Program-made: the position numbers and the translations under genes | Part shown: positions 1 through 52,439 of the stretch, in pieces | Position numbering within the stretch: the stretch's first letter is position 1 | How the letters are laid out: each line of letters begins with the position of its first letter | IMG/VR virus record: IMGVR_UViG_3300031772_000049 | Location: 1 to 52,439 of that record | Source: a virus | Lineage: Duplodnaviria; Caudoviricetes | Reading direction: 5' to 3' (one strand) | Length of the DNA stretch: 52,439 bases | Notes under the pieces: model-generated | Seen by the model: only the letters and a program-made list of their open reading frames with translations | The model's database searches: none | Told to the model about the DNA's origin: nothing

Positions 1-1
1 A

Positions 2-112
2 GCTATAAAAAAAGCAGCGATGCGAAAAGCCAAAGAAGAGAATAGATCGTTGTCCGGATATATCAAGCATATACTTGTACAATCACTGAATACATCAAAA
101 ACTAATCAATAA
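2..112 (+). CDS. 5'-truncated ribbon-helix-helix/Arc-like DNA-binding protein
   Basis: Manual translation ...KAAMRKAKEENRSLSGYIKHIL...*; the AxxENRSLSxYI pattern is typical of RHH proteins. Confidence 0.45.
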   Translation, partial: AIKKAAMRKAKEENRSLSGYIKHILVQSLNTSKTNQ

Positions 113-131
113 ATAACCGGGGAGGGTTTCT

Positions 132-2231
132 ATGAATACGCTTGAATTTATTAAAAGGGTGCAGGGTGAGTCACGCACATGGTTCGAATCCCGTACTGAG
201 GATGGGTCTTTTACTTTAAAAAAATCAGGCTACTATATAGGGATACCCGATTGGATCGAAAGTGAACAGGAAAAGGACCGGGGAATATTTTTCACCCCGG
301 ACGTATTAAATGGAAAAGAACGCAATTCGGACAACGCAATATCATTTAATTCATGCTTTATTGATTTAGACAACGCGCCCATTCCTGGAAAGTTTATTCT
401 TGAACCCTCCGTTATCATATCCCGTCAAGACAAACGCGGGCATCATTTATACTGGTTACTGTCCGCGCCTTCTGCGGACAAAAAACGATGGAAGGACACG
501 CAAAAAAAGATTGTATATACCTATCCGGGAAGCGACCTGTCTATAGTATCCGCAGGGCACTTAATGCGGTTACCCGGAACCTGGAATAAAAAGAAAGAGA
601 AATATGATCAAACATTCGAAATAAAAGTATATAACCCACACATTACCTACACACTCGAGGAACTTTTCGAAGCCCATAAAGATGAAAATGAGATAAAGGC
701 CAAACATAGAAAGGAGGCGGTCAAGAAATACTTAAATGAATGGCCGTATAAAAATGGGGATCAGCGCGAACCGGTTATTTTTAATTACGGCCTCTTCCTG
801 ACACGAAAAAAATCATTTAATACCCTGACCGTTATCGAACATGAACTGGAAAAAATAAATACTTCATATATACACGAGGTGCCGAGGGCCGTTATAGAAC
901 AAAAAGCGTTAAGTATATTCGCACAGGTGGCCCGTATAGAGGCAGCTGAAGTAGAAGAAAATGAACATATAAAAAATGATATGAAATCCCATCTTGAAGA
1001 CTGGTATTATGTATACGCACAAGATATTTTTATAAATAGTAAACGTCCCAAACAATACAGAACCCGTGAAGGGTTTAATCATAACTTTGCATCGATCGCG
1101 CAGAAAGGGTCCGCCTCAATGTTTGTCGCGGTTAATAATCTTATCAAATCAGTTGAAAGTCTGGCATACGAACCCGCAGAACCCCGCATTATAGATATTG
1201 ACGAGCTACCGTACTTTAATACCTGGACACCCTCAAGTCTCATGCCGATAGATGCGCACCCTGATTGGTTTATTGCCCATCTTGAATATCTGATTCCCGT
1301 AAAAGAAGAACGCGAACACATGCTAAACTATATTGCATATATAATACAAACGAATAAAAAAGTTTTACATGCAATAGTCATGATTGGGCCTGAAGGGACA
1401 GGAAAAAGTTTTGTAGGCCGGACGTTGCGAAAAATAGTAGGGCCCCAAAATTATAAAGAGCCCCGCAATTCTTCATTACATGAAAATTATACCGGGTGGG
1501 CAAAGGACTGTCAAATCGTATGGATCAACGAATTAAAACAAGGAGACCGATATGAACTCGCCGAAAAATTAAAACCCTTCATTACCGAACCCACAATAGA
1601 GATTCGCGAGATGCACCGAATGCCATATGAAATTACCAATCACATGAATATAATTGCCGCGTCAAATCATGACATCCCCGTATTCTTAACCGAAGGGGAA
1701 CGCCGATATTTTATCACCGAAACAACACACGAGAAAAAGCCGCCCGAATATTATATTGATCTACTTGAAAAAATAAATACTCGTGCAGGGGAGGTTATGA
1801 ATTTTTTATTAAATCGCGATATATCAGATTTCAATCCGGGGCTTGCACCAATGATCACCGCAGCAAAAAATGCAATTATAGAATACAGTAAAAGCGACCT
1901 CGAAATACGTATTTATGATATGATAGAATTATGTAAACACCCCTTTGATATTGACGTAGTAAATTTAACTGAAATAACCGATTATATGCGGGCAGAATTA
2001 AGGGACAAATATATTACAATCAATAGGGTAGCGTTGATATTGCGTAAACTGGAACATATTCGAATAGACTTCCCTATTAAAATAGAAGGAAAAAAAATAC
2101 GATTATGGATAATACGAGAATACGACAGGTGGAAAAAACGGATAGGTGATGAAACTTTTGAAAAAGAATATCTAGAAATGAAAAAATTACAAGAAGAGAA
2201 AGCACAAACATTTGGCCAGGGAAACCACTAA
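132..2231 (+). CDS. Primase-helicase (N-terminal RepB/AEP-like primase, C-terminal SF3/DUF5906 helicase)
   Basis: FIDLD, GHHLYW and MRLPGTWN primase motifs; Walker A GPEGTGKS, WINE, ASNH, ERRY. Confidence 0.85.
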   Translation: MNTLEFIKRVQGESRTWFESRTEDGSFTLKKSGYYIGIPDWIESEQEKDRGIFFTPDVLNGKERNSDNAISFNSCFIDLDNAPIPGKFILEPSVIISRQDKRGHHLYWLLSAPSADKKRWKDTQKKIVYTYPGSDLSIVSAGHLMRLPGTWNKKKEKYDQTFEIKVYNPHITYTLEELFEAHKDENEIKAKHRKEAVKKYLNEWPYKNGDQREPVIFNYGLFLTRKKSFNTLTVIEHELEKINTSYIHEVPRAVIEQKALSIFAQVARIEAAEVEENEHIKNDMKSHLEDWYYVYAQDIFINSKRPKQYRTREGFNHNFASIAQKGSASMFVAVNNLIKSVESLAYEPAEPRIIDIDELPYFNTWTPSSLMPIDAHPDWFIAHLEYLIPVKEEREHMLNYIAYIIQTNKKVLHAIVMIGPEGTGKSFVGRTLRKIVGPQNYKEPRNSSLHENYTGWAKDCQIVWINELKQGDRYELAEKLKPFITEPTIEIREMHRMPYEITNHMNIIAASNHDIPVFLTEGERRYFITETTHEKKPPEYYIDLLEKINTRAGEVMNFLLNRDISDFNPGLAPMITAAKNAIIEYSKSDLEIRIYDMIELCKHPFDIDVVNLTEITDYMRAELRDKYITINRVALILRKLEHIRIDFPIKIEGKKIRLWIIREYDRWKKRIGDETFEKEYLEMKKLQEEKAQTFGQGNH

Positions 2232-2266
2232 AAAATAAGAATAAAAAGACACTAATACCTTACAAA

Positions 2267-2682
2267 CTGGAACACCACTTTTTAGAATGGGGGTTAAAAT
2301 AAATAGAAAAGGCTAAAAATCGAGCGCCGCACATGCCTATAAAGTAAGAAAAAACATAAAAGGATTTTGTGTTTTTAAAAAAACGTCAAAAAATTAAAAA
2401 TGAATACAAAAACATATGTATAGTGGTGTTCCAGAAAAAGGCGAAATCCGTCAAAAAGGGGGCTAAAAAGCCCTTATTTATATTCATATTAATATTATTA
2501 TATATAATTATATATCACTGGAACACCGGAACACCGGAACACCACTTTATACTCAGGATAAGGCAAAAATAGGTACATAAACATTTTCCGACATTGTATA
2601 GAGGATATGTCGGAAAATGTTTATGGTGAAAAAAAAGGTTATACAAACTTAAAAGTGGTGTTCCGGTGTTCCGGTGTTCCAG
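2267..2682. repeat. Origin-like region: GGAACACC iterons, AT-rich tract and nested inverted repeats
   Basis: 31-bp perfect IR 2518-2548/2652-2682 (3x GGAACACC per arm); concentric 19-bp IR 2576-2594/2607-2625; 13-bp IR 2267-2279/2422-2434; AT tract about 2475-2515. Confidence 0.8.
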
Positions 2683-2708
2683 AGGGATATTTGAGGGATA
2701 TTTTTTCC

Positions 2709-2737
2709 TTGCTTTTTTTTACTTTGTTTCATATAAT
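2709..2737 (+). promoter_or_regulatory. Sigma70-like promoter, probably giving a leaderless transcript starting at ATG 2744
   Basis: TTGCTT-17 nt-TATAAT, with ATG 7 nt downstream. Confidence 0.55.
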
Positions 2738-2743
2738 TTGTGT

Positions 2744-3130
2744 ATGATCATATTAAAAAGCCGAATCAAGAAATTTATTGACAAGGTGCGGGCACGGGAA
2801 CGAGCTTTAATCGGTACCGATTGGCAGCGTAAAATTGATACGGCGTTATATACTCAAAAAGAATTATTCGAGATTCTACTCCATGAAAAAAATCTGGAAA
2901 TAGAAACATTGAACACAATCATCGATCAAAATAAAAAATTCATTGAGGACGCATATGCCAGGGAAGCGAACTCAAAAAAAATATTATTGCGGGCCCGCGA
3001 AATCGCCGCATGTATCGATTTTGAATTTAAAAGATATCTTGAAAACTCAGCGCGTGCCATGACTCAATTTGATAAAATAAGAAATGATACGGATATATTT
3101 ACAAAAAAACTTTTAAGTGAAAAATTATGA
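2744..3130 (+). CDS. Hypothetical coiled-coil protein
   Basis: ORF track 2666-3130; start moved to the ATG after the promoter. Confidence 0.5.
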   Translation: MIILKSRIKKFIDKVRARERALIGTDWQRKIDTALYTQKELFEILLHEKNLEIETLNTIIDQNKKFIEDAYAREANSKKILLRAREIAACIDFEFKRYLENSARAMTQFDKIRNDTDIFTKKLLSEKL

Positions 3131-3645
3131 ATGAGACATTTAAAGATTATATAAAGAAGGTTGATCTGGTCGAGTGGAAAAAATTAAAGCCTTTTCAACC
3201 GGACGATTTTAAAAAGATTACAAAAGACCAATTGAATAAATTGAAAACCAGTTTATTAAGAAACGGATTAAAAAGTCCGTTTCTTGTCTGGCAAGATGGG
3301 AAGACTTTATGGTGTCTTGATGGACATACGAGAATACCTGTACTGAAATTACTTGAGGACGAGGGAGTTGATGTTCCTGAGAAATTGTCGGCGGTGTTTG
3401 TAGATTGCAAGACAAAGCAGGACGCCAAGAAAGCAATTTTGATTTATAATTCTCACTATGCAAGTATCCAGCAAGAGCCGCTATTTGATTTTATTCAGGA
3501 CTTGAATTTTGATGAAGTGCGGTGCGAAATTGACATTCCGAATGTATACCTCGATGCACATTTCGAATTTAAAAATACTGAAAAGGAAATATCGGGTGAT
3601 CTTGATACTAATGTTGAATGCCCGAAATGCGGGTACAAATGGTAA
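3127..3645 (+). CDS. ParB/Srx-like N-terminal domain protein with C-terminal CPKCG knuckle
   Basis: LDGHTR motif; common partner upstream of phage methyltransferases and terS. Confidence 0.7.
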   Translation: MNETFKDYIKKVDLVEWKKLKPFQPDDFKKITKDQLNKLKTSLLRNGLKSPFLVWQDGKTLWCLDGHTRIPVLKLLEDEGVDVPEKLSAVFVDCKTKQDAKKAILIYNSHYASIQQEPLFDFIQDLNFDEVRCEIDIPNVYLDAHFEFKNTEKEISGDLDTNVECPKCGYKW

Positions 3646-4637
3646 GCGAGTATACAGTAATTTCTACTTTTGCGGGATGCGGGGGAAGCTCTCTAGGTTA
3701 TAAATGGGCAGGGTATAAGGAAGTGCTTGCGGTTGAATGGGATTCTAATGCAGTAGAAACGTTTAAGTTGAATTTTCCTGAAGTTCCCATATATCATGAT
3801 GATATTAGAAATTTGTCTGGAAAAATTTGTTTAGAACTATCTAGTATGAATAAGGGGGAATTAGATATTTTTGATGGGTCTCCGCCGTGTCAAGGGTTTT
3901 CTCTTTCTAGAGGGAAAAGAAATGTATGTGACCCGCGAAATGATTTATTTCTTGAGTATGTTCGATTGATAAAAGAGTTGGGCCCAAAAATTTTTATTAT
4001 GGAAAATGTTTCAGGAATGATAAAAGGTAAAATGAAGGGAAAGTATCTTGAGATATGGGAAAATTTAATGCAATTAAATTATAATGTAAAATCAAAACTT
4101 ATGAATGCAATGTGGTATGACGTTCCCCAATCAAGAGAACGTATGTTTTTTATTGGCGTTCGAAAAGATTTAAATATCGTGCCATCATTTCCGCGACCTC
4201 TTGAGAAAGTGATTACTGTAAAAGAAGCCTTATTAAACGTTGAAGTAGGATTGGTACCAGAGTTTAATGATAAGTATTCTCTCTATTATGATAAAATTAA
4301 ATATTCTAAGTCGGCCCAAAGTATTATAGGAAAAGGTTTTAATAATTGTAAAAAAGTTCATCCAGAAAAGCCGAGTCCTACACTTTTAAAATTTCAGACA
4401 GGGAGGGGGTTCGCAACAACCGTTCATTATTCCGAGAAACGAGCATTATCAATAAATGAGGCTAAAAGGTTGTCAAGTTTTCCGGATGATTTTAAGTTTA
4501 TTGGGGGGTATTCCGAGCAATGGGCGCGAATAGGTAATTCAGTTATGCCTAAAATGATGTATCATATTGCTAAACATGTAAAAGAAAATATATTGGATTG
4601 TTATTATGCAACAGGTGGGAAGCCTGTAAAATTATAA
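3639..4637 (+). CDS. dcm: DNA (cytosine-5) methyltransferase
   Basis: FAGCGG, GSPPCQGFS, ENV, QSRER and IGNSV motifs. Confidence 0.95.
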   Translation: MVSEYTVISTFAGCGGSSLGYKWAGYKEVLAVEWDSNAVETFKLNFPEVPIYHDDIRNLSGKICLELSSMNKGELDIFDGSPPCQGFSLSRGKRNVCDPRNDLFLEYVRLIKELGPKIFIMENVSGMIKGKMKGKYLEIWENLMQLNYNVKSKLMNAMWYDVPQSRERMFFIGVRKDLNIVPSFPRPLEKVITVKEALLNVEVGLVPEFNDKYSLYYDKIKYSKSAQSIIGKGFNNCKKVHPEKPSPTLLKFQTGRGFATTVHYSEKRALSINEAKRLSSFPDDFKFIGGYSEQWARIGNSVMPKMMYHIAKHVKENILDCYYATGGKPVKL

Positions 4638-4654
4638 AAATCGGGTATTTCGCG

Positions 4655-5044
4655 ATGGCTGGACAAGGCATAGGTAAACGAGGTTATACAAAGCAAGAGG
4701 TCCTTAAAGCAATTAAGGGGACGTCTGGTATCATCACGAATATTGCAGCCACTTTAAAATGTGATTGGAATACTGCGGACAAGTATATTAAAATGTGGCC
4801 TGAGACTTTGCAAGCATATAGGGATGAAAAAGAAAAAATAGGGGATTTATGCGAGTCTAAATTATACCGGGCTATTCAAGCGGATAATATTGATGCGGCG
4901 AAATGGTATCTTTCTAAAAAACATAAAGAGCGTGGATACGGTGATAAAATAGAACTGACCGGGAAGATTGAACACTCAATTGAAACCGAGGAGCTTTTAA
5001 AATTTGCAGACCAATTCAAGAAATCTATCGATGAAAAAGGATAG
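4655..5044 (+). CDS. terS: Terminase small subunit
   Basis: N-terminal HTH, AAKWYL..K.RGY motif, directly upstream of terL. Confidence 0.75.
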   Translation: MAGQGIGKRGYTKQEVLKAIKGTSGIITNIAATLKCDWNTADKYIKMWPETLQAYRDEKEKIGDLCESKLYRAIQADNIDAAKWYLSKKHKERGYGDKIELTGKIEHSIETEELLKFADQFKKSIDEKG

Positions 5045-5058
5045 ATTTTTAAAATTAT

Positions 5059-5133
5059 TAGCCGTTCTCGCGGCTACATGGTGAGGGCGACAACAATGCC
5101 AGCTACTCACCAAACACTAAAATGTGACGAGAG
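5059..5133 (+). ncRNA. Dispersed tracr/omega-RNA-like scaffold fused to CRISPR-repeat 3' end (copy C)
   Basis: TAGCCG-TTCTCG-CGGCTA hairpin, GGTGAG...CTCACC stem, ends ATGTGACGAGAG (repeat end is ATGTGATGAGAG); homologous to 48375-48316 on the minus strand. Confidence 0.75.
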
Positions 5134-6430
5134 AAAAAGAAACCTAACGACTGACGATTTAAAGTTGTACATGCAATATCCCCATGTGCTCGGGCACGTC
5201 CTTGGCTATCCTGATTTAATCCCTCTACATTCTGAATGGATTGTCAATGCCTGGCTGAATAATAAATCATTTGCCATGCAGGCACATCGTAACTCATACA
5301 AAACTACCGCTATCATCGTGGTGGGCTGCGTATGGTATCTTTTGTTTTACGACCCTAATGCAACCATTTTAATTATTCGTAAGGCGGAGCAGGATGCACA
5401 GAAAATCGTGCAGACAATCCAATCTCATTTCTTAAACCCGGTCATTCAATTTTTGGGAAAACTTTTATATAAATGCGATACCCTACAATCAGAGCAGTGG
5501 TCAAGATCAAGTTTGAGACTATCAATTAAGACCACGCCGAGCCCTGAAGGTAATGTTGAGGCCAAGGGCACGTCATCGGCGGTGGTAGGGTCTCACTATG
5601 ACTTTATATTCCCTGATGACATTATTACCATACGGGACAGGGTATCAAAAGCTGAACGTGACTGGACAAAACTTTTTGTCAATGAGCTTTCAAACATCAA
5701 GAAAGAGGGCGGGAAAATTTTCTTTTCCGGTACCCCTTGGCATCCTGATGACGCGTGGAAAAATATCCCTGAGCCGAAAAAATATCCTATCGGGTCGGTC
5801 GATATCCCAGGATTTACGCAAGATGTTATTCAAAATAAAATAAAGGAATTAAAGCAAAGTAATTCCGTGTCCCTTTTTTCGGCGAACTATGAGCTCTCCC
5901 ATATTGCTGACATCGACCGGCTTTTTGGCGAACCTGATTACGCGCCATGGCCTGAAAGCTCATCGCAGATTATTGCATATCTGGACCCGGCGTATTCAGG
6001 GGACAATCACACGGCATTGGCTATGGGAGCCCGTCTGGATGCTTCTATTGTCGTATGCGGGTGGGTGTGGCGGCAAGACGTGACAGAGTTATATGATGTA
6101 ATAGTCAATATTTTAAATGATTACAAGTGCGGGACATTGTACGTGGAAACAAATGCCGATAAAGGATTGTCCGTTCGGGATTTTCAAAAGAAATATCCGT
6201 CAGTCATTGGTAGAAATGAGTCTCAAAATAAACACATAAAAATAGTTTCATTTGTAAAAAATAACTGGACAAAAATAAAATTTTCTGACACTATCAATAA
6301 TGATTTTTTAATGCAAGTTATGGAGTACCAAGAAGGACAAGAACCTGACGACGGGGTCGACGCCCTTTCTGGACTTTGCCGGGAAATGGGATTGTCTGGG
6401 TCCACCGAATTAAGAATGAGGTATATATAA
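5096..6430 (+). CDS. terL: Terminase large subunit
   Basis: AHRNSYKT Walker A variant, IFPDD Walker B, GTPWH, nuclease DPA...PDDGVDA; start uncertain (5078 or 5096, the latter has GGTGAGGG 8 nt upstream). Confidence 0.9.
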   Translation: MPATHQTLKCDERKRNLTTDDLKLYMQYPHVLGHVLGYPDLIPLHSEWIVNAWLNNKSFAMQAHRNSYKTTAIIVVGCVWYLLFYDPNATILIIRKAEQDAQKIVQTIQSHFLNPVIQFLGKLLYKCDTLQSEQWSRSSLRLSIKTTPSPEGNVEAKGTSSAVVGSHYDFIFPDDIITIRDRVSKAERDWTKLFVNELSNIKKEGGKIFFSGTPWHPDDAWKNIPEPKKYPIGSVDIPGFTQDVIQNKIKELKQSNSVSLFSANYELSHIADIDRLFGEPDYAPWPESSSQIIAYLDPAYSGDNHTALAMGARLDASIVVCGWVWRQDVTELYDVIVNILNDYKCGTLYVETNADKGLSVRDFQKKYPSVIGRNESQNKHIKIVSFVKNNWTKIKFSDTINNDFLMQVMEYQEGQEPDDGVDALSGLCREMGLSGSTELRMRYI

Positions 6431-6550
6431 AATGACGGTCGAATCGCTCGTAAAGATTGAAAACGAAATAAAAAATAAATATGATTTCAATACCCTCCGA
6501 AATAAAATACGACTGATTAAACTTGAGGAAAGGGCAGAGGTGCTGGCGAC

Positions 6551-6880
6551 ATGGACAATAATGGAAATGGAAACTTTGAGCGATTGCTTATGATACAAGA
6601 AAAAACGATCATGTCATGCGAGAAAATGGTGCATGGCATGGATATGTTAACTGTCGAAATGAAAGATCAAAGGGCTACCCTGAACGCCCGTCCGTGCGTG
6701 CTCGATACCGAAGAAATGACTCTTGTAAAAAATGACCTGGTCGACCTTAAAGATTTATTACAAAATAAAATTGATATAGTTGATGGAATACAACGATGGT
6801 TGAAACTCTGGACAGTTATCCTGACCTTGATCATTACCGGAGTTGGCCTGGCGTCGTTGTTTATTCGATTAAATAATTAG
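6551..6880 (+). CDS. Hypothetical protein with C-terminal transmembrane helix
   Basis: Coiled-coil followed by hydrophobic LWTVILTLIITGVGLASLFI. Confidence 0.5.
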   Translation: MDNNGNGNFERLLMIQEKTIMSCEKMVHGMDMLTVEMKDQRATLNARPCVLDTEEMTLVKNDLVDLKDLLQNKIDIVDGIQRWLKLWTVILTLIITGVGLASLFIRLNN

Positions 6881-6891
6881 GAGACATAATC

Positions 6892-7272
6892 ATGGCATTT
6901 ACTGAAAGTTTTTTTGGCCCGCATAACTGGCAGCACTTCAATTTTTACAAGACCGCTCCTGGAAGCGTATTATCATTTATAACCGAATCAATAAATATCT
7001 CCGCACCATGGAAGCTTCAAGAGCTTAGACTTCATTTTTCTACGGCCATGGGTTCGGTAAAATATCTTAATATCCGTGTGAGCTCGGTTGGCGGGTCTGC
7101 GCTGAATACAATCCTGCTCAGCCAGGACCTTAATGGCGTGCAGGACTTATACCTTCATTACAGCGATCCCATGTTATTTTTCAGCGATGATCAATTGGTT
7201 ATTACGACCAGCGTCATTTCCGTGGCGAACTGGTATGGGCTGCAAGTGATCGGATGGGCTGTTATAGACTAG
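6892..7272 (+). CDS. Hypothetical, probably a beta-sandwich virion protein
   Basis: Strong RBS AGGAGA; beta-rich composition. Confidence 0.5.
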   Translation: MAFTESFFGPHNWQHFNFYKTAPGSVLSFITESINISAPWKLQELRLHFSTAMGSVKYLNIRVSSVGGSALNTILLSQDLNGVQDLYLHYSDPMLFFSDDQLVITTSVISVANWYGLQVIGWAVID

Positions 7273-7282
7273 GAGATATGAA

Positions 7283-7720
7283 ATGTATCTTGTGATAAAT
7301 GGAATTGACCCGATACAAAAAATATTATCAGTAGTTGAAGCATCTTCAACAACCATCACATCCATATCTACCTCGACGTCAAGCGCGGATACTGTGGGGT
7401 CACATTCATACACTAACGTTGGTGGTGAGCAGACGGTGTATGAGTCCACGGTTGCAACTCGAAGGTTAATCCATGGTGTATGGATTGATTTGGTGAATAT
7501 GATAAAAGACGGCGTCATAAAACTATATTATAAAATAGACGGTACGAACTATCGCGAAATAAAATCATATACATTTACTGTGGCGACTGATTCCGACGGT
7601 GTATATATCGCACTAAGCCTAGGTGTAACAAATTCATGGAAGGTTACTTATACCGAGGGCGCGGATGAGGGTGCTGACCGTGCTATACCATATTCAGTAA
7701 TTTATGAGGTGAGGGAATAA
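7283..7720 (+). CDS. Hypothetical virion protein with Ser/Thr-rich linker
   Basis: RBS AGGAGA; ASSTTITSISTSTSSA segment. Confidence 0.5.
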   Translation: MYLVINGIDPIQKILSVVEASSTTITSISTSTSSADTVGSHSYTNVGGEQTVYESTVATRRLIHGVWIDLVNMIKDGVIKLYYKIDGTNYREIKSYTFTVATDSDGVYIALSLGVTNSWKVTYTEGADEGADRAIPYSVIYEVRE

Positions 7721-9162
7721 TGCCGGTACTGATTGAACAACCACCCACACCCACGGGGTTAAAATATCTTGGTACATGGAACGCGAGCTCGAATACCCCT
7801 GTTCTTGCGACTGGCGGTTCAGGTGGAAACATAAACGAGTTTTACGTGTGTAGTGTTGCAGATGCGTCATTCGCGGCGATCGATGGGATAACGTCGGCTA
7901 TCGTCGGTGACTGGATGCTGAATAACGGATCTGTGTGGCAGAAGGTGCCCTACACTGCACCGGCATCGCCTGACCCGCTTGCTAATACCTATCGCGTGTC
8001 ATCCACAGGTGGATCGTTTACAACTATACAGGCAGCCATTACTGCGATCAATTCCCTTGCTCATACTAATGGTGTGCGATTGGTTGTTGACGGCGGGATA
8101 TATACCATAGATGATACAATTATTATAAATTCAACCGTGAATTTAATGATCGAAGGAAGCGGGTATACTAGCACAATATTTAAAGCCGCAACCGGGCTTG
8201 AAAATAAACCAATGTTTGATATTCGATCTGCATGTAATTTTCTTCGCGTGGGGTTTGATGGGACGCTTGCGGGATGGGCGGCAACCACTGGCAGTTTTTT
8301 ATATTATAATACCACCGCACTTTTTAGCAGATTAAATGAGCTTGCTTTTGATACCGCACAAACAGGTATAAAAATAACAAAGGGAGTCGAAATTATTCTT
8401 ACAAACTTTATTTTTGATACGTGTACTACTGGTATATCAGTCAACACCACCGAGACACCAAAGTTGGATGTCGAGATAGGTGATTTTGTAGATTGCGCCA
8501 AGGGTATACATCTTATTAAGGCGGTGACAGGTGAGTTTATATTTATGGCACTTGTTTTTAAAAATCCTGCCCTTGGCGTTGGCATTACCTATGTGGGAGC
8601 GGATGTCACGTATACTTTATTTGATATTATGAACTGTATTCATAATTTCGTGGGTACGTTTTTATCCGGGTTTGATTTTACTATTGCGCGGGACGCTGAT
8701 ATTTATTTAAAATCAAATATCGGTGAAGAGGATAAAAAAGCACACGCAAAAATAAATCTAACCGGGGCGAGCGCAACCCAAAATTTGACGAGCAATACCC
8801 CTACTAAGATCACATATACAAATACTGATTCATACGCTTGTAAATTTACAATCGCTAACAATAAAATGACATACCTACCTACTAATTCATCCGATGTAAA
8901 TATGTGGGTATCTATAGCGTGCCAGACGACGACTAAAAATTCAACATTTACATTTGGGATTGTAAAAAATAATGTCACTACAACTTATTATGGTACTCAA
9001 AGTGTTACTTTTGATACTGATAATAAAACTCAAAACATGGCGACGAATATATATTTAGACGACGTGGCAAAAAATGATTATTTTGAGATTTTTTGCACCG
9101 CCGTTGGTGCAAATGAAACGATACGAATTGTTGACGTAAACTGGTTAGCAATAGCAGTATAG
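7720..9162 (+). CDS. Fibre/spike-like protein with pectate-lyase-like beta-helix
   Basis: N-terminal YLGTWNAS...VGDW...WQKV module; FTTIQAAI...GGIY...IEGSG beta-helix entry motif. Confidence 0.6.
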   Translation: MPVLIEQPPTPTGLKYLGTWNASSNTPVLATGGSGGNINEFYVCSVADASFAAIDGITSAIVGDWMLNNGSVWQKVPYTAPASPDPLANTYRVSSTGGSFTTIQAAITAINSLAHTNGVRLVVDGGIYTIDDTIIINSTVNLMIEGSGYTSTIFKAATGLENKPMFDIRSACNFLRVGFDGTLAGWAATTGSFLYYNTTALFSRLNELAFDTAQTGIKITKGVEIILTNFIFDTCTTGISVNTTETPKLDVEIGDFVDCAKGIHLIKAVTGEFIFMALVFKNPALGVGITYVGADVTYTLFDIMNCIHNFVGTFLSGFDFTIARDADIYLKSNIGEEDKKAHAKINLTGASATQNLTSNTPTKITYTNTDSYACKFTIANNKMTYLPTNSSDVNMWVSIACQTTTKNSTFTFGIVKNNVTTTYYGTQSVTFDTDNKTQNMATNIYLDDVAKNDYFEIFCTAVGANETIRIVDVNWLAIAV

Positions 9163-9172
9163 GATTATACAA

Positions 9173-10453
9173 ATGTTTATATTTTCAAAACTATTTAAAA
9201 GACAAAAAGCCATTGGGACATCGGCGTTGATACTGCAAGGCCGCACCACTACGTCATGGCCAGAGCGCAATTATGAGAATTATGTCAAGGAATCATATCT
9301 TAAAAATATAATATCATTTCGATGTGTAGACATTATCGCCAAGTCTTGCGCATCTGTTCCATGGGTTGCGTATTTTGAAAATACATTGGGCGAGCGTCAA
9401 GAGGTTGCGGACGACGTGATTACACGTCTGTTAAAACGTCCAAACCCAGGGCAATCTTGGCTATCGTTGGTATACTCAATTATTTCTTATTTGCCAATAT
9501 CAGGTAATTCTTTCATCCTGGGCGTTGCAGCATTGTCAGGTAGTAATGTGGGCAGGGTCATGGAGCTTTATTCCCTGCGACCTGATACTATTACTATCCA
9601 GCGTAATCAGTCGGGCGACGTGGTAGAATATGAGCACCGCAGCGGGACAGACACAAAAGTATATCCAGTTGACCCGATTACCGGGCGTTGTCAGATTAAA
9701 CATATCAAACTTTTTAATCCTCTCGATGCGACATGGGGAACGTCCGTCACCGAACCCGCAGCGCGTGACATTGACCTGTCGAACAGTCAAGCGGACTGGA
9801 ATAAGGGGCTACTAGATAATCAAGCACGACCGGGGATGGTGCTATCAACCAAGGATAATTTATCCGATCAACAATTCGACCGATTGCGTAAACAATGTTA
9901 CGAGGAACGCGAAGGGGCGATGAACGCAGGCAAGACCTTAATCCTTGAGGGCGCGACCATTGCCAATTCATATGGGTACAACCCCATAGAGATGGATTTT
10001 ACTGAGGGCCAGCGCGAGACCGCACGCCGTATTTGTAGTGCGTACGGGGTGCCGCCTCAAATGATTGGTATCAAGGGTGATTCGACGTTCGCGAACTATG
10101 AGCAGGCCCGATTGTCTTTCTGGGAAGATACGGTCATTTTTTATCTTGAACTATTACAGCAAGAATTGAACCACTGGTTATTTAAAGATTCTGAAATATA
10201 TCTTGAGTATGATCTCAATGAGGTTCCCGTTTTTATTGAAAAGAAAATTGCGCGTCTTGAGAAAATTGATAAGATGTCTTTTTATACCACCAACGAAAAA
10301 CGCGAAGCCGCGAACCTTGAACCTGTCGAGGGTGGTGATTCTGTTTTGATATCGTCAACCCTTATACCTTTAAATTCCGATACTATGCTTGAAGATACGA
10401 GTGTTGAAAATGAAGAGGGTGAAAGTATAATTGATGCCATCGAGTTTGAATAA
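9173..10453 (+). CDS. HK97-family portal protein
   Basis: CVDIIAKS, LLKRPNP, GNSF, ICSAYGVPP.MIG, TTNEKR motifs. Confidence 0.95.
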   Translation: MFIFSKLFKRQKAIGTSALILQGRTTTSWPERNYENYVKESYLKNIISFRCVDIIAKSCASVPWVAYFENTLGERQEVADDVITRLLKRPNPGQSWLSLVYSIISYLPISGNSFILGVAALSGSNVGRVMELYSLRPDTITIQRNQSGDVVEYEHRSGTDTKVYPVDPITGRCQIKHIKLFNPLDATWGTSVTEPAARDIDLSNSQADWNKGLLDNQARPGMVLSTKDNLSDQQFDRLRKQCYEEREGAMNAGKTLILEGATIANSYGYNPIEMDFTEGQRETARRICSAYGVPPQMIGIKGDSTFANYEQARLSFWEDTVIFYLELLQQELNHWLFKDSEIYLEYDLNEVPVFIEKKIARLEKIDKMSFYTTNEKREAANLEPVEGGDSVLISSTLIPLNSDTMLEDTSVENEEGESIIDAIEFE

Positions 10454-10488
10454 AAATTATGAACGATACGGTTAAGAATTATATTTTG

Positions 10489-10577
10489 CAGCCGTTCTCA
10501 CGGCTGAAGGGTGAGGGTAGCGATTTACTGCTAAGCCACTCACCAGACCTCATGTCGATAGGCGAATAGGATGAGAG
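10489..10577 (+). ncRNA. Dispersed tracr/omega-RNA-like scaffold fused to CRISPR-repeat 3' end (copy B)
   Basis: 54/60 ungapped identity to 48375-48316 (minus strand); CAGCCG-TTCTCA-CGGCTG hairpin; ends GATGAGAG, identical to the repeat 3' end. Confidence 0.85.
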
Positions 10578-10581
10578 GAAG

Positions 10582-11430
10582 ATGATTAACCTTGTAACAA
10601 ATCAGGCCCGGCAACAAGAGCGTGCGGCGATCGACCGTCAAATGAAAATCATTGAACGCCAGACGGTGCGCAAGGTTGCCCTTGAATTACAACGTCAATA
10701 CCTGGCGGCTGCGCGTCAAGTTGAGCATGGGGAACTTGAAATATTTCACCCGGTTAATGACGGCATTGAAAATTTGCGCTCCATCCTAATGGAATTATAC
10801 AAGCGGGTCATTAGTGTGTTCGGGTCGCGGGTGTTTGAAGCCCTTGAAAAGTCGGCTATGGTATATAGCCACAAGGCTATTCAAGATGAGTTTCAAACGA
10901 TTATTGACAGATGGATTGTTGTTCATGCGGCTGAAGAGGTCGTGCTAATAACCGCGACCACAAAAAAGATTTTAAAGGCAATTATAAAAAAAGGCCTCGA
11001 TGACCATAAATCGTACCGGGATATAGCAAAGTCTATTAGCAAGCACGTGACTCCCTTGAATACTTCCAGCGTGATGAAACGTGCATGGCGCATCACCAGG
11101 ACAGAGTGCCATACGGTTGCAATCAAGAGCATGAATGAAGCGATGGAGACGACCAGGTTAAAATATATGCGACAATGGGTGTCCGCGAAAGACGAGCGCA
11201 CGCGCGGGAACGTGAAGCGTGGTAAGAAGAAAAAAAGTAAGTTTGATCACTTCCATAGATACCCTCGTGGCGCGGACATGGAGACGATCGAGAAAGATGG
11301 TATATATGTAGGGTCTGGCGAGCCCTTGAAATTTCCGGGTGATCCTGATGGAAGCGCGGGAAATATTATAAATTGTCGATGTGTTGAAGTGTTTGAGACT
11401 AGAAAAGCGGTGATACGGAGGACTGTATGA
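10582..11430 (+). CDS. Head morphogenesis protein (Mu gpF/SPP1 gp7 family)
   Basis: RITRTE, W....DERTR, FPGDP and INCRC motifs. Confidence 0.9.
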   Translation: MINLVTNQARQQERAAIDRQMKIIERQTVRKVALELQRQYLAAARQVEHGELEIFHPVNDGIENLRSILMELYKRVISVFGSRVFEALEKSAMVYSHKAIQDEFQTIIDRWIVVHAAEEVVLITATTKKILKAIIKKGLDDHKSYRDIAKSISKHVTPLNTSSVMKRAWRITRTECHTVAIKSMNEAMETTRLKYMRQWVSAKDERTRGNVKRGKKKKSKFDHFHRYPRGADMETIEKDGIYVGSGEPLKFPGDPDGSAGNIINCRCVEVFETRKAVIRRTV

Positions 11431-12164
11431 TTAACGAGATTGAAAATGTAGTCGGGCCCAATATGAAAATGCTTGAAATACCATTTAAAATGTCAGCGAT
11501 ACATGAGGATGGAAAAATTGAGGGCTATGGGTCAACGTTCGGAGGGGCGCCGGATAGTTATGGTGACATAGTAGTTGCAGGGGCGTTCCTTGATACTATC
11601 AATCGCGGCGGTCGCAACGGCTCAGGGGTCATCCCCATGCTATGGCAGCATGATGCCAAAGAACCGATCGGGTATTGGGACATGGTTACTGAAAATAATA
11701 AAGGATTAAAACTATCCGGGAACTTGGTGCTCGAAGTACAGAAAGCAAAAGAAGCACACGCACTCGCGAAGAAAAAAGTCATCACGGGTCTATCAATCGG
11801 ATGGGATTTTTTACGTGGGCCTGATGGTAAGGTTGATAAAGAGTCTGTCGAATTTGACGAGAAAAAGAATATACGCTATTTAAAGAAAATTGATCTCTGG
11901 GAAATTAGTCTGGTTACATTTCCGGCTAATACCCGAGCAACTATCACAGGAACGAAATGTTTAGAAACCGCTACAAATGAACGCGATTTTGAGCGGGCCC
12001 TGCGAGATGCGGGATTATCTAAACACCAGGCACTCTATGTATCGTCGCTTTGCAGTTATAAATTTGAGGCGACCCGACAAGAGATGAAGGCAGCCAATCA
12101 ATTATTGGTTGCCCTACAATATGCCAATGCGAGATGCGAAGAGGCTAAAAATATTACTGAATAA
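11427..12164 (+). CDS. HK97-family prohead protease
   Basis: IEGYGSTF, MLWQHD..PIG, GLSIG, EISLVTFPAN. Confidence 0.95.
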   Translation: MINEIENVVGPNMKMLEIPFKMSAIHEDGKIEGYGSTFGGAPDSYGDIVVAGAFLDTINRGGRNGSGVIPMLWQHDAKEPIGYWDMVTENNKGLKLSGNLVLEVQKAKEAHALAKKKVITGLSIGWDFLRGPDGKVDKESVEFDEKKNIRYLKKIDLWEISLVTFPANTRATITGTKCLETATNERDFERALRDAGLSKHQALYVSSLCSYKFEATRQEMKAANQLLVALQYANARCEEAKNITE

Positions 12165-12194
12165 AATGTTTTAATTATAATTAAGGAGACTATT

Positions 12195-13577
12195 ATGGCA
12201 GAATTTAATGAAATTATCCAGGGAGTATCCGATCAAGTTCGCAGTCTTGGCGATACCGTATCTGGAATGAAAAAAAATTATGATACCATGCGTAATGAAT
12301 ACGAGGATTTAAAAAAACTCGTTGGTAGCAATACCGATGACGTGGTAGTAAAAGAGCGGATGGAAAAGTTTTCTTTGGCCATCGCACTTCGTCAAGATGA
12401 AATGGATAAAAAAACGGCAGAGATGCAGAAAGGCATCAATGATCGTATTGATCAAATTGAAGTTGCTTTCAATCGTCCCCGTCAAGGGCAGGCAGAAAAT
12501 AAATCTGCTGATTATGAGCAGGCGAAACAATTTCTTACTACCGTCGCAGCCGTAAACTCAAACGAAGAAAAGGGTCTTACGTATGAAAAAGCCCGTCAGA
12601 TAGAAGTTAACGTGGACGAGTATAAAAAGTATTGCTCAGTATTCGAAGGTTATATTCGTAAACACGGTGGAAGCCGTGAGGCATTACTTGCACCCGAAGA
12701 AATTAAAACTCTTCTTGCTGGCGTTGACCCTGACGGTGGATACACAGTACCCACTCAAATGTCGAATATGATCATTACCAAGCTTTTTGAATCTGATCCT
12801 ATGAGACAACTTGCAACCGTGGAAACAATTTCTACAAACGCAATCGAATGGTTAGTGGATGCTGACGAAGCTGGCGCAACTTGGGAAGCCGAGACTGTGG
12901 CATCGTCTAATTACACTACCCCACAATTCAATAAAAAACGGATTGCCGTACACATGATGGGCACACGCCCACGCGCAAGCCAGGTCTTGCTTGAAGACAG
13001 CGGTCTAAATATCGAATCATGGCTGTCAAATAAAGTGGCTGACAAGTTCTTACGAACTGAGCAAGCCGCATTTGTTGATGGTGATGGTATTGGAAAACCT
13101 CGCGGGATACTTTCTTATGCTGACGGGTCGACATGGGGAACCATTGAGCAAGTGCATATGGGTCATGCAAGTGCATTAACCGCAGATGGTTTTATTAAAA
13201 TCAAATATGCGCTTATTGAGCAGTATTTACAGCGCGGTACTTGGCTAATGAATCGCGGAACCGTATCTAAGGCTATTCAGCTTAAAGACGGCACAGGAAA
13301 CTATCTATGGCAGCCAGGTCTTGCAGCCGGTCAACCTTCTATGATACTGGGTCTTCCGGTACGTATGTCAACCACTATGCCTGCGGTTAGCGCAAGCACA
13401 CTTTCTGTGGCTCTGGCAGACTGGAAAGAAGCTTATATGATCGTTGACCGTATCGGTATAACGGTACAGCGCGATCCTTACACCGCCAAGCCCCTTGTAG
13501 AATTCTACTTCAGAAAAAGGGTAGGCGGAGATGTCACGAATTTTACTGCAATTAAGATCGGCACGATTGAAGCATAA
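12195..13577 (+). CDS. Major capsid protein, HK97 fold
   Basis: Coiled-coil delta domain, DGGYTVP, GDG.GKPRGIL, LKD..GNYLWQ, RVGG. Confidence 0.95.
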   Translation: MAEFNEIIQGVSDQVRSLGDTVSGMKKNYDTMRNEYEDLKKLVGSNTDDVVVKERMEKFSLAIALRQDEMDKKTAEMQKGINDRIDQIEVAFNRPRQGQAENKSADYEQAKQFLTTVAAVNSNEEKGLTYEKARQIEVNVDEYKKYCSVFEGYIRKHGGSREALLAPEEIKTLLAGVDPDGGYTVPTQMSNMIITKLFESDPMRQLATVETISTNAIEWLVDADEAGATWEAETVASSNYTTPQFNKKRIAVHMMGTRPRASQVLLEDSGLNIESWLSNKVADKFLRTEQAAFVDGDGIGKPRGILSYADGSTWGTIEQVHMGHASALTADGFIKIKYALIEQYLQRGTWLMNRGTVSKAIQLKDGTGNYLWQPGLAAGQPSMILGLPVRMSTTMPAVSASTLSVALADWKEAYMIVDRIGITVQRDPYTAKPLVEFYFRKRVGGDVTNFTAIKIGTIEA

Positions 13578-13601
13578 GGTTAAATTAAAAGGAGAATAAT
13601 C

Positions 13602-14078
13602 ATGATACAAGATATTTATACTGGTTTTAAGTTTTATCAAGCACTCGCACCTCAAGACGTCGCATCAGGTGGTGCCTCGACTGATGGTGCAACCGTGGAC
13701 ACTCAAGGTTATGGCGCGGCAACGATTGTTGTCAATGTCGGCGCACATACCGGTGGTGCTTTTTCTTCAGTGGACAATCGTTTCCAGCTTATGCTCGAAC
13801 ATTATAATAGTACTGCGGCCGCATGGTCTGAGTGCTATGCCTCACAAATGATTCATAGCGTGGTCGGAATGGACGGCGCATACTCCACACTCAATAGCGG
13901 AATTTTTCAATCCGTTTCATCGGCTGGAATTAACCAAGCGTATGCGGTTGGATATCGTGGGCCACATCGCTTAATCAGGGTTCGGATATCAGAGGTGGGC
14001 GGACCTTCAACCATGTCAATGGGAGCGATTGCAATCCTCGGGTTGCCAGCTAATTGGCCTGTAAACGAGCCTGTTTAA
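13602..14078 (+). CDS. Putative capsid decoration/cement protein
   Basis: Follows the capsid gene; G..VDTQGY...VGYRG..R.IRV pattern. Confidence 0.6.
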   Translation: MIQDIYTGFKFYQALAPQDVASGGASTDGATVDTQGYGAATIVVNVGAHTGGAFSSVDNRFQLMLEHYNSTAAAWSECYASQMIHSVVGMDGAYSTLNSGIFQSVSSAGINQAYAVGYRGPHRLIRVRISEVGGPSTMSMGAIAILGLPANWPVNEPV

Positions 14079-14087
14079 GATTTAATC

Positions 14088-14110
14088 AGGCGGGGAGCAA
14101 TCCCCGCCTT
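14088..14110 (+). terminator. GC-rich hairpin after the capsid genes (weak terminator or mRNA stabiliser)
   Basis: AGGCGGGGA-GCAA-TCCCCGCCT with only a short U tail. Confidence 0.6.
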
Positions 14111-14127
14111 ATCATACGGAGGGAATA

Positions 14128-14718
14128 ATGGCAGACTTAACATATATCAATGAATCCGTTTACCTGAAGCAAGGCGGCGCAGAGCTTGTCATTGCAAATG
14201 GCGGAAAAATTACAATCGAGTCCGGTGGGATATTTAATCTTGAATCGGGCTTTTCATTTTATCTTGGTAGCTCTTCTTATTCAGTGGGAGTTACCGATTT
14301 AAAAAATACTCTGTACGGTCAAAATAATGTAATCACCTACACCGCTGCATCGGTATCGGTAGCCAACGGTGTTCTAGTACCTTCAGTTATTTACAATAAG
14401 GCAAAGTTTCATGTTATCACACCGGGGTCTAATGCGGTTGCTCCGACACTTTGGTTGGCATCTGCACCCAGCGTTGGTATGGAATTGATTATACTTTGTA
14501 ATCAATCAGTATCTTCAACTACAAATCTTGGTCAATCAACCGCGATTGCTATTTCATGTGATGCGGGCGCGATTATGCCGATGTCCACAATCGTTACAAC
14601 CTCCAGGATGTTTATTCACGCATCCTCAAACTCGGCTGGCCGTGTACATCTGGTTTGTGCGACTGCGGGAGTGTGGTCAGTGGTTTCAGAAAGTTCAGCA
14701 ACAGCGGTTACGTTTTAA
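14128..14718 (+). CDS. Putative head fibre/decoration protein, paralogue 1
   Basis: Shares LWLASAPSVGME and STTNLGQSTAI.ISCDAG with the next gene. Confidence 0.55.
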   Translation: MADLTYINESVYLKQGGAELVIANGGKITIESGGIFNLESGFSFYLGSSSYSVGVTDLKNTLYGQNNVITYTAASVSVANGVLVPSVIYNKAKFHVITPGSNAVAPTLWLASAPSVGMELIILCNQSVSSTTNLGQSTAIAISCDAGAIMPMSTIVTTSRMFIHASSNSAGRVHLVCATAGVWSVVSESSATAVTF

Positions 14719-14731
14719 CTAGGAGATTATT

Positions 14732-15661
14732 ATGGCAGATAGCACATCAGTAAACCAAAGTATATATCATCGTCAAGAAGGCGACGTAATGGTTGTCGCT
14801 TCAGGCGGTGAGATAGTAGTTGAATCCGGTGGGGCTTTGACCATAGAGTCCGGTGCGAATTTCGTTGTTGAAAACGGTTCGGACATTCACATCGAATCGG
14901 GCGGGGATTTACAAGTTGAATCCGGCGGTGACATTGTAGTTGAAACTGGGGCAAATTTAGTAATTCAGAATGGCGGTGATATCGAGGTCGAATCTGGCGG
15001 TGATATCAATGTCGCGTCCGGTGGGAATGTAAATATTGCGTCAGGTGCCGATATCGAGATTGAAAATGGTGGCGAGGTTGCGGTCGCCAACGGTGGTGAA
15101 ATTAACGTGGCCTCGGGCGGGGAAGTTAATATCGCGTCAGGCGCGTACATCGTGGGCAAGTCTGGCGGAATATTCCAGGTTGACAGTGGATTTTTATTTT
15201 ATCTTGGGTCATCTGGAAAGCAGGCGGTACTACAGGATTTAATAAACTCACTTTACAACCAGAATAAAGCGATTACTTATAGTGCGGCATCGGTGTCAGT
15301 GGTTGCAGGTACTCTTGTACCCTCAAGGATTTTCAACACCGCAAAATTTCACCTAATCACCACGGGTAGCAACGGTGCGACCGCGTCTTTATGGTTGGCA
15401 TCGGCACCGTCTGTGGGTATGGAGATGATCATCGGTTGTAATCAATCGACGTCATCAACTACCAACTTGGGGCAGTCAACCGCAATTACAATATCATGTG
15501 ATGCGGGGACGATTATGACGATGTCCGGGAACGCGTCAACGTCAAGGATGATAATTTATACATCGGCGGCGAGCGCAGGACGTGTGCATCTGGCATGTCT
15601 TAAAGACGGTGAATGGTCGGTCATTTCGGTAAGTTCGGCAACGTCCGTGACTTTTCCATAA
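14732..15661 (+). CDS. Putative head fibre/decoration protein, paralogue 2, with expanded 8-aa beta-solenoid repeats
   Basis: Tandem (V/I)(E/A)(S/N)GG(D/E)I repeats followed by the paralogous C-terminal domain. Confidence 0.55.
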   Translation: MADSTSVNQSIYHRQEGDVMVVASGGEIVVESGGALTIESGANFVVENGSDIHIESGGDLQVESGGDIVVETGANLVIQNGGDIEVESGGDINVASGGNVNIASGADIEIENGGEVAVANGGEINVASGGEVNIASGAYIVGKSGGIFQVDSGFLFYLGSSGKQAVLQDLINSLYNQNKAITYSAASVSVVAGTLVPSRIFNTAKFHLITTGSNGATASLWLASAPSVGMEMIIGCNQSTSSTTNLGQSTAITISCDAGTIMTMSGNASTSRMIIYTSAASAGRVHLACLKDGEWSVISVSSATSVTFP

Positions 15662-15671
15662 GGATAAATGT

Positions 15672-15899
15672 ATGAAGATTAAAGTTTTAAAAACACATCA
15701 AGCATCACCGAATGGTACACTTATCAATAACTATGAAGAGGGCAAGGTTTATGATATGCCTGAGAAGCTTGCAGGAATATTCATAACTCAAAAGTGGGGC
15801 ATTGAATTTTCGGACGTGAAAAAGGTTGAAGAAAAATCAATCGATACTGCGCCTGTAAATAAAATGTCTCAAGTGCCATCGGTGAAAAAGGTTAAGTAA
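15672..15899 (+). CDS. Small head-completion-region protein
   Basis: RBS and position; Lys-rich tail. Confidence 0.5.
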   Translation: MKIKVLKTHQASPNGTLINNYEEGKVYDMPEKLAGIFITQKWGIEFSDVKKVEEKSIDTAPVNKMSQVPSVKKVK

Positions 15900-16496
15900 A
15901 TGATTATCAATAGGGCATTACCACGCGACGGAAATAGAAGTTTTTCAATAACAACTGCACCGTCAATCGAACCCATCACCCTGACGGAATTAAAAGATTT
16001 CGGACGGATTGATGGGTCGGATGAGGATACCTTATTGACGGGTTTTATTGTGGCGGCGCGGCAGGCATGTGAAAACTATCTCGGCCGAGCCCTGATCGAG
16101 CAAACGATCTCAATGCGGATGGATTTTTGGCCAGACGGTCTAATCGAATTGCCGCGACCGCCATTACTATTGATTACCACCGTAAAAACAGTGGATGACA
16201 GTAATACCGAAACGGTATACGCATCGACAAATTATTATGTCATGACCACCGGGCTCATGGGGACCATAGCGATTAGAGATGACGCGACACCCCCATACAA
16301 TTATGACCGTCAATATGGTGGATTTTTGGTTACATATCAGGCGGGGTATGGATCGACAGCGGCAAGCGTTCCACAGGCGATACGAGACGGTGTAAAATTA
16401 TGGGCTATGGACATTTATGAGAATAGAGTGGTACGGGATGAGCCGCCACCCGAGGCGATATCGTTATTAAAAAATTATCGTATCAGGAATTTTTAA
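15900..16496 (+). CDS. Head-tail connector (gp6-like)
   Basis: EPITLTELK..RID...ED.LL...I.AAR..CE.YLGRALI, YQAGYG, VP.AI. Confidence 0.9.
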   Translation: MIINRALPRDGNRSFSITTAPSIEPITLTELKDFGRIDGSDEDTLLTGFIVAARQACENYLGRALIEQTISMRMDFWPDGLIELPRPPLLLITTVKTVDDSNTETVYASTNYYVMTTGLMGTIAIRDDATPPYNYDRQYGGFLVTYQAGYGSTAASVPQAIRDGVKLWAMDIYENRVVRDEPPPEAISLLKNYRIRNF

Positions 16497-16703
16497 ATGA
16501 CGTGTAGAAATTGCGGACATTCAAGCGTGGTAAAATGTGTATGTGGATTTGACCTTTATGATAATGGATTAAGAGGCCATATTCACGATCACCAATCCAC
16601 GGTTACGTGTCCAAAGTGCAATAAATCTTTTTACATAACAAGTATTCTGTTTTGCCTGGAACGTGATTTCGAATTGACCCAGGATTTTGTAAGGAATTGT
16701 TAA
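16497..16703 (+). CDS. Small zinc-finger protein
   Basis: CxxC, CxC and CxxC motifs. Confidence 0.4.
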   Translation: MTCRNCGHSSVVKCVCGFDLYDNGLRGHIHDHQSTVTCPKCNKSFYITSILFCLERDFELTQDFVRNC

Positions 16704-17158
16704 TGGGATTTTTAATACCAAAAATAAGACAGCGCGTACAAATACAAATCCCGGTACAAACCCCGAACTCTTTCGGCGGTGCTGATCAAACGTATGAAAC
16801 GCAGACAACCGTATGGGCGGAGATTAAACCCGTGTCTCAATATATCCAGGCGATACGCGGGGCGCAGGTTATGGAGACTGGCGGGCGTGTGCGCCAGGCA
16901 ACACACCAATTTTTAATGCGTACATGCGGGATACAATCATTAGGGCGTCAGTTTAGTCTTGCTTTTGATTCAGGTTACGACGGCATGGCTGACATAAATC
17001 TTTTAAAATCAGATTGGTATTTGTTTATGCAATCGGGGTCAACCGTCAAGGGTACCAGGTATCGTATTAAAGGCATCGACGTGGATTATGAAGCGAGTGA
17101 ATATTTAAAGGTATACGCGGAGCAGATAGAAGAATCGGGTACGGGGTATCAGGCATGA
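16703..17158 (+). CDS. Head closure/head-tail adaptor
   Basis: RQRVQIQ...GG......TVWAEI.P, THQF. Confidence 0.8.
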   Translation: MGFLIPKIRQRVQIQIPVQTPNSFGGADQTYETQTTVWAEIKPVSQYIQAIRGAQVMETGGRVRQATHQFLMRTCGIQSLGRQFSLAFDSGYDGMADINLLKSDWYLFMQSGSTVKGTRYRIKGIDVDYEASEYLKVYAEQIEESGTGYQA

Positions 17159-17631
17159 GACTGTTAATTGATACCAAGAGTATATCTAAAAAATTAAAAG
17201 GGTTGCAGGGCCATTTATATTCTTTTCATTTATTCGGAGAACTGACAGACCTTTTTGATTTATTCGGCGCACGTATGCACAAATTTATTATTATGAGTAT
17301 GCGCCGTACTAAAAAGGCCTCTTGGTTTTATTGGAAAGGAAAGGGCCGCAGTAGAAAAAAGCATCACCCTTCATTACCCGGTGGATTTCCTGCGGTTTAT
17401 AAAGGCGAGCTATTAAAAAGTTTAAGATGGACGGTCGATTTTTCAAAATCAAATTTTAAATTTCAGTTCGGAACTGACGTTGATCACGGGGCGTTCTTAG
17501 AGTTGGGTACGCGGAATATGGAAAAGCGTCCATGGTTGAGGCCCACGAAGGAAAAGTTCGAAGATAAATTAGTAAAAGATATTAGAAAAAAAATAGAAAA
17601 TGATTTTAAAAAAGTTATGGGGAAAGCATAA
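17155..17631 (+). CDS. HK97 gp10-like neck protein
   Basis: S.PG..PA...G.L..S and LELGT.NM.KRPWLRP. Confidence 0.8.
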   Translation: MRLLIDTKSISKKLKGLQGHLYSFHLFGELTDLFDLFGARMHKFIIMSMRRTKKASWFYWKGKGRSRKKHHPSLPGGFPAVYKGELLKSLRWTVDFSKSNFKFQFGTDVDHGAFLELGTRNMEKRPWLRPTKEKFEDKLVKDIRKKIENDFKKVMGKA

Positions 17632-18326
17632 TGCAACTTGGCCGGATAGTTTTAAAACTTCGCGCAACCAATACATCATTGGGGTCAAATATTTTTGGTG
17701 CGGCTGAATTGAATTTAGCGGTATCAAATACCTTGACAGGTAAGTCCCCTGTTGCATTCGTGGTGCCTATCGAAGAGGAAGTACGGGACAATCAAACCGA
17801 ATCTGGCGTGAACCAATTATTGATGGAACGCTTTTCCGTTATTGTGGCACTACCCACAGACACTACACAAAAAGACAAGACTGGAATTATAGCTTATGAT
17901 GCTTTACATAATATGCGGGCTGAAATATTCAAGCCTTTAATCGGCTGGGACATGGGGTACGATGGATTGATTTTTTATCGGTCTGGGAAAATGCTCGGCA
18001 TTGACCGTGGTTGGCTATGGTACGATTTTGAGTTTGAATTACAGGCGCGAATTATCTCTAATCCTGATGGCTATGGGGAAGTACAATATACTCAGGTTGA
18101 TGACCGCCAACAGCCATCACAATTACCCACACTTGACCATGTGTATGCGCAATACATATTGAGCCCGAGTGTCAATTTGACTGATGTACTTAATGACCCG
18201 TCTTTAAGTTTACCAGTCAACTTGGTCACGCCGGACATGACACAGATGGTTGATCTAACAATTGATAACAAGGCAGGTGCGTTCGCGAAGGCATTCGCTC
18301 GCGCCATGAAAATCTTTATAGGATAA
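17631..18326 (+). CDS. Tail terminator/completion protein
   Basis: Position before DUF2635 and sheath; P.AFVVP, LIGW, LWY.FEF. Confidence 0.7.
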   Translation: MQLGRIVLKLRATNTSLGSNIFGAAELNLAVSNTLTGKSPVAFVVPIEEEVRDNQTESGVNQLLMERFSVIVALPTDTTQKDKTGIIAYDALHNMRAEIFKPLIGWDMGYDGLIFYRSGKMLGIDRGWLWYDFEFELQARIISNPDGYGEVQYTQVDDRQQPSQLPTLDHVYAQYILSPSVNLTDVLNDPSLSLPVNLVTPDMTQMVDLTIDNKAGAFAKAFARAMKIFIG

Positions 18327-18335
18327 GGTGGCGAT

Positions 18336-18557
18336 ATGGGAAAAGAGTACAAATTTGTGAAACCCCGCGAAGGCCTCACGGTACGCGACCCGGTCAACAA
18401 GGCTATTATACCCTCAGAGGGTTGTAATGTGCCGTGGATAGGGCCGGACGGTCGATATTGGAGACGGCGGGTTAATTGCGGTGATGTGATACTGATCGAG
18501 GTTGAAGAAAAACCCGTGGTATCATCTAATAACTTTATGAAATCAGGAGGACGATAA
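18336..18557 (+). CDS. DUF2635 (Mu gp38-like) protein
   Basis: VKP..G..VRDP...YWRRR...GDV. Confidence 0.85.
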   Translation: MGKEYKFVKPREGLTVRDPVNKAIIPSEGCNVPWIGPDGRYWRRRVNCGDVILIEVEEKPVVSSNNFMKSGGR

Positions 18558-20059
18558 TGGCTATATCATTTAATAATATTCCCGACACTATACGCACGCC
18601 GGGAACGTACGTAGAAATCGACAATAGCCGGGCATTAAAAGGTCTTGCGGCTAATCCGCACAAAGTTTTAATACTCGGGCAAAAAATAGCGGCAGGGACA
18701 GCACCGGCTGAAACCGTTATGCAAGTGACAAGTGACGGTCTTGCCAATGGGTTTTTCGGTAATGGCTCAATCCTTGCGCGTATGTGCAACGTATTTAAAA
18801 AGAACAATCCGAATACTGAACTGCACGCAATGTGTTTATCCGTAACGGGCGGGACAGCCGCAACCGGGACACTTAAATTTGCATCAAGCTTTTCAGCGAC
18901 CGCAACGGCGGTATTTTATTTGATGATTAACGGTACAAAAGTTTACACCACCATTACGAGCGGATGGTCGGTAACGGATGTATGTTCAGCGATTAAAACA
19001 AATGTAAATGCTAATTCACAATTGCCGGTTATTGCGAGTAAATCTGCAAGCGCGGCGGGATCTGATCATATCGCTTTTATCGCGGTCAATTCCGGTACGA
19101 TGGGCAACTACATCGACATCCGATGGAATTATTATGCAGGGCAGTCTAATCCGGCACCCTGGTCGGTAGCTGCATTGTCTATGGCATCGGTTATGGGCGC
19201 GGGCGCAACAGACCCAGACCTCGGTGATGCGTGGGCGGTTGTTGACGGTATCCAGTATCAATACATTATTCAGCCTTACATTGTAGCCGCGAATCTGGTT
19301 GAAGTTGAAGACGAATTAGAAAGCCGGTTCGGTCCGATGATCGATCTTCAAGGTCAAGGTTTTACTGCGGTAAGGGCAACTCAAGCAAGCGCAACCACCC
19401 TCGGTAATTCCCGCAACTCACCGCACAATTGTATAATGGCAGCATATGATTCACCGACATGTCCTGAAGAATGGGCTGCGGCACTTGGCGCAGTAGCCGC
19501 ATACAATCTTAATCAAGACCCGGCAAGGCCTTTACATTATTTAAAGCTGAAGGGTATTCTTGCTCCCCCTGTGGCTAATAGGTTTTCACGGTCGGAAAGG
19601 GATTTATTATTGTATGATGGGATTGCAACTTTTATCACGGATACAAGCGATAATGTTTTGATTGAACGTTGTATCACTACATATCAAACTAATGCGGCGG
19701 GGTTGACTGATGCATCATATCTTGATGTACAGACACTTGCAACACTTAACGAGATACGGTATCAATTTAAAAATCGTATGGTATCACGTTTTATCATACC
19801 TCGTTTTAAATTGGCTGATGATACATTCCCCGTACAACCAGGGACATATATTGCAACACCAAAAACAGTTAAGCAGGAAGTTATTGCCCTGTTTGCAGAG
19901 TTAAGTGATGCGGGTCTGATTGAAAATTTAAGTGATTTTATTGAGAACGTATTAGTTGAGCGGGATGCGTCGGATGTGAATAGAGTAAATGTTCTATTGC
20001 CGCCAGACCTTGTGAACCAATTTTTAATTTTAGCTGGTCAAATCCAGTTCATCCTATAG
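18557..20059 (+). CDS. Contractile tail sheath (Mu gpL-like)
   Basis: ISFN.IP..IR.PG.YVE.DNS, DPARP, IER.ITTYQ.N..G..D.SYLD. Confidence 0.95.
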   Translation: MAISFNNIPDTIRTPGTYVEIDNSRALKGLAANPHKVLILGQKIAAGTAPAETVMQVTSDGLANGFFGNGSILARMCNVFKKNNPNTELHAMCLSVTGGTAATGTLKFASSFSATATAVFYLMINGTKVYTTITSGWSVTDVCSAIKTNVNANSQLPVIASKSASAAGSDHIAFIAVNSGTMGNYIDIRWNYYAGQSNPAPWSVAALSMASVMGAGATDPDLGDAWAVVDGIQYQYIIQPYIVAANLVEVEDELESRFGPMIDLQGQGFTAVRATQASATTLGNSRNSPHNCIMAAYDSPTCPEEWAAALGAVAAYNLNQDPARPLHYLKLKGILAPPVANRFSRSERDLLLYDGIATFITDTSDNVLIERCITTYQTNAAGLTDASYLDVQTLATLNEIRYQFKNRMVSRFIIPRFKLADDTFPVQPGTYIATPKTVKQEVIALFAELSDAGLIENLSDFIENVLVERDASDVNRVNVLLPPDLVNQFLILAGQIQFIL

Positions 20060-20069
20060 GAGGCATTAA

Positions 20070-20456
20070 ATGGCACGAATTACAGGTAGAGTTGAGGTGC
20101 TGGTTAATGGTACACTGCTACTAAATAAAACGGGTGCAAGTGCTTCCGGAATTGGTGTATCAGGCAAGCCAGCTTTTGAACGTAAAGAAGTATTAGGCGA
20201 CACCGGATTACATGGGGTTGTTGAAACCCCGGTAGTTGCGATGTGCGAAGTGAAAGTGACTGACCGCGATGATATCAAACTTGAAGACCTCGCGGCCATT
20301 AACGGTAATGGAACTATTATTTTCAGATCGGCGGGTGGCGGAAAAGTGTACACGATGAATGGCGCATATTGTACAAATAATATGAAGCTAACCGCAGGTG
20401 AGGGTGAGGTTGATTTAAAATTTATCGGTTCTTACTGGACTGAGAATAAAGGTTAG
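20070..20456 (+). CDS. Tail tube protein
   Basis: Follows the sheath; size and ..EGEV.LKF.G ending typical of Mu gpM-like tubes. Confidence 0.85.
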   Translation: MARITGRVEVLVNGTLLLNKTGASASGIGVSGKPAFERKEVLGDTGLHGVVETPVVAMCEVKVTDRDDIKLEDLAAINGNGTIIFRSAGGGKVYTMNGAYCTNNMKLTAGEGEVDLKFIGSYWTENKG

Positions 20457-20579
20457 GCATACAAGGCATGTATGGGGCGCAGACACAAAAAAAGCAAGCG
20501 CATAGAGACCTCCAAGTTCAATAGTTATTGTGATGATAAACCGTCTGCGCCCCATATTTTAAAAAGTAGTGAGGAAAAA

Positions 20580-20891
20580 ATGTCAGAAATAATTATTTTA
20601 AAATACCCCCTTCCTTTAAAATCAGAGAATGGACAAAAGTCATTTGTGTCTGAAATTACTATGGAACGGATGAAGGTTAAGCACTTAAAGCTTATTCCAA
20701 AAACTTTATTTGAAGCGGGCGCAGCGGGTAAGACAGACCCGACTGAATTTATACCTTTAATCGCGGGCCTTACCGGGCTCTCAGAGGAGACTGTGTCCGA
20801 ACTTGACGTGCAAGAAGATTTATTTCAAATCATACAGAGGTTGGAAAGTTTTTTCGGGCAATCGCCATCCCCGACAACTGGCGTGAGCTAG
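20580..20891 (+). CDS. Tail assembly chaperone (with -1 frameshift extension to 21013)
   Basis: Between tube and tape measure; in-phase slippery T TTT TTC at 20849-20855. Confidence 0.8.
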   Translation: MSEIIILKYPLPLKSENGQKSFVSEITMERMKVKHLKLIPKTLFEAGAAGKTDPTEFIPLIAGLTGLSEETVSELDVQEDLFQIIQRLESFFGQSPSPTTGVS

Positions 20892-21014
20892 TCTGGGCGT
20901 TGGCGTATCATTTTCATTTTTCACCGAACGACATCTTTAATTTCGATCTTGAATTTGATTTACCATTCTGGCTTGAGGGTCTCGACCAGGTAGCCGAATG
21001 GATGAAGGGATAAA

Positions 21015-22493
21015 ATGGCGTCAGATCAATTTAGTATTAGTCTAATAATAAAAGCAATCGACGAGATGACCGCGCCGTTACAACGGATGGCGGGTTCCCT
21101 TGGCAAATTTCAAGAGCATATGGACGCCAATGCTAAAAGATTTGAGTCGTTCAAAAAAATGGGTGAGGGAATGGTGTCGATGGGAGAGTCAATGACCAAG
21201 TATTTGACTTTGCCCATTATAGGTTTGGGCGGATTCGCTTTAAAAGCTGCGGGGGAATTTGAACAACTGGAAACATCTTTCGGTGTTTTTTTACAGAGTG
21301 AGGAAAAAGGTGCGGCACTTACAAAAGAATTAGTGAAATTGGGCGCGGCAACTCCATTCGAAACCCGTGACCTTGCGCAAGCAACTCAAGCACTTTTACA
21401 GAATGGAATTGCTCAGAAAGATATTGTCCCGACATTAACTATGCTCGGAGACGTTGCGGGGTCAAGTAACGAAAAATTACAACGGCTCGCGTATACCTTC
21501 GGTCAGGTATCTTTAAAAGGGAAAGCGGATGGCATGGATATCCGCGAATTTATAAACTCTGGATTTAATCCTCTTGCGGTACTGGCAAAAAAAGCTGGAA
21601 TTGATGTACAGACATTTACGGCCAAACTTGGTAAAAGCGGACTGACCGCTAAACAAGTCGGTGAAGCGTTTAAGATTGCAACCAGTCAAGGCGGTATGTT
21701 TTATCAGCACATGCTTAAACAATCAAGAACACTTTTTGGACTTATGAGTACATTTAGAGACGTAGTCAATATGGCACTTGCTGACTTTGGAAATGTGCTT
21801 ATGGATGTATTGGATTTAAGAAATAATCTTGCTGACTTTACAAAGATTCTTGGGGATTTCGGGGAATCATTAAAAGTTTTTTCTAAAGAAAATCCTACCC
21901 TTATGAAATTTATAATACTCATAGGCCTATTGGTCGCCGCAATCGGACCGTTAATTATGGGTCTTGGAATGCTCACCATTGCTATGACTGCATTGGTTGC
22001 ACATCCATTAGTATTGACAATTACTTTAATAACATTGGCAATCGCGGCTCTTGTCATTGGCATAATATGGTTATGGCGCAATTTTGATACTTTGAAAGAT
22101 CGATGGAATAATACAAGTGCTGCGGGAAAGGCTTTTTTATCTGTTCTATCCGCTATATTCTGGCCGATAACCGCGACCATCGCTGCGGTAAAAACCTTAC
22201 ATGACAATTTAGAAAATCTAAAAAAACTATGGGATTTATTCACAAATAACGCCCCGAATATAGGTGAAGACGTCGCAAACTCTGTCAATAGCGGAAAGAA
22301 ATTAGGAAAGCTTAATGTAGGCAACGCGATAACAAATCTTAACGCAAAGTCTAAAAATGATACGTATGTTGAAATTGTCGTGACCTCAGAGAAAGGGATT
22401 AAAACTGTGGTGCAAGATGTGAATACTACCGGGACATTAAAGCTTAAAGGAAATAATGGGAATACACTTCCAGCGAATACGGGGAGGGCTTAA
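21015..22493 (+). CDS. Tape measure protein
   Basis: TPFE..DL, LTMLGDVA, GQV..KGK core; hydrophobic C-terminal segments. Confidence 0.9.
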   Translation: MASDQFSISLIIKAIDEMTAPLQRMAGSLGKFQEHMDANAKRFESFKKMGEGMVSMGESMTKYLTLPIIGLGGFALKAAGEFEQLETSFGVFLQSEEKGAALTKELVKLGAATPFETRDLAQATQALLQNGIAQKDIVPTLTMLGDVAGSSNEKLQRLAYTFGQVSLKGKADGMDIREFINSGFNPLAVLAKKAGIDVQTFTAKLGKSGLTAKQVGEAFKIATSQGGMFYQHMLKQSRTLFGLMSTFRDVVNMALADFGNVLMDVLDLRNNLADFTKILGDFGESLKVFSKENPTLMKFIILIGLLVAAIGPLIMGLGMLTIAMTALVAHPLVLTITLITLAIAALVIGIIWLWRNFDTLKDRWNNTSAAGKAFLSVLSAIFWPITATIAAVKTLHDNLENLKKLWDLFTNNAPNIGEDVANSVNSGKKLGKLNVGNAITNLNAKSKNDTYVEIVVTSEKGIKTVVQDVNTTGTLKLKGNNGNTLPANTGRA

Positions 22494-23815
22494 TGACTTG
22501 GCGTGATAAATTATTCAAGGCGTCTTTTCGGGATGTGCCATTTGAGGTATCCGCATCCAGCGTTAAGTCCGGAAGACGGATTGTGCAAGAGGAACGTTTT
22601 CAGGCCCGCACAATCACCCGCGATATGGGGCCTGTACTTCCAATTTTTGATGTCGAGGCATACATCATTCAGGATGCGGTCGACCATGATTATTTTGATC
22701 GACGAAATAACTTAATCAGCGCCCTTGACAAATCCAGTGCGAATGAAAAAGATATTGGTACACTTATACATCCTTTTTTCGGGTCTAAAAAAGTTCATGT
22801 CGGGGAATATACCGTAGAGGAAACATTCGCCGAGGGTGGAATTGCAAAATTTCGGATTCAGTTTCAACTTGAAGAAGCTGAAATTTTCCCCGGCAAGACA
22901 AAGGATTTTAAAGGAAAGGTTGACACCCAGGCGGTCATATCGAATGCCCGGTGCTCTGATAATTTTTTTGACAAATTTGATTCTGGAGTATCATTTATCG
23001 AGTCTCAAGGGCGGGATGCTATATACGCATTGCAGCGCATTCAAACTTCTATAATCCGGGTAAACAACGCCGTTAAAAGCACCATAGCAACCGCACAAGG
23101 CATCGTATCCACTGCCATAAGTCAGATTAACGCCGCGTTGTCTAGCCCGTGCGATTTATACGATACAATCCTTGATGCCACAGACGCATGGAAAGTCATT
23201 GTGGGTATGGCAGGCGTGGTGGTTAAGTCTGGAATTATCGGTGGGTGCTCAGGCGAAGAGCGCACCACGGGCGTCACCCTGGACGGGGAAACAATACCCG
23301 AAAAATTAGGGGTGTCCATAGTTGAACAAATGATTTATGCTCAGGATTTTGATGAAACAAACCTCGGGTCCATCGCTGACGTACAAGAAGATAATCGCAA
23401 GATGCTTGTGAATATAATCAAGGCACAGGAGCTGATACTTGCAAGTCAAATGGCTATTCGTATTGAATATACGAGCCAAGAAAAAATGTTTTATATATTG
23501 AACTTATTAGCCGAGGCAATTGAGGAGTTTTTACTTCGCCTTGGCGGACAAACCACCATTGACACCAATGACATTTTTATAGCCCTTGAGGACTTGCGGT
23601 CGCTACTTTTTTCTTTATTGCTCGAAAAAGTATCAGAATTAAAACGTACAATTACCTATGAAGTGCCCAATGGCATTACATCGGTATTAACCGTGGCATA
23701 TGACCTATACGAGGACACCAACAGGGTCGATGAAATAATAGACCGTAACTATCCAGTAATAAGGCATCCGGGATTTTTACCGGGTGGTGATACTATATCG
23801 GTGCTTGAGGCATAA
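22493..23815 (+). CDS. Mu gpN-like DNA circularisation/tail initiator protein
   Basis: WRD.L..ASFR.VPF, G.L.HPFFG, AYDLY.D..R..EI..RN...HPGF. Confidence 0.9.
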   Translation: MTWRDKLFKASFRDVPFEVSASSVKSGRRIVQEERFQARTITRDMGPVLPIFDVEAYIIQDAVDHDYFDRRNNLISALDKSSANEKDIGTLIHPFFGSKKVHVGEYTVEETFAEGGIAKFRIQFQLEEAEIFPGKTKDFKGKVDTQAVISNARCSDNFFDKFDSGVSFIESQGRDAIYALQRIQTSIIRVNNAVKSTIATAQGIVSTAISQINAALSSPCDLYDTILDATDAWKVIVGMAGVVVKSGIIGGCSGEERTTGVTLDGETIPEKLGVSIVEQMIYAQDFDETNLGSIADVQEDNRKMLVNIIKAQELILASQMAIRIEYTSQEKMFYILNLLAEAIEEFLLRLGGQTTIDTNDIFIALEDLRSLLFSLLLEKVSELKRTITYEVPNGITSVLTVAYDLYEDTNRVDEIIDRNYPVIRHPGFLPGGDTISVLEA

Positions 23816-24885
23816 TGACTAGATCCGCGAACGTAAAAATGAAGGTTGGGAATTATGAGTTTGACCAATGGTCGGACATTATGATTAAAAAATCCATGGG
23901 ACAAATTTGTTCATCCTTTGGATTTTCTACGAATGAGTTTTCGAAAGGAGACTTGAAGCGATGGAAATTAAAACTCGGCGACGAGGTTAAAATATATATT
24001 GAGGATACCTTGGTGTGTACAGGGTGGCTTGAGAGCATACCTATGTCATACGATGCGACGACCAGGCATTATATACAATTTATTGGACGGGGTAAGACAT
24101 GTGATCTGGTTGATTGCATGTTCACCGAGACAAAGAATGAATGGAAAAACGTTTCCATGAAAAATATTATTACCGATTTATGTAATATTTTTAATTTGTC
24201 GGTAACCATCGATAGTACAGTAGCAAGCATCGTATCAAAACAAATTACCGAATACAAGGCTAATGAGGGCGAATATATTTATTTGTTGATCAATGATTTA
24301 TGTCGGTTATTCGGGATATTGCCCCTTGATAAAGGGGATGGAAAATTGACGCTGACCCGTTCGACAACCTCATCAAATACGGTTGACTCAATTGATGCGA
24401 CAAAAAACGTGTTAAAATCTTTTTTATATCAGGACAACTCTGAGCGATATAAGACATATAAGGTCAAGGGATGCGGGAATGGCGCGGGGACAAAACAATT
24501 AAAGGATTATATATCTCCATATGCCAGCGTCACGGATTCGGCAATCGATCGTACACGAACGTATACGGTATTATCAGAGCGGGCCACGGATAATGGGAAG
24601 TGTGAGGACCGGGCACGATATGAAGCGCGCATACGTGCGGGAAACTCCCGTGGATATCTATGCGAGGTATCATCGTTTATCCAGGGTGACCGCACCCCAT
24701 GGGACATCAATAAACTATGCCGGGTAAAAGATGATTTTTATGAAATTGAGGACACATTGTTAATATCGGACGTGACATTTACTATGTCGCAATCTGATTC
24801 TCAAAAGACGACATTATTTTTAGTGGATAAAGATACCTACTCAGGCAGTTCAGCGGACATTGATATTAAAACGGTATTAGGGTAA
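23815..24885 (+). CDS. Baseplate hub (Mu gpP-like)
   Basis: GR.KT.DLVDC, ER..TY.V.G, RA.YE...RAG. Confidence 0.85.
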   Translation: MTRSANVKMKVGNYEFDQWSDIMIKKSMGQICSSFGFSTNEFSKGDLKRWKLKLGDEVKIYIEDTLVCTGWLESIPMSYDATTRHYIQFIGRGKTCDLVDCMFTETKNEWKNVSMKNIITDLCNIFNLSVTIDSTVASIVSKQITEYKANEGEYIYLLINDLCRLFGILPLDKGDGKLTLTRSTTSSNTVDSIDATKNVLKSFLYQDNSERYKTYKVKGCGNGAGTKQLKDYISPYASVTDSAIDRTRTYTVLSERATDNGKCEDRARYEARIRAGNSRGYLCEVSSFIQGDRTPWDINKLCRVKDDFYEIEDTLLISDVTFTMSQSDSQKTTLFLVDKDTYSGSSADIDIKTVLG

Positions 24886-24886
24886 T

Positions 24887-25456
24887 ATGCAAGACATAGA
24901 CAGACTATTAACACCCATTAAAAATAAAATATTCCGCATAATCGGGCGCGGGATACTTGAGAAAGTCAAGTCATCCGAAAAGACGCAGATGATACAAATT
25001 ACCGGGTTGAAAGATGAAGTGGTTACGGATATTGAATGGTTGCAAACCTATGGTTACACCTGCTATCCAAAGGTTACGAACACGGCGGAGGCTTTAATCG
25101 CATACCTTAATGGCAACCGTGACCAGGGAATTGCCATTGCCGTGCATGACCGGGAAAAGCGACCGACTGACCTTGCATCAGGTGAGGTTTGTATTTATGA
25201 CCATAATGATAATCGAATTACCATAAAACAGAATGATGACATACATATATACTCAAAAAGTAAAATTAGACTAGAGACTCAAGCCGGGAATAAAATCACG
25301 ATGGATTCAACCGGGATTATAGTCGAAGATAAAAATAGTAATAAGGTAACCATGTCAAGTACCGGGATGAAATTAGAGGATAAAAACTCAAATACCATCG
25401 ACATGGTGGCGGCCGAGATCAAGTTCAACGGCACGAATATGGAAATTTTGCAGTAA
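24887..25456 (+). CDS. Baseplate spike (Mu gp45/gpV-like)
   Basis: Q.YG....P, GNRD, RP..L.SGEV.IYD. Confidence 0.85.
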   Translation: MQDIDRLLTPIKNKIFRIIGRGILEKVKSSEKTQMIQITGLKDEVVTDIEWLQTYGYTCYPKVTNTAEALIAYLNGNRDQGIAIAVHDREKRPTDLASGEVCIYDHNDNRITIKQNDDIHIYSKSKIRLETQAGNKITMDSTGIIVEDKNSNKVTMSSTGMKLEDKNSNTIDMVAAEIKFNGTNMEILQ

Positions 25457-25457
25457 G

Positions 25458-25835
25458 ATGGCAACTGAATTTATAGTAAATGAGAACTTTACGATTACCA
25501 TTGCGGCTGCGGGCGCGTGGGTGCCGGGGCCTGCGGCAGGACATACGTATAATAAAATCTTGACAACCAAGTCGAAGTGTGGTACAAAATTTATATTGAT
25601 TGGGCAATTTACCTGGACAGCGGTTGGATGTGCGCTTGCCGGGTACGTGTTCACGGGTGGCGGGGGTTCAATATCAACCACTGCTCAAAAGGTTTTATGT
25701 GAAACGCAAGCCCCTTATAGAGAGACAGATAATGGGAAATGCAGTGGGGTATTTACAAATTTTTTCGGTCCGGTGGGTTGTTCTTGTACTTTTACGTTTA
25801 CTAGTGCCGGACAAAGTAAGTGTAGGTGTAAATAG
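25458..25835 (+). CDS. Cys-rich putative spike-tip (PAAR-like) protein
   Basis: Follows the spike gene; Cys-rich; AGQ.K ending. Confidence 0.5.
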   Translation: MATEFIVNENFTITIAAAGAWVPGPAAGHTYNKILTTKSKCGTKFILIGQFTWTAVGCALAGYVFTGGGGSISTTAQKVLCETQAPYRETDNGKCSGVFTNFFGPVGCSCTFTFTSAGQSKCRCK

Positions 25836-26311
25836 TGGCAAGTGATATTAAACTCATATGGGACAATGACACGCAAGAGGCTGATATTGACTTTGGTGAT
25901 GAAGACCTTGTGCGCGAGAATGGTCTTGAGTCTGCGGTGATAATGTCCCTATTTACCGATCGCCGCGCGAAAGAAGATGACACCCTTGATGATAAAAATG
26001 ATCTGCGTGGATGGTGGGCCGACCGTCTGGACGTTGACGCCAATGATGATAAAATAGGGTCACGGATATGGCTGCTTGAACGGTCAAAAACTACAAACCA
26101 GACGATCGTGAAATTAAAAGAATATATTTTAGAGGCCCTTGACTGGATGGTTGAGGACGGCGTGGCGATGAAAGTTGATGCGGAAGTTGAACGCCAGGGC
26201 GACCCGGGAAATGATCGCCTTGCTTTTTCGGTTACTATTTATAAAATTGACGGGAATAACGAAACATATAAATTCGACGATTTATGGAATAATCAAATGG
26301 GAATAGGTTAA
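25835..26311 (+). CDS. Mu gp46-like baseplate protein
   Basis: AV.MSLFTDRRA, RGWWAD, GSR.WLL.R.K, EAL.WM..DG. Confidence 0.9.
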   Translation: MASDIKLIWDNDTQEADIDFGDEDLVRENGLESAVIMSLFTDRRAKEDDTLDDKNDLRGWWADRLDVDANDDKIGSRIWLLERSKTTNQTIVKLKEYILEALDWMVEDGVAMKVDAEVERQGDPGNDRLAFSVTIYKIDGNNETYKFDDLWNNQMGIG

Positions 26312-26314
26312 CAT

Positions 26315-27412
26315 ATGCCATTTACCAGACCCACATTACAACAAATTACTGATCGGATTGAAGCGGATTATAAAAGCCGGATTGACGGGGCGCAATCGTT
26401 TACACGCCGATCGGTTTTAAAAGTGACTTCAAGAGTATACGGGGCTGCGGTATATTTACTTTATGGATTTTTGAACTACATAAAAGATCAGCCGTTCGCC
26501 ACCACGGCAGACAGCGAATTTTTAGAAATAATTGGTAGCGAATTTGGCATATCTCGTAAGGCTGCAACCAAGGCAACCGGGACAGGAACGGCAACCGGCA
26601 CGGTAGGAAAGTCAATACCAATCGCCACACGATTATCATCAAACGCGGGTCAATATTATTTAATTGATGCTGAATACACAATCCCTGGCGCGGGGTCTAT
26701 AAGTGTAAATTTCACCGCAGAGACCGCAGGGGATGAAGGCAATGATGCGGGAAGCGTGGTATTATCATACGTGACACCAATCGCAGGGGTGGACACGACC
26801 ATTACGGCAACGACCGCCGGTATCTCGGGGGGTGTGGATGAAGAGTCAGACAATGATTTTAGGGGCAGGATATTAACACGCAAGCGGCAACCCCCACACG
26901 GCGGGGCTGATTTTGATTATGAGACATGGGCGTTGGAAGTATCTGGCGTCACGCGGGCGTGGTCATTTCCGCAGTATATGGGGCATGGCACTATAGGCCT
27001 GGCATTCGTGCGGGATAATGACTCGACGATCATCCCGAATGAAACTGAAATGGCAACGGTACGAGGTTACCTTGAGGCGCATTCCGATCCCCTGACAGGC
27101 ATTGAAGTGGGCATCCCCGTAACGGCTGACCCTGGGTTCTTCATGATTGATTTATCGTTATTATCGGTTGATTTTACAATTCAACTGACCCCAAATACGG
27201 CTGCGGCGCGTGCAGACATCACTTTAAAATTACAGGATTTAATTTTAGAACGTGGCGGGCCTGGTGAAACTATTTATTTGTCGGATGTATCAGCGGCCAT
27301 ATCATCCAGCGCGCTTGAAGTTGCGCATCGCATAAATAGCCCGTTGGTTGACATTGGAATTGCCATAAACCGGGTACCTGTACTTGGCACCATAACATGG
27401 AGTACGTATTAA
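26315..27412 (+). CDS. Baseplate J-like wedge (Mu gp47)
   Basis: GG.DEESD..FR.R....R.PP.GGA..DY..WA..V.GV.RAW. Confidence 0.92.
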   Translation: MPFTRPTLQQITDRIEADYKSRIDGAQSFTRRSVLKVTSRVYGAAVYLLYGFLNYIKDQPFATTADSEFLEIIGSEFGISRKAATKATGTGTATGTVGKSIPIATRLSSNAGQYYLIDAEYTIPGAGSISVNFTAETAGDEGNDAGSVVLSYVTPIAGVDTTITATTAGISGGVDEESDNDFRGRILTRKRQPPHGGADFDYETWALEVSGVTRAWSFPQYMGHGTIGLAFVRDNDSTIIPNETEMATVRGYLEAHSDPLTGIEVGIPVTADPGFFMIDLSLLSVDFTIQLTPNTAAARADITLKLQDLILERGGPGETIYLSDVSAAISSSALEVAHRINSPLVDIGIAINRVPVLGTITWSTY

Positions 27413-27413
27413 A

Positions 27414-28274
27414 ATGGGGCATTCTGCGGAAGAATACAAAAGCCTTTTAAAGTCACTACTCCCCAAAGGGCGTGCGTGGAGTCGCGCGATCACCGCAACG
27501 ATTGACCAATTATTATATGGCATGGCGGAAGAATTGGCACGGGTTGAAACACGAGGGTATGAATTTTTAACCGAAGCGTACCCTTCCCTTGCAACTGAAA
27601 TGATAACCGAGCACGAAACGGAATATGGAATACCTGAATACGGTCAAACGTTGCGGGATAATATCGCCGAGCGTAGAGCGGATATCGTTGCAAAATTAGT
27701 TTCCCGGGGACAGCAAGACAAAGAGTATTTTATTTTTATTGCTGAAAAGTTAATGTATATTGCGGTTATAGAAGAGTTTCGCCCCGCATGGTCTGGAATC
27801 GCACAATCAGGAGACGCATGTGGCCCACAAATAAATCTATTTTTTTGGAAAATGCGGGCGGATATTAACGAGCAGAAAGGTGATTTTTCAATTGATTTCG
27901 CGCCTGAAGAATTTACCTCATTGAATAAAGATGACATTGCGTATGTCATAGCGTTGACCCGTAAAATTGACACCCTTATTTTTCGCATAAATCAGATTAA
28001 GCCCGGCCATACGATGGCCTTATATGATTTTTATAGTGTTGCTTTTTCCCGTGGATTTTATTGGTCGTTCGATGCAATGCCAATTCATGACGGGCTTATA
28101 CCTTTTGAGATGTTAGACGTGGGGTTCGGCATCGATTTTGCATCGGTGGGAAATTATGATGGGACATACTTAAACGGCTCATTCGCGCCCTCTGTTTGTC
28201 TGTCTTTTGACAGGATGAACAGTGGGGCGTTTTTAATAGATGGATTCAGCGCGGAATTTTCCGCACCAAGATAA
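27414..28274 (+). CDS. Mu gp48/YmfQ (DUF2313)-like baseplate protein with Phe-rich C-terminal extension
   Basis: L..LLP.G.AW, E.E...G.P, IKPGHT. Confidence 0.8.
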   Translation: MGHSAEEYKSLLKSLLPKGRAWSRAITATIDQLLYGMAEELARVETRGYEFLTEAYPSLATEMITEHETEYGIPEYGQTLRDNIAERRADIVAKLVSRGQQDKEYFIFIAEKLMYIAVIEEFRPAWSGIAQSGDACGPQINLFFWKMRADINEQKGDFSIDFAPEEFTSLNKDDIAYVIALTRKIDTLIFRINQIKPGHTMALYDFYSVAFSRGFYWSFDAMPIHDGLIPFEMLDVGFGIDFASVGNYDGTYLNGSFAPSVCLSFDRMNSGAFLIDGFSAEFSAPR

Positions 28275-28290
28275 TTAAAGGAGGCCACAC

Positions 28291-28869
28291 ATGGCAGATA
28301 CGCAAAGAACTCGCGCGCAATTGCTGGCCCTGTTTGCGGATAATGTAACGGGACAAATTTCCGCGCAGGATTTAAGGGACTTTCAAGTCACAATGATGGA
28401 AAGTGAATTTGTAAACCCGGGTGATTTTTGGGCATTACCCGACGCCAAGTACATCACTACAGACAAATCGGCGAAGGGTTGGAAACAATATTCACAAGTC
28501 GCCGGGTCAGATTTTAGCTTTATGAATATTGTTTACCGTGATAATTCAACCGGATACTGGCAACGTGCAGACGTTGCGAATTCGGCTAAAAATGGGATGG
28601 TTGGTCTAGCAATGGATTCATACACATCAAACACTTCCACATGTATAATACTTTTAAAAGGCATTGTGTATGACTCGAGTTTTTCAACAACTTTTTCACG
28701 TCTTGTCGGTCGTCCGGTATATCTTGCATCTGGCGTGCCGGGGTCAATCACCACAACTATTACGACGAGCGTAATGATTGTCGGGTGGGTAGCACATTCT
28801 GACCTTCATGGCTATTCGGCAATTGGTAAATGGTTTTTTAATCCTAATTGGGCGATATTAGGCGTATAA
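28291..28869 (+). CDS. Hypothetical tail/virion protein
   Basis: RBS GGAGG; DN.TG.ISAQDLRD; G.PVYL....G.IT. Confidence 0.55.
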   Translation: MADTQRTRAQLLALFADNVTGQISAQDLRDFQVTMMESEFVNPGDFWALPDAKYITTDKSAKGWKQYSQVAGSDFSFMNIVYRDNSTGYWQRADVANSAKNGMVGLAMDSYTSNTSTCIILLKGIVYDSSFSTTFSRLVGRPVYLASGVPGSITTTITTSVMIVGWVAHSDLHGYSAIGKWFFNPNWAILGV

Positions 28870-28879
28870 AGGAGACATT

Positions 28880-29815
28880 ATGCACAGGACAAGCGGCGAT
28901 AATAATGTAGCGGGAATGTTTACGGATGGGCCTCCGGGTACTACTATTGAAGAACGGTGGCTTAACTCGATGCAGGAGGAAATTGCAGCGGTCGTTGAAG
29001 ATGCGGGGTTGCAACTTAAAAATCCCGAGGATGATACAAATGATCAACTTTTATTAGCTATTCCTATTATCGCCGCCAGGTCTTCAACTAGCGTATTGGT
29101 ATGTACAAATAATCATACAATTACAAGTGCTGAAATTTTCCAAACATATCTTTGTAATACCACAGGGGGGTCAATAACAATCGTATGCCCAGATTTAGCC
29201 GCCAATGAAAATAGAAAATTTAAAGTACTACATGCGATTCAAGGCGGCAGTAATACAGTAACGGTAAATCGCGCAGGTGCAGACGTTATTACGGGGGATT
29301 CTTTAACGTCAATTGTACTCCCTAAACGGGATGACTATATTGATCTTATTGGCGGGGCCGCAGCTTGGTATATTACAGATGAAAAAATTTCAGCTCAATT
29401 ACGACTATCTGCAATGGCAGGAAATGGAAGCGTTGAAACTTATATTATGAGAATGACCAATGTTGTTGAAAATATCGCTAATAGTAGTATTTTTACTGAA
29501 AACCATACAACCGGATATGATGGAAATAAAGAGGGCTTAAAGTTTACTATCGTAAAAGGTGGCGTGTATTCTTTCGACCTTGTAACAGACGAATATAATA
29601 ATTATATAGGTTTTAGTTTAAATTCGGCGCAACTAACAACGTCGGTACGATCCATAACTCTTGCTGATTTATTGACGGAAAGTTACGACTCAAATTACGT
29701 GGATGCATGTTCCATAACCATACGTCTCAAAAAAAATGACGTTGTGCGATTACATGATTCCGCAAACGCGGCATCCGCAAGAGGAAAAGTTTCAATCACA
29801 TATCACGGGGCATAA
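28880..29815 (+). CDS. Tail fibre protein
   Basis: FTDG....T....WLNS.QEE....V..AG....QL..AI N-terminus typical of Mu-like fibres. Confidence 0.8.
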   Translation: MHRTSGDNNVAGMFTDGPPGTTIEERWLNSMQEEIAAVVEDAGLQLKNPEDDTNDQLLLAIPIIAARSSTSVLVCTNNHTITSAEIFQTYLCNTTGGSITIVCPDLAANENRKFKVLHAIQGGSNTVTVNRAGADVITGDSLTSIVLPKRDDYIDLIGGAAAWYITDEKISAQLRLSAMAGNGSVETYIMRMTNVVENIANSSIFTENHTTGYDGNKEGLKFTIVKGGVYSFDLVTDEYNNYIGFSLNSAQLTTSVRSITLADLLTESYDSNYVDACSITIRLKKNDVVRLHDSANAASARGKVSITYHGA

Positions 29816-29816
29816 C

Positions 29817-30239
29817 ATGAAAAAATATATTAAATTAGACGGCACCGACATAATAGATGTGTACTTTGAATATCAAAAGGAAAAATTTAATCCTTCAGAT
29901 ATTTTGTTGGAAGAAACGGAAATTATTGAACATAAACTTCGCGTAAAATTAAGCGACCCATGGGAAAGTATTTCGGACGAATACGGGAACTGGATATTCA
30001 GGTGGGTAAATAATGCGGTTCATATACAAAATACAGATGCAAAAATTTTAATTAAATATAAAAAACAAAAAGTTGCACAATTGAAAGAAGTAATAAAAGA
30101 AAATCTATTCGAGGTCACACGCACATTGGACCAAATAAGAACACAATTTGGTAATGTGAAAACATCCTCTACTTCATGGACAACTATATCCGAAGTAGAT
30201 GTGGCATATAATCAATTTATAACATGGTTAGGGATTTAA
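29817..30239 (+). CDS. Putative tail fibre assembly protein
   Basis: Position after the fibre gene. Confidence 0.45.
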   Translation: MKKYIKLDGTDIIDVYFEYQKEKFNPSDILLEETEIIEHKLRVKLSDPWESISDEYGNWIFRWVNNAVHIQNTDAKILIKYKKQKVAQLKEVIKENLFEVTRTLDQIRTQFGNVKTSSTSWTTISEVDVAYNQFITWLGI

Positions 30240-32896
30240 TTGAAGTATTGAATATACTTTGTTTTAAATTTTATCGCGTCTCTGTCCATGTTTAAGTTCT
30301 GCATAGTATTAAATACTTTTCCATAAATCGTTATGTCGTAGGGAAATTTTTCCAGGTATTGATTGTACGCATCCAGTGCGAATTTATAATTCTCAAGGCT
30401 TACATACAAATCCCCGATACTTATAAAAAAGAAATCATAATCTTTTGAGTTTTGCATCACATCTATAATTAAAACCAGACCTTCCTGAATTTTATCCTTT
30501 ATATTTATGAGTGCCAGCCCCTTTTCAAATTTGAACTTTATAACGTCAGGGTGAGTGTCAATTAAGTTGTCATATAATTTGACCGCATCGGGGTATAAAT
30601 TGAGCATACATTTCGTCGTCGCAAGGCCCCACAGGGCGTCTATTTTGTCAGGGTATAGCCTGTTTGCTTGCTCAAGGCTTTCCATGGCCGATATAAAGTC
30701 TTTTTTTTGTCCGGATTCAAGGGCATTATCCATCCACTCATTATACGCTAATAGTTTTTCGTTCTCTTCCCAGTTATAATTCTTATGTGCTTCAAAAATC
30801 TCTTTTTCTTTCATCAGTATAAATCTTCTTATCATAGGTATGGGGATATCTGTATTTTGAGGGGTATATGTCATAAAATCATTGGGGTTTTTTCTTAATT
30901 CCAATAAAGGCCTTGACCAATTACCCTTGGCATAAAAATCGTCAATCATATTAAAGTCAAATGGCTTTTCATTATGCTTGATCAAGAGCTCATTATAATA
31001 ACCCGCGTGCGCATAGTCATCGATGACTGCCAGTGATTCGTTGTACAATGGCAATAATTCTTTTGATGCTTTATTGGCTGATTTTAAAATAATCTCGTTT
31101 CGTTCGATACGGGTTAATAAATCCTCTTCATCTTTTAATAGATGTTTTACTTTTCCATTGACCTTTAAATTACTTGATTGAATTTGACGGGATTCTGCAA
31201 ATATAGACATGGCAATCAATTGATTTTTCTTCGCAATCTCTTCTGCCTCTTTTGATAGACGTTCATTATCCGCAAGTATTTTTTTGAGTCCCACTTTATC
31301 CTTTATATGTTCACGCAATTGGTCGCAAGTTTCAAGTGCTTGTTTTGATACGTCAATCATGGATTCTATATTTTTAATATCTTCTTTTAAGCATTCCATA
31401 GCAATATCGCAGTGTGTTTTTATGTCTGGTGGTGTGATTAAAACTACCTTGTTTATGGGTTCGAGGCATCGTGTATTAAGATACGTATGTAGGGATAACT
31501 TTTTAAATCCCTTTATGTTTGCGCCGCCCTCGGTGCAATTAAAAAGTTTATCCTGCATACCCTTGGCAATTGCCTCAAACGACGAAATAAAAGCCGCCAA
31601 TCCTATATTGGTAAGTACTTGCCCACCGAAGTATCCAGGCACCCGATGCTCAGGACCCATGCCATGCCGTGCGCCTTTTAAATGGCTGGAAGGGTCTGTC
31701 ACTTCCCACAATATTTGCCCGTCTTCCACGAACACTTTTCCGCTTGCATCTGCGCCGGAATAATGGGATAAAGAGTCCGTCAGGGCCAAGTCTTGCCCAA
31801 TGATTGCTATGGGAGCGCAGCCGAGGTGGTTGGCGAATGCGAGGGCCATGTGCGATACACTCCCCCCTTGATCAAGATTACCTTTTGAGCTTAACAGGGT
31901 ATTTAATTTTGTATCGGTTGCCGTTTCAGATGCGACGATTATCTTAGGCCCGTGGTACTCTTGCAGGATGGGCGCATATGATCGATTAAGAGCCACCAAT
32001 GGAACGTCAGAATCCATAAGGCCCTCGAAGTGTTCATAGTTTGTTTTACCATAATCGACCGTACAGATAAAATCAGGCCGTATGTCATATGATAAAAGGA
32101 TGCGGAGTGCCTGGGCGACCGCGATGATCACCACGTCATTTCTTTTTTCTTGTAATAAAAAGAGATTCTTTTTTAGAGATGGTCCTGTATTTATTATGAT
32201 GGCAGGCTTGTTTTTAAAATAGTCTTTATAATCAGCCACCCCTGGGCAGGGTAGTACGTAAGGTAAATTTTCAATATCATTGCGGGCGATAGTAGCACCT
32301 GCGGCCATAATAGTTCCTGTATTACATTTTAAATTATTTATATAAGAATATGCTTCAACCATTAACGGCTCATAAACCAAAGGCTTGTCAATTGCGTATT
32401 TTTCCACCATAACAAACCAATCTTGAATGACTGCAATCTGTTCGATGACCGCCATATACATTTTTAATGAGTCCGCAGATCGACAAATGACAAGTGTCCC
32501 ATTATCAAACCACTTAGAAAAATCGTAAATTTGCAGGGCAGACCAGATTAAAAATAAATCTGGTTCAATCACTATTATATTGTGTTGCTTGTCTTTTTTG
32601 ATTATAAACTCATGGCACGTATGACCGAGTCCCAGGCCGACCATGATTGTGGAGGTATCGAAACGTAATTTAAAATCTTTGGCGATATCCCGCATGGCCC
32701 GACGAGGATTTTTTATGTCATACGCATGGCAGGTCATCGATGAATTTTTGTATGTGATGTTTTTTATCCCTTGCCCTACAATTGTATAATCTTTACTTTC
32801 ACCATTAAAGGCCTTTAGGTTAACAGCAAGCTCCGGAAAGTATTTTTCTATGGGTTTAAGGTTGGCATTAAAAATTTTCTTTGCTTCACGTTTCAT
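30236..32896 (-). CDS. maf: Maf-family (DUF115/MAF_flag10) nonulosonate glycosyltransferase with C-terminal TPRs
   Basis: GLGLG, TGPSL.KN, I.PDF...VD, GGSV.H.A...A..LGC.PI..IGQDLA, NCTEGGA.I.G; helical TPR-like tail. Confidence 0.85.
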   Translation of the reverse strand: MKREAKKIFNANLKPIEKYFPELAVNLKAFNGESKDYTIVGQGIKNITYKNSSMTCHAYDIKNPRRAMRDIAKDFKLRFDTSTIMVGLGLGHTCHEFIIKKDKQHNIIVIEPDLFLIWSALQIYDFSKWFDNGTLVICRSADSLKMYMAVIEQIAVIQDWFVMVEKYAIDKPLVYEPLMVEAYSYINNLKCNTGTIMAAGATIARNDIENLPYVLPCPGVADYKDYFKNKPAIIINTGPSLKKNLFLLQEKRNDVVIIAVAQALRILLSYDIRPDFICTVDYGKTNYEHFEGLMDSDVPLVALNRSYAPILQEYHGPKIIVASETATDTKLNTLLSSKGNLDQGGSVSHMALAFANHLGCAPIAIIGQDLALTDSLSHYSGADASGKVFVEDGQILWEVTDPSSHLKGARHGMGPEHRVPGYFGGQVLTNIGLAAFISSFEAIAKGMQDKLFNCTEGGANIKGFKKLSLHTYLNTRCLEPINKVVLITPPDIKTHCDIAMECLKEDIKNIESMIDVSKQALETCDQLREHIKDKVGLKKILADNERLSKEAEEIAKKNQLIAMSIFAESRQIQSSNLKVNGKVKHLLKDEEDLLTRIERNEIILKSANKASKELLPLYNESLAVIDDYAHAGYYNELLIKHNEKPFDFNMIDDFYAKGNWSRPLLELRKNPNDFMTYTPQNTDIPIPMIRRFILMKEKEIFEAHKNYNWEENEKLLAYNEWMDNALESGQKKDFISAMESLEQANRLYPDKIDALWGLATTKCMLNLYPDAVKLYDNLIDTHPDVIKFKFEKGLALINIKDKIQEGLVLIIDVMQNSKDYDFFFISIGDLYVSLENYKFALDAYNQYLEKFPYDITIYGKVFNTMQNLNMDRDAIKFKTKYIQYFN

Positions 32897-33081
32897 TTTT
32901 TCGCCTTTGATATCTTTTTTATAATCTTTGATATATCTTGATCATTGATTATTATTTCACGTAAAATCTTTTTTGTATGCTCCGGGTTCGCCCTCATGGC
33001 TACCCTGACAATATCCATCCACAGTGAATTATTTTTAGTTCGTATTTCTTGTACATTATCTATTGATTTTTCGATATCCAT
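32893..33081 (-). CDS. Small hypothetical protein
   Basis: ORF overlapping both neighbours in the operon. Confidence 0.5.
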   Translation of the reverse strand: MDIEKSIDNVQEIRTKNNSLWMDIVRVAMRANPEHTKKILREIIINDQDISKIIKKISKAKK

Positions 33082-33629
33082 TCCGACCTCAATATGCCAT
33101 AATGATAAATGTCGACATGGTTGCCATCAAGATACATCCCCTCACGGGAGCACCCTTCTTTAGTCATCCCCATGCGCTCGGCCACACGTTGCATCCCTAG
33201 ATTAACCGCAGCGGTGCCAGTCCATATACGGTTTAATCCGAGTCTTTTAAATCCGTGTTGCAATACAAATTGGGCTGTCTCGCTTGCATAGCCCTTGCCC
33301 CAATAGGCTTTCTCACCGATAACAATAGCGTATTCCCCTGAACGGTGTATGAAGTTAATTGATTGTAAACTTGTATTTCCGATGTGATGCAGTTTTCCCG
33401 TGTCAACGCCATTCGGGTCACGTCGGGCCATGATTGCCCATACAATATTGTTTCTTCCAATAGAATTAAAAAAGTTTTCAAGCTCTTTTTCACTTTGAGG
33501 AAAAAGACCATGGCTATTAAACTTTGTCACTTCAGTATCCGCCCACCAAAATCTATATGTCGATTGCGGTTGGTCGGCTATCATGCGGCTGAAAGGCAGC
33601 ATTATAAAATTATCATTTTCATAAATCAT
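33060..33629 (-). CDS. GNAT (RimJ/RimL-type) N-acetyltransferase, PseH-like
   Basis: HIGN..L, IGEK.YWGKGYA, N.GM..V....GM..EG..R. Confidence 0.85.
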   Translation of the reverse strand: MIYENDNFIMLPFSRMIADQPQSTYRFWWADTEVTKFNSHGLFPQSEKELENFFNSIGRNNIVWAIMARRDPNGVDTGKLHHIGNTSLQSINFIHRSGEYAIVIGEKAYWGKGYASETAQFVLQHGFKRLGLNRIWTGTAAVNLGMQRVAERMGMTKEGCSREGMYLDGNHVDIYHYGILRSEWISKNQ

Positions 33630-33849
33630 TAAAATCACCTATCATTTTTACTTGCGCTTTTTTACATCGCTTGCGCATTTCGATGACATCCACTTTTAAA
33701 AGTTCTCGTTTTTCATAAACTACATTTGAGGTAAATTGAGTTTTTATATTTACGTAATAATTATTACATTCTGATAAATCACTAAAAATATATTTTAATG
33801 TCCCATCGACATGAAGTAGATGCAACTCAATCATATAAACCCCCCTCAA
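33619..33849 (-). CDS. Hypothetical protein
   Basis: ORF track; lies in the operon. Confidence 0.4.
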   Translation of the reverse strand: MRGVYMIELHLLHVDGTLKYIFSDLSECNNYYVNIKTQFTSNVVYEKRELLKVDVIEMRKRCKKAQVKMIGDFNDL

Positions 33850-34795
33850 GCATGGTGCGCAATTGTTCTTTACTCAATAATAAATCGTTATTCAACGAGG
33901 TATACATAAACCTATTTTGATGTATTTCCGCATCGGTGGGTCTAATAATATATCGATTGTCATTGCGCAGGGTGTGGGTTGACTCCTCTTCAGCTATTAA
34001 GCATTCGTGGAGCTTTTCACCTTGACGAATACCAATAAATTTTTGTTCACACTCAGGGGCGATGACATCGGCAAGATCGGTAATTTTCATAGAGGGCATG
34101 CGAGGGATAAATATTTCAGCGCCGATTGTTTCCTGTGCGGACTGAATTATAAATTCCGCCACGTCATGAAGTTTAATCCAGAATCGGGTCATGTCTGGGT
34201 GGGTAATAGTAATGATCCCGGATTCGCGTTGCTTTTTAAATAAGGGTATAATTGATCCCCGCGAACCCAGGACATTCCCGTACCGACAACATGAAAATCG
34301 GGTCATATAATGACTTGAGTACACATTACCGTGAATAAGATATTTTTCAACGACCGTTTTAGTCGCCCCGTAAATATTGACCGGGTAAACCGCCTTGTCT
34401 GTTGAAACGTGCATGACCAGTGACACGCGGTTATCAATAGCCGCATTTAAAAGGTTAATAGCCCCCATGATATTGGTTTTAATTGGCTCTTCGGGATTGT
34501 ATTCACATGCAGGAACTTGCTTCATGGCGGCGCAGTTGAACACGAGGTTGACGCCCGCCAGGGCGCGATTAAGTCTTTTTTCGTCCCGAACATCTCCGAT
34601 CAAAAATGATACATTACGGTCAAGACCCTCGGCTTGCAATTCTTGCTTCATTTCCCACTGCTTTAATTCGTCGCGGGAATAAATGCGAATGCCACGGGGG
34701 TTGTATGTGCGTTTTAATAGTTTTGTGAGGGTGCGGCCGAGACTGCCAGTTCCGCCGGTTATTAAGACCTCCGCATCCGATAGATTAAAATTCAT
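33827..34795 (-). CDS. pseB: UDP-GlcNAc 4,6-dehydratase (PseB/FlaA1 family)
   Basis: TGGTGS.G, YSRDELKQ, AA.KQVPACEYNP, STDKA..P.N.YGATK, RYGNV.GSRGS. Confidence 0.9.
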   Translation of the reverse strand: MNFNLSDAEVLITGGTGSLGRTLTKLLKRTYNPRGIRIYSRDELKQWEMKQELQAEGLDRNVSFLIGDVRDEKRLNRALAGVNLVFNCAAMKQVPACEYNPEEPIKTNIMGAINLLNAAIDNRVSLVMHVSTDKAVYPVNIYGATKTVVEKYLIHGNVYSSHYMTRFSCCRYGNVLGSRGSIIPLFKKQRESGIITITHPDMTRFWIKLHDVAEFIIQSAQETIGAEIFIPRMPSMKITDLADVIAPECEQKFIGIRQGEKLHECLIAEEESTHTLRNDNRYIIRPTDAEIHQNRFMYTSLNNDLLLSKEQLRTMLEGGLYD

Positions 34796-35626
34796 TTATT
34801 GCCTCGCTCGTTTTAATGGTCGCATACCGTCGTCAGGATCGGCGCGTTGATCGCGATCTTGCTCAGTAATCATTTTCATCGAGGGCCCCCGCGCAATCTT
34901 GCCGATATTTGTATTATGGATAACCTGTTTTATTTTGTCTGGGTTCCAACAGTGTCCATGCTTTGACTCGTACCCTTGCATGTCTGGAAGATCAATATGA
35001 AACTCTACATACTCTGCACCCTCAGCGATTGACTGATATATCACACCGTCCTCAACCGTGTGATCAGACCATCCAATTTTCGTACCTTCAAACTCACGTT
35101 TTAATAATTTGATTTTATATAGCTCGCAATTATGGTGTGATGCGGGGTAATCAGATCGACAATGGAAAAGAACTATATCGTCGTTGTCCTCTTCATTACA
35201 GGCGCCAATCGCCGCGTTTATTTCTTCCATGGTACTCATCCCGGTCGATATCAATACTTGTTTCCCCGTACGTGCGCACCTGCGTATGAGGTCAAGGCGC
35301 AATAGATCAAATGATGAAATTTTAAAGAAATCAATATGATGGGCCAACACCGGGACAGCCTTATCATAAAAAGGCGTGCATCCGAGCATTATTTTTTTAT
35401 CTTTACAGTACTCTTCTATGTCGGGTAAAAAACTTGGCGGTAATTCGCATTTATATAATTCTGCTTTTTTTTCAACAGGTGGGTTGTATAGTAATGTATC
35501 AAATGTAAACAGTTGAAACTTTACACCCCAGCATCCCGCGTCTTTTGCGGCATCGATCAATTTAAAAGTGCGCTTCAAGTCTTGATTGTGATTCGAACCG
35601 ATGTCAGCCACGTATCGTATGGTCAT
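34796..35626 (-). CDS. NeuB/PseI-family nonulosonate synthase (TIM barrel only)
   Basis: ADIGSNH, VKFQ, KI.S, STGM, HC.S.YP, GWSDHT; no C-terminal AFP-like domain. Confidence 0.9.
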   Translation of the reverse strand: MTIRYVADIGSNHNQDLKRTFKLIDAAKDAGCWGVKFQLFTFDTLLYNPPVEKKAELYKCELPPSFLPDIEEYCKDKKIMLGCTPFYDKAVPVLAHHIDFFKISSFDLLRLDLIRRCARTGKQVLISTGMSTMEEINAAIGACNEEDNDDIVLFHCRSDYPASHHNCELYKIKLLKREFEGTKIGWSDHTVEDGVIYQSIAEGAEYVEFHIDLPDMQGYESKHGHCWNPDKIKQVIHNTNIGKIARGPSMKMITEQDRDQRADPDDGMRPLKRARQ

Positions 35627-36903
35627 ATTTCCTCTATAAAGTTTTCAATTTTTTTAAATGCTTCAAATAGACTGTCGAGTGCGCGGTCGTCGTCCAGTAG
35701 ATGATAAAGTGACAAAAAGAATTTATCAAATTGTAGCGCCTCGCAATTCTCGCAAAAAACTTTGGTGTAATCCATACCTTTGATCGACCAATGTGACGCT
35801 TTCTGAAATATTGGCATTTTATAAAGTGGGGTGATATATCCCGCGCCAATCATAGGACGACCAGGTCGATTTTCTTCGCCCATCATTTCAGCCTTGATTG
35901 CATCGATGTATTTATTGCGTGGTACGCTCATACCGTTATAAAAAAATGGCTGCACATAGTAGGTGTGTACGGTATTTTTTCTTATCTCAGGTTGAGATAT
36001 GTACGGAAGCGCGTTTTCTACTTTCGCATAAAATTCATTTACTTTTTTTATAGTGCTAAATATAGTTGCCCTGAATTTTTGTAATTCATGATAGGCAATG
36101 ATTGCTTGTATCTCGGTCATGCGCATATTAAATCCGACCATACCAGACATTTTATTCTGCATAAATTCAGGCATACCATTTGCCACCGCCTCGGCATGGT
36201 TACGGATAAGGGCGCATTTTTGGCCAAGCTCTCCATCATTTGTGGTAATCATGCCCCCCTCGCCAGAGGTGATATGTTTTCCTTGCGTGAATGAAAAACA
36301 TCCAATATGGCCAATAGTGCCGGTCATTCGTTTTTTATCATCAACGGTATAATGAGCGCCAAGGGCTTGCGCGGCGTCCTCAATTAGATAAACACCATAT
36401 GAATCAGCAAGTTTACGTAATTCAATGTCTATTGGTTGCCCGAATAAATCGACTGCTATAATGGCCTTCGTTCTATGAGTAATTTTTCGTTCGACATCGT
36501 TAATATCAAGGCAGAACATATCTTTTTCTATATCTGCGAATACCGGGATGGCACCATAAATCATAGGCGCGGTCGCCGAGCAGGTCATTGACCACGGGGT
36601 GACAATTACCTCGTCACCCGGTTGCAGCCCTATGGCACCGCAGGCAATGTGTAATGCAGATGTACACGAGTTGACCGCCAAGGCGTGTTTACATCCGATA
36701 TACTCTTCAAATGTTTTTTCGAGCCTTTTGATCATAGGCCCTCCCCAAAATTCAGGTTGGAATGACCCGCGATAATGAGATAACACGCCAGAGGACAGCG
36801 TTTCTTCTATCTCGGCTTCAATAATATTAAGATCAAATTGGCATTGATTTTTAAAAGGACGTTCAACCAATTTCTTCCCGCCATTTATTGCCAGGTTCAT
36901 CAT
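35623..36903 (-). CDS. DegT/DnrJ/EryC1/StrS aminotransferase (PseC-like)
   Basis: NSCTSALH, IEDAAQA, FSF..GKHITSGEGG, GFNMRM. Confidence 0.92.
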   Translation of the reverse strand: MMNLAINGGKKLVERPFKNQCQFDLNIIEAEIEETLSSGVLSHYRGSFQPEFWGGPMIKRLEKTFEEYIGCKHALAVNSCTSALHIACGAIGLQPGDEVIVTPWSMTCSATAPMIYGAIPVFADIEKDMFCLDINDVERKITHRTKAIIAVDLFGQPIDIELRKLADSYGVYLIEDAAQALGAHYTVDDKKRMTGTIGHIGCFSFTQGKHITSGEGGMITTNDGELGQKCALIRNHAEAVANGMPEFMQNKMSGMVGFNMRMTEIQAIIAYHELQKFRATIFSTIKKVNEFYAKVENALPYISQPEIRKNTVHTYYVQPFFYNGMSVPRNKYIDAIKAEMMGEENRPGRPMIGAGYITPLYKMPIFQKASHWSIKGMDYTKVFCENCEALQFDKFFLSLYHLLDDDRALDSLFEAFKKIENFIEEI

Positions 36904-37892
36904 GCGCGACCTCGTATATGATTTATTATTTTATGCACTTGCAGGGCATCAGTACCCGTACAGTGCGGGACATCTTCACAATTTAAAAACGCTACCGCAT
37001 TATCCACTAATTCGGTCAATGTGTTGGCCAGGTTTGTGTCGATTGATACAAACGGGACTTGACATAGCCTGGAATACGACCCATACGTTCCGTCCTTTTC
37101 AAGATCATAAATTTCTATTTTTGCAAAGTTATTGAGTAACCTGATGCGACCGCCATTGATAATATCAAATTCAAACATTGAACAATAACGGCCATCAATT
37201 GCGGTCATGACAACATTCTTGCACCCTTCATAAATCAAATGATAAGAGTATGTCGGGTCGGTGTCATCAAGATCAATTATCGCTGGTCCTTCCAGTCGAT
37301 ATCCATCAATAAAAGAGCCAAAAATATAATTACAAAAATCAATAGCATGGCATCCATCGCGGTATAGCCCCCTATTATAAGCTATTCTGCATGAATATAT
37401 AGTTGCACCCTCGACCTCCCATAAGGCCCGTATGGTGCTTCTAATCGATCGTAGGTGGTGATTATACCGGCGGATGTAATCGACCATTAGTATTATATTG
37501 TTTTCATCGCAATAATCAATAATATCCTGGCACTCTTCTTGAGACAGACCCAGGGGTTTTTCGGCAATTATAATCTCCGGGCAATACCCTAATTCCTTTT
37601 TAATTCCGGTAATAACTTTAAAATGGTCCTCGGTATTTACGCACACCGCGATAATATTTATTTTTTCGCGAATATCCGATAAACTGAAGTGCATGTGGCA
37701 ATCCCATTTAGTACACGCATCGACCATTTTATTATGATCAAGATCAATGAGCCCGACTAAATTTATTCGATCATTGCGATAGAAAGCATTTGCGAACGTG
37801 AGCACATTTTTTGATGCTTGACTATCAAGTTCAATAGGTTTAAGCGCACCGATTGATCCGCAACCAATCACCACCGCGTTGTATTTTTTCAT
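36900..37892 (-). CDS. Gfo/Idh/MocA family oxidoreductase
   Basis: IGCGSIG, EKP, YIRRY, GCHAID. Confidence 0.88.
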   Translation of the reverse strand: MKKYNAVVIGCGSIGALKPIELDSQASKNVLTFANAFYRNDRINLVGLIDLDHNKMVDACTKWDCHMHFSLSDIREKINIIAVCVNTEDHFKVITGIKKELGYCPEIIIAEKPLGLSQEECQDIIDYCDENNIILMVDYIRRYNHHLRSIRSTIRALWEVEGATIYSCRIAYNRGLYRDGCHAIDFCNYIFGSFIDGYRLEGPAIIDLDDTDPTYSYHLIYEGCKNVVMTAIDGRYCSMFEFDIINGGRIRLLNNFAKIEIYDLEKDGTYGSYSRLCQVPFVSIDTNLANTLTELVDNAVAFLNCEDVPHCTGTDALQVHKIINHIRGRA

Positions 37893-38662
37893 CCCTTCCC
37901 CGGCTCCTTACGTACCACATGGGCATTGTGTTTTAATATGTCGCCCGTTTTAATGTATTCAATAATTGTTTCGGCGTTCATAGTTTCGGGATGGTCGGCA
38001 AAGTGTTCTACTATTTTTTTAATAACAATCAGGTCGGCGGGTTCATCGAGCGTCAGGCCCCATTGTGGGAATCGGTATTTATGCCCGGCGGTGATATTAT
38101 ACGTGGTAAGTATTTTATTTATATTAAATTCTATCTGGTCGCGATAGTGCAGGATATTCCATCCGACATGCGAATAGTGATTATTATCATCAATAGCATG
38201 TTTCGCATCTTTTAATAAATCCTTATGGTATACCTGCACATCGAATCCGTCAGGCCAGGTACGTGGTGAGATATTGCTTGCATAGTCGTACCCATTATCT
38301 TTTACCTGATAAATAAGACCCTTGACGTGTGATAAATCAACCAAGGGACAGTCTGCGGTAATGTCCACGATGATATCAATTTTATTTTCCTTGGCGGCAT
38401 CGAGCACGCGACATATGACGTTATTTTCATCACCCCTGAAAACGGTATAACCTTTTTCAATAAGCATTGAATAAAGTTTGTGCTCAGTTTGATTTTTGGG
38501 GATTGCTATTATGATTGTATCAATTTCTTTTAAAGTGGAAAGGCGTTCGAGTAAAAATTCTAAGACGGTTCGTTCGTCTATTTTTTCAAGTACCTTGCCC
38601 GGATACCTGGTTGACCCGATGCGCGCCTGGATAATCGCACCCACTTTAATCTTCATAGTCAA
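37889..38662 (-). CDS. SpsF/PseF-like cytidylyltransferase
   Basis: IIQAR.GSTR.PGKVL, G.E.NV..R, ITADCPL.D, LTLD...D. Confidence 0.9.
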   Translation of the reverse strand: MTMKIKVGAIIQARIGSTRYPGKVLEKIDERTVLEFLLERLSTLKEIDTIIIAIPKNQTEHKLYSMLIEKGYTVFRGDENNVICRVLDAAKENKIDIIVDITADCPLVDLSHVKGLIYQVKDNGYDYASNISPRTWPDGFDVQVYHKDLLKDAKHAIDDNNHYSHVGWNILHYRDQIEFNINKILTTYNITAGHKYRFPQWGLTLDEPADLIVIKKIVEHFADHPETMNAETIIEYIKTGDILKHNAHVVRKEPGKG

Positions 38663-38834
38663 TCCCCCGCAATACCTTTTCTAATTTTTCCTGATTTATA
38701 CGATATCGACCGGCGACCTTTTTCCCCAAACCATATTTTTTTATCCACATGATGAGCCCGGTATTGGTTATGGGCTCATGGGTGCGGGCAATCAATTCAC
38801 GTGCTTCATTTGTGGTAATGTACTTAGGCGACAT
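38646..38834 (-). CDS. Excisionase/MerR-like HTH protein heading the sugar operon
   Basis: YIT..EA......T...L..WI......KVAGRYRI. Confidence 0.65.
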   Translation of the reverse strand: MSPKYITTNEARELIARTHEPITNTGLIMWIKKYGLGKKVAGRYRINQEKLEKVLRGIDYED

Positions 38835-38941
38835 AATCAATATATAGAACAAATAGAACAAAGTAAGTCAAGCACAAAAAAATACTTGCATAATTATTTT
38901 TAATATGCTTTAATATCAAAAATAAAAAAGGTGAGGGAAAT

Positions 38942-39478
38942 ATGGAAATAATTAAAGACGAGGTTATCAGAAATAAATGGCATCGGGGATTCGAGCGCAA
39001 AAAAGACATTGAAGAAATCGTCATACACTCCACAGGCGGCGGCGGTTCATATCAATATGTATTGCAAGGTGGTAGGAAAGAATTATACATCAAGGGAATT
39101 GCGTTATTCCACTACCTGATCGAACAGGACGGGAAAACAATTGAAATAATAGACCCTGAGCGATGGGTGTATCATTCTTCCAGCGGCAAGCATGATGAAA
39201 CCACAATCGGGATTGAAAATCTTAATCCCGACCCTCAAAACAAGGCACCTTTGACCGAGGCTGAGTACAAATCCCTTTTTAACTTAATCGATTATTTGAC
39301 CGATATTTACCCTACAATAAAACGTATCGTGGGTCATGACTATAACTATCTTACGTATTCAAAAGCTGTCAAAGGGTGCCCGGGAAACTTTGCGTGGTCC
39401 CGCCTTGAAGAGCACCTGACAAAAAAGAAAATTAAATTTAAAAAAATAGCCGATATGGCATACGAGGTGACCCTGTGA
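38942..39478 (+). CDS. Endolysin, N-acetylmuramoyl-L-alanine amidase (Amidase_2)
   Basis: IVIHST, HYLI..DG, IGIE, IVGH, K.CPG. Confidence 0.88.
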   Translation: MEIIKDEVIRNKWHRGFERKKDIEEIVIHSTGGGGSYQYVLQGGRKELYIKGIALFHYLIEQDGKTIEIIDPERWVYHSSSGKHDETTIGIENLNPDPQNKAPLTEAEYKSLFNLIDYLTDIYPTIKRIVGHDYNYLTYSKAVKGCPGNFAWSRLEEHLTKKKIKFKKIADMAYEVTL

Positions 39479-39675
39479 AAAAGTCAATGCAAGATTTTAT
39501 TGAATTTTTACTCAAGCACTTTCAAAAACACTGGTTGAAGTGGCTCGCCGGAATACTTTGTTTCGGGTTTGTCGTGGCCTCATGTGAAATTCCTACTCCC
39601 TGGGGAGTTATTAAAAAGGGTTCGGTCAAATTGCCCTTTATAAAATCGTCTGCACCAAGTGAGGTACAAAAATGA
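39475..39675 (+). CDS. Putative lipoprotein or holin (lysis accessory)
   Basis: Hydrophobic segment ending VVAS-C. Confidence 0.45.
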   Translation: MKKSMQDFIEFLLKHFQKHWLKWLAGILCFGFVVASCEIPTPWGVIKKGSVKLPFIKSSAPSEVQK

Positions 39676-40148
39676 AGTGGTGGAAATGGGTATTGATTAG
39701 CCTATCATGTGCAGCAGTGGGATTCGGGGCGGGCGGCATCACCGCATGGTCCTGTAAGAAACCAGTCATTGAAAAAGTGACTGAATATAAAACAGAATGG
39801 AAGGTCAAGATTGAAAAGGAAAATTGCCTCGGCTTATGGCAATGCTATAATAGCCCGCTCATGATCGATGTGCTGCCCCGCATAGGGAATAAACTGACTA
39901 TTAAAGCATATGACACCTGTAAGAAAAAACAAGTTGATTATAACATTGTAAACAAACCGAAACAAAACATAATCCTGATCGGTGCCATGTTTGAAACCAA
40001 TTTTAAAAGTGGTGGTGTCGGCGGATACCTTGATTATTATAGACTATTCGGGCCAGTAGGGTTCGGCGGGGGTGTGTATAGTGTGTACAACTTTGTGGAC
40101 AAGACCCCGTCAATAGGTTTACGCGCGGGCGTTGCAATAAATTTTTAA
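39672..40148 (+). CDS. Putative spanin-like/outer-membrane protein
   Basis: N-terminal signal/TM with Cys; amphipathic beta strands ending GVAINF. Confidence 0.45.
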   Translation: MKWWKWVLISLSCAAVGFGAGGITAWSCKKPVIEKVTEYKTEWKVKIEKENCLGLWQCYNSPLMIDVLPRIGNKLTIKAYDTCKKKQVDYNIVNKPKQNIILIGAMFETNFKSGGVGGYLDYYRLFGPVGFGGGVYSVYNFVDKTPSIGLRAGVAINF

Positions 40149-40158
40149 GGAGCAAATT

Positions 40159-40299
40159 ATGACTAAAAAGGAATTGATCGACAAAATTAAACTTTTATGG
40201 ACTAATTATAAACGTCCCATCCTCGGGTTTATTATCGGTGCAGCCCTTGGAGTGCTCGGGACTATCGGTATTGCGGTATTTTTTAAGGTTGTTTTCTAG
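40159..40299 (+). CDS. Small single-TM protein (holin-like)
   Basis: RBS AAGGAG; MTKKELIDKIKLLWTNYKRPILGFIIGAALGVLGTIGIAVFFKVVF*. Confidence 0.55.
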   Translation: MTKKELIDKIKLLWTNYKRPILGFIIGAALGVLGTIGIAVFFKVVF

Positions 40300-40320
40300 G
40301 ATACACCCATAAAATTTAAA

Positions 40321-40346
40321 GCCCTGAGCGTTCAGGGCCTTTTTTT
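40321..40346 (+). terminator. Rho-independent terminator after the lysis cassette
   Basis: GCCCTGA-GCGT-TCAGGGC followed by a T run; between convergent genes. Confidence 0.8.
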
Positions 40347-40393
40347 GCTTGCATATTCAAGGTATACCTTTTAATTTGTATATCCCAACCTTT

Positions 40394-40699
40394 TTAATTT
40401 TCTTCAACTTTTTTCGGTCGGCCCCTCCCTGGGGCCATTATTTTTACCGACAAATACACAGATATTACATGATAAATTAAAAATCCATTTATTATGGGAT
40501 AGCAACACGCTTTCCAATGGTCCATCCGTCTTAAAATTAAAAACTGAAACGTAGATTTTAATTGATAAGGTAAATCCTCTTTTTCAAGAATATATACATC
40601 CCATTCGTTCGCTATTATTTTATGGCGTGTGTACTCATAAATCAGTACACACGCCACCACCGTTAATATGTACGCATATGCAAGGCCCATCCATATCAT
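40394..40699 (-). CDS. Hypothetical membrane protein
   Basis: Two hydrophobic segments. Confidence 0.45.
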   Translation of the reverse strand: MIWMGLAYAYILTVVACVLIYEYTRHKIIANEWDVYILEKEDLPYQLKSTFQFLILRRMDHWKACCYPIINGFLIYHVISVYLSVKIMAPGRGRPKKVEEN

Positions 40700-41049
40700 A
40701 GTTTCGTCCAGGTTTTCATCGATACAAAGCCATTGTTAAAATATACAATGCCGCCCAATACCCCCTCGGTCGTATACGATACATAAGTAAACATTTCCAG
40801 CGTCCCTATCCCTTGCGATTGTGTTTCAGAGGTATTGTCAGGCGAGCCTAATATGTTTATAACCTGCGCCTTGGTCATGCCATTATTGATTTGATTATAC
40901 CCTGCCCGCGTAAAGGAAGCGGACACTCCGGTTGATGATACACTTGCCGGGCTTGACTTGTCTGTTTTCATCCCGAAATAGATCATAACAATAGTTAACC
41001 CAATACCACCACCAATGATCATAAATTTAAAAACCTTGTCGAAATTCAT
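40696..41049 (-). CDS. Membrane-anchored SmpA/BamE/DUF3862-like protein
   Basis: TM followed by YNQI..GMT..QV..ILGSP. Confidence 0.65.
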   Translation of the reverse strand: MNFDKVFKFMIIGGGIGLTIVMIYFGMKTDKSSPASVSSTGVSASFTRAGYNQINNGMTKAQVINILGSPDNTSETQSQGIGTLEMFTYVSYTTEGVLGGIVYFNNGFVSMKTWTKL

Positions 41050-41441
41050 ATTGAGACCTCCATGAAAAATTTATATAAGGCCGGGATTAAATTGCTAACC
41101 AGTCCATTATATGTGAGACAATCATAGTTACCTTTATCAAGCCATCTATCAATAGTATAAAATTGCAGGTCTTTTCGATGATCATGGAATAGCCCGACGA
41201 ATGCGGCGCCACCTGCGTTATGGTATGCCAGTAGATTATCCCTTTGATGCGGTGATACCACACCGCCCGATTTTTTAAATTCAATCACAAACCCCCATCC
41301 TTTATACATACCAATGACATCGAAGGGCTTTTTAGTAGTTTGTGAGGGCATGTCGGATATTTTATGCCAGTAGATATCAGAATTACTAAGCTCTTTAATT
41401 TCAGCGGTCAATCGTGCCAGGCGTGTGCGTTCAGTACTCAT
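41046..41441 (-). CDS. VRR-NUC/Holliday-junction-resolvase-like nuclease
   Basis: PFD.......F.IEFK...G..S.HQ...L......GG. Confidence 0.75.
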   Translation of the reverse strand: MSTERTRLARLTAEIKELSNSDIYWHKISDMPSQTTKKPFDVIGMYKGWGFVIEFKKSGGVVSPHQRDNLLAYHNAGGAAFVGLFHDHRKDLQFYTIDRWLDKGNYDCLTYNGLVSNLIPALYKFFMEVSI

Positions 41442-41629
41442 TTGTTTTCCTCGTTTAATATCCTCGCAATAGCCGTCTTGAATAATTTGCTATTAAATTC
41501 CATGAGATGCGATTGGCAACCATGACCATCAATGCCAAGTTCATTTTTTAGATGATCTTTATATCGTCGATATAAGTCTGCATCGATGTCTATAGTTATT
41601 CTGTACGGTCTTTCCATTTTTATTTCCAC
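41438..41629 (-). CDS. Small RHH-like protein
   Basis: RITIDID.DLY...K. Confidence 0.4.
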   Translation of the reverse strand: MEIKMERPYRITIDIDADLYRRYKDHLKNELGIDGHGCQSHLMEFNSKLFKTAIARILNEENK

Positions 41630-41874
41630 CTGTTATTTTTAACCGGCCCATACATTTTATCAGGTGGCGCAGGAGTTATTTTTGGTCTATCTAAATACTC
41701 ATTGAGATTATTTTTTAATTTAATCCGATCTATCTCGTATTGTAGTTGGGAGATTTTTTGAAATAAAAATGAAAATGTTTTTGAGTGCGCGTCATCCAGA
41801 ATATTGTCACTTTCTGTTTTCAAAAAAGCATACATTTCGGTGTATAAATTATTTTCATATTCCAGTGGTGTCAT
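41620..41874 (-). CDS. Hypothetical protein
   Basis: ORF track; overlapping-gene chain. Confidence 0.45.
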   Translation of the reverse strand: MTPLEYENNLYTEMYAFLKTESDNILDDAHSKTFSFLFQKISQLQYEIDRIKLKNNLNEYLDRPKITPAPPDKMYGPVKNNRWK

Positions 41875-42062
41875 TTTAATTTCCCCTTGAAGTTTTTTTT
41901 AATCTCATGATTGTCGTCATAGTGGAATAACCATTCCCGCATATCGTCCATGTATTTAAAGTTAAGTAACTCCTTACCACGTCCTATTGATATAGATGGA
42001 TTGTCTTGCGATAAGTCCCAAAAAACAAGCCACTCTAAGTTTTCACGGTCTGTTTTCATCAT
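41871..42062 (-). CDS. Hypothetical protein
   Basis: ORF track; overlapping-gene chain. Confidence 0.45.
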   Translation of the reverse strand: MMKTDRENLEWLVFWDLSQDNPSISIGRGKELLNFKYMDDMREWLFHYDDNHEIKKNFKGKLK

Positions 42063-42164
42063 TCACCGCCTTGTTTTAATTTGCCGGATGAAGGAATTGC
42101 ACCTTCTTTTCCTAATGTGCGCCTGCCAAGTGTGTTATCTCCCTATACCAATCCGGCTTTTTAA

Positions 42165-42656
42165 TCATTCGTATTTATCACAAATACCTAAAAAATTTAC
42201 ATTACTTTTTAATTCAACGCAAACGACAACATGCGGTAAATCAGAAAATACGTGACGGCAATTACCGCAACAATGCAGCTCAATTTCTGTATAATTAACT
42301 TCTTTTAGTTTTTCAATTTCAAACGACATATTTCCCTCCCCGCTCCTGAGGTTTGCGCCCACGAGGTCTGCGCCCTCGAGGTATGCGCCCTCGAGGTATG
42401 CGCCCTCGAGGTTTGCGCCCTCGAGGTTTGCGCCCTCGAGGTTTGCGCCCCCGAGGTCTGCGTCCCTGAGGTCTGCGTCCCTGAGGTTTGCGCCCACGAG
42501 GTCTGCGCCCACGAGGTCTGCGTCCCTGAGGTTTGCGCCCCTGAGGTCTGCGTCCCTGAGGTTTGCGCCCACGAGGTTTGCGCACTTACCCCCATCTATG
42601 TCTTTCAGCCACTTGTCATGCAAGTCCAGTATTGATTTTAGTTCTATGTCTGTCAT
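42165..42656 (-). CDS. Pentapeptide-repeat protein joined in frame to a Cys-rich domain
   Basis: A(N/D/Y)L.(G/D) repeats encoded by 15-bp tandem repeats at about 42345-42582; C-terminal CCGNC...C...C. Confidence 0.8.
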   Translation of the reverse strand: MTDIELKSILDLHDKWLKDIDGGKCANLVGANLRDADLRGANLRDADLVGADLVGANLRDADLRDADLGGANLEGANLEGANLEGAYLEGAYLEGADLVGANLRSGEGNMSFEIEKLKEVNYTEIELHCCGNCRHVFSDLPHVVVCVELKSNVNFLGICDKYE

Positions 42657-43075
42657 TTTTCTACCTCGACGCCGCACGGAGAACCATTGACAAATTCATA
42701 TTTTTCTAACAACTGATTAAAATTTGGAGAATAACAATTATCGTCAAAGTCTCTTATCAACGCTATCCCATCACCATTTTTGGTTTGTGCAATAGCTAGA
42801 ATATTGTATTCCTTTTTTGATTTTTTATTCCGAATCCATTTATAATATAAATTTTCTCTTTCCTCAAAAGTAAATGACCGCCATGATTTTTTGGGAATGA
42901 TATGCACCTCTCTTTCTTCAAAAAAAACTTTACCAAAAAATCCGTCCTCACCTTCAACCGGAATACACGCAAAATATTTTCCGCTTTTTTCTATAAATTT
43001 TCTTTGGTATCTTCCGACCTTAATATCAACACTTACAATATCACCCATTTTTAACTCTGTCATTTTACTCATCAC
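42653..43075 (-). CDS. Hypothetical phage protein
   Basis: ORF track; ends Y.F..GSPCGV. Confidence 0.55.
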   Translation of the reverse strand: MMSKMTELKMGDIVSVDIKVGRYQRKFIEKSGKYFACIPVEGEDGFFGKVFFEEREVHIIPKKSWRSFTFEERENLYYKWIRNKKSKKEYNILAIAQTKNGDGIALIRDFDDNCYSPNFNQLLEKYEFVNGSPCGVEVEK

Positions 43076-43277
43076 CGCACCTCAATTTGTTATAAATATC
43101 GACCATCTTTTCCAGCGACATATTCCGGTGCCCGTGCATCCACGAACTAATGTATGGTTGCTTTAATCCAGTAATCTCAACCACCCGGGACACACCGAGA
43201 GATTTTATTTTTAATTGCAGCTCGTCCTTAAGGTCGTTTTTTATTTTGTCAAAATTATTGGTTATTGAGTTTTTCAT
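43065..43277 (-). CDS. XRE/Cro-like HTH regulator
   Basis: V.E.TGL.Q.YIS.W..G.R.MS. Confidence 0.75.
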   Translation of the reverse strand: MKNSITNNFDKIKNDLKDELQLKIKSLGVSRVVEITGLKQPYISSWMHGHRNMSLEKMVDIYNKLRCGDE

Positions 43278-43760
43278 TTTTTACCTGTAAGTTTTTAAAT
43301 CCTGTTTTATAATGATTCAATAAGTTTTCCAAAGCTGCTATTGCTCATGTTGCGGTTATCAATCCAAAATTTTGCATCAATAATCTTGTTTGACTTTTTG
43401 ATAACTGACATGATTCTATTTTTATTATTTTTTTATGTTATAAATTCGATGAATAATACTATAACAATTGTTATCGGAATTGCTATTGCCAATGAAATTA
43501 AAATGTCTATCATGCTACCTCCTTTTTTAATTCCGCTTGTAATAATTCCAGCCATCGTGCGTTTCCCTCGTTTGAAAAATGGATTATTTGTTATTTTCTA
43601 ATATCATTTATTTTTTTATATCCTTGCGCCATTCCTTGGAAATCACACTTCATTGCACACAAACAAATTTGATCTTCAATCATTCTAATTTCTACTATTT
43701 CGAGTGCTGTTAATGTTTTCATCTTATTTCCTCCGTTTCTCAATCTCATCTTATATATAT

Positions 43761-43789
43761 AAGATAACTAATAAGTAATATATTGTCAA
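43761..43789 (-). promoter_or_regulatory. Sigma70-like promoter
   Basis: TTGACA-17 nt-TATCTT on the minus strand, upstream of a GGAGG RBS. Confidence 0.6.
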
Positions 43790-43828
43790 GTACTTTTATA
43801 ACTTTTTTATTATTTTTTTATGCTTTAA

Positions 43829-43912
43829 TCATCCCCACTGATCTGCCATTGCTCTTGCAACCCCTTCATATGTTTTTGATCTTAACTTCCCTCGATCTTT
43901 TGACGGTGGCAT
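43829..43912 (-). pseudogene. 3' remnant of a phage methyltransferase-like gene
   Basis: MPPSKDRGKLRSKTYEGVARAMADQWG* matches the RSKT(F/Y).G.A.AMA.QWG C-terminus recalled for that family. Confidence 0.6.
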
Positions 43913-43991
43913 TTTACCGTGTAATAGAATTACTTGAATTTAACAAAGACTCAAAACAATACTTTGTAGTGGAAAAATAAAATATAGACGC

Positions 43992-44417
43992 CTATAAAAA
44001 TACAGCGGGGGACACTGAAAAGCGTTTAGATAATTCTTTTACTTGGCGTGTATTCAATTCACGTTTTCCGTTCAATATTTCAGAAACAACCCCCTGCGTG
44101 CCAATTTCGGGAAGGTCCGATTGTTTTAAACCGTGTTCTTCCATGAGATATTTTAAAACATCAACACCGGACGCTTCCGACATGGGGTAGTGTTCATCCT
44201 CATAATTTTTAATTAAAATACCGATAGTCTCCATTTCACGAACAAAAGGATGGTTTTCATTACCCCCCACTATATCAATAAGCCTATCCAGTTCTTTTAG
44301 AAGTACCTTATATTCTTTTTCGTTATGAGGGGCCACAGGGATAGAAGGTGTATTTAGTAAATTCATTACTCCGGGGTCCCCCATAAAATATTTCATTATT
44401 GTAGCGTCCTTTTTCAT
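43992..44417 (-). CDS. higA: HigA-type antitoxin (HTH-XRE)
   Basis: EY...L..LD.L, I..YE..HYP, L.YLM..HGL.Q.DL.EIG.QG.VSEIL.GKR.L. Confidence 0.9.
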   Translation of the reverse strand: MKKDATIMKYFMGDPGVMNLLNTPSIPVAPHNEKEYKVLLKELDRLIDIVGGNENHPFVREMETIGILIKNYEDEHYPMSEASGVDVLKYLMEEHGLKQSDLPEIGTQGVVSEILNGKRELNTRQVKELSKRFSVSPAVFL

Positions 44418-44421
44418 AGAA

Positions 44422-44487
44422 TTAACCCTTTTTCCATTTTTCCTTATCATATTCAGCATGTGTTAGAACATGTTTGATAAGACACAT
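44422..44487 (-). pseudogene. higB: C-terminal stump of HigB toxin
   Basis: MCLIKHVLTHAEYDKEKWKKG*; LTHAEYD..W is the HigB C-terminal signature; directly upstream of higA. Confidence 0.75.
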
Positions 44488-44494
44488 TTTTATA

Positions 44495-45265
44495 TTATAA
44501 TCCAGTAATCTCAACCACCTTTTTCAATTCCGCTTGTAATAATTCCAACCATCTCGCGTTTCCCTCGCTCGAAAAATGTACCGGACGAATCTTTGGCCAG
44601 TATTTTTCCATGAGTATTCTCATTGCTTTTCGATTGCCATATTCAGCCGCAAATATTATTTCCTGCGGGGGTAGTGGCCCGGCCTCAGGTAAGTTAAGAT
44701 ATGCAAGCCGGCACCAACCGGTAAGGGGGTTGTAAAACTCATCAAAAAAGTTTATGTACTGCCAACCGCATATATCACAAATTTGCTTGCATAGTTTGTT
44801 ATATTTTTTTACATCCACGTTATCGGCGTTCCCGTGCTGAATGACTGGAAGCACGCCGTGTACCAGTATTTTTGCGTTGCAATAATCTTGTACGGCAAAA
44901 TTTAGACGGCATAAGCAACCAAGTATGTGTTGGTTAGTAGCATTTCCTCCCAGATCATTTCCCGCAAGGTTTGAAAACAACCACCCGCCGCCTTGATTTA
45001 TTATTGATTGTACAACCTCATGACCAGACCATCCAATCACCGTAGTACCACCAACGCCACCGTTTACAATAGGGATATCAAGTTTTAATTGTGAAACCGG
45101 GAATCCGGCGAGCCTGGAATCTCCTATCATTACCAATTGATTTTTTAATATACCTGGCGCGTATAGATTAGAAAATTCCATGGAATACTTCTTGAACTCT
45201 TGCGGGCAAAAAAACAATTTACTGATTTCATTTAATTCTTTTTCGTGTTTCACGTTTAATACCAT
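44495..45265 (-). CDS. SGNH/GDSL hydrolase (esterase)
   Basis: Blocks GDS, NGGVGG, GND and ..VHF. Confidence 0.8.
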   Translation of the reverse strand: MVLNVKHEKELNEISKLFFCPQEFKKYSMEFSNLYAPGILKNQLVMIGDSRLAGFPVSQLKLDIPIVNGGVGGTTVIGWSGHEVVQSIINQGGGWLFSNLAGNDLGGNATNQHILGCLCRLNFAVQDYCNAKILVHGVLPVIQHGNADNVDVKKYNKLCKQICDICGWQYINFFDEFYNPLTGWCRLAYLNLPEAGPLPPQEIIFAAEYGNRKAMRILMEKYWPKIRPVHFSSEGNARWLELLQAELKKVVEITGL

Positions 45266-45498
45266 CCTAATATTTTTTCTAAAAAACTTTTTTTAGTTTT
45301 AATTGGTTCAGCTTTCTTGACTTTTTTTAAAAAATGTTTACAGTTATTTTTCTTATTCCATTCCCATGGATCATTTATGTATATAGCCTGTACGGGTGTG
45401 TCGATTGGTATACATACTCCTTTTTTATGGCATTGGTCGTGAATCGTTAAAAATTCACATTCCATGCAATACACTTTTTCTTTTTTATTTTTTCTCAT
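45256..45498 (-). CDS. Small Cys-rich protein
   Basis: CxxC...C...C pattern. Confidence 0.45.
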   Translation of the reverse strand: MRKNKKEKVYCMECEFLTIHDQCHKKGVCIPIDTPVQAIYINDPWEWNKKNNCKHFLKKVKKAEPIKTKKSFLEKILGWY

Positions 45499-45572
45499 TT
45501 CTTATCCCTCACAATGATATAAAATTATACACATGGCCGCCACCGACAATATAACTACAATTCCATATATTA

Positions 45573-45776
45573 TCATGATATCACCGTACTAATCATTAAA
45601 TCTAAAATTTGCCTATATATTTCCATTATCGTGTGGCATTCGTCCTGAACTACAAAGCTAGAGTTCGCATAATAAAATGTTAATGTATCCTTTTTTAATT
45701 CTATAAAGTTTACATTATTAAGATTTATACATGTTACTGTATCTTTTTTCATGTCTTTAAATTCATACATTTTCAT
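45573..45776 (-). CDS. Hypothetical protein
   Basis: ORF track; ATGA overlap. Confidence 0.45.
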   Translation of the reverse strand: MKMYEFKDMKKDTVTCINLNNVNFIELKKDTLTFYYANSSFVVQDECHTIMEIYRQILDLMISTVIS

Positions 45777-45961
45777 CTCGGCACATCCTCCATACCATTA
45801 AATAAATTTACCTTAAACTTTTCAATATCCCGTTCTATTGCATTAAGCCTTTTACCCATAAAAATAAAAGTCTCTGACAATACAATCATCGATACAAAAT
45901 TCACGATTGAGAAAATTATTATGATGGTCAATATCGCGCCGTGTTTACGTTCATCGCTCAT
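45773..45961 (-). CDS. Small membrane protein
   Basis: Hydrophobic N-terminus; ATGA overlap with polA. Confidence 0.45.
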   Translation of the reverse strand: MSDERKHGAILTIIIIFSIVNFVSMIVLSETFIFMGKRLNAIERDIEKFKVNLFNGMEDVPR

Positions 45962-47844
45962 TTAAAATACCTCTTTGACATAAAACTTTCTGTTTTCAAC
46001 GGAAACCCCTTAAACCATTCCGGCGGGACGTTCATTATAGTATCAAATACTTTTAATTTCGCCTTTGCCTGCGTGGTCAATGCCTGGGCGACCACCTCAT
46101 CATGCACACTCATGATCGGGAATATCTCCACTTTATCAAGCTCAAGCATCGCGTGGCATAGTAAGTCCCGTGCAATGGCCTGGACGATGTTTTCAGTAAT
46201 AAGTCCGCCCCATAATTTTACGGTCATATTCTGCGCAAAATTTAAAAATGATATCCCCTCGGGACCCCTGGTCACACGATGATAGTACAGGTCCCGGCCA
46301 GAGGGCAGTTTAATAGATACATAGCCCTTGTCGGCATGTAATAGCATACCATTTACTTTTACTTTCTTGCCCTTATTAACCAGTACATAATTAAAAGCCG
46401 ACTCAATCGATGCCCAGAATTGCACAATATTTTTAAAGCTTGATCGATAAGTATAGATTGCTTTTTCGGCGGTGTGAATATTGATCGCCAATCCCTGCGC
46501 CTGGCATACCTCAAAAAATCTATTATGACCCATCCCATATCCTGCTCCTAAAATTACACTTTTCCCAAGGTGCCTTTCTTTTTTTGTCACGTCATCCAGG
46601 GGCTTTTGATAAATTACGGCTGCCATTTTTTTATACAGGTCATCCCCTTTTCGATACGCCTCAATCAATATCTTTTCCCCCGCAATCCAGGCAAGTACCC
46701 GCGCTTCAATTGCGGAAAAGTCGCCCATTAAAAATACGTGCCCTTTATCGGGGATAATCATTCCGGGTAATACTTTTTTAGCTGCGGTCATAGTTTCAAT
46801 TACTGGAACTTTATCCGCCAATAAATCCTTTAATAATGCCGCCTGTTCTTTTTCTGTTTGTCCACCCTTAGGTAGATTATGGGGCTGGAAGCCTACCCCG
46901 GACCATCGACCCGTATTCGCCCGATAATATTGCAAAAAATACCGCAACCTGCCATCAGGGGACACCCGATCAATCAATGCGGAATACTTCTTGATTGATG
47001 AGCGGGATAAAAACAAACGCAACTCAAGCATGGCACGGGCATCCGCGTCAAGATTCGGATTTAATAATATATCCTTGATTGTTTTTTCCTGCGCATTGGC
47101 GATTGATATATTAAAATTGTCCTTTAAATACTTTTGTAATTGTTTCGGTGACCGGACATTTACCCCCTTTTCTTCCATCCGTTTTTCGGCATCCAGGGTC
47201 GCGGCATTGACTAGCATGTCTATCTTTTTGAGAGCCTTGACATCAATATGTATACCATGAATGTTTTGTCTACGGTCAAGATTCATAATCGGCTTTTCAA
47301 TTGCAATATTGTCGTACTTCGCTAATCTATTATATACCTTTTCAGTCAATTCCACGTCTTGTTTACAATACATAATCATGGTATCAAGTTCAGCCGCCGG
47401 TATGGGATTAAATTCACCCTTACGATTAGGCTTGCTATACGTTTGTATCAGGTGCTTACCCACCGCGAGCTTGCTCTCCCCGAGTTTTAAGACGCCGCAC
47501 AGAGGTTCTAAGCCCCCGGGTAGCGCCATGCAGCGTGCCATGTTAGCGGTACATTCCCATCGTAATGGGTCCGCGAGGGCCAGGGGAAAGCCGTATTTTT
47601 TACGTAGTACATTAGCAAATAGCGCATACTCAAAAAGGGCATTGTGCGCAACGAATGTATATTGGTGATTGACATGAAAAGCATCCGGTACACTATCTCC
47701 GGGCACCCACACGTTGACTTTATTGCCCTCGACCTTATACGCCACACAAAAAACATCGGTTGATGAATGCTCGGCATACCGCCATGCGCCCACTTCAACC
47801 AAGTCCGCTTTTGATCGTGTTTCAATATCAATAAATATTTTCAT
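45958..47844 (-). CDS. polA: Family A DNA polymerase with 3'-5' exonuclease
   Basis: DIET, AHNA.FE, YCKQDV exonuclease motifs; TGRWS, DFSAIEAR, R..GK...LG.GYG, VHDE. Confidence 0.93.
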   Translation of the reverse strand: MKIFIDIETRSKADLVEVGAWRYAEHSSTDVFCVAYKVEGNKVNVWVPGDSVPDAFHVNHQYTFVAHNALFEYALFANVLRKKYGFPLALADPLRWECTANMARCMALPGGLEPLCGVLKLGESKLAVGKHLIQTYSKPNRKGEFNPIPAAELDTMIMYCKQDVELTEKVYNRLAKYDNIAIEKPIMNLDRRQNIHGIHIDVKALKKIDMLVNAATLDAEKRMEEKGVNVRSPKQLQKYLKDNFNISIANAQEKTIKDILLNPNLDADARAMLELRLFLSRSSIKKYSALIDRVSPDGRLRYFLQYYRANTGRWSGVGFQPHNLPKGGQTEKEQAALLKDLLADKVPVIETMTAAKKVLPGMIIPDKGHVFLMGDFSAIEARVLAWIAGEKILIEAYRKGDDLYKKMAAVIYQKPLDDVTKKERHLGKSVILGAGYGMGHNRFFEVCQAQGLAINIHTAEKAIYTYRSSFKNIVQFWASIESAFNYVLVNKGKKVKVNGMLLHADKGYVSIKLPSGRDLYYHRVTRGPEGISFLNFAQNMTVKLWGGLITENIVQAIARDLLCHAMLELDKVEIFPIMSVHDEVVAQALTTQAKAKLKVFDTIMNVPPEWFKGFPLKTESFMSKRYFK

Positions 47845-47870
47845 ATTATTTCATCAAACTCCGTTTTACG
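47838..47870. repeat. 33-bp direct repeat, copy 1 (polA RBS and start, abutting the terminal CRISPR repeat)
   Basis: TTTTCATATTATTTCATCAAACTCCGTTTTACG, identical to 49563-49595. Confidence 0.95.
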
Positions 47871-47871
47871 T

Positions 47872-48234
47872 CTCTCATCACACGCGCCCGCGCGAGTTGC
47901 AGGACCATAAAAAGTAATATGGTACAATGCAATCATCTCTCATCACACGCGCCCGCGCGAGTTGCAGGCAAGCAATTATTCAAAAAGCAATTACACGTCA
48001 AACTCTCATCACATGCGCCCGCGCGAGTTGCAGGGTTATGTTTCGTCTGTCAAATATGGTTCCCTTCTCTCATCACATGCGCCCGCGCGAGTTGCAGGAA
48101 GTCCTCTGTTTTGCTTTTCTTGACGTGGTGTATTCTCTCATCACATGCGCCCGCGCGAGTTGCAGGGATAAAACCCCCATCCCTGCAAGCCTGATTAACA
48201 GCCTCTCATCACATGCGCCCGCGCGAGTTGCAGG
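47872..48234 (-). CRISPR. CRISPR array, six 32-bp repeats and five spacers of 32-36 bp
   Basis: Repeat (minus strand) CCTGCAACTCGCGCGGGCGC(A/G)TGTGATGAGAG at + positions 47872, 47937, 48003, 48067, 48135, 48203; spacers 33, 34, 32, 36, 36 bp. Confidence 0.97.
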
Positions 48235-48236
48235 TG

Positions 48237-48375
48237 CCTGCATGTAAACGCTGATTGATTGAGCTCATGCGCCCGCACTTCCGCTAACCTTACATTTCTC
48301 GTCTATTGGCGTGGTGTCTGGTGAGTGGCTTAGCGGTAACCCGTTGCCCTCACCCTCCAGCCGTGAGAACGGCTG
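48237..48375 (-). ncRNA. Putative tracrRNA/omega-RNA scaffold (copy A), overlapping the cas12f 3' end
   Basis: Loop TTCTCA complementary to repeat end TGAGAG; GGTGAG/CTCACC stem; 3' anti-repeat TTACATGCAGG pairs with repeat CCTGCA and GCATGTGA. Confidence 0.8.
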
Positions 48376-49569
48376 AGCATCAAATGATGCTATATTCAAA
48401 GCGGCATTGTAATCCGCATTGATTTCTAATCCGCAGGATTGACATACGAAATGCTGTTGATCAACCCTGTTTTCTTTCGCCCGATGACCGCATCCAGAAC
48501 ATGTCTGTGATGTATATCGGGGATTTATATATTCAATGTCGATACCCTGATTTTTTGCCTTATACTCAATCATTTTTTGTAATTGATAATATGTCCAGTT
48601 CCTGCGTAAAAATTTATTCTGAATATCATCATGTATACCCGTCAATTTTTCCATACGTATCATCCCGACATTATTAGCCACACAAAATTTTATGGTTTCC
48701 CTTGATAATAAATGGTTATAGTTTGTACGCACTTCATGCTCTTTGTTTTCAAACCTGTCCAGGGCTTTTAATTTTTTTGTCCGTCCGTGCCCGCTGGAAG
48801 TTAATTTTATATTTTTTTGTAATGATCTCTTTTTTTGAATGCTGACTTTACGGGTCATTTTTAATATGTCGTCCATGCCCCCCAGGAATAAACGTTTCGG
48901 GGTGTCTTTTATGGCGAGCGATAATAAATTAAATGAATTAGCGTTTGAGTCAATCCCGCATACAATATTTTTATTCGGGGACTTTGTTATTATTTCATGT
49001 GAATGAACAATGTATAAATACCAGAAGCCTTTTCTTTTTATTAATTTTGAATCATGCTGGTCATATGCCCCCGATAGTATGCCGTCAAGAATTACAGATA
49101 ATGACTTATCTTTATTTATGCCGATCATTTCAAACTTTGTTTTATTCATGGCCGATGGTTCTAAAAAATATCTACCATCAGTTTTATATATTTTTCGCCC
49201 CTGCTTTCGGCATGGAATTGAATCATCTTTCATTCGTGGTATAGAGCGCATATTTTTTAATATATCTTTTTTAAATTTTAAAAATTCATTAACCGCATCA
49301 ATCCGCGCGTGAGAAGCAAGAGTTTTTGTAGCAAATTCAGGATCAGTTTTAAAACTATCAATATACGAGGCATACGATAACGACCGGCCGTCTTCTTTTT
49401 TCACTGTTTTATTATCAATATTGTTCTGCATATATGCCACACACCGACGAATAGCAATATTGCGTTCTCGATTTAATTCGTTGCTCACGCACGCCATCCA
49501 GTACATGATTTTTTTCCAATCATCACCGCAAATGATAAGTTTTATTTTAGCTACTGCCCGTGTTTTCAT
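48265..49569 (-). CDS. cas12f: Cas12f1-like (TnpB-derived) miniature type V effector
   Basis: RuvC-I VCGID, GHGRTKKLK, NH..SR, RuvC-II MEKL, NWTYY.LQ..I.YKA...GI, P.YTSQ.CS.CG, C..CG, RuvC-III NADYNAA.NI; adjacent array. Confidence 0.9.
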   Translation of the reverse strand: MKTRAVAKIKLIICGDDWKKIMYWMACVSNELNRERNIAIRRCVAYMQNNIDNKTVKKEDGRSLSYASYIDSFKTDPEFATKTLASHARIDAVNEFLKFKKDILKNMRSIPRMKDDSIPCRKQGRKIYKTDGRYFLEPSAMNKTKFEMIGINKDKSLSVILDGILSGAYDQHDSKLIKRKGFWYLYIVHSHEIITKSPNKNIVCGIDSNANSFNLLSLAIKDTPKRLFLGGMDDILKMTRKVSIQKKRSLQKNIKLTSSGHGRTKKLKALDRFENKEHEVRTNYNHLLSRETIKFCVANNVGMIRMEKLTGIHDDIQNKFLRRNWTYYQLQKMIEYKAKNQGIDIEYINPRYTSQTCSGCGHRAKENRVDQQHFVCQSCGLEINADYNAALNIASFDAQPFSRLEGEGNGLPLSHSPDTTPIDEKCKVSGSAGA

Positions 49570-49595
49570 ATTATTTCATCAAACTCCGTTTTACG
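49563..49595. repeat. 33-bp direct repeat, copy 2 (DUF2800 gene end and cas12f start)
   Basis: Identical to 47838-47870. Confidence 0.95.
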
Positions 49596-50645
49596 CGGTA
49601 CTAGCTTAATCAATTCAGGGGTGTTGTAATACCCTTCCAGATTTTTCTTCCCCGCAATCTTTTCAAGTTGCGCGGGGCTTTTCAGCTTTTTATCAAATAA
49701 ATCATCCTTCAAGTACCCAAAGTCTTCAATCACTTTTTTATCATCATTCCATCGCCGATGCCCGTATCCGGTCCCGCGCATGAACAGTGACAACGTGGTC
49801 CCCGCTTCCAGGGCTTTCATCAAAGTCAATTCAATAGCATTCAAATAATTCTCTATATTCTTTTTATTCATGTAAATCTTTTCAAGTACTTCAATCGATG
49901 CCGAGTGTTCCCCCGCCTGCGCCAGGGTATCAACCATTGAGATATACTCACCCATTTTCGGGCATACCAGCATGCAGGGGCAGAATGTGCACCAATTGCC
50001 GGTCGTGCATGAGGTGTTTACAGTAATTTCATCCAGGGTCCTTTCAATTTGTTTTAAAAAATATTCAACTGTATAATCTTTATACTCGCTTTTCGCATGC
50101 CGCTCAGTCTCATTATAATAGAAGGGTTGTACGATATGCAGGACCACACTCATATCGCCGGATAATTGCTTTCTCATATTCCACAGCACCACGCACGCAG
50201 TAAAATATAATTGGTCAAATGCAGAACTTGAATAATCCCAATTGCCCGTCTTGAGATCATACACATCCAGGCGTCCCGAACTTAAAATCATCGCGTCCAT
50301 TTTTGCCACACACTCGAACCCTTGAATCGTTTCCCGATACTTTTCTTCAACAATCAACTCGCCTTTTAATTTCTTTTTGTCCTTTAATATAATGCCTGAA
50401 TAATACTTTGCAACTTCGGTCACCGCCTTATACTCGTTATCGTCCTTAGCATACCCCGCATCCTTCATGGCCTGAGCCATTGCCATACCCCCGAGTACAT
50501 TCTCGCCCACCTTATGAATTTTCTTACCACGTTCGGCGACGGCCAATACCGGACGATACTCAAGGATTTTATCCATGGCCTGGTATAGATGCAACGACCC
50601 TGGGCAATGAATAATTCGGTTAACTTCGCTTGCTTGTATTTTCAT
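49566..50645 (-). CDS. DUF2800 / Cas4-like PD-(D/E)xK nuclease of the phage replication module
   Basis: S..R...CPGS, A.RG..IH, D......V.DLKTG, QL..., G.WC.FC....C, KL.SPAQLEK. Confidence 0.85.
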   Translation of the reverse strand: MKIQASEVNRIIHCPGSLHLYQAMDKILEYRPVLAVAERGKKIHKVGENVLGGMAMAQAMKDAGYAKDDNEYKAVTEVAKYYSGIILKDKKKLKGELIVEEKYRETIQGFECVAKMDAMILSSGRLDVYDLKTGNWDYSSSAFDQLYFTACVVLWNMRKQLSGDMSVVLHIVQPFYYNETERHAKSEYKDYTVEYFLKQIERTLDEITVNTSCTTGNWCTFCPCMLVCPKMGEYISMVDTLAQAGEHSASIEVLEKIYMNKKNIENYLNAIELTLMKALEAGTTLSLFMRGTGYGHRRWNDDKKVIEDFGYLKDDLFDKKLKSPAQLEKIAGKKNLEGYYNTPELIKLVPRKTEFDEII

Positions 50646-50950
50646 TTGATATCACCCGTTAAGTAAAATTCAATCATCGGCCCTTGCATCCTGAATATCT
50701 GACCATTTTTAAAGGTAACCGTTATGCGTTTATTTTCTACATCAAAATCAGTACTTTCAAATTCCTTTTGAGTCTTCGCTGAAAAAAGTTGTTCCAATCG
50801 CTTCAAACACTTTTTACGGCTTTTAAAAATACTCCTTTTATCACAATCCATCATTAATTCTTTCAATGCGAATTTATCCGAATAAGAATACTTATTCGTT
50901 TCGTTCATCGTTACATCTTGTAATTTATCGCCGTTCATAAGGACCTCCAA
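50642..50950 (-). CDS. Hypothetical protein
   Basis: ORF track; first gene of the leftward operon. Confidence 0.55.
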   Translation of the reverse strand: MEVLMNGDKLQDVTMNETNKYSYSDKFALKELMMDCDKRSIFKSRKKCLKRLEQLFSAKTQKEFESTDFDVENKRITVTFKNGQIFRMQGPMIEFYLTGDIK

Positions 50951-50963
50951 TTAGTATAAAGTG

Positions 50964-50992
50964 AACATACATAACAAACGAAACCTTGTCAA
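50964..50992 (-). promoter_or_regulatory. Sigma70-like promoter of the DUF2800-cas12f-CRISPR-polA operon
   Basis: TTGACA-17 nt-TATGTT on the minus strand. Confidence 0.65.
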
Positions 50993-51031
50993 CACATTTT
51001 TAAATTTTTTTAAAAATTTTTAAAAAAAGAA

Positions 51032-51060
51032 TTGACGACAATAGTATAATATAGTAGTTT
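51032..51060 (+). promoter_or_regulatory. Divergent sigma70-like promoter for SSB and helicase
   Basis: TTGACG-17 nt-TAGTTT, with A/T tracts upstream. Confidence 0.5.
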
Positions 51061-51111
51061 CTGTTTAGCTAAATGAAGCTACATATTTTAAATTTAAAAG
51101 AGGTGCCAAAA

Positions 51112-51684
51112 ATGGCAAAAACGTTAATTACAAAACCTTTCCGGTGCGCATTCCCTTCACTTACGGAGCCCAAAAACTTTCAGGGGCAGGGGGCTTTAAA
51201 GTACTCAATCATCGGCCTTATTCCGAAAAGTGATAAGGGCTTTAAAAAACAGATTGAAGACTTCATCGTTGAGGCCGTGGAAAAAACAAACTGGACCGCC
51301 GCACAGAAAAAAGCGGTCATTGCGACCGCGACAAAAAATGACGGGGACTTCCTCATTATTAAAAATGGTGAGCTTAAAGACCTGGATAAGTATCCCTTTT
51401 TTAATGGTCATAATTTCATCAATCTCAAGCGGGGTGAAAAGGGCGGGCCCGTCCCTTGCTACTATCCAGATAAAACCCCGGTCCCCGCAAGTCTGGTCAG
51501 TAGTGAGATTTATTCTGGTTGCTGGGTGCGCGCCAATATTTCTGCGTGGTGCTATGAGAAACCAAAGATGGGTGTCACTTTACAACTAATCGAAATTCAA
51601 AAAGTAAAAGACGACGAATCATTCAGGCAAACCAGTTTTGATGCAATTGAAGCGGAGGAAACTAAAAGCGACGACGAAGTATAA
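51112..51684 (+). CDS. DUF2815 ssDNA-binding protein
   Basis: R..F..L..P, KYS...LIPK, IYSGC..RA, G....L..IQ...D.E.F, acidic tail. Confidence 0.88.
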   Translation: MAKTLITKPFRCAFPSLTEPKNFQGQGALKYSIIGLIPKSDKGFKKQIEDFIVEAVEKTNWTAAQKKAVIATATKNDGDFLIIKNGELKDLDKYPFFNGHNFINLKRGEKGGPVPCYYPDKTPVPASLVSSEIYSGCWVRANISAWCYEKPKMGVTLQLIEIQKVKDDESFRQTSFDAIEAEETKSDDEV

Positions 51685-51707
51685 AAGGTATTCTTAATCT
51701 GTAAGTA

Positions 51708-51736
51708 GCACGGGGACCGCAACCCGTGCATTTTTT
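51708..51736 (+). terminator. Rho-independent terminator after SSB
   Basis: GCACGGG-8 nt-CCCGTGC then ATTTTTT. Confidence 0.65.
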
Positions 51737-51746
51737 AAGGAGTAAT

Positions 51747-51914
51747 ATGAACGACGATAAAACGATAATTATGTGGATGCACGCCTACCTTACGGTTGAT
51801 GACATAAACGCATTGCACAAATTATATAAAGATACCGGGATGAAAAAAGGGGAGGTCCACCGCCGCATTATTCACCTGGGCTTAAAACAATATTTAAAAG
51901 AATTAAAAAAATGA
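51747..51914 (+). CDS. Small RHH-like DNA-binding protein
   Basis: RBS AAGGAG; L..L...TG....E..R..I..GL..YL. Confidence 0.55.
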   Translation: MNDDKTIIMWMHAYLTVDDINALHKLYKDTGMKKGEVHRRIIHLGLKQYLKELKK

Positions 51915-52439
51915 TCCTTGACCCTGATCAAATAGACGGCGTACGCTGGATACGATCAGCCCTTGAAAAACATAAGGGGATAATACTTGCCGACATTATG
52001 GGCAAAGGAAAAAGTGCCCAGGCCATCGAGGTTGTCCGATTTAGCCATAAACCCGTTTTAATCATATCCCCTGCATATCTGATATACAATTGGTTCGACG
52101 AGCTCCAATTATGGGGTTATGACCGGACCATCTGTACCATCGATTCGACCAAGCAAATACTACCAGACGCCGATATATATCTTGTATCCTATGATATGGC
52201 CGTATCAGATGCAATCTTTTCGCAATTATTTAAAAAATCATGGGGATACATCATATGCGACGAGGGTCATTACCTCAAGGGATGGAATACCAAGCGGTCA
52301 CGGCGCATCCTGGGCACGTATAAAAACAAATTTTCACACCTATATGCACGCACTGAAAAAATAATACTCCTTACCGGGACCCCACTCCTTAATCGTATCG
52401 AAGAGCTTTATAATGTGATCATCCGTATCGCACCCGAGG
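51911..52439 (+). CDS. SNF2-family helicase (3'-truncated)
   Basis: Manual translation: ILADIMGKGKS, IICDEGHYLK, LLTGTPLLN. Confidence 0.9.
   Translation, partial: MILDPDQIDGVRWIRSALEKHKGIILADIMGKGKSAQAIEVVRFSHKPVLIISPAYLIYNWFDELQLWGYDRTICTIDSTKQILPDADIYLVSYDMAVSDAIFSQLFKKSWGYIICDEGHYLKGWNTKRSRRILGTYKNKFSHLYARTEKIILLTGTPLLNRIEELYNVIIRIAPE

What the first reader, a model, noticed from the sequence alone, without database searches (positions are those of the whole stretch)
5059..5133. Scaffold copy C at the terS-terL junction shows compensatory covariation and hides the likely terL RBS
Seen: stem 1 changes from CAGCCG/CGGCTG to TAGCCG/CGGCTA. The loop changes from TTCTCA to TTCTCG while its distant partner changes from TGAGAG to CGAGAG (5128-5133), so the pseudoknot pairing is kept. 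The last 12 nt match the repeat end at 11/12. The probable terL Shine-Dalgarno (GGTGAGGG, 5080-5087) is the 5' arm of stem 2 and ATG 5096 lies inside it. Inference: the structure is under selection, and at 75 nt it is a very small natural Cas12f scaffold.
Basis: partly seen in the sequence, partly recalled or inferred. Interest (0 to 1): 0.88.

Follow-up and report, generated by a model that had tools for sequence, protein, structure and literature searches.

The report
Orphan Cas12f guide scaffold before terL
A phage that carries its own miniature CRISPR-Cas12f system also has two stripped-down, stand-alone copies of that system's guide-RNA scaffold inserted exactly at the starts of two essential packaging and head genes, one of which now supplies the start of the terminase gene.

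Summary
Bases 5059-5133 are one of exactly three copies in the window of a two-hairpin RNA module. Copy A (48375-48316, minus strand) is the 5' part of the tracrRNA of a catalytically intact Cas12f gene and lies beside a six-repeat CRISPR array. Copies B (10489-10577) and C are orphans.

The module is conserved downstream of Cas12f homologues in 14 other loci. There, both stems covary, and the stem-1 loop is complementary to the last 6 nt of each locus's own repeat. It matches the known repeat-end pseudoknot of Cas12/TnpB guides.

Copy C keeps all pairs through compensatory changes and ends in the repeat's last 12 nt (11/12).

New here:
- TerL homologues begin exactly where C ends, so TerL now starts inside the scaffold.
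- Copy B is present or absent among about 95%-identical strains. The break lies exactly at the scaffold/"guide" junction.

Best reading (about 0.4): these are omega-RNA-like solo guide modules whose guide is the adjoining gene start. They would arm Cas12f against element-free alleles of co-infecting relatives. Function is not shown. The rivals are a translational operator, a recombination relic and a decoy.

The parts
5059..5076 (+). Copy C stem 1 (TAGCCG / loop TTCTCG / CGGCTA)
   Evidence: The closing pair is U-A here and C-G in copies A and B. This pair varies across the family (CG 8, AU 4, UA 3, GC 2).
5080..5111 (+). Copy C stem 2. Its 5' arm GGTGAGGG is the likely TerL Shine-Dalgarno sequence. 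ATG 5096 sits in its apical loop.
   Evidence: The hairpin folds to -10.8 kcal/mol and the Shine-Dalgarno P(unpaired) is 0.02. The GAG/CUC core pairs never vary in 17 of 17 family members.
5122..5133 (+). Repeat-end-like 12 nt of copy C. Its last 6 nt (CGAGAG, 5128-5133) form the pseudoknot strand that pairs with the stem-1 loop.
   Evidence: Family-wide loop:repeat-end complementarity is shown.
5134..5155 (+). Guide-equivalent flank of copy C, which is also TerL codons 20-26 counted from ATG 5078. It has a unique match in the window.
   Evidence: One search found 1 match at up to 3 mismatches. The position is inferred from where spacers begin in the array.
5096..6430 (+). terL (large terminase). 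Its first 12 codons are encoded by the scaffold.
   Evidence: phrog_38, E 2.8e-55, matching from residue 28. The TerL relative in L101 starts at a Met that aligns with R19. TerL of phage LE4 starts at about residue 21. The JGI gene call starts at 5096 and the ENA call at 5078.
10448..10577 (+). The 130-nt stretch holding copy B (scaffold 10489-10577). It is absent from a natural variant.
   Evidence: In run X2 one contig joins 10447 to 10578. B ends GATGAGAG and is followed by GAAG ATG, the start of the Mu-F-like gene at 10582.
48316..48375 (-). Copy A, the 5' module of the tracrRNA. It overlaps the last codons of cas12f.
48265..49569 (-). cas12f (434 aa). The RuvC residues D207, E307 and D386 and the four zinc-finger Cys are present.
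   Evidence: Pfam Cas12f1-like_TNB, E 4.5e-26. These residues are invariant columns in the 15-sequence alignment. PDB matches: 8HR5 at 6e-46 and AsCas12f at about 1e-43.
47872..48233 (-). CRISPR array: 6 repeats and 5 spacers of 33-37 nt, plus a terminal unit that runs into phage sequence.
47838..47870 (.). Right copy of the 33-nt perfect direct repeat. The left copy is at 49563-49595. Together they bracket the whole cas12f + array cassette.

Best explanation
SHOWN
- Copy C is an orphan, shortened copy of the protein-binding core of this phage's own Cas12f guide RNA. It has stem 1, stem 2, a 16-nt linker and the last 12 nt of the CRISPR repeat. That repeat end pairs with the stem-1 loop.
- This is the layout of a TnpB omega-RNA or an engineered single guide: the scaffold runs directly into the sequence that would be the guide. 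Here that sequence is the beginning of terL.
- Homologous TerL proteins begin exactly at the 3' edge of C, so the scaffold appears to have displaced terL's native start. TerL must now initiate inside the element, most likely from ATG 5096 with the stem-2 arm as its ribosome-binding site.
- The sister copy B has the same layout in front of the head-morphogenesis gene. It is a 130-nt presence/absence polymorphism in nature, and its right edge is exactly the scaffold/guide junction.

INFERRED
- Late transcripts that read through B and C would be bound by the phage's catalytically intact Cas12f. They would then be trimmed to RNPs guided by the first ~20 nt of terL or of the Mu-F-like gene.
- The phage's own copies would be safe, because the repeat end sits where a PAM would be, as in a CRISPR array.
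- In a co-infecting relative without the element, the same 20 nt would lie next to native upstream sequence. In the putative B-free junction that sequence is GTTT.
- Such an allele would be cut. It would then be lost, or repaired from the element-bearing genome, which copies the element. This is TnpB-like homing, or exclusion of competitors.
For: Family membership and pseudoknot:
- Models find the module just 3' of Cas12f homologues and beside their arrays in 14 loci.
- A model built from relatives only recovers A, B and C.
- Both stems covary.
- The loop pairs with each locus's own repeat end: 0 of 20,000 permutations reach the observed total.

Preserved structure in C: 5 of 5 changes in paired columns keep pairing, and the pseudoknot pair changes from A-U to G-C.

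Layout: B ends GATGAGAG|GAAGATG and C ends GACGAGAG|AAAAAG. Spacers start at the same point in the array.

Insertion status:
- An X2 contig joins 10447 to 10578, skipping 130 nt, with GAA on both sides. X4 strains keep B. The flanks are about 95-96% identical to the window.
- If the joint is direct, the portal stop overlaps the Mu-F-like gene's start (ATGATTAA), which is a typical native junction. This is my reading.
- TerL homologues start at window residues 19-21.

The nuclease looks active.

Each guide-equivalent 20-mer is unique in the window.

Precedent for the logic: TnpB guide RNAs cleave vacant sites and drive transposon retention (abstracts in the listing: PMC10055086, PMC10690162).
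Against: - No RNA data. No RNA run holds the region.
- The PAM of this Cas12f is unknown. The array region as a whole gave no significant match in the phage collection. None of the 5 true spacers matches elsewhere in the window. Spacer 1 alone was scanned in IMG/VR, with no hit.
- B and C lack the tracrRNA parts that follow stem 2 and pair with the repeat. In AsCas12f, stem 4 contacts the protein and such truncations impair cleavage. Known Cas12f guide scaffolds are 129-171 nt.
- The letters between the two sides of the X2 joint are 'not known', and only 30 nt lie on its shorter side.
- No element-free allele was seen for C. The 24-mer of its guide region has 0 hits in IMG/VR.
- Homing explains spread at one site, not arrival at two sites. 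No Y1 transposase is in the window, though the window is only about 45% of the genome.
- No orphan copies were found in 5 bacterial genomes and 5 viral records (4 of them with related Cas12f genes; the fifth is the TerL relative G007). Only 150 of the first-look candidates in each bacterial genome were scored.
- C's compensated pairs could predate its insertion.
Confidence: 0.4

Rival explanations
1. Cis-acting translational operators. The scaffolds sit on the ribosome-binding sites of terL and the Mu-F-like gene. The fold alone would throttle or time translation of these late genes, and more strongly when Cas12f clamps stem 2 and the pseudoknot. No DNA targeting by B or C would be needed.
For: - C's Shine-Dalgarno sequence is the stem-2 arm, with P(unpaired) 0.02, and ATG 5096 is in its loop.
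- In B the pseudoknot strand GAGAG overlaps the Shine-Dalgarno sequence GAGAGGAAG, 4 nt before ATG 10582. Mean P(unpaired) there is 0.37.
- Both copies are in sense orientation, 0-4 nt from a start region.
- Only C carries an in-frame ATG in the stem-2 loop.
- Precedent for a Cas protein using a natural single guide for regulation: Cas9 tracr-L (abstract in the listing, bioRxiv 10.1101/2020.05.21.102756).
Against: - B is dispensable in nature: a B-free allele exists. Relatives manage with short or overlapping junctions.
- The exact fusion to the repeat end and the conserved pseudoknot are not needed merely to hide a ribosome-binding site.
- No benefit of coupling packaging genes to Cas12f levels is evident.
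- This reading is compatible with the best explanation rather than exclusive of it.
Confidence: 0.2
2. Relics of recombination with a CRISPR locus. A Cas12f array, in a host or another phage, once carried spacers against these gene starts. Spacer-protospacer recombination would have put repeat and scaffold sequence in front of the protospacer. That removes the PAM, which is an escape from targeting. The insert was later trimmed. The elements would now be inert, apart from supplying a ribosome-binding site and start codon.
For: - It explains why the right edge is exactly the repeat/spacer junction.
- It explains why the whole cas12f + array cassette is bracketed by a spacer-length (33-nt) perfect duplication whose right copy follows the last repeat.
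- C is only 75% identical to A in the core, against 90% for B. It could therefore come from another donor whose loop and repeat end already matched.
- Recombination between phages and CRISPR spacers is known in staphylococci (Varble et al. 2019, recalled, not read here).
Against: - B and C are not repeat-spacer units. They are tracrRNA core fused to 8-12 nt of repeat end. That would need a further, similar deletion in each of two independent events.
- In C all 17 modelled pairs remain standard pairs, and substitutions are concentrated in unpaired columns: 12 of 26 against 5 of 34, all 5 compensated. This is not what a decaying relic predicts, although C is present even in a strain about 12% diverged.
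Confidence: 0.25
3. RNA decoys (RNA anti-CRISPR-like). Abundant late transcripts carrying the protein-binding core would titrate a related Cas12f of the host or of a rival element into complexes that cannot find a PAM-flanked target.
For: - Viral single repeat units that mimic crRNA and inhibit Cas proteins are known (passages of PMC11656645).
- B and C keep the parts that contact the protein in AsCas12f, namely stem 2 and the stem-1/repeat-end helix, and lack the rest.
Against: - The phage carries the cognate cas12f and an array itself, and a decoy would poison them.
- A decoy has no need to sit exactly at gene starts, or to end precisely where a guide begins.
- No host is known.
Confidence: 0.08

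Closest known systems
Guide RNA of type V-F Cas12f1 (AsCas12f / CnCas12f1 clade): tracrRNA stems 1-2 plus repeat:anti-repeat duplex 2
   Same: - The protein is closest to CnCas12f1 (8HR5) and AsCas12f.
- The module lies at the 5' end of the tracrRNA.
- The repeat's last nucleotides pair with the stem-1 loop. In AsCas12f, R:AR-2 stacks coaxially on stem 1, and stem 2 is gripped by the RuvC domain (passages).
   Different: - B and C are not next to cas12f or an array.
- They lack stems 3-4 and the long repeat:anti-repeat duplex.
- They are 89 and 75 nt long, against 129-171 nt for described scaffolds.
- They are naturally fused to the 'guide'.
- In copy A the scaffold overlaps the end of the cas12f reading frame.
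TnpB omega-RNA (IS200/IS605) and its homing logic
   Same: - A single RNA in which the scaffold runs into a guide made of flanking DNA.
- A pseudoknot between the nucleotides just 5' of the guide and a 5' loop (PMC10097598 passages).
- The scaffold overlaps the nuclease gene's 3' end (copy A).
- The vacant site would join the upstream motif to the guide match (abstracts).
   Different: - No TnpA and no recognisable transposon ends.
- The nuclease has a CRISPR array.
- The solo units carry no gene at all.
- Cleavage of vacant sites is untested here.
Virus-borne CRISPR mini-arrays and single repeat units
   Same: Minimal CRISPR RNA parts in viral genomes, used against related viruses or as decoys (PMC11656645 passages).
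   Different: - Those are repeats with or without a spacer, and they exploit the host's Cas proteins.
- Here the unit is a tracrRNA core fused to a repeat end.
- It sits inside essential operons, its guide is the phage's own gene, and the Cas12f is phage-encoded.
Cas9 long-form tracrRNA (natural single guide)
   Same: A natural fusion of scaffold and guide function that redirects the effector to a fixed site (abstract only, in the listing).
   Different: - Type II rather than type V.
- It targets the cas promoter with partial complementarity, for repression.
- It is located in the cas locus.
Phage homing endonucleases used in competition between co-infecting phages
   Same: The proposed outcome is the same: cutting a competitor's allele of an essential gene, with conversion or exclusion (abstract of PMC11620839 in the listing).
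   Different: Those are protein-guided and encoded at the homing site. Here recognition would be by RNA, and the nuclease is encoded 43 kb away.

Membership tests
Cas12f1 (type V-F) guide-RNA scaffold, 5' module | Sequence and structure match to scaffolds found beside Cas12f homologues in other genomes | tested here: met
   Model R3 was built from 8 relatives only. It scores C at 29.9 bits (E 1.5e-6), B at 36.1 and A at 33.5. The next best window hit is 9.0 bits. Those relatives were first found with a model seeded from the window copies.
Cas12f1 (type V-F) guide-RNA scaffold, 5' module | Stem-1 loop complementary to the repeat's 3' end (pseudoknot / R:AR-2) | tested here: met
   C: UUCUCG pairs with CGAGAG, 6 of 6 pairs including one G-U. 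Family: 13 loci, mean 5.08 pairs with the own repeat end against 3.65 with another's; 0 of 20,000 permutations reach the observed total. L201 and L205 were left out because no array lay in the fetched locus.
Cas12f1 (type V-F) guide-RNA scaffold, 5' module | Adjacent to a cas12f gene and a CRISPR array | tested here: not met
   Met for copy A. C lies about 43 kb from cas12f, on the other strand, with no full repeat nearby.
Cas12f1 (type V-F) guide-RNA scaffold, 5' module | Complete scaffold (distal stems and a long repeat:anti-repeat duplex) able to support cleavage | tested here: not met
   After stem 2, C has only 16 nt before the pseudoknot strand. Whether such a core binds Cas12f or supports cleavage cannot be tested with these tools.
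TnpB omega-RNA / IS200-IS605 element | Scaffold directly followed by a guide made of flanking DNA, with the element's right end at that junction | tested here: met
   The natural B-free variant breaks at 10577|10578, the scaffold end. For C the edge is inferred from where TerL homologues start.
TnpB omega-RNA / IS200-IS605 element | TnpA (Y1) transposase or transposon-end hairpins; nuclease without a CRISPR array | tested here: not met
   No PF01797 match in the window, though the window is about 45% of the genome. The nuclease has a 6-repeat array.
TnpB omega-RNA / IS200-IS605 element | Guide-directed cleavage of the vacant site next to a TAM/PAM | not testable with these tools
   The PAM is unknown. 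The putative vacant B site would place GTTT before the guide match (my reading).
Viral single repeat unit / RNA anti-CRISPR | Solitary full CRISPR repeat matching a host array | tested here: not met
   Only 8-12 nt of the repeat are present, fused to the tracrRNA core. The host is unknown.

The most novel reading that the evidence does not exclude
B and C are protein-less, 75-130-nt selfish guide-RNA genes: minimal omega-RNA-like drives that borrow the phage's Cas12f in trans. Each sits at the first codons of an essential late gene, so that the gene's own start becomes the guide. Element-free alleles in co-infecting relatives are cut and converted. The element spreads together with the linked terminase and head genes, and the carrier phage excludes competitors. 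The same genome would then show the single-guide (TnpB-like) and array (CRISPR) modes of one scaffold side by side. C would also define a natural minimal Cas12f-binding core of about 75 nt.
Probability: 0.3. Interest if true: 0.9.

Novelty: new variant of a known kind. Interest (0 to 1): 0.66.

Why it matters
If the solo units are active, three things follow:
- They would be the first natural case of a CRISPR-Cas12f scaffold used in the fixed-guide, flank-reading mode of its TnpB ancestors while the same nuclease also serves an array. That would be a living intermediate for the TnpB-to-Cas12 transition.
- They would be an RNA-guided counterpart of phage homing endonucleases in competition between phages.
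- They would point to the smallest Cas12f-binding guide core, which is of practical interest for compact editors.

Even if they are inert, the locus documents how CRISPR parts are inserted into essential phage operons and then exapted as a translation start.

My three literature searches were judged from titles and listed abstracts only. They turned up no description of orphan Cas12f scaffold copies at phage gene starts.

Tried and rejected
Searches for more copies or relatives:
- An exact-pattern scan for the scaffold in IMG/VR reported 94 stretches (80 were listed and fetched as loci), and none of those checked is real. The same kind of scan in metagenome contigs gave 88 hits, none with the stem-2 3' arm.
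- Nucleotide search of 4000-7000 against 50,697 phage records: no match.
- Rfam on the three loci: 0 matches at E up to 1.
- Orphan copies in relatives: 5 bacterial genomes gave only the cas12f-linked copies plus one 25-bit, 35-nt hit. Five viral records gave only the L098 copy.

Spacers and guides:
- The array region against the phage collection gave nothing significant (best E 1).
- Only the sixth, terminal unit matches elsewhere in the window, at the left 33-nt copy.
- A spacer-1 22-mer has 0 hits in IMG/VR, and the guide-C 24-mer has 0 hits.

Reads:
- No RNA holder was listed for the region.
- Read laying showed no joint at C. The individual differences inside C in runs X4 and X5 were not displayed, because 385 rows were not shown. 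Constraint on C in place could therefore not be measured.

Proteins and neighbours:
- L101's genes downstream of terL are not homologous to the window's portal or Mu-F-like gene. That relative informs only on terL.
- The portal search gave no close variant with a different C-terminus. The 3 cluster members all end IEFE.

Readings rejected:
- A peptide reading of the scaffold (Cas12f tail QPFSRLEGEG, B ORF ...QPFSRLKGEG): in C this frame opens with TAG.
- An intrinsic-terminator reading: only a minus-strand match with a weak tail.

Tools and slips:
A MAFFT alignment misplaced short sequences. An 8-locus model worked.
- Supplements of papers were not consulted.

Full report
**What the window is.** The window is an IMG/VR virus record of 52,439 bp, estimated to be 45% complete. 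The plus strand carries a packaging and head module:
- a 148-aa ORF at 4598-5044 with no family hit, so the name 'terS' rests on position only;
- terL (5078/5096-6430; phrog_38, E 2.8e-55);
- the portal gene (9173-10453; Pfam Phage_portal, E 1.4e-68);
- a Mu-F-like head-morphogenesis gene (10582-11430).

The minus strand carries a replication module. In it, a 434-aa Cas12f gene (49569-48265) sits between a PD-(D/E)XK/DUF2800 exonuclease and a family-A DNA polymerase.

**The Cas12f gene.** Its RuvC D207, E307 and D386 and its four zinc-finger cysteines are invariant columns in an alignment with 14 homologues. Its closest solved relatives are CnCas12f1 (8HR5, E 6e-46) and AsCas12f (about 1e-43). 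The identity of 8HR5 comes from passages of PMC13186708. Six repeats, CTGCAACTCGCGCGGGCGC[A/G]TGTGATGAGAG, follow the gene, with spacers of 33-37 nt.

**The observation.** The 18-nt stem-1 motif occurs three times, where 0.02 were expected: copy A at 48375-48358 on the minus strand, copy B at 10489, and copy C at 5059. A covariance model of stems 1 and 2, run without filters over the window, finds only these three copies (88.8, 86.8 and 73.2 bits; the next hit is 10.4 bits). Copy A begins four codons after the last RuvC motif, so the scaffold overlaps the dispensable tail of the Cas12f reading frame, as omega-RNAs do in tnpB genes.

**The module is a conserved guide-RNA element.** The model, and a second model refined with the first hits, found the same two-hairpin module in 14 related loci from diverse bacteria and one viral contig. 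In 12 of these it lies just downstream of the Cas12f homologue. In L196 and L217 the scaffold and array lie upstream of it.
- On the 17 aligned sequences, 98.3% of cells form standard pairs. Ten of 15 pairs show changes on both sides. The covariation score is 0.56 against 0.17 in shuffles (0 of 500 shuffles reach it). Sliding the partners by 1-3 columns drops pairing to 33-41%. The alignment was fitted to the model, which favours the structure.
- A model built from 8 relatives only, with no window sequence in it, recovers B (36.1 bits), A (33.5) and C (29.9). The next hit is 9.0 bits.
- No Rfam family matches.

**The pseudoknot.** For 13 loci that have both scaffold and array, I read off the 6-nt stem-1 loop and the last 6 nt of the locus's own repeat. 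L201 and L205 had no array in the fetched stretch and were dropped.

| Locus | Loop : repeat end | Pairs |
|---|---|---|
| window | UUCUCA : UGAGAG | 6 |
| L191 | GUUGCA : UGCAAC | 6 Watson-Crick |
| L195 | GUUUCA : UGAAAC | 6 |
| L196 | AUUUAC : GUAAAU | 6 |
| L221 | ACUCG : CGAGU | 5 |
| L203 | GGCCCA : UGGGUC | 6, one register back |

The weakest loci are L098 and L223, with 4 pairs each. A loop forms a mean of 5.08 pairs with its own repeat end, against 3.65 with another locus's. None of 20,000 permutations reaches the observed total.

[quoted passage not shown] It is also described for AsCas12f, where R:AR-2 stacks coaxially on stem 1 (bioRxiv 10.1101/2023.07.03.547593 passages).

**Copy C in detail.** In the 60-column core, A and B are 90% identical, and C is 75% identical to either.
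- C differs from A at 5 of 34 paired columns, and all five changes keep pairing: C-G to U-A in the closing pair of stem 1, G-C to A-U in the inner stem-2 pair (this one depends on the alignment), and one G-U.
- It differs at 12 of 26 unpaired columns.
- The loop change A to G is matched by U to C in the repeat-end strand.
- The invariant GAG/CUC core of stem 2 and the bulged A are intact.

Two caveats apply. RNAfold prefers a 7-bp stem 1, in which the loop change reads as U-A to U-G. And C's end GACGAGAG also resembles an internal GACGAGAA of copy A, so the history of that strand is ambiguous.

After stem 2, C has only 16 nt before the pseudoknot strand. B keeps about 25 nt that align with copy A, followed by GATGAGAG. 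Both lack whatever pairs with the 5' part of the repeat. In copy A the best candidate for that pairing is an interrupted duplex of -26 kcal/mol near 48272-48236.

**C supplies the start of terL.**
- TerL of the relative L101 (55% identity) starts at a Met that aligns with window residue R19, bases 5132-5134.
- TerL of Leptospira phage LE4 (41% identity) starts at about residue 21.
- The PHROG profile matches from residue 28.

The ancestral start thus coincides with the 3' edge of C (5133). The conserved residues TDDLKLY lie upstream of the next in-frame ATG (5171), so translation must begin in the scaffold. ATG 5096 has GGTGAGGG 8 nt upstream, whereas ATG 5078 has no Shine-Dalgarno sequence. 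JGI's gene call uses 5096 and ENA's uses 5078. Only C has an ATG in the stem-2 loop. In a 171-nt context the Shine-Dalgarno sequence is paired (P(unpaired) 0.02) and the AUG is mostly open (0.63). A 98%-identical TerL variant keeps MPATHQTLKCDE but changes RKR to RRK in the three codons right after the scaffold.

**B is polymorphic in nature.** Thirteen sediment-metagenome runs hold parts of 4400-11400. I laid four of them (X2-X5, contigs only) on the region.
- In X2, one contig (depth 4.74; 30 nt on its shorter side; 3 letters fit either side) joins 10447 to 10578 and skips 130 nt. These are copy B plus 41 nt upstream.
- The right edge is exactly the last G of GATGAGAG.
- The neighbouring X2 contigs stop at 10444 and start at 10578, and are about 95.5% identical to the window.
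- In X4 a contig runs through B with 13 differences in 371 nt.
- The tool marks the letters between the two sides of the joint as 'not known'.

If the joint is direct, the sequence reads ...GAGTTT GAA GATGATTAAC. The portal would then end EFEDD, with its TAA overlapping the Mu-F-like gene's ATG (ATGATTAA), which is a typical native junction. GAA would be duplicated at both edges of the insert. The four letters before the guide match would be GTTT. These last points are my reading.

C is present in X4 (9 differences in 297 nt) and in an X5 strain about 12% diverged. C therefore looks older and fixed, and B looks recent.

**How it most likely works.** The anatomy is that of a single-guide module: a protein-binding core, then the pseudoknot strand, then flanking DNA where a spacer would start. 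The nuclease is intact. The flank is the start of an essential gene, and each guide-equivalent 20-mer is unique in the window. The phage's own locus has the repeat end in the PAM position, which is how arrays avoid self-targeting. One unit has a natural vacant allele that breaks at the scaffold/guide junction. This is the logic by which TnpB guide RNAs cut vacant sites (abstracts), and by which phage homing nucleases bias inheritance (abstract).

I therefore rate 'solo guides that arm Cas12f against element-free alleles of co-infecting relatives' as the best single reading, at about 0.4.
- Shown: family membership, structure, layout, insertion status, the terL start.
- Inferred: transcription by read-through, Cas12f binding to a core this short, trimming, PAM compatibility, cleavage, conversion.

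**Rivals.**
1. A translational operator (0.2). The Shine-Dalgarno sequence or start codon of both genes lies inside the Cas12f-binding core.
2. A recombination relic or escape scar (0.25). This is attractive because the whole cas12f-array cassette is bracketed by a perfect 33-nt, spacer-length duplication, whose right copy follows the last repeat. It would also explain edges at repeat/spacer junctions. But it needs two independent, similar trimming events, and it does not predict the pair-preserving substitution pattern of C.
3. An RNA decoy (0.08). This is disfavoured because the phage carries the cognate system itself.

No orphan copies were found in 5 bacterial genomes and 5 viral records (4 of them with related Cas12f genes; the fifth is the TerL relative G007). 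The arrangement is thus so far peculiar to this phage lineage.

**Novelty.** Known already: the Cas12f system on a phage, the scaffold family and the pseudoknot. New:
- orphan, naturally fused, 75-89-nt versions of a CRISPR-Cas12f scaffold placed at the first codons of essential late genes;
- one version that is polymorphic, with an exact scaffold/guide edge;
- one version exapted as the terL translation start.

Three literature searches, read at the level of listings, found no such case. I file this as a new variant of a known kind.

Noticed in passing
window 47838-47870 and 49563-49595: A perfect 33-nt direct repeat brackets the whole cas12f + tracrRNA + array cassette (1,725 nt apart). It consists of the last 26 nt of the exonuclease gene plus ATGAAAA. 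As a result both cas12f and polA start with the same ATGAAAA, and the last CRISPR repeat is followed by phage-native sequence of spacer length. The left copy is preceded by ...GTACCG.
   Followed up: partly
window 10452-10484 vs 3120-3152: The 33 nt just left of copy B resemble the start of ORF 3127-3645, a ParB-like protein by eye (27 of 33 identical; local score 21 against a best of 18 in 20 shuffles). The differences are mostly synonymous or conservative (MNDTVKNYI vs MNETFKDYI). With B this forms a 36-codon ORF (10459-10569) that runs in frame into the Cas12f-tail-like QPFSRLKGEG.
   Followed up: partly
window 5021-5048: A 9-bp AT-rich inverted repeat (AAATCTATC ... GATAGATTT) at the very end of the ORF upstream of terL, followed by TTTTAAAATTATT. 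It may be a weak terminator or a processing hairpin directly before copy C.
   Followed up: no
window 5132-5140 (TerL residues 19-21): A 98%-identical TerL variant (P0180) differs by RKR to RRK exactly in the three codons after the scaffold end. That is the PAM-proximal part of the would-be guide or target.
   Followed up: no
window 48262-48300 (minus strand): Copy A carries an internal GACGAGAA that can form 5 pairs with its own stem-1 loop. Further on, at the end of the cas12f ORF, it carries GTGCGGGCGCATGAG, a same-sense, degenerate copy of the repeat core.
   Followed up: partly
window 10404-10431: A strong sigma-70-like consensus match (TTGAAA, 16 nt, TATAAT; 11 of 12) inside the portal gene's 3' end, 58 nt upstream of copy B.
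   Followed up: no
window 42300-42612: A tandem array of a 15-nt unit (at least 14 overlapping register copies reported), lying under ORF 42165-42677 (minus strand).
   Followed up: no
L277 (Alicyclobacillus phage MMB025) and L278 (Bacillus phage Mgbh1): Cultured phages also carry Cas12f-like 'transposase' genes inside replication modules. In MMB025 the gene sits next to an exonuclease gene and an annotated CRISPR. The scaffold model found no match in either record.
   Followed up: partly
L196 965-1049 and L217 1559-1621: In these two related loci the scaffold and array lie upstream of the Cas12f homologue rather than downstream, so the gene order of the system varies.
   Followed up: no

What the first reader, a model, noticed from the sequence alone, without database searches (positions are those of the whole stretch)
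5059..49569. Candidate new system: phage Cas12f with single-guide scaffolds embedded in front of its own essential genes
Seen: the RNA scaffold beside the CRISPR array (48375 downward) recurs twice far away, before terL and before gpF. Each distant copy is shortened and fused directly to the repeat 3' end (GAGAG), the architecture of an engineered sgRNA or a TnpB omega-RNA. At all three places (these two plus the last array repeat) the sequence right after GAGAG is the 5' region of a core phage gene: terL, gpF, polA. Established: Cas12f/TnpB guides start right after the pseudoknot-forming scaffold end, and TnpB takes its guide from flanking DNA. Inference A: the phage uses its own conserved gene starts as guides to cut co-infecting relatives lacking the insert; at terL and gpF self is immune because the scaffold occupies the PAM position. 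This would be kin exclusion or homing. Inference B: Cas12f binds these mRNA leaders and times translation of packaging and head genes. I know of no description of this arrangement but could not search the literature.
Basis: partly seen in the sequence, partly recalled or inferred. Interest (0 to 1): 0.95.

Follow-up and report, generated by a model that had tools for sequence, protein, structure and literature searches.

The report
Phage Cas12f with scattered single-guide genes
A sediment phage carries a miniature CRISPR nuclease plus two stand-alone guide-RNA genes wedged at the starts of its packaging and head genes, an arrangement that looks built to cut, and convert, related phages that lack the inserts.

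Summary
A 434-aa Cas12f (48265-49569, minus strand; best solved relatives CnCas12f1, OsCas12f-like and AsCas12f, E 1e-42 to 6e-46) sits beside a six-repeat array. The first ~60 nt of its tracrRNA recur at 5058-5117 and 10488-10550, and nowhere else in the window (covariance model 90, 87 and 74 bits; next hit 12 bits). Both distant copies run on into the repeat's 3' end (GAGAG) and then into phage gene sequence. They are natural single-guide RNAs of 75 and 89 nt.

New evidence:
- One metagenome contig joins 10447 to 10578. It skips exactly 130 nt, which is copy C plus a 41-nt left part. This restores an overlapping portal/MuF gene pair and puts a T-rich flank (GAGTTT) next to the guide match.
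- TerL homologues show that terL's start codon must lie inside copy B.
- The polA "guide" is different. Its 33-nt target is duplicated, with its native flank, in the same genome.

Best reading (about 0.5): protein-less, PATE-like guide elements served in trans by the phage Cas12f, which cut empty alleles of co-infecting kin (homing or marker exclusion). Rivals are translational control, plain mini-transposons and relics. No relative, PAM or RNA data were obtainable. New variant of a known kind.

The parts
48265..49569 (-). cas12f gene, 434 aa (P0001). RuvC D/E/D positions and the CxxC...CxxC zinc ribbon are present. Its last ~37 codons overlap scaffold A.
   Evidence: Pfam Cas12f1-like_TNB 4.5e-26. 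phrog_506 7.2e-42. PDB phmmer: 8hr5 6.2e-46, 8j1j 1.9e-44, 7wju 1.4e-42, with the acidic residues aligned. It is the only TNB match in the record.
48285..48376 (-). Scaffold A, the tracrRNA. It has hairpin 1 (loop UUCUCA), stem 2, then an imperfect co-linear anti-repeat (about 48287-48320) that pairs with the repeat.
   Evidence: Duplex with the repeat is -18.8 kcal/mol against -12.3 +/- 3.0 for 1000 shuffled repeats; 30 of 1000 are as good. CM hit of 90 bits.
48261..48280 (-). Degenerate repeat-like stretch between the tracrRNA and the first repeat, in the same sense as the repeat.
   Evidence: Read. By eye only.
47872..48234 (-). CRISPR array: six 32-nt repeats ending GAUGAGAG and five spacers of 32-36 nt. 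The two repeats nearest polA carry an A>G change, which marks the trailer end.
   Evidence: (D3).
47838..47870 (-). Right copy of an exact 33-nt direct duplication. It starts 1 nt after the last repeat and holds the ribosome-binding region and the first 7 nt of polA.
   Evidence: D12.
49563..49595 (-). Left copy of the 33-nt duplication. It holds the end of the DUF2800/PD-(D/E)XK exonuclease gene and the first 7 nt of cas12f (ATGA stop/start overlap).
   Evidence: D12.
5059..5133 (+). Copy B, a 75-nt single-guide scaffold. Parts: hairpin 1 (5059-5076, loop UUCUCG), stem 2 (5079-5112, with ATG 5096 in its apical loop), a 3-bp CAC/GUG stem (5115-5126), and the pseudoknot strand CGAGAG (5128-5133). 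Its left edge is not determined.
   Evidence: I5, D11; 74.2 bits.
5134..5153 (+). Guide B, the first 20 nt after GAGAG. It encodes TerL residues K20-D26 of the 450-aa frame. The 20-nt length is assumed.
   Evidence: No second match in the window.
5078..6430 (+). terL. The only in-frame starts upstream of the conserved N-terminal helix are ATG 5078, GTG 5081 and ATG 5096, and all three lie inside copy B.
   Evidence: phrog_38 2.8e-55. 1424 homologues found; the best align from their residues 3-7 to query residues 21-26. Alignment A2. One source's gene call on record starts at 5096 and another's at 5078.
10448..10577 (+). Element C, 130 nt. It has a 41-nt AT-rich left part (10448-10488) followed by the 89-nt single-guide scaffold (10489-10577): hairpin 1 with loop UUCUCA, stem 2, a remodelled third stem, and the pseudoknot strand UGAGAG. 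It is absent from one natural allele. Its edges can slide by up to 3 nt because of GAA microhomology.
   Evidence: I1; 86.9 bits. Joint 10447->10578 in run X2 (table 5).
10578..10597 (+). Guide C, the first 20 nt after GAGAG. It covers the 4 nt before the MuF ATG (10582) and the first five codons. The 20-nt length is assumed.
   Evidence: No second match in the window. 0 exact matches in viral contigs.
10459..10569 (+). 36-codon ORF running through copy C. It starts 5 nt after the portal stop and ends 12 nt before the MuF ATG. Its reading frame matches that of the Cas12f C-terminal tail.
   Evidence: Read. Not tested.
9173..10453 (+). Portal gene. Its stop codon is supplied by the left edge of element C.
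   Evidence: Pfam Phage_portal 1.4e-68.
10582..11430 (+).
   Evidence: phrog_2468 3.3e-32. Pfam Phage_Mu_F scores 26.6 bits, below its 29.6 cut-off.
45958..47844 (-). Family A DNA polymerase gene, downstream of the array.
   Evidence: Pfam DNA_pol_A 4.9e-30; phrog_17 1.4e-101.
49566..50645 (-). DUF2800/PD-(D/E)XK exonuclease gene, upstream of cas12f.
51073..51684 (+). Gp2.5-like ssDNA-binding/annealing protein. This is recombination machinery that homing would need.
   Evidence: phrog_112 2.3e-29.

Best explanation
Copies B and C are protein-less guide-RNA elements, natural single-guide RNAs derived from the 3' end of the cas12f gene and its tracrRNA. Each is inserted exactly at the start of an essential late gene. 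Each is transcribed in the sense of that gene. Its scaffold folds into hairpin 1, stem 2, a short third stem and a pseudoknot between the hairpin-1 loop and the last six scaffold bases. The next ~20 nt, which are the gene's own 5' end, serve as the guide. The phage's single, catalytically intact Cas12f loads these RNAs in trans. In the phage's own DNA the guide match is preceded by the scaffold end, so there is no PAM. In a co-infecting relative without the insert it is preceded by native sequence that supplies a T-rich PAM (GAGTTT at site C). That genome is cut at terL or at the portal/MuF junction. It is then either lost, or repaired from the insert-bearing genome by the phage's own exonuclease and annealing protein. 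Repair copies the insert and its flanking alleles (homing with marker exclusion). The array's five spacers give the same nuclease ordinary CRISPR targets. What is shown here: the copies, their fold, their exact edges, the intact nuclease motifs, the presence/absence polymorphism at C, and the terL start inside B. What is inferred: transcription, loading, the PAM, cleavage and conversion.
For: (1) The nuclease is a true Cas12f with the RuvC D, E and D positions and the zinc ribbon aligned to solved Cas12f structures.

(2) There are three copies and no more. B and C fold better than shuffles.

(3) The pseudoknot partner covaries. The loop is UUCUCA with 3' end UGAGAG in A-plus-repeats and in C. 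It is UUCUCG with CGAGAG in B. All 6 pairs form in each, and the A-loop with the B-end would mispair.

(4) B and C share the same 5' edge (hairpin 1) and the same 3' edge (GAGAG), although their middles differ.

(5) An empty allele exists. In run X2 one contig (depth 4.74) joins 10447 to 10578 and skips 130 nt. Two other X2 contigs end at 10444 and begin at 10578. The right edge of the skip is the base after GAGAG, which I had defined independently from the repeat.

(6) The empty allele is a clean gene arrangement. The portal frame would run two more codons to the TAA at 10587-10589 and overlap the MuF ATG by 8 nt. The guide match would then be flanked 5' by GAGTTT (read). Cas12f PAMs are 5' T-rich or C-rich (PMC13186708 passages; PMC12216341 abstract).

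(7) C also occurs in a background about 7% diverged upstream (X8 records 28 and 29). B occurs in a background about 12% diverged (X5 record 17). A TerL variant (P0218) keeps the scaffold-coded residues and differs in the guide-coded ones, KR>RK.

(8) The guides are in the sense of the mRNA, so they can pair with DNA but not with their own transcripts.

(9) The phage encodes a PD-(D/E)XK exonuclease and a Gp2.5-like annealing protein.

(10) There is precedent. TnpB cuts empty donor sites using flank-derived guides, and PATEs carry omega-RNAs that need a TnpB in trans (PMC10055086 passages).
Against: The empty allele rests on one contig in one of the 4 runs laid (13 were listed). Its shorter side is only 30 nt, and the run was laid at min_likeness 80; the tool warns that such joints can come from other organisms or repeats. 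All 3 portal proteins of the 90% cluster end as in the insert-bearing allele.

The PAM is unknown, and no protospacer was found for any spacer. The closest solved relatives include both T-rich and C-rich PAM enzymes. No RNA data exist; no listed run is RNA. The pseudoknot covariation is a single pair, and RNAfold can also draw that base as a seventh pair of hairpin 1, U-A versus U-G.

The scaffolds of 75 and 89 nt are far shorter than the 129-156 nt guide RNAs reported for Cas12f orthologues, so they may not load. Both scaffolds lie in translated RNA, which would compete with RNP assembly. The polA site does not fit the model, since its target is duplicated in the same genome. No related phage or second lineage with this arrangement was found.
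Confidence: 0.5

Rival explanations
1. Cis-acting leaders. The scaffolds are regulatory RNA structures in the late mRNAs. Cas12f, made from the replication module, binds them and blocks or times translation of TerL and of the MuF protein. The guide portion has no DNA target.
For: terL's only usable start codons (5078, 5081, 5096) lie inside copy B. ATG 5096 sits in the apical loop of stem 2, and a GGUGAGGG stretch 8 nt upstream is locked in the stem. In C the MuF Shine-Dalgarno-like GAGAGGAAG overlaps the pseudoknot strand. All three scaffold ends abut start regions.
Against: An allele without C exists and has a tidy coupled portal/MuF overlap, so C is not a required regulator. The exact retention of the repeat's 3' end and of the pseudoknot partner, next to a flank-derived guide, is what a guide RNA needs and more than a protein-binding site needs. 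The nuclease motifs are intact, whereas known TnpB-derived regulators (TldR) are nuclease-dead. Nothing here tests RNA binding.
Confidence: 0.15
2. Plain non-autonomous mini-transposons. B and C are PATE/MITE-like derivatives of an IS605-type element, moved by a TnpA transposase supplied by the host or by the missing part of the phage. Their guides are not used today.
For: The 130-nt presence/absence difference is precise, sits 3' of a T-rich motif, and shows no clear target duplication, only 3 ambiguous bases. The scaffold derives from the 3' end of the nuclease gene, as omega-RNAs do. PATEs with omega-RNAs are known.
Against: No Y1 transposase was found in the record, although CheckV calls it 45% complete and the host is unknown. 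The left parts of B and C share only an 8-nt match (p 0.31), and no end hairpins were evident. The protein is a Cas12f, not a TnpB: ISDra2 TnpB scores E 0.002 against 6e-46 for Cas12f. The kept pseudoknot pairing argues that the RNA is still under selection. This rival overlaps the best explanation, because in TnpB systems transposition and guide-directed homing act together.
Confidence: 0.2
3. Functionless relics. Two old partial duplications of the tracrRNA region were left at tolerated intergenic spots.
For: No expression or activity data exist. Only one lineage is known. The scaffolds are much shorter than known Cas12f guide RNAs.
Against: Two independent copies share both edges, keep stems 1 and 2, and keep a complementary loop/3'-end pair despite 16-23% divergence from A or from each other. 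B has been built into the terL reading frame and supplies its start. B persists in a ~12% diverged background.
Confidence: 0.1
4. RNA decoys. The solo scaffolds soak up a related Cas12f of the host, acting as an RNA anti-CRISPR. That class is recalled from the literature, not checked here.
For: Phages are known to carry solitary repeat units (recalled).
Against: The matching nuclease and tracrRNA are encoded by the phage itself. The host is unknown. A decoy has no need of a precise junction with an essential gene start.
Confidence: 0.05

Closest known systems
IS200/IS605 TnpB with omega-RNA, and protein-less PATEs whose omega-RNAs need a TnpB in trans (Meers et al. 2023 preprint, PMC10055086; passages read)
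   Same: The guide scaffold derives from the 3' end of the nuclease gene and ends at the element edge. The guide is the flanking DNA. The empty site carries the adjacent motif that the occupied site lacks. A scarless presence/absence polymorphism exists. Guide-only elements are served by a nuclease encoded elsewhere.
   Different: The nuclease here is a Cas12f with a CRISPR array and a split tracrRNA/crRNA, not a TnpB. No TnpA is found. The elements sit in a phage at the start codons of essential genes. The proposed recipient is a co-infecting genome rather than a sister chromosome.
Type V-F1 CRISPR-Cas12f (CnCas12f1 8hr5, the 432-aa protein of 8j1j/8j12, AsCas12f 7wju/8dzj)
   Same: Sequence relatives at E 1e-42 to 6e-46 over residues ~91-396. 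The size, RuvC and zinc-ribbon motifs, adjacent array, and tracrRNA next to the gene all agree.
   Different: Extra single-piece guide genes lie 37-43 kb from the locus. The scaffolds are 75-89 nt, against the 129-156 nt reported for orthologues. No cas1 is present in the record. The system is phage-borne.
TranC, transposon-CRISPR intermediates, and the RNA-splitting model (Jin et al. 2025 Cell; known only through passages of the review PMC13565253, and from recall)
   Same: One genome holds both forms of the guide RNA: split (tracrRNA plus array) and single-piece with a flank-derived guide.
   Different: The protein is only faintly similar to LaTranC (E 0.007-0.009). Here the two RNA forms lie at different loci. 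Use of both forms is not shown.
Free-standing homing endonucleases of T-even phages (SegF and others): intronless homing and localized marker exclusion (review PMC13565253 passages)
   Same: A nuclease gene sits between conserved essential genes (exonuclease and polA). The proposed mechanism is cutting of a related co-infecting phage at conserved genes, with co-conversion of flanks.
   Different: Recognition would be by RNA, not protein. One nuclease would serve several loci through separate guide inserts. Self-protection would come from displacing the PAM.
TldR, nuclease-dead TnpB-like RNA-guided repressors (PMC10705468 abstract in search listing; review passage)
   Same: A TnpB-family protein with a nearby fixed guide RNA is used for gene control, which is the model for the regulatory rival.
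   Different: The catalytic residues here are intact. The guides match the phage's own coding starts in the sense orientation, not promoters.

Membership tests
Type V-F CRISPR-Cas12f | Split RuvC domain with three acidic catalytic residues, plus a C-terminal zinc-ribbon (TNB) domain | tested here: met
   Pfam Cas12f1-like_TNB 4.5e-26. In the phmmer alignments to 8hr5 and 8j1j, the D of GIDSN, the E of RMEKL and the D of NADYNAA align to identical residues, and both CxxC pairs are present. That these are the catalytic positions is recalled from the family literature.
Type V-F CRISPR-Cas12f | Small effector (400-700 aa) next to a CRISPR array | tested here: met
   434 aa. Six 32-nt repeats begin 31 nt after the stop codon. 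The size range is from PMC13186708.
Type V-F CRISPR-Cas12f | tracrRNA with an anti-repeat and a pseudoknot to the repeat's 3' end | tested here: inconclusive
   In silico only. The loop UUCUCA pairs with UGAGAG in 6 of 6 positions. The co-linear duplex is -18.8 kcal/mol, and 30 of 1000 shuffles are as good. No RNA data exist.
Type V-F CRISPR-Cas12f | 5' PAM-dependent double-strand DNA cleavage as a homodimer | not testable with these tools
   No protospacers were found. No biochemistry was possible.
Type V-F CRISPR-Cas12f | Adaptation genes (cas1, cas2, cas4) in the locus. These are present in some V-F loci only and are not defining. | tested here: not met
   No Cas1 match in the record at E<=1. 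The neighbouring PD-(D/E)XK exonuclease gives only a weak hit to a 'CRISPR/Cas associated' PHROG (1.4e-05).
IS200/IS605 TnpB-omegaRNA element, including PATE | Guide scaffold overlaps the nuclease gene's 3' end, ends at the element edge, and takes its guide from the flank | tested here: met
   Scaffold A starts 112 nt before the stop codon. The right edge of the 130-nt indel at C is the base after GAGAG.
IS200/IS605 TnpB-omegaRNA element, including PATE | Y1 (or serine) TnpA transposase, in cis or in trans | tested here: not met
   No PF01797 match in the 52-kb record. The serine type was not searched. A trans supply from the host or from the missing part of the genome cannot be tested.
IS200/IS605 TnpB-omegaRNA element, including PATE | Conserved left- and right-end hairpins, with a TAM at the left flank | tested here: inconclusive
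   The left flanks are T-rich (GAGTTT at C; ATTTT before B's AT-rich left part). The left parts of B and C share only 8 nt (p 0.31). No end hairpins were evident.
IS200/IS605 TnpB-omegaRNA element, including PATE | Scarless presence/absence polymorphism | tested here: met
   One contig joins 10447 to 10578 with no letters in between (tables 5 and 5c). This is a single observation.
IS200/IS605 TnpB-omegaRNA element, including PATE | Nuclease is a TnpB rather than a Cas12 | tested here: not met
   ISDra2 TnpB (8bf8, 8h1j) scores E 0.0021 over the TNB domain only, against Cas12f at 6e-46 over 300 residues.
TranC (transposon-CRISPR intermediate) | One nuclease uses both CRISPR RNA and a single-piece transposon-end RNA | not testable with these tools
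   Genes for both RNA forms are present, but their use is untested. Sequence similarity to LaTranC is marginal (E 0.007-0.009).
Free-standing phage homing endonuclease | Protein-based site recognition by an HNH, GIY-YIG or LAGLIDADG nuclease | tested here: not met
   The nuclease is a RuvC/TNB Cas12f. The resemblance is in proposed behaviour only.

The most novel reading that the evidence does not exclude
A phage runs an RNA-guided, multi-locus gene drive. One 434-aa Cas12f is armed in two ways. A small CRISPR array covers foreign targets. Dispersed 84-130-nt guide-only inserts sit at the starts of terL and the MuF gene, and each inserts converts or kills co-infecting kin that lack it. Self is protected merely because the insert displaces the PAM. 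The same genome would then show, side by side, the single-piece (omega-RNA-like) and the split (tracrRNA/crRNA) state of a type V guide. It would also hold the shortest natural Cas12f guide scaffold (75 nt).
Probability: 0.4. Interest if true: 0.9.

Novelty: new variant of a known kind. Interest (0 to 1): 0.78.

Why it matters
If the guides work, three things follow.

- It would be a first case, as far as six literature searches could tell, of RNA-guided homing or marker exclusion between phages. That would extend the TnpB "cut the empty site" logic from transposon retention to virus-virus competition. It would also extend phage homing from protein-based to RNA-based recognition.
- It would be a living example of both guide-RNA states, single-piece and split, serving one Cas12f. 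That bears directly on how type V CRISPR arose from transposon RNAs.
- It offers a practical lead: a 434-aa nuclease with natural 75-89-nt single-guide scaffolds, about half the size of published Cas12f guide RNAs.

Even if the guides are inert, the case shows that a structured RNA element can be built into the start codon region of a terminase gene.

Tried and rejected
**Searches for relatives**
- DNA search of 4400-6500 in the phage collection: no match.
- The scaffold pattern in viral contigs: 0.
- The scaffold pattern in metagenome contigs: 2 hits (L006, L007). Both are GC-rich coding sequence with no similarity beyond the pattern, so they are chance matches.
- Protein-seeded locus searches with polA and TerL: none.
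- The same search with Cas12f: 3 distant loci of at most 37% identity. I looked at one of them, L003. It has three ordinary arrays and no dispersed scaffolds.
- Portal homologues: the next cluster is at most 54% identical. TerL homologues are at most 53% identical.

**Spacer targets**
- The whole array against the phage collection: no match.
- The first 22 nt of spacers 1 and 2 in viral contigs: 0 each. Spacers 3-5 were not scanned in collections.
- In the window, spacers 1-4 and guides B and C have no second match longer than 18 nt. The rows for spacer 5 fell in the part of that output that was cut.
- The guide C 20-mer in viral contigs: 0.

**RNA evidence**
- No RNA holder is listed among the 13 runs.
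- Rfam gives nothing at gathering scores and only noise at E<=10 around A and C.

**Promoters**
- 27 consensus matches were found in 4000-12000 against 21.1 +/- 4.2 expected, which is not informative. One 11-of-12 match lies at 10404-10431.

**Ideas rejected**
- The 33-nt similarity between 3120-3152 and 10452-10484 (82%, D14) is about what chance gives in this AT-rich genome by my estimate, and nothing scaffold-like follows at 3153.
- The shared GAGTTTGA at the left flanks of C and of the cas12f cassette occurs 8 times in the window against 1.45 expected. One of the 8 lies across a repeat/spacer junction, and four others lie away from any of these elements. I read the excess as codon bias, not a target motif. 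The C-left versus A-left alignment (18 of 22) is matched by 6 of 1126 genome chunks.
- The folded A region as a whole is not better than shuffles (z -1.2).

**Tools**
- Supplementary files of papers were not opened. They may list phage-borne TnpB/Cas12f loci or PATEs that bear on the novelty claim.

Full report
**What the window is.** The window is a whole IMG/VR virus record of 52,439 bp. It is linear, and CheckV estimates it as 45% complete. It encodes a tailed phage:
- primase, a ParB-like protein and a C5 cytosine methylase;
- a 148-aa ORF of no known family, then TerL, portal, a Mu F-like head protein, prohead protease and major head protein on the plus strand;
- an endolysin;
- a replication module with family A polymerase, a DUF2800/PD-(D/E)XK exonuclease, a Gp2.5-like annealing protein and a helicase.

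The cas12f stretch occurs in 13 listed sediment-metagenome DNA runs of 2019-2020. They carry 13 study codes, may be one campaign, and the best holder may be the source sample. None is RNA.

**The nuclease and its locus.** ORF 48265-49569 (minus strand) gives a 434-aa protein. It matches Pfam Cas12f1-like_TNB at 4.5e-26. Its closest solved relatives are Cas12f enzymes: 8hr5 at 6.2e-46, 8j1j at 1.9e-44, and 7wju/8dzj at 1.4e-42. ISDra2 TnpB matches only at 0.002 over the zinc ribbon. In the printed alignments the three RuvC acidic residues and both CxxC pairs are conserved. Its nearest relatives in 5.8 billion proteins are at most 43% identical.

Six 32-nt repeats with five spacers follow the gene (47872-48234). 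The two repeats nearest polA carry a point change, as trailer ends often do. The record has no Cas1, no Y1 transposase and no second TNB domain.

The stretch from 48376 down to about 48285 overlaps the last ~37 codons of the gene. It folds into a 7-bp hairpin, a long bulged stem, and a tail. The tail can pair co-linearly with the repeat at -18.8 kcal/mol, against -12.3 +/- 3.0 for shuffled repeats; 30 of 1000 shuffles do as well. The hairpin loop UUCUCA is fully complementary to the repeat's last six bases, UGAGAG. This is the pseudoknot that type V tracrRNAs typically form with the repeat's 3' end (passage in 10.1101/2025.01.20.633832). So this is a type V-F-like locus with a tracrRNA.

**The observation.** The first ~60 nt of that scaffold recur at 5058-5117 (B) and 10488-10550 (C), on the plus strand. 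A covariance model run with filters off gave 90, 86.9 and 74.2 bits for A, C and B. Nothing else scored above 12 bits. Simple pattern counts agree, as does.

After stem 2 the three copies differ:
- **A** runs into the anti-repeat.
- **B** has only a 3-bp CAC/GUG stem with a 6-nt loop, followed by ACGAGAG. Its last 12 nt match the repeat's last 12 in 11 positions.
- **C** keeps a remodelled version of A's tail that can fold on itself, followed by AUGAGAG.

B and C are therefore single-piece versions of tracrRNA plus repeat end, 75 and 89 nt long. B's hairpin loop reads UUCUCG and its 3' end reads CGAGAG, so the A-U pair of the proposed pseudoknot has become G-C. This is one covarying pair, and RNAfold can alternatively use the loop base to extend hairpin 1. 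B and C fold better than shuffles, at z -3.5 and -3.0. No Rfam family matches.

**Where B and C sit.**

*Copy C.* C ends 4 nt before the ATG of the Mu F-like gene (10582), and GAGAG plus the next bases make that gene's Shine-Dalgarno-like sequence. A 36-codon ORF (10459-10569) runs through C, from 5 nt after the portal stop to 12 nt before the MuF ATG.

*Copy B.* B lies inside the long terL reading frame. Of 1424 TerL homologues, the best align from their residues 3-7 to residues 21-26 of the 450-aa frame. In a 10-sequence alignment, homologues begin 3-12 residues before a conserved LKxYxxxPHxLGH helix. In this phage the only in-frame start codons upstream of that helix are ATG 5078, GTG 5081 and ATG 5096, all inside B. 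The next ones (TTG 5165, ATG 5171) would cut the helix.

So terL is translated from within the scaffold. ATG 5096 lies in the apical loop of stem 2, whose inner helix is missing in B alone. The collection records both the 5096 and the 5078 start, from different sources.

*Orientation.* Both guides are in the sense of the mRNA, so they could pair with DNA but not with the transcripts they sit in.

**An empty allele.** I laid the Logan contigs of 4 of the 13 runs on 4400-11600 at 80% likeness. Run X1 is like the window. In run X2 one contig (depth 4.74) joins 10447 directly to 10578. It skips 130 nt, has no letters in between and has 3 ambiguous bases (GAA). Two other X2 contigs end at 10444 and begin at 10578, as an assembly graph does at a branch.

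The skipped piece is a 41-nt AT-rich left part plus the whole of C. Its right edge is the first base after GAGAG, an edge I had set beforehand from the repeat.

Read from the window sequence, the joined form has three properties:
- The portal frame runs two more codons, to the TAA at 10587-10589.
- The portal gene then overlaps the MuF ATG by 8 nt, a normal coupled gene pair.
- The guide-C match is preceded by GAGTTT instead of the scaffold end.

Cas12f enzymes use 5' T-rich or C-rich PAMs.

Cautions apply. This is one contig with a 30-nt shorter side, laid at a likeness setting for which the tool itself warns about false joints.

C is also present in run X8, in a background about 7% diverged upstream (records 28 and 29). 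B's scaffold is covered by an X5 contig about 12% diverged (record 17).

Protein variants in the 90% clusters add a little:
- A TerL variant keeps the scaffold-coded residues and changes the guide-coded KR to RK.
- All 3 portal variants end as in the filled allele.
- Three Cas12f variants change a lysine whose codon lies in an unpaired bulge of the predicted anti-repeat duplex.
- One Cas12f variant (P0220, 426 aa) ends in a peptide that is the translation of the repeat. In that contig the scaffold is joined directly to a full repeat and the anti-repeat is gone.

**The polA site is different.** The 33 nt that follow the last repeat, after one base, are repeated exactly at 49563-49595. There they form the end of the exonuclease gene and the first 7 nt of cas12f. 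The cassette therefore sits in a 33-nt duplication that gives both cas12f and polA the same ribosome-binding region and start.

If the last repeat yielded a working guide with a PAM at that site, the phage would cut its own left copy, which has the native flank ending ...TACCG. Either that flank is not a PAM, which fits a T-rich PAM, or the trailing unit is not used. I count this site as array trailer, not as a third homing guide. The origin of the duplication is unexplained.

**Mechanism.** The best-supported reading (about 0.5) is that B and C are guide-only elements of the kind known for IS605 transposons. There, TnpB uses a scaffold that ends at the element edge and a guide taken from the flank to cut the empty site and trigger copying by recombination. 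Protein-less PATEs carry such RNAs for a TnpB encoded elsewhere (PMC10055086 passages).

Here the nuclease is a Cas12f with its own array. The elements sit in a phage, and the natural recipients would be co-infecting relatives. The outcome would resemble intronless homing and marker exclusion by Seg/Mob endonucleases of T-even phages (PMC13565253 passages). The phage has the exonuclease and annealing protein such repair needs.

Steps shown here: anatomy, edges, intact motifs, polymorphism at C, and a T-rich flank in the empty allele. Steps inferred: transcription, loading of such short scaffolds, the PAM, cleavage and conversion.

The rivals are:
- translational control of terL and MuF by Cas12f binding, 0.15. 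It is favoured by the start codon inside B and weakened by the viable empty allele and the intact nuclease;
- plain mini-transposons moved by an unseen TnpA, 0.2. This is compatible with homing as well;
- relics, 0.1;
- decoys against a host Cas12f, 0.05.

**Novelty.** Six full-text searches found no description of Cas12f or TnpB guide-only elements in phage genomes, or of RNA-guided homing between phages. Neither did passages of a 2026 review of OMEGA systems and homing. Subscription-only papers and supplements were not seen.

The components are known: Cas12f, flank-derived guides, PATEs, TranC-type coexistence of split and single-piece RNAs, and phage homing. The combination and setting are new, so I rate it a new variant of a known kind. 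It is known from one phage lineage only. No relative closer than ~54% (portal) or 43% (Cas12f) protein identity was found outside its own 90% clusters.

Noticed in passing
Protein P0220 (a member of the Cas12f 90% cluster, on a 1399-bp contig); corresponds to window ~48235-48315: This 426-aa Cas12f variant ends in a peptide that is the in-frame translation of the CRISPR repeat. In that contig the scaffold (up to ...AGACACC) appears to be joined directly to a full repeat, with about 77 nt deleted, including the predicted anti-repeat. That would be a third natural fused guide form. It could also be an assembly artefact.
   Followed up: partly
window 47838-47870 and 49563-49595: An exact 33-nt direct duplication brackets the whole cas12f-tracrRNA-array cassette. 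It gives cas12f and polA identical ribosome-binding regions and first two codons. How it arose is unexplained.
   Followed up: partly
window 42348-42583: A tandem array of 15.7 copies of a 15-nt GC-rich unit (89% matches) lies inside overlapping minus-strand ORFs of the early region. It could be iterons or a 5-residue protein repeat.
   Followed up: no
window 2510-2561 and 2639-2690: A 52-nt inverted repeat (83%) whose arms each hold three tandem GGAACACC units. It lies just upstream of the ORFs before the ParB-like gene (3127-3645), so it may be a partition or origin site.
   Followed up: no
window 33827-36903 (minus strand): Genes for a nucleotide-sugar epimerase (phrog_540, 2.3e-34) and an aminotransferase (phrog_3139, 8.5e-49) lie in the phage. 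A C5 cytosine methylase lies at 3618-4637. These may serve DNA or surface-glycan modification.
   Followed up: no
window 43517-43581 and 44514-44578: A 65-nt direct repeat at 89% identity, 997 nt apart, in the early region. It probably marks the ends of two paralogous small genes.
   Followed up: no
L003 (viral contig, 13,946 bp) 1192-2022, 3764-4089, 7182-7686: This distant Cas12f-like gene (421 aa, 37% identity to P0001) lies in a viral contig with three separate CRISPR arrays of two repeat types. None of the dispersed single-guide copies seen here is present.
   Followed up: partly
window 1-2231 and 51911-52438: The record starts with a primase gene and ends inside a helicase gene. The replication module may therefore continue across the ends, and the 45% completeness estimate may be too low or the contig may be permuted.
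   Followed up: no

Follow-up and report, generated by a model that had tools for sequence, protein, structure and literature searches.

Type V-F CRISPR effectors (Cas12f) are compact TnpB-like proteins of about 400-700 aa with a D-E-D triad and a zinc ribbon, and their arrays lie downstream of cas12f in the same orientation; a tracrRNA pairs with the repeat, and spacers direct PAM-dependent cleavage of dsDNA. Cas12f orthologues are described as cutting 20-23 nt from the PAM (PMC13186708). TnpB of IS200/IS605 elements, which are recognised by TnpA and/or several near-identical copies, takes the genomic flank as its guide and has its target only in the empty site, and one report has it spreading via targeted cleavage and homologous recombination (10.1101/2023.11.30.569447). 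In the omegaRNA, nucleotides just before the guide are described as pairing with a 5' segment to form a pseudoknot (PMC10097598), and a half repeat-tracrRNA fusion retaining the repeat 3' end has been reported as a re-emerged omegaRNA in RpoE-associated Cas12f-derived lineages (PMC10691335). Recombination between a targeting spacer and a phage genome is reported to enhance CRISPR system transfer (10.1101/2020.10.09.333658, citing Varble 2019 and Watson 2018).

The window, which is the whole 52,439-nt stretch of DNA analysed here, belongs to a sediment phage (Caudoviricetes; IMG/VR record IMGVR_UViG_3300031772_000049) in which a small CRISPR-Cas12f cassette lies between two replication genes, DUF2800 and polA. 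The features at this junction are:

49566-50645, minus strand: DUF2800 / PD-(D/E)XK nuclease gene, 359 aa (PF10926, E 3.7e-25)
49563-49595, minus strand: left copy (X-A) of a 33-bp duplication, containing the end of DUF2800 (C-terminal codons, stop) and the cas12f start
48265-49569, minus strand: gene of a Cas12f-like RNA-guided nuclease, 434 aa (PF07282, E 4.5e-26; Cas12f1 structures)
47872-48234, minus strand: CRISPR array of six 32-nt repeats and five spacers (repeat search)
47872-47903, minus strand: terminal repeat of the array (R6)
47871, minus strand: single A at the boundary of terminal repeat and right copy, would-be guide position 1
47838-47870, minus strand: right copy (X-B) of the 33-bp duplication, with the polA start region, in guide position after the terminal repeat
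45958-47844, minus strand: family A DNA polymerase gene polA, 628 aa

The best solved relatives of the 434-aa protein are Cas12f1 proteins (CnCas12f1, 8HR5; AsCas12f1, 7WJU and 8J12; SpCas12f1, 9I8Y), with E-values from 6e-46 to 8e-29 and with PDB codes named in PMC13186708, which bears out the cas12f label it had been given. The NCBIfam model guided_TnpB scored 158 bits (cutoff 100), and the Cas12f2 model scored 118, below its cutoff of 450. Residues D207, E307 and D386 were invariant in 21 homologues, as were C357, C360, C376 and C379; by analogy, these represent a putative RuvC acidic triad and a putative zinc ribbon, so that size and residues both agree with a type V-F effector. The cassette contained no cas1, cas2 or cas4. 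Between DUF2800 and polA, cas12f was the sole substantial ORF on the coding strand, the other listed ORFs being a 56-aa ORF inside the array and short ones on the opposite strand. Self-BLAST within the 52-kb window, from a record about 45% complete, found no second cas12f copy, and so none of the near-identical copies that mark IS200/IS605 elements.

The array is downstream of cas12f and co-oriented with it, as in type V-F systems, with its first repeat 30 nt past the stop and spacers of 33, 34, 32, 36 and 36 nt. A G variant in the two repeats nearest polA marks this side as the trailer end. A further ORF and a candidate guide RNA scaffold lie in the same region:

47841-47936, minus strand: 31-codon ORF, starting at the first base of spacer 5
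48296-48375, minus strand: scaffold e1, tracrRNA- or omegaRNA-like, overlapping the cas12f 3' end

The 31-codon ORF runs from spacer 5 through the terminal repeat into the right copy and stops in the ATGA overlap with polA. In scaffold e1 the hairpin is CAGCCG-TTCTCA-CGGCTG, the stem is GGTGAG../..CTCACC, and the tail, GACGAGAA, is repeat-like but degenerate. The final 6 nt of the repeat are complementary to the hairpin loop, as they are in the closest system that we found (L251), whose repeat is identical at 23 of 32 positions and has the same orientation relative to its cas12f. The hairpin was preserved through compensatory changes across four copies. Pairing of the scaffold 5' halves with the repeat was no better than with shuffled repeats, and Rfam gave no match. 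A tracrRNA on the opposite strand was considered and dropped, given the L251 scaffold co-oriented with cas12f and the complementarity of loop and repeat end. The crRNA polarity that had been assumed is therefore supported: a tracrRNA-like scaffold on the cas12f strand, its loop complementary to the repeat end and the same arrangement in L251 fix it, and with this polarity the right copy of the duplication truly occupies the guide position.

Two solo copies of the scaffold were found unexpectedly elsewhere in the phage genome:

5059-5133, plus strand: solo scaffold e2, with loop TTCTCG and tail GACGAGAG
10489-10577, plus strand: solo scaffold e3, between the portal gene and a Mu-F-like gene

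Loop and tail covary in e2 (TTCTCG with GACGAGAG). The e3 tail, GATGAGAG, is followed directly by the start region of the downstream gene. The flanks of e2 and e3 had no second match within the window.

The 33-bp duplication was examined at base level. The exact 33-mer occurs at 47838-47870 and again at 49563-49595, both on the minus strand, and none of 100 dinucleotide shuffles produced a match; a repeat search also returned these two copies, 1725 bp apart. The original prediction that a 33-bp duplication bounds the cassette thus holds for an exact pair. The 1725-bp unit so delimited comprises the Cas12f-like gene and the six repeats. On the minus strand, the left copy contains the last nine codons and the stop of DUF2800 together with the cas12f-like ATG as an ATGA overlap, while the right copy contains the polA ATG and is preceded by the last repeat and one A. 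The ATG context (ATGA) is identical in both copies, and both ORFs open with ATGAAAA, a 7-nt microhomology at the left junction. Identity ends sharply at the 33-bp limits (CCG vs. AGA before the copies, CACGG vs. TATTT after them). Deleting one copy with the cassette yields ...ATAATATGAAAATATTT, where the stop of DUF2800 and the start of polA overlap, so the ATGA-coupled junction proposed for the cassette-free state is indeed restored. The repeat search found no inverted repeats at the cassette ends. Duplications left by transposases have a short fixed length and accompany terminal inverted repeats; the lengths seen were 33 bp here and 96 bp at a second Cas12f locus (L198).

The right copy and the preceding A make 34 nt, which is spacer-sized, as had been noted. 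When the 24 nt that follow the last repeat are aligned with 49573-49596, position 1 is the only mismatch, and the would-be guide matches the left copy at 33 of 34 nt overall. The base corresponding to A47871 at the left copy is a G, the third base of a Pro codon (CCG), which makes the mismatch synonymous. The 5' flank of the match reads ...CTAGTACC, in agreement with the predicted position-1 mismatch and upstream GTACC. The left copy is the only other match of this guide, and its 5' flank is identical to that expected of an empty site. All 33 nt and the flank persist in the left copy, so the guide cannot tell empty from occupied alleles; if it cut empty sites, the resident genome would be cut as well unless the mismatch at position 1 protects it. 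A flank does occupy the guide position, as with TnpB, but the target is not confined to the empty site, since 49563-49600 is whole. The strand complementary to the guide is the plus strand, which serves as template for the minus-strand operon, and the guide target is a coding junction, not a promoter-like site.

Targets were also sought for the rest of the array. The whole array gave chance-level matches only against phages (E 2-5) and nothing against plasmids. The five spacers, the terminal pseudo-spacer, the flank guides of the e elements and the repeat matched loci L007-L169 at 18 of 34 nt at most. Nothing was found with 24-mers of spacers 1, 2 and 3 in viral_contigs, with a 25-mer of the repeat in genome_contigs, or with the L251 array against phages. 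With no protospacer found, no PAM could be derived.

The order of DUF2800 and polA was compared in relatives. DUF2800 lies upstream of polA in six of the seven nearest distinct polA loci (39-49% identity), directly adjacent in one and with zero to one small ORF between in the others; at one locus (L090) polA overlaps the stop of the upstream ORF. Judged from this conservation, DUF2800-to-polA is the probable ancestral order. None of 160 polA loci had a cas12f match, although these loci are too distant for an empty site to be detected at the nucleotide level. Relatives with an empty junction, which the original prediction had proposed to look for, were not found at that level, one of the two outcomes it had named as refuting; the nearest polA was 49% identical among 5.8 billion clusters searched. 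In searches from which near-identical records may be missing, the junction region had no match in the phage collection, and viral_contigs yielded neither the exact 33-mer nor, with polA as a single query, a relative; short contigs do carry Cas12f, polA and DUF2800 variants that are 96-99% identical. On the minus strand from 50645 to 47844 there was no terminator-like site, and a promoter-like site lies at 50992-50964, which makes a single operon transcript plausible.

Other Cas12f loci were compared for the same geometry. Among 65 loci with a co-oriented downstream array, the array-distal flank is duplicated upstream of cas12f in two, the window (z 24) and L198 (z 74). The 96-bp duplication of L198, the one case in 64 other Cas12f loci, accompanies a cassette unrelated to that of the window. 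It repeats the last ~31 codons and the stop of the upstream DUF5662 gene, ending 1 nt past the stop, and its clean part starts 25 nt after a degenerate last repeat. The outcome is thus the same, an intact upstream gene, with a different length. L251 had no such duplication, no match of that kind and no solo scaffolds, so the duplication is not a feature of the family.

Contigs from four sequencing runs (X1-X4) were used to look at variation around the junction. Among the 12 runs found, none was of RNA. In X2-X4, divergence from the window was 0.4-0.8% for cas12f contigs, at most 3.7-5.6% for DUF2800 contigs and 7-10% for the polA 5' region. The cas12f contigs of X1 and X2 carry 30 nt of the 33-bp sequence upstream of the ATG, and upstream of polA 16-30 nt of it are present in contigs of X1 (to 47867), X2 (to 47860) and X4 (to 47853). 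Contig ends fall at or inside the 33 bp (47867; 49592/49593), with assembly presumably at k = 31; contigs that break there can neither bridge the cassette nor show an excised or empty form. Variants in the array and at the 3' end show recombination in the region. No joint that skips the cassette was among those listed; the two that were (48002 to 48203 and 48032 to 48313) are both in repeats and are weak evidence alone. Three independent protein records begin with MKTRAV.

On balance, we lean toward the 33-bp pair being a recombination scar, kept because an overlapping stop and start needs a duplication if both genes are to survive. A cas12f, tracr and CRISPR cassette would have been inserted at the DUF2800/polA junction of the replication operon, where ancestrally the DUF2800 stop would have overlapped the polA start. 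With such an ATGA overlap, an insertion breaks one gene unless the junction is duplicated, and the viable products would be only those that duplicated the junction and the translation-initiation region (−26 to +7 around the ATG). The left copy would then couple cas12f translation to DUF2800, and the right copy would preserve the native polA start region. The duplicate could have arisen by one-sided homologous recombination and an illegitimate join, or by recombination of an array-terminal spacer with its protospacer. Transcripts reading through the operon would carry the right copy directly behind the terminal repeat, and so in guide position, as a by-product; the guide would be either inert, probably for lack of a PAM, or self-damaging. 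It is from the geometry of the copies, the crRNA polarity, the gene order in relatives and the analogous L198 duplication that we infer this order of events, the role of selection and an inert guide. Among the readings offered originally, that of an insertion scar gained from the ancestral gene order and from L198, and that of a homing guide lost ground through the target and flank retained in the left copy. Against a scar, the right copy begins exactly 1 nt past a complete repeat and with its A falls within the 32-36 nt range, neither of which a random join predicts, and the sole mismatch is a synonymous third-codon base at guide position 1, as a protective change would look. Low divergence of the cassette relative to its flanks in X2-X4 would fit movement between backbones, and no empty-site allele was found to anchor the scenario.

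A more specific version of the scar would start from a donor array whose last spacer, of 34 nt, matched the DUF2800/polA junction of this phage lineage; recombination of spacer and protospacer would give the right junction and a join at the shared ATGAAAA the left one, thereby duplicating the phage segment between the two crossover points. Such a duplicate would have spacer length and begin where a spacer does, with the homology boundary exactly at the repeat/spacer border and a mismatch only at position 1, the 7-nt microhomology would be explained, and reported spacer-phage recombination aiding CRISPR transfer offers a parallel (10.1101/2020.10.09.333658). We nevertheless consider this route unlikely, as it requires the coincidence of a protospacer ending within a few nt of the polA start, the clean L198 duplicate is longer than a spacer and starts away from its degenerate last repeat, and neither donor nor PAM is known. 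The copies might instead serve phage recombinases as handles, the cassette being excised as a circle and re-integrated at empty junctions with the guide irrelevant. Direct repeats of 33 bp, the lower divergence of the cassette than of the backbone and the recombining array and 3' end would suit this, but 33 bp is short for efficient exchange and the excised or empty form, which contigs breaking inside the 33 bp could not show, was not seen; we hold it most improbable. That the cassette was joined to the phage contig by assembly through the shared 33-mer is scarcely credible: short-k contigs do break at the copies, but at both junctions the frame is kept and the starts are functional, contigs of cas12f (X1, X2) and of polA (X1, X2, X4) carry sequence derived from the 33 bp, and the three protein records start alike.

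Two further readings give the guide a function. A crRNA of the terminal repeat and right copy might cut cassette-free DUF2800/polA junctions of co-infecting relatives, repair templated by the occupied genome, for which the two copies would provide homology on either side, then copying the cassette in; the resident left copy would be spared by the synonymous G at guide position 1, and e2 and e3 would act likewise at their own sites, as TnpB omegaRNAs do. The guide position of the right copy, the complete set of putative RuvC acidic positions, the synonymous mismatch and the low cassette divergence in three runs are consistent with such homing, as are e2 and e3, each followed directly by its own flank with no second flank match in the window, which is the TnpB arrangement. 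The cut distance described for Cas12f orthologues (20-23 nt; PMC13186708) also falls near the 33-nt insertion point. But the left copy has the full target and the flank of an empty site, so that any protection would hang on a single mismatch; no empty allele with A there was observed, GTACC is not a T-rich flank and may or may not suit a C-rich PAM, and L251, the closest relative, has neither duplication nor solo scaffolds. We judge homing distinctly unlikely. Its extension, in which a partly TnpB-like Cas12f with three fixed flank guides (terminal repeat and right copy, e2, e3) would cut related phages without the insertions and spread cassette and solo elements by homing in co-infection, the G at position 1 protecting the resident, appears quite improbable. 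A natural single guide makes Cas9 repress its own promoter, and such tracr-L type guides match that promoter partially and bind without cleavage. By analogy, Cas12f with the terminal crRNA could bind the template strand of the left copy and block read-through from DUF2800 into cas12f, the array and polA as negative feedback. The guide does pair with the template strand, and its target is exactly at the cas12f start, but 33 of 34 nt match, and the site matched is a coding junction rather than a promoter-like one. The intact putative triad argues against a pure binder, since with a permissive PAM these positions and a 33-nt match should turn binding into cutting; polA, being downstream, would be silenced by the block too, and L251 has no such match. 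We find autoregulation very improbable.

If the pair is only a scar, it shows how a phage operon of overlapping genes can accommodate an entire Cas12f-CRISPR cassette, and a terminal 'self-targeting spacer' can be an insertion by-product, a caution for surveys of spacer targets. A working guide would make this the first natural example of a CRISPR nuclease that homes to the site of its own insertion while the target there is duplicated; were the TnpB-like reading true, a virus would carry a CRISPR-based gene drive of natural origin, and the system would be a living intermediate from omegaRNA to tracrRNA/crRNA. Either way, the gene-end-overlapping scaffold and two solo scaffold-repeat fusions form a small, testable system in which to study how omegaRNA split into tracrRNA and crRNA.

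Compared with known systems, the locus resembles type V-F Cas12f1 systems in its TnpB-like effector, downstream same-strand array, long scaffold region beside the gene and lack of cas1, cas2 and cas4. It differs in a scaffold that overlaps the ORF 3' end, in only 30 nt from stop to first repeat, in its place in a phage replication operon, in a distal flank that repeats the proximal one and in the two solo scaffolds. With IS200/IS605 TnpB it shares the scaffold overlapping the nuclease gene 3' end and three sites in the window where genomic flank takes the guide position directly behind the end of a scaffold or repeat; the repeat's last 6 nt complementary to the scaffold loop can be likened to the omegaRNA pseudoknot as described in PMC10097598. 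Unlike those elements, it has a real array, no second cas12f in the window and no evident TnpA candidate among the substantial coding-strand ORFs between DUF2800 and polA, and its target is unsplit by the insertion, the left copy being whole; a TnpB flank guide discriminates empty from occupied sites, whereas the guide of the right copy does not. Spacer-protospacer recombination would likewise yield a join at the repeat/spacer border with spacer-length identity, but it is reported for transducing host CRISPR loci (10.1101/2020.10.09.333658), whereas here the product would be a stable insertion in a lytic-type replication operon. As in the reported Cas12f-derived tracr/half-repeat fusions (PMC10691335), e2 and e3 hold scaffold and repeat-like 3' end in one piece, but here the putative triad is intact, the array is full and the fusions lie far from the gene in intergenic regions of structural genes. 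Phage homing endonuclease genes are similar as nuclease cassettes wedged amid conserved essential genes and less diverged than their flanks; their homing site is destroyed by the insertion, whereas here it is preserved.

The window, a linear virus record from IMG/VR, is estimated to be about 45% complete and encodes a portal, a Mu-F-like protein and a C-5 methylase. An exact 33-mer occurred in two copies within its 52,439 bp, both on the minus strand and spaced 1725 bp apart, with matches in 0 of 100 shuffled sequences. The 33-bp duplicate that the original prediction describes at the bounds of the cas12f cassette was thus borne out. Genes at the locus were assigned to DUF2800/PD-(D/E)XK, a Cas12f1-like TNB protein and a family A polymerase (polA), and the features read in this order:

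49566-50645, minus strand, DUF2800 gene
49563-49595, minus strand, left copy of the 33-mer (X-A)
48265-49569, minus strand, 434-aa ORF (cas12f)
47872-48234, minus strand, CRISPR array of six 32-nt repeats with spacers of 36, 36, 32, 34 and 33 nt, in that order
47871, minus strand, single A between the array and the right copy
47838-47870, minus strand, right copy of the 33-mer (X-B)
45958-47844, minus strand, polA

The DUF2800 stop overlaps the ATG of the 434-aa ORF (ATGA) in X-A, X-B contains the polA ATG, and identity between the copies stops sharply at both ends. The duplicate was also expected to lie 1 nt past the last repeat with a mismatch at position 1, and this held: beginning with the A at 47871, the first 24 nt past the last repeat match 49573-49596 at all positions but the first. 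The 5' flank of this match is ...CTAGTACC. The mismatch falls on the third position of a DUF2800 proline codon (CCG; the guide has A) and is therefore synonymous. Spacer 5 opens with the ATG of a 31-codon ORF (47841-47936, minus strand) that reads on across the terminal repeat and X-B to a stop within its ATGA overlap with polA. This ORF could maintain the translational coupling of polA.

The closest solved structures to the 434-aa protein were 8HR5, 8J12/7WJU and 9I8Y (E 6e-46 to 8e-29), given in PMC13186708 as CnCas12f1, AsCas12f1 and SpCas12f1, respectively. Residues D207, E307 and D386 and four cysteines were invariant across 21 homologues. By analogy, we take these to be the RuvC triad and zinc ribbon, and the encoded nuclease therefore looks intact. 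No terminator-like site was found on the minus strand from DUF2800 to polA, and 50992-50964 holds a promoter-like site, so the array is probably transcribed by read-through within the replication operon.

An 80-nt structured element, the scaffold e1 (48296-48375), overlaps the last ~35 cas12f codons, which lie past the portion alignable with homologues. The element was found again at 10489-10577 (e3) and 5059-5133 (e2), with three matches to the core pattern against none expected, and all three point the same way as the genes around them. Of the Cas12f systems found, L251, on a 161-kb virus record, is the nearest; its protein is 37% identical over residues 6-395. L251 carries the scaffold at the equivalent position, on the cas12f strand and overlapping the gene end, followed by six repeats 23/32 identical to the window repeat. 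Compensatory changes preserve the hairpin (the outermost pair in e2, three pairs in L251). Its conserved loop, TTCTCA, has its full complement in the six nucleotides that end the repeat (TGAGAG), in the window as in L251, and in e2 the loop TTCTCG and tail CGAGAG covary. Variant repeats are the distal ones in both systems, marking the trailer end there; in L251 (5270-5802) the variant is the last of six. From the conserved scaffold on the cas12f strand, the loop complementarity and the variant distal repeats, we conclude that the predicted crRNAs run repeat-then-spacer on the minus strand. X-B is eligible as a guide only under a fitting polarity, and it does occupy the guide position. One reservation is that the 5' halves of the scaffolds paired with the repeat no better than with shuffled repeats.

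The solo scaffolds e3 and e2 (both plus strand) are intergenic in the structural-gene cluster and co-oriented with it. Each comprises a hairpin, a GGTGAG/CTCACC stem and a repeat-like tail ending GA[T/C]GAGAG, and directly abuts its own flank; neither flank was matched again in the window. The tail of e3 and the ribosome-binding region of the Mu-F-like gene overlap. Immediately upstream of e2, at 3618-4637 on the plus strand, is a gene for a C-5 cytosine DNA methylase (PF00145, E 7.6e-65). In the L251 record, only the cas12f-linked scaffold was found, with no solo copy, and flank duplication was absent at that locus.

Relatives with an empty DUF2800-polA junction, which the original prediction proposed to look for, were not found at the nucleotide level: the junction region had no match in the phage collection, the 33-mer was not found in viral_contigs, and the most similar polA across 5.8 billion protein clusters was 49% identical. 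Profile searches gathered 160 polA loci, none of which had a cas12f match. DUF2800 lies upstream of polA in six of the seven nearest distinct loci, directly adjoining it in L013, with one 60-154 aa ORF between them in L090, L011, L016 and L012, and 85 nt away from it in L014; in L010 the upstream ORF is a different one. Gene order in these cassette-free loci thus indicates that the arrangement lacking the cassette is ancestral and the junction a variable spot.

Parts of the region were contained in 12 sediment DNA runs; none of the listed runs was RNA. Contigs from four runs break within the 33 bp and so are unable to show empty or excised forms. Contigs with 0-1 differences from the window occurred alongside divergent ones, indicating mixed strains.

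Divergence from the window in three sediment runs (mismatches/aligned length)
Run X2: cas12f 5/1390; DUF2800 11/242; polA 5' 9/93
Run X3: cas12f 4/588, 5/591; DUF2800 13/354, 19/339; polA 5' not covered
Run X4: cas12f 5/923; DUF2800 17/397; polA 5' 44/618, 22/217

The low divergence of the cassette against its flanks fits movement of the cassette between backbones; ordinary mosaicism fits as well. Protein records were consistent with the contigs: Cas12f variants were 98-99% identical, with an MKTRAV start in all three having a complete N-terminus, and the DUF2800 C-terminus was identical in 4/4 records. Differences in the polA variant P0181 fall mostly within the first ~100 residues. Divergence between co-occurring strains is concentrated at 47500-47840 (the first ~100 polA codons) and at 49900-49950, a small DUF2800 stretch (ISM vs. 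LVL), with the remainder of polA identical at the protein level. In a further variant, the e1 stem (...CACTCACCAGACA) is joined directly to a CRISPR repeat with about 78 nt lost (48235-48312), giving Cas12f another 7-residue C-terminus (...SPDTCNSRGRM); it was seen both in JGI protein record P0177 and in a contig from a different run, X4 (joint 48032 to 48313). A run X1 contig joins the first repeat straight to spacer 4 (48003-48202), and depth over spacers 1-3 in that run was 0.88 vs. about 14 in the neighboring stretches. A possible reading is an array variant without the three cas12f-proximal spacers, which would point to gains or losses at the leader end.

Of 65 Cas12f loci followed by an array in the same orientation, counting the window itself, the array-distal flank was duplicated upstream of cas12f only in the window (33 bp, z 24) and in L198 (z 74), a cassette with 18 repeats from a Clostridia genome bin; the next-best locus reached z 5.4 (raw score 9). 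The L198 duplicate (96 bp, 92.7% identical; 3608-3702 and 6392-6487) comprises the last ~31 codons and stop of an upstream DUF5662 gene. Its left copy ends 1 nt beyond that stop, and its right copy begins 25 nt past a degenerate last repeat, followed by the terminator-like hairpin of the DUF5662 gene. The two duplicates differ in length, and that of L198 does not strictly abut a repeat; together, they indicate that cassette insertion duplicating the end of the upstream gene recurs. The CRISPR repeats of L198 and the window share the pattern of their first 15 nt (TGCAAC.CGCGCG).

We somewhat favor reading the 33-mer as a scar that duplicated a translational junction. Given the ATGA overlap, an insertion would leave DUF2800 and polA both intact only if the junction were duplicated. 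Relative to the start codon, the 33-mer runs from -26 to +7, about the extent of a ribosome-binding window, so selection for polA translation would be expected to retain a duplication of ~30 nt, and its resemblance to spacer length need not be significant. A plain scar leaves unexplained why the duplicate begins 1 nt past a complete repeat, why the mismatch is synonymous and within the seed region, and why the flanks have diverged more than the cassette. Spacer-mediated capture, a variant of the scar reading that we consider unlikely, would account for the first of these through spacer/protospacer recombination, a process reported between arrays and phage genomes in 10.1101/2020.10.09.333658.

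A homing guide for empty junctions would account for all three, yet we judge it quite unlikely, as the 33 nt are complete in X-A and the 5' flank there is the one expected of the empty site. A TnpB flank guide targets only the empty joint, whereas a guide from X-B could not hit that joint alone, its occupied X-A target being intact as well. Such a guide would be either inert, if the flank is not a PAM, or self-cutting for the phage, if it is, with escape resting only on protection by the position-1 mismatch. Autorepression of cas12f by this guide seems improbable, a role of the two copies solely as recombination handles very improbable, and an assembly artefact as their origin extremely so.

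A phage-borne Cas12f cassette is an already known kind of system. PMC10691335 describes Cas12f arrays downstream of the gene and without adaptation genes, as well as tracr/half-repeat fusions. The complementarity between loop and repeat end in the window and L251 mirrors the pseudoknot that PMC10097598 describes for TnpB omegaRNA and Cas12f guides, in which pre-guide nucleotides pair with a 5' segment. What is new is that the flank is duplicated with a terminal self-match and that a phage carries solo copies of the scaffold.

Follow-up and report, generated by a model that had tools for sequence, protein, structure and literature searches.

Virus-encoded CRISPR-Cas systems were reportedly surveyed in 2022, and the criteria for a Cas12f1 enzyme include a size of ~400-700 aa, an asymmetric homodimer on one guide RNA, and PAM-dependent cleavage of double-stranded DNA. 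The solved AsCas12f and CnCas12f1 (8dzj, 8j12, 7wju, 8hr5) have a RuvC site of the D/E/D type, a CCCC zinc ribbon and an adjacent CRISPR array; without the spacer, the published Cas12f guides given in the available part of PMC13186708 measure 134-152 nt. In TnpB (omega RNA or reRNA) and TranC, the nuclease gene shares its 3′ end with the guide scaffold, and the portion of PMC13565253 at hand proposes that the omega RNA was split into tracrRNA and crRNA. A functional analogy only is offered by the free-standing homing endonucleases of phages, for which the same portion of that paper (PMC13565253) describes intronless homing and localized marker exclusion.

Cas12f genes in phages are already known, in passing or as unrecognised 'transposases' of isolated phages. 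A gut phage example appears in passing in a preprint (10.64898/2026.08.10.744029), as do Cas12-like proteins of huge oral phages in another report (PMC12297358). In Bacillus phage Mgbh1, gp53 belongs to the replication module, where it has primase on one side and SSB/polA on the other, and adjoins a two-repeat mini-array with hairpins and a 9-nt anti-repeat immediately ahead of it; the Mgbh1 paper (PMC5135824) uses the words 'transposase' and 'gp53' 0 times, and its CRISPR passages all concern host spacers. An annotated CRISPR region also adjoins the gene of Alicyclobacillus phage MMB025. Both genes are annotated as transposases, and both arrays are located upstream of the gene. A fecal phage record (MT835745) showed no array within the 4.2 kb read.

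The locus described here belongs to an uncultivated sediment myovirus (IMG/VR virus record IMGVR_UViG_3300031772_000049, estimated to be 45% complete); the window is the whole stretch of 52,439 nt that was analysed. Its phage genes encode primase, terminase, portal, protease, major head and tail sheath proteins, an Enc34-type SSB, and SNF2. The stretch is present in 13 sediment metagenome runs, with no RNA runs among its listed holders, and four other members of its cluster share 98-99% identity. With a probability of roughly 70%, we read the locus as a type V-F1-like Cas12f module without adaptation genes, composed of (i) the effector, (ii) a scaffold over the 3′ end of the effector gene, and (iii) an array of six repeats and five spacers, which together form a cassette of ~1.7 kb in the early replication operon of the phage. 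Unlike the genes for AsCas12f and CnCas12f1, the effector gene is carried by a phage, and no cas1 or cas2 was found in the record at its estimated completeness of 45%.

The gene at 48265-49569 (minus strand) encodes a genuine miniature Cas12f1-type effector of 434 aa (422-497 in AsCas12f and CnCas12f1), with sequence and fold nearest to those two solved enzymes. In a sequence search of solved structures, the 14 top matches were all Cas12f entries, from 8hr5 (E = 6e-46), 8j1j (2e-44), and 7wju (1e-42) down to the weakest, 9n9c (6e-16), whereas ISDra2 TnpB reached only 2e-3. The Pfam family Cas12f1-like_TNB (PF07282) matched with 91 bits (E = 4.5e-26; cut-off 26.3). An AF2 model (pLDDT 79.8) retrieved AsCas12f (1.9e-27), Al3Cas12f, and CnCas12f1 at the top of a Foldseek search and TnpB below them, the E-values for AsCas12f and CnCas12f1 spanning ~1e-27 to 1e-23; identity to these enzymes is only ~28-30%. 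The RuvC catalytic residues D207 (GIDSN), E307 (IRMEK), and D386 (NADYN) are all present and the zinc ribbon (Cys357/360/376/379) is intact. In an alignment of 26 sequences, these three acidic residues and the four cysteines were invariant, while R368 was at least 90% conserved. The C-terminal tail past residue ~397 is predicted to be disordered (pLDDT ~30 for 398-434). A preliminary description of the locus, made from the sequence, had named a phage-borne Cas12f1 of 434 aa with three RuvC acidic residues and four zinc-finger cysteines. Each of these elements was recovered, and the assignment is supported by sequence, fold, neighbouring array, and phage context; the comparison of a structure model with AsCas12f1 that it had suggested placed AsCas12f first.

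Profile names alone would allow a different assignment, a TnpB passenger of the ordinary IS200/IS605 kind, devoid of CRISPR function. The protein scores 158.5 bits with the NCBIfam model guided_TnpB (cut-off 100) and 118.5 bits with Cas12f2 (NF049972), below the cut-off of 450, so that it does not fall into Cas12f2, and relatives are named 'IS605 OrfB family transposase' in their sources. Against this, six repeats begin 30 nt downstream, and every top match in sequence or fold is a Cas12f, with E-values ~40 orders better than for ISDra2 TnpB. Neither a transposase nor IS ends were found, unlike in TnpB elements, and the gene is instead flanked by a 33-bp direct repeat; in particular, no Y1 transposase (TnpA) was detected in the 52-kb record (45% complete by estimate), with control genomes positive. 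We regard a TnpB passenger as very improbable. Placement in the TranC clade was likewise rejected: LaTranC chains align only to residues 331-398, the zinc-ribbon region, with E = 0.007-0.009, and the protein is far nearer to Cas12f than to either ISDra2 TnpB (2e-3) or LaTranC (7e-3).

The RuvC-I motif is atypical. It reads GIDSN in place of G[IV]D[LMIV]G, with S208 and N209 as the atypical residues, and the short insertion that the preliminary description had seen behind it amounts to two residues; this also sets the protein apart from AsCas12f and CnCas12f1. The usual motif without insertion was found in 25 of 25 aligned first-round relatives (25 of the 54 non-self matches), and in a second alignment the RuvC-I of the window protein differed from that of eight out of nine relatives. 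Full nuclease activity is therefore not assured. The closest relative (47% identity) carries the same D-S-N-A-N-S variant together with the insertion. Because the catalytic Asp is kept and the variant recurs at only 47% identity, it looks conserved rather than decayed, which would argue for a working motif. Absence from 25 relatives and conservation in the nearest one could also point to an RNA-guided DNA binder or regulator, in which the altered RuvC-I loop lowers cleavage, a reading already raised in the preliminary description. We consider such a role improbable: D207, E307, R368, and D386 are all kept, whereas known binding-only Cas12 relatives lose catalytic residues according to the available portions of PMC11656645 and PMC13565253.

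The genomic setting indicates how the module may have entered the phage. Ahead of the replication operon lies the one good promoter-like site (TTGACA-17-TATGTT, 50964-50992, minus strand; 10/12, a consensus match only). It is followed, on the same strand, by a gene for a DUF2800/PD-(D/E)XK nuclease (49566-50645; PF10926, E = 3.7e-25; PF12705, E = 2.8e-5), by cas12f and the array, and by the gene for a family A DNA polymerase (polA, 45958-47844; PF00476, E = 4.9e-30), which has the array upstream in the same orientation. No minus-strand terminator-like sites were found from 50992-50964 to 46265, and co-transcription of the module with the replication genes is inferred. Gene order and overlaps bear out the placement in an early replication operon proposed in the preliminary description, as far as sequence can tell. 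Gp53 of Mgbh1 (31% identical, E = 4e-37) is similarly placed in a replication module.

Two copies of a 33-bp direct repeat, identical at 33/33 positions (E = 5e-11 within the window), bracket cas12f and the array. The left copy (49563-49595, minus strand) comprises the last nine DUF2800 codons, the stop codon, and ATGAAAA, the start of cas12f. The right copy (47838-47870, minus strand) begins one base past the final CRISPR repeat and consists of a vestigial DUF2800 3′ end, still encoding the C-terminus, and ATGAAAA, here the start of polA. Since the 33 bp are duplicated, cas12f and polA share upstream sequence and start codon. The repeat marks the ~1.7-kb cassette as a probable insertion at an ancestral DUF2800/polA overlap, with translational coupling apparently inherited from the duplicated junction. 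Translational coupling throughout the DUF2800-polA operon, as originally claimed, therefore needs to be divided: the cas12f start and the DUF2800 stop overlap by four nucleotides (ATGA, 49566-49569), a coupling that arises because the DUF2800/polA junction was duplicated, but between cas12f and polA, where 363 nt of array intervene, the claim does not hold.

IMG/VR contained no proteins closely related to DUF2800 or polA, and the nearest GenBank phage polA is only 33% identical; hence no insert-free relative was available for comparison. The neighbourhood of H13, the single one examined, was uninformative on the insert-free state. In 4 of the 13 runs, Logan contigs end at 49592/49593 and at 48203, and none spans the cassette. 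Since contigs break at repeats, the absence of an insert-free allele among them is weak evidence. One X1 contig links 48002 to 48203, corresponding either to an array minus three spacers or to an ambiguous repeat path; none of these contigs speaks for or against an insert-free state.

The CRISPR array (47872-48234, minus strand) occupies 363 nt between cas12f and polA and contains six 32-nt repeats and five spacers of 32-36 nt. Its first repeat starts 30 nt past the cas12f stop codon in the same orientation, and the two repeats nearest polA carry one A>G change. The array follows its gene, whereas those of Mgbh1 and MMB025 precede theirs. Compared with GenBank phages, the whole array gave chance-level matches only (12 records, all E ≥ 1), and the longest match of a spacer within the window itself was 15 nt. 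Scans of large collections took in S1-S3; the 22-nt 5′ portion of S1 had 0 matches in metagenome contigs, and those of S2 and S3 had 0 in viral contigs. As no protospacer was found, the PAM is not readable from the sequence, and the inter-phage competition proposed in the preliminary description is a conjecture. An exact scan with the repeat returned 0 matches in the viral and genome contig collections.

The sequence after the final repeat, which would serve as a terminal guide, is identical to the left 33-bp copy over all 33 nt. A PAM at that copy, if present, would make the phage self-targeting via the terminal guide. The same identity would fit a mainly binding rather than cutting protein, which would occupy the left copy through the terminal guide and thereby autoregulate the cassette. 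No partial seed matches beyond chance were found elsewhere in the window, which speaks against this regulatory role.

Scaffold unit 1 (48296-48375, minus strand), a candidate tracrRNA or omega-like scaffold, is formed by two hairpins (HP1 and HP2) and a linker and scores 102 bits (z = -3.36). It lies within the coding sequence of the disordered tail (~aa 399-425). In this respect it differs from the intergenic tracrRNA gene of AsCas12f and CnCas12f1 and resembles the guide scaffolds of TnpB and TranC. A search of the window with the scaffold model retrieved three copies (82-102 bits), the next match having E = 2.5, and all three fold better than shuffles (z = -3.2 to -3.4). They share a core of ~60 nt, the whole units measuring 75-89 nt, and are thus shorter than the published guides of 134-152 nt. 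Rfam at gathering thresholds and a tRNA scan gave 0 matches over the window, and scaffold pattern scans of viral, genome, and metagenome contigs also returned 0.

The nearest homologous systems found are two IMG/VR viral contigs, L012 and L018, in which a scaffold homologue (E = 1e-5 and 7e-9, respectively) directly follows the related gene. L012 encodes a protein 37% identical over its full length; its ORF tail overlaps the scaffold, and a six-repeat array follows, with a repeat identical to that of the window at 23/32 positions. The repeats of the window and of L012 have the same predicted fold, and neither folds better than shuffles. In L018, SSB and Mom genes stand beside the gene. Both differ from the window in having the usual G-x-D-L/M-G RuvC-I motif, as read from the look-alike proteins P0064/P0065, and a single scaffold copy per whole record; L018 has, in addition, a second, different scaffold with a two-repeat mini-array before the gene. 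On Mgbh1 and MMB025, the scaffold model R1 gave nothing significant.

Covariation was examined in an alignment fitted to the model and comprising five sequences only. In it, 96.6% of cells pair, versus 29-47% in slid controls, and five pairs are changed on both sides; 0-3 of 500 shuffles reach the observed values. The L012 ORF tail likewise continues across the hairpins with its frame unchanged; stem changes there alter residues and preserve pairing. These patterns suggest that the disordered tail overlies a conserved two-hairpin RNA scaffold. A pseudoknot between the HP1 loop and the repeat end was rejected: the A>G change of unit 3 is equally a U-A to U-G change within HP1, and the L018 loop differs. 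The intergenic region of L003 resembles the scaffold only weakly (cmsearch E = 3.8), its 14-nt exact run being shared with unit 2 only, and was not counted as support.

Between unit 1 and the first repeat, the stretch 48235-48295 (minus strand) shares 11 nt exactly with the repeat core (at 48266-48276, spanning the stop codon), a match equalled by 9 of 1000 shuffles. An anti-repeat there would be weak, as the region upstream pairs with the repeat at -26 kcal/mol at best, whereas unrelated phage windows reach -34 to -39. In the population variant P0057, a deletion of ~80 nt removes 48235-48295, the segment that would hold the anti-repeat, and the protein ends in repeat-encoded residues.

The unusual part of the locus is the pair of solitary, putatively flank-guided units far from the cassette. 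Unit 2 (10489-10577, plus strand; 97 bits, z = -3.18) is located between the portal gene (9173-10453) and a head-morphogenesis gene (ATG 10582), and its 3′ end supplies the purine-rich stretch immediately before that ATG. Unit 3 (5059-5133, plus strand; 82 bits, z = -3.34) lies at the start of the large-terminase (terL) ORF and overlaps its possible starts (5078, 5096, 5171). The final 17 nt of unit 2 agree with the 3′ end of the repeat at 14/17 positions (2/1000 shuffles), and the final 12 nt of unit 3 at 11/12 (1/1000 shuffles). The 8-mer GAYGAGAG occurs eight times in the window, six times in the repeats and once at the end of each solitary unit; 1.1 occurrences are expected, and eight were reached in 0 of 100 shuffles. 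No solitary repeat-end copies were found elsewhere in the Mgbh1 genome.

As in TnpB, the guide of a solitary unit would plausibly come from the adjacent flank, and templates for fused and split guides coexist in this genome, the array following the gene itself. Possibly, units 2 and 3 yield fused, omega-RNA-like guides targeting the same site in relatives without the insert; we hold this to be the likeliest product of the units, at clearly less than even odds. For the regulatory alternative, their positions would mean that they adjust how strongly terL and the head gene are translated or transcribed. Against it, what precedes the DNA under a solitary guide is the unit itself and not a PAM, so that no binding in cis is expected.

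The units could instead be RNA decoys, resembling anti-CRISPR RNAs of the solitary-repeat type, or inert recombination relics, and not working guides at all. They are short, their 3′ parts differ among the copies, and the 3′ end of unit 1 matches the repeat no better than chance (445/1000 shuffles). On the other hand, all three copies retain both hairpins, a hairpin of unit 3 has a compensatory C-G to U-A change, and the exact repeat-end motif stands at the right place in both solitary units. Moreover, the phage encodes its own cognate Cas12f, and a decoy would therefore titrate the phage's own enzyme. We judge decoys or relics to be a poor explanation, with a small chance of being correct.

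A further alternative treats the cassette and solitary units as selfish elements that home in the manner of TnpB and contribute little or nothing to defence. Flank guides would cut insert-free alleles in co-infecting relatives, recombinational repair would copy the inserts in, and the five spacers would be incidental. Several observations fit: the scaffold overlaps the 3′ end of the gene like a TnpB omega RNA; in L018, a compact scaffold with a unit 3-like end stands directly behind the gene and, lacking an array after it, continues into the flank ahead of an SSB gene; units 2 and 3 occupy intergenic sites of a conserved packaging/head module; and non-restorative transposon homing into co-infecting phages and plasmids has been published as a concept, in the accessible part of PMC13565253. 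Homing endonucleases offer a parallel: the inserts of this phage are placed between conserved late genes, and the idea that co-infecting relatives would be cut at the allele without the insert is the same; they differ in that the target is recognised by protein, and here it would be by RNA. Several points weigh against homing: no insert-free allele was seen, nor a contig across the cassette in four runs (weak, given breaks at repeats), the terminal guide would also target the left 33-bp copy, and the record has no Y1 transposase. Related records have one scaffold copy each, and the spread of solitary units is therefore not general. A purely selfish system thus seems unlikely to us, if less so than decoys or relics.

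Under the favoured reading, that of a Cas12f module, the operon transcript would, early in infection, provide Cas12f together with scaffold RNA and crRNAs. The protein, with all catalytic residues kept, would most likely cut PAM-flanked double-stranded DNA matching the spacers, and the targets would be competing mobile elements absent from databases. The late-region scaffold copies end in repeat-like sequence and would run directly into the starts of the phage terL and head genes. We can further envisage, rather doubtfully, one Cas12f using two kinds of guide, crRNAs from the mini-array and hard-wired single guides from the solitary units at terL and the head gene. The carrier would be immune, since each unit separates the PAM from the downstream sequence that it reads, and insert-free relatives would be cut at essential late genes in co-infection.

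The locus provides a compact, apparently intact example of a phage Cas12f with its RNA parts mapped. The 33-bp bracket gives a base-level view of a CRISPR module splicing into a phage operon with translational coupling. Provided that the enzyme is active, the D-S-N-A-N-S variant of RuvC-I and the short scaffold (core ~60 nt) are of practical interest for small editors. The scaffold over the end of the ORF and the solitary units combining scaffold and repeat end bear on the split of omega RNA into tracrRNA and crRNA, and RNA-guided homing between phages would become directly testable with plasmids. The solitary copies may let the phage attack close relatives; if the use of two guide kinds is true, the locus would amount to marker exclusion and phage-to-phage homing guided by RNA, and would show in a living system the transition from fused to split guides between TnpB and Cas12.

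The preliminary description had placed a cas12f gene at 48265-49569 (minus strand); this open reading frame proved real and encodes 434 residues. The catalytic residues of the product are D207 (GIDSN), E307 (IRMEK), and D386 (NADYN), accompanied by the cysteines C357, C360, C376, and C379. In the first alignment, comprising the query and 25 of the 54 non-self matches from the first homology search, the three acidic residues and the four cysteines were invariant across all 26 rows, and R368 was at least 90% conserved. The rival assignment as a plain TnpB can be weighed on family models and structural matches. The Pfam model Cas12f1-like_TNB was matched (4.5e-26); in NCBIfam, the broad subfamily model guided_TnpB scored above cut-off and the Cas12f2 model far under it. 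A comparison with the sequences of solved structures gave Cas12f entries for all of the top 14 matches (from 8hr5, 6e-46, down to 9n9c, 6e-16; AsCas12f entries at about 1e-43), with ISDra2 TnpB at 2e-3 and LaTranC at 7e-3. An AlphaFold2 model built from the 26-row alignment (mean pLDDT 79.8, about 30 for residues 398-434) was ranked by Foldseek closest to AsCas12f (1.9e-27), followed by Al3Cas12f, CnCas12f1, SpCas12f1, OsCas12f, and Un1Cas12f, with TnpB after these. The gene is intact and of Cas12f1 type; judged by sequence and predicted fold, its product appears to be a divergent effector, about 28-30% identical to the solved Cas12f proteins.

The GIDSN reading of RuvC-I and the insertion following it, of two residues, were also correct: the form common to all 25 relatives is G-[IV]-D-[LMIV]-G, without extra residues. 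An exhaustive profile-free search gave relatives closer than those of the first search, and the best ten were aligned, nine of them covering the motif. The closest of these, P0060 (450 aa, 47% identity), reads G-M-D-S-N-A-N-S with the identical two-residue insertion, and the remaining eight of the nine carry the usual D-[LMV]-G. Because the motif is kept at 47% overall identity, the variant looks selected, not decayed. That the protein is a binder or regulator is a rival explanation, which the preliminary description had tied to this motif; it has to be set beside the complete catalytic residues.

The gene is followed, thirty bases past its stop, by a CRISPR array (47872-48234, minus strand) in which six repeats of 32 nt alternate with five spacers (32-36 nt), with one A>G change in the two repeats proximal to polA, the family A DNA polymerase gene. 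No spacer targets were found in the collections searched, and hence no PAM. In one sediment run, a single contig connects repeat one directly with repeat four (window 48002-48203), without the first three spacers; the explanation is a variant array or else an assembly path that was ambiguous across the repeats.

One base past the last repeat, a 33-bp stretch (47870-47838) is identical to 49595-49563. Each copy comprises the last nine DUF2800 codons and stop, then ATGAAAA; the ATG of the left copy starts cas12f and that of the right copy starts polA. The cassette is thus inserted precisely in the operon. Translational coupling, as claimed earlier, holds insofar as the TGA of DUF2800 (49566-50645) overlaps the cas12f ATG; the coupled look would be explained by duplication at the insertion. 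In the simplest reading, DUF2800 and polA would originally have overlapped directly, and a segment beginning at cas12f codon 3 and extending through the last repeat would have entered at this overlap with 33 bp duplicated, so that cas12f appears coupled. The insertion may have come about by template switching at the 7-bp microhomology ATGAAAA. Reading on from the last repeat gives a guide identical to the left copy across 33 of 33 positions, which is unexplained under the cassette reading. A rival view of the whole set, to be weighed with this insertion and with the scaffold units outside it, is that of a purely selfish element.

A protein search of the record returned a second match to the query's tail at 10471-10566. 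At the DNA level, the tail region (48296-48375, minus strand; unit 1) and this copy (10489-10577, plus strand; unit 2) share 84% identity over 77 nt; unit 3 (5059-5133, plus strand) is a third copy that has diverged further. Two hairpins (HP1 and HP2) occur in each copy, and each folds better than its shuffles (z -3.2 to -3.4; 0-1 of 200 equal). In the three-copy alignment, 96.5% of cells pair vs 26-48% in slid controls, and two pairs are changed at both positions; at n = 3, shuffling has no power as a control for this pairing. In the window, a covariance model recovered only these three copies (82-102 bits; next match E 2.5).

Eight related loci came from an alignment-based scan of IMG/VR, of which five were searched with the model; L015-L017 were left out, their match figures being the same as those of L014. 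Matches were found directly 3' of a Cas12f-like gene in L018 (4570-4636, E 7e-9) and, in L012, in the interval (5273-5364, E 1e-5) that separates the gene from a six-repeat array whose repeat is identical to the window's at 23 of 32 positions; weaker ones were L018 2946-3012 (E 0.003) and L014 2481-2563 (E 0.025). When the best five sequences are aligned, pairing extends to 96.6% of cells, a value that 0 of 500 shuffles reached; double-sided changes occur at five pairs (3 of 500 shuffles equal), and 1 of 500 reached the covariation score. This alignment was fitted to the model and so is biased towards structure. The ORF tail of L012 passes over the hairpins in the frame used in the window. Because the stem changes in L012 replace residues yet keep base pairs, the conserved entity over the gene end is a structured RNA, not a peptide. 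Most likely, by analogy with TnpB, the query's tail is read-through across a guide-RNA scaffold. Predicted pairing of the scaffold with the CRISPR repeat is modest.

The Cas12f-like gene of L018 has two different scaffolds: the upstream one (2946-3101) precedes a two-repeat mini-array in front of the gene, and the compact post-gene one (4570-4636) has no array and continues into the flank that precedes SSB and Mom genes. The 161-kb viral contig of L012 encodes a LAGLIDADG-like ORF (379-1401) about 2.6 kb upstream of its Cas12f locus.

The query's 90% cluster has four other members, 98-99% identical. One of these, P0057 (426 aa), ends in CRISPR-repeat-encoded residues; its protein sequence implies a natural 80-nt deletion (window 48233-48312, minus strand) between two CACC microhomologies, fusing scaffold core to first repeat. 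The stretch is present in thirteen sediment-metagenome runs, and contigs from four of these added nothing further. Other contigs, in several sediment runs, match only 30-36-nt pieces of cas12f (window 49255-49291, 48805-48836, and 48499-48534) and continue into unrelated sequence; the flanks differ on the two sides, unlike a host CRISPR array, and the matches may be chance at 85% likeness.

Two solitary units of scaffold plus repeat end exist, on the same strand as the late genes. Unit 2 lies between the portal and head-morphogenesis genes, ending 4 nt short of the latter's ATG, and unit 3 lies where the terL ORF begins. The last 17 nt of unit 2 match the repeat 3' end at 14 positions (2 of 1000 shuffles equal) and the last 12 nt of unit 3 at 11 (1 of 1000); unit 1's own end showed no match above chance in the shuffle comparison. 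GAYGAGAG, an 8-mer expected 1.1 times in the window, has eight occurrences there, a number that 0 of 100 shuffles reached; six lie in repeats, and units 2 and 3 each carry one at their end. Because their scaffold ends like the CRISPR repeat 3' end, units 2 and 3 show a fused single-guide layout of scaffold, repeat end, and downstream sequence. Decoys or relics are the rival explanation, against which these repeat-like ends have to be weighed; the sequences 3' of both units match nothing else in the window. A strong promoter-like site (11/12) 58 nt ahead of unit 2 is near chance, at one per 400 nt. Whole records of L012, L018, and L014 hold one, one, and no scaffold copies, respectively, and a search for repeat-end copies in Bacillus phage Mgbh1 returned its two repeats only; solitary units in late genes were thus seen only in this phage.

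Relatives of the query in GenBank phages are annotated as transposases. Mgbh1 (KU665491.1) gp53 (31% identity, 4e-37) lies in a replication module between primase and SSB/polA, with a two-repeat mini-array just upstream and hairpins plus a 9-nt anti-repeat before the array (2460-2651 of the locus); the Mgbh1 paper is silent on gp53 as Cas12f-like and on the mini-array (PMC5135824). In Alicyclobacillus phage MMB025, an annotated CRISPR region adjoins a Cas12f-like gene. A 2026 preprint describes a cas12f gene of type V-F in a gut phage (10.64898/2026.08.10.744029), and a paper of 2025 describes Cas12f-like folds in huge oral phages (PMC12297358). According to a review, V-F is enriched on plasmids and mini-arrays occur in viruses (PMC11656645). 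With these cases, Cas12f on a phage is not new in itself.

The window spans an entire IMG/VR virus record, which is linear and has an estimated completeness of 45%. Its genes include those for primase, large terminase, portal, head-morphogenesis protein, protease, major head protein, and tail sheath. No close relatives of the phage were found, nor Cas1 or a Y1 transposase in the record at that completeness. A minus-strand sugar-modification cluster (30236-38662) comprises genes for a Maf-like/MptE-like protein with TPR repeats, PseB-type dehydratase (Polysacc_synt_2), NeuB, aminotransferase, oxidoreductase, and cytidylyltransferase, and looks like a nonulosonic-acid pathway of pseudaminic or legionaminic acid type. 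A 170-aa ORF (42165-42677, minus strand) translates mostly into pentapeptide repeats (A-N-L-R-D-A-D-L and similar).

The minus-strand replication module runs from a promoter-like site (50992-50964) through a 102-aa ORF, DUF2800, and cas12f to polA, with an Enc34-type SSB and SNF2 helicase divergent to it; no terminator-like sites were found on the minus strand across the module. Most likely, cas12f would be expressed early together with the replication genes, and crRNAs would guide cutting of competitors. Non-restorative homing into co-infecting phages is a concept in print for transposon nucleases (PMC13565253). With a probability of roughly 25-30%, the fused guides of the solitary units would spare the carrier, because the unit stands at the would-be PAM position, and would strike relatives free of the insert.
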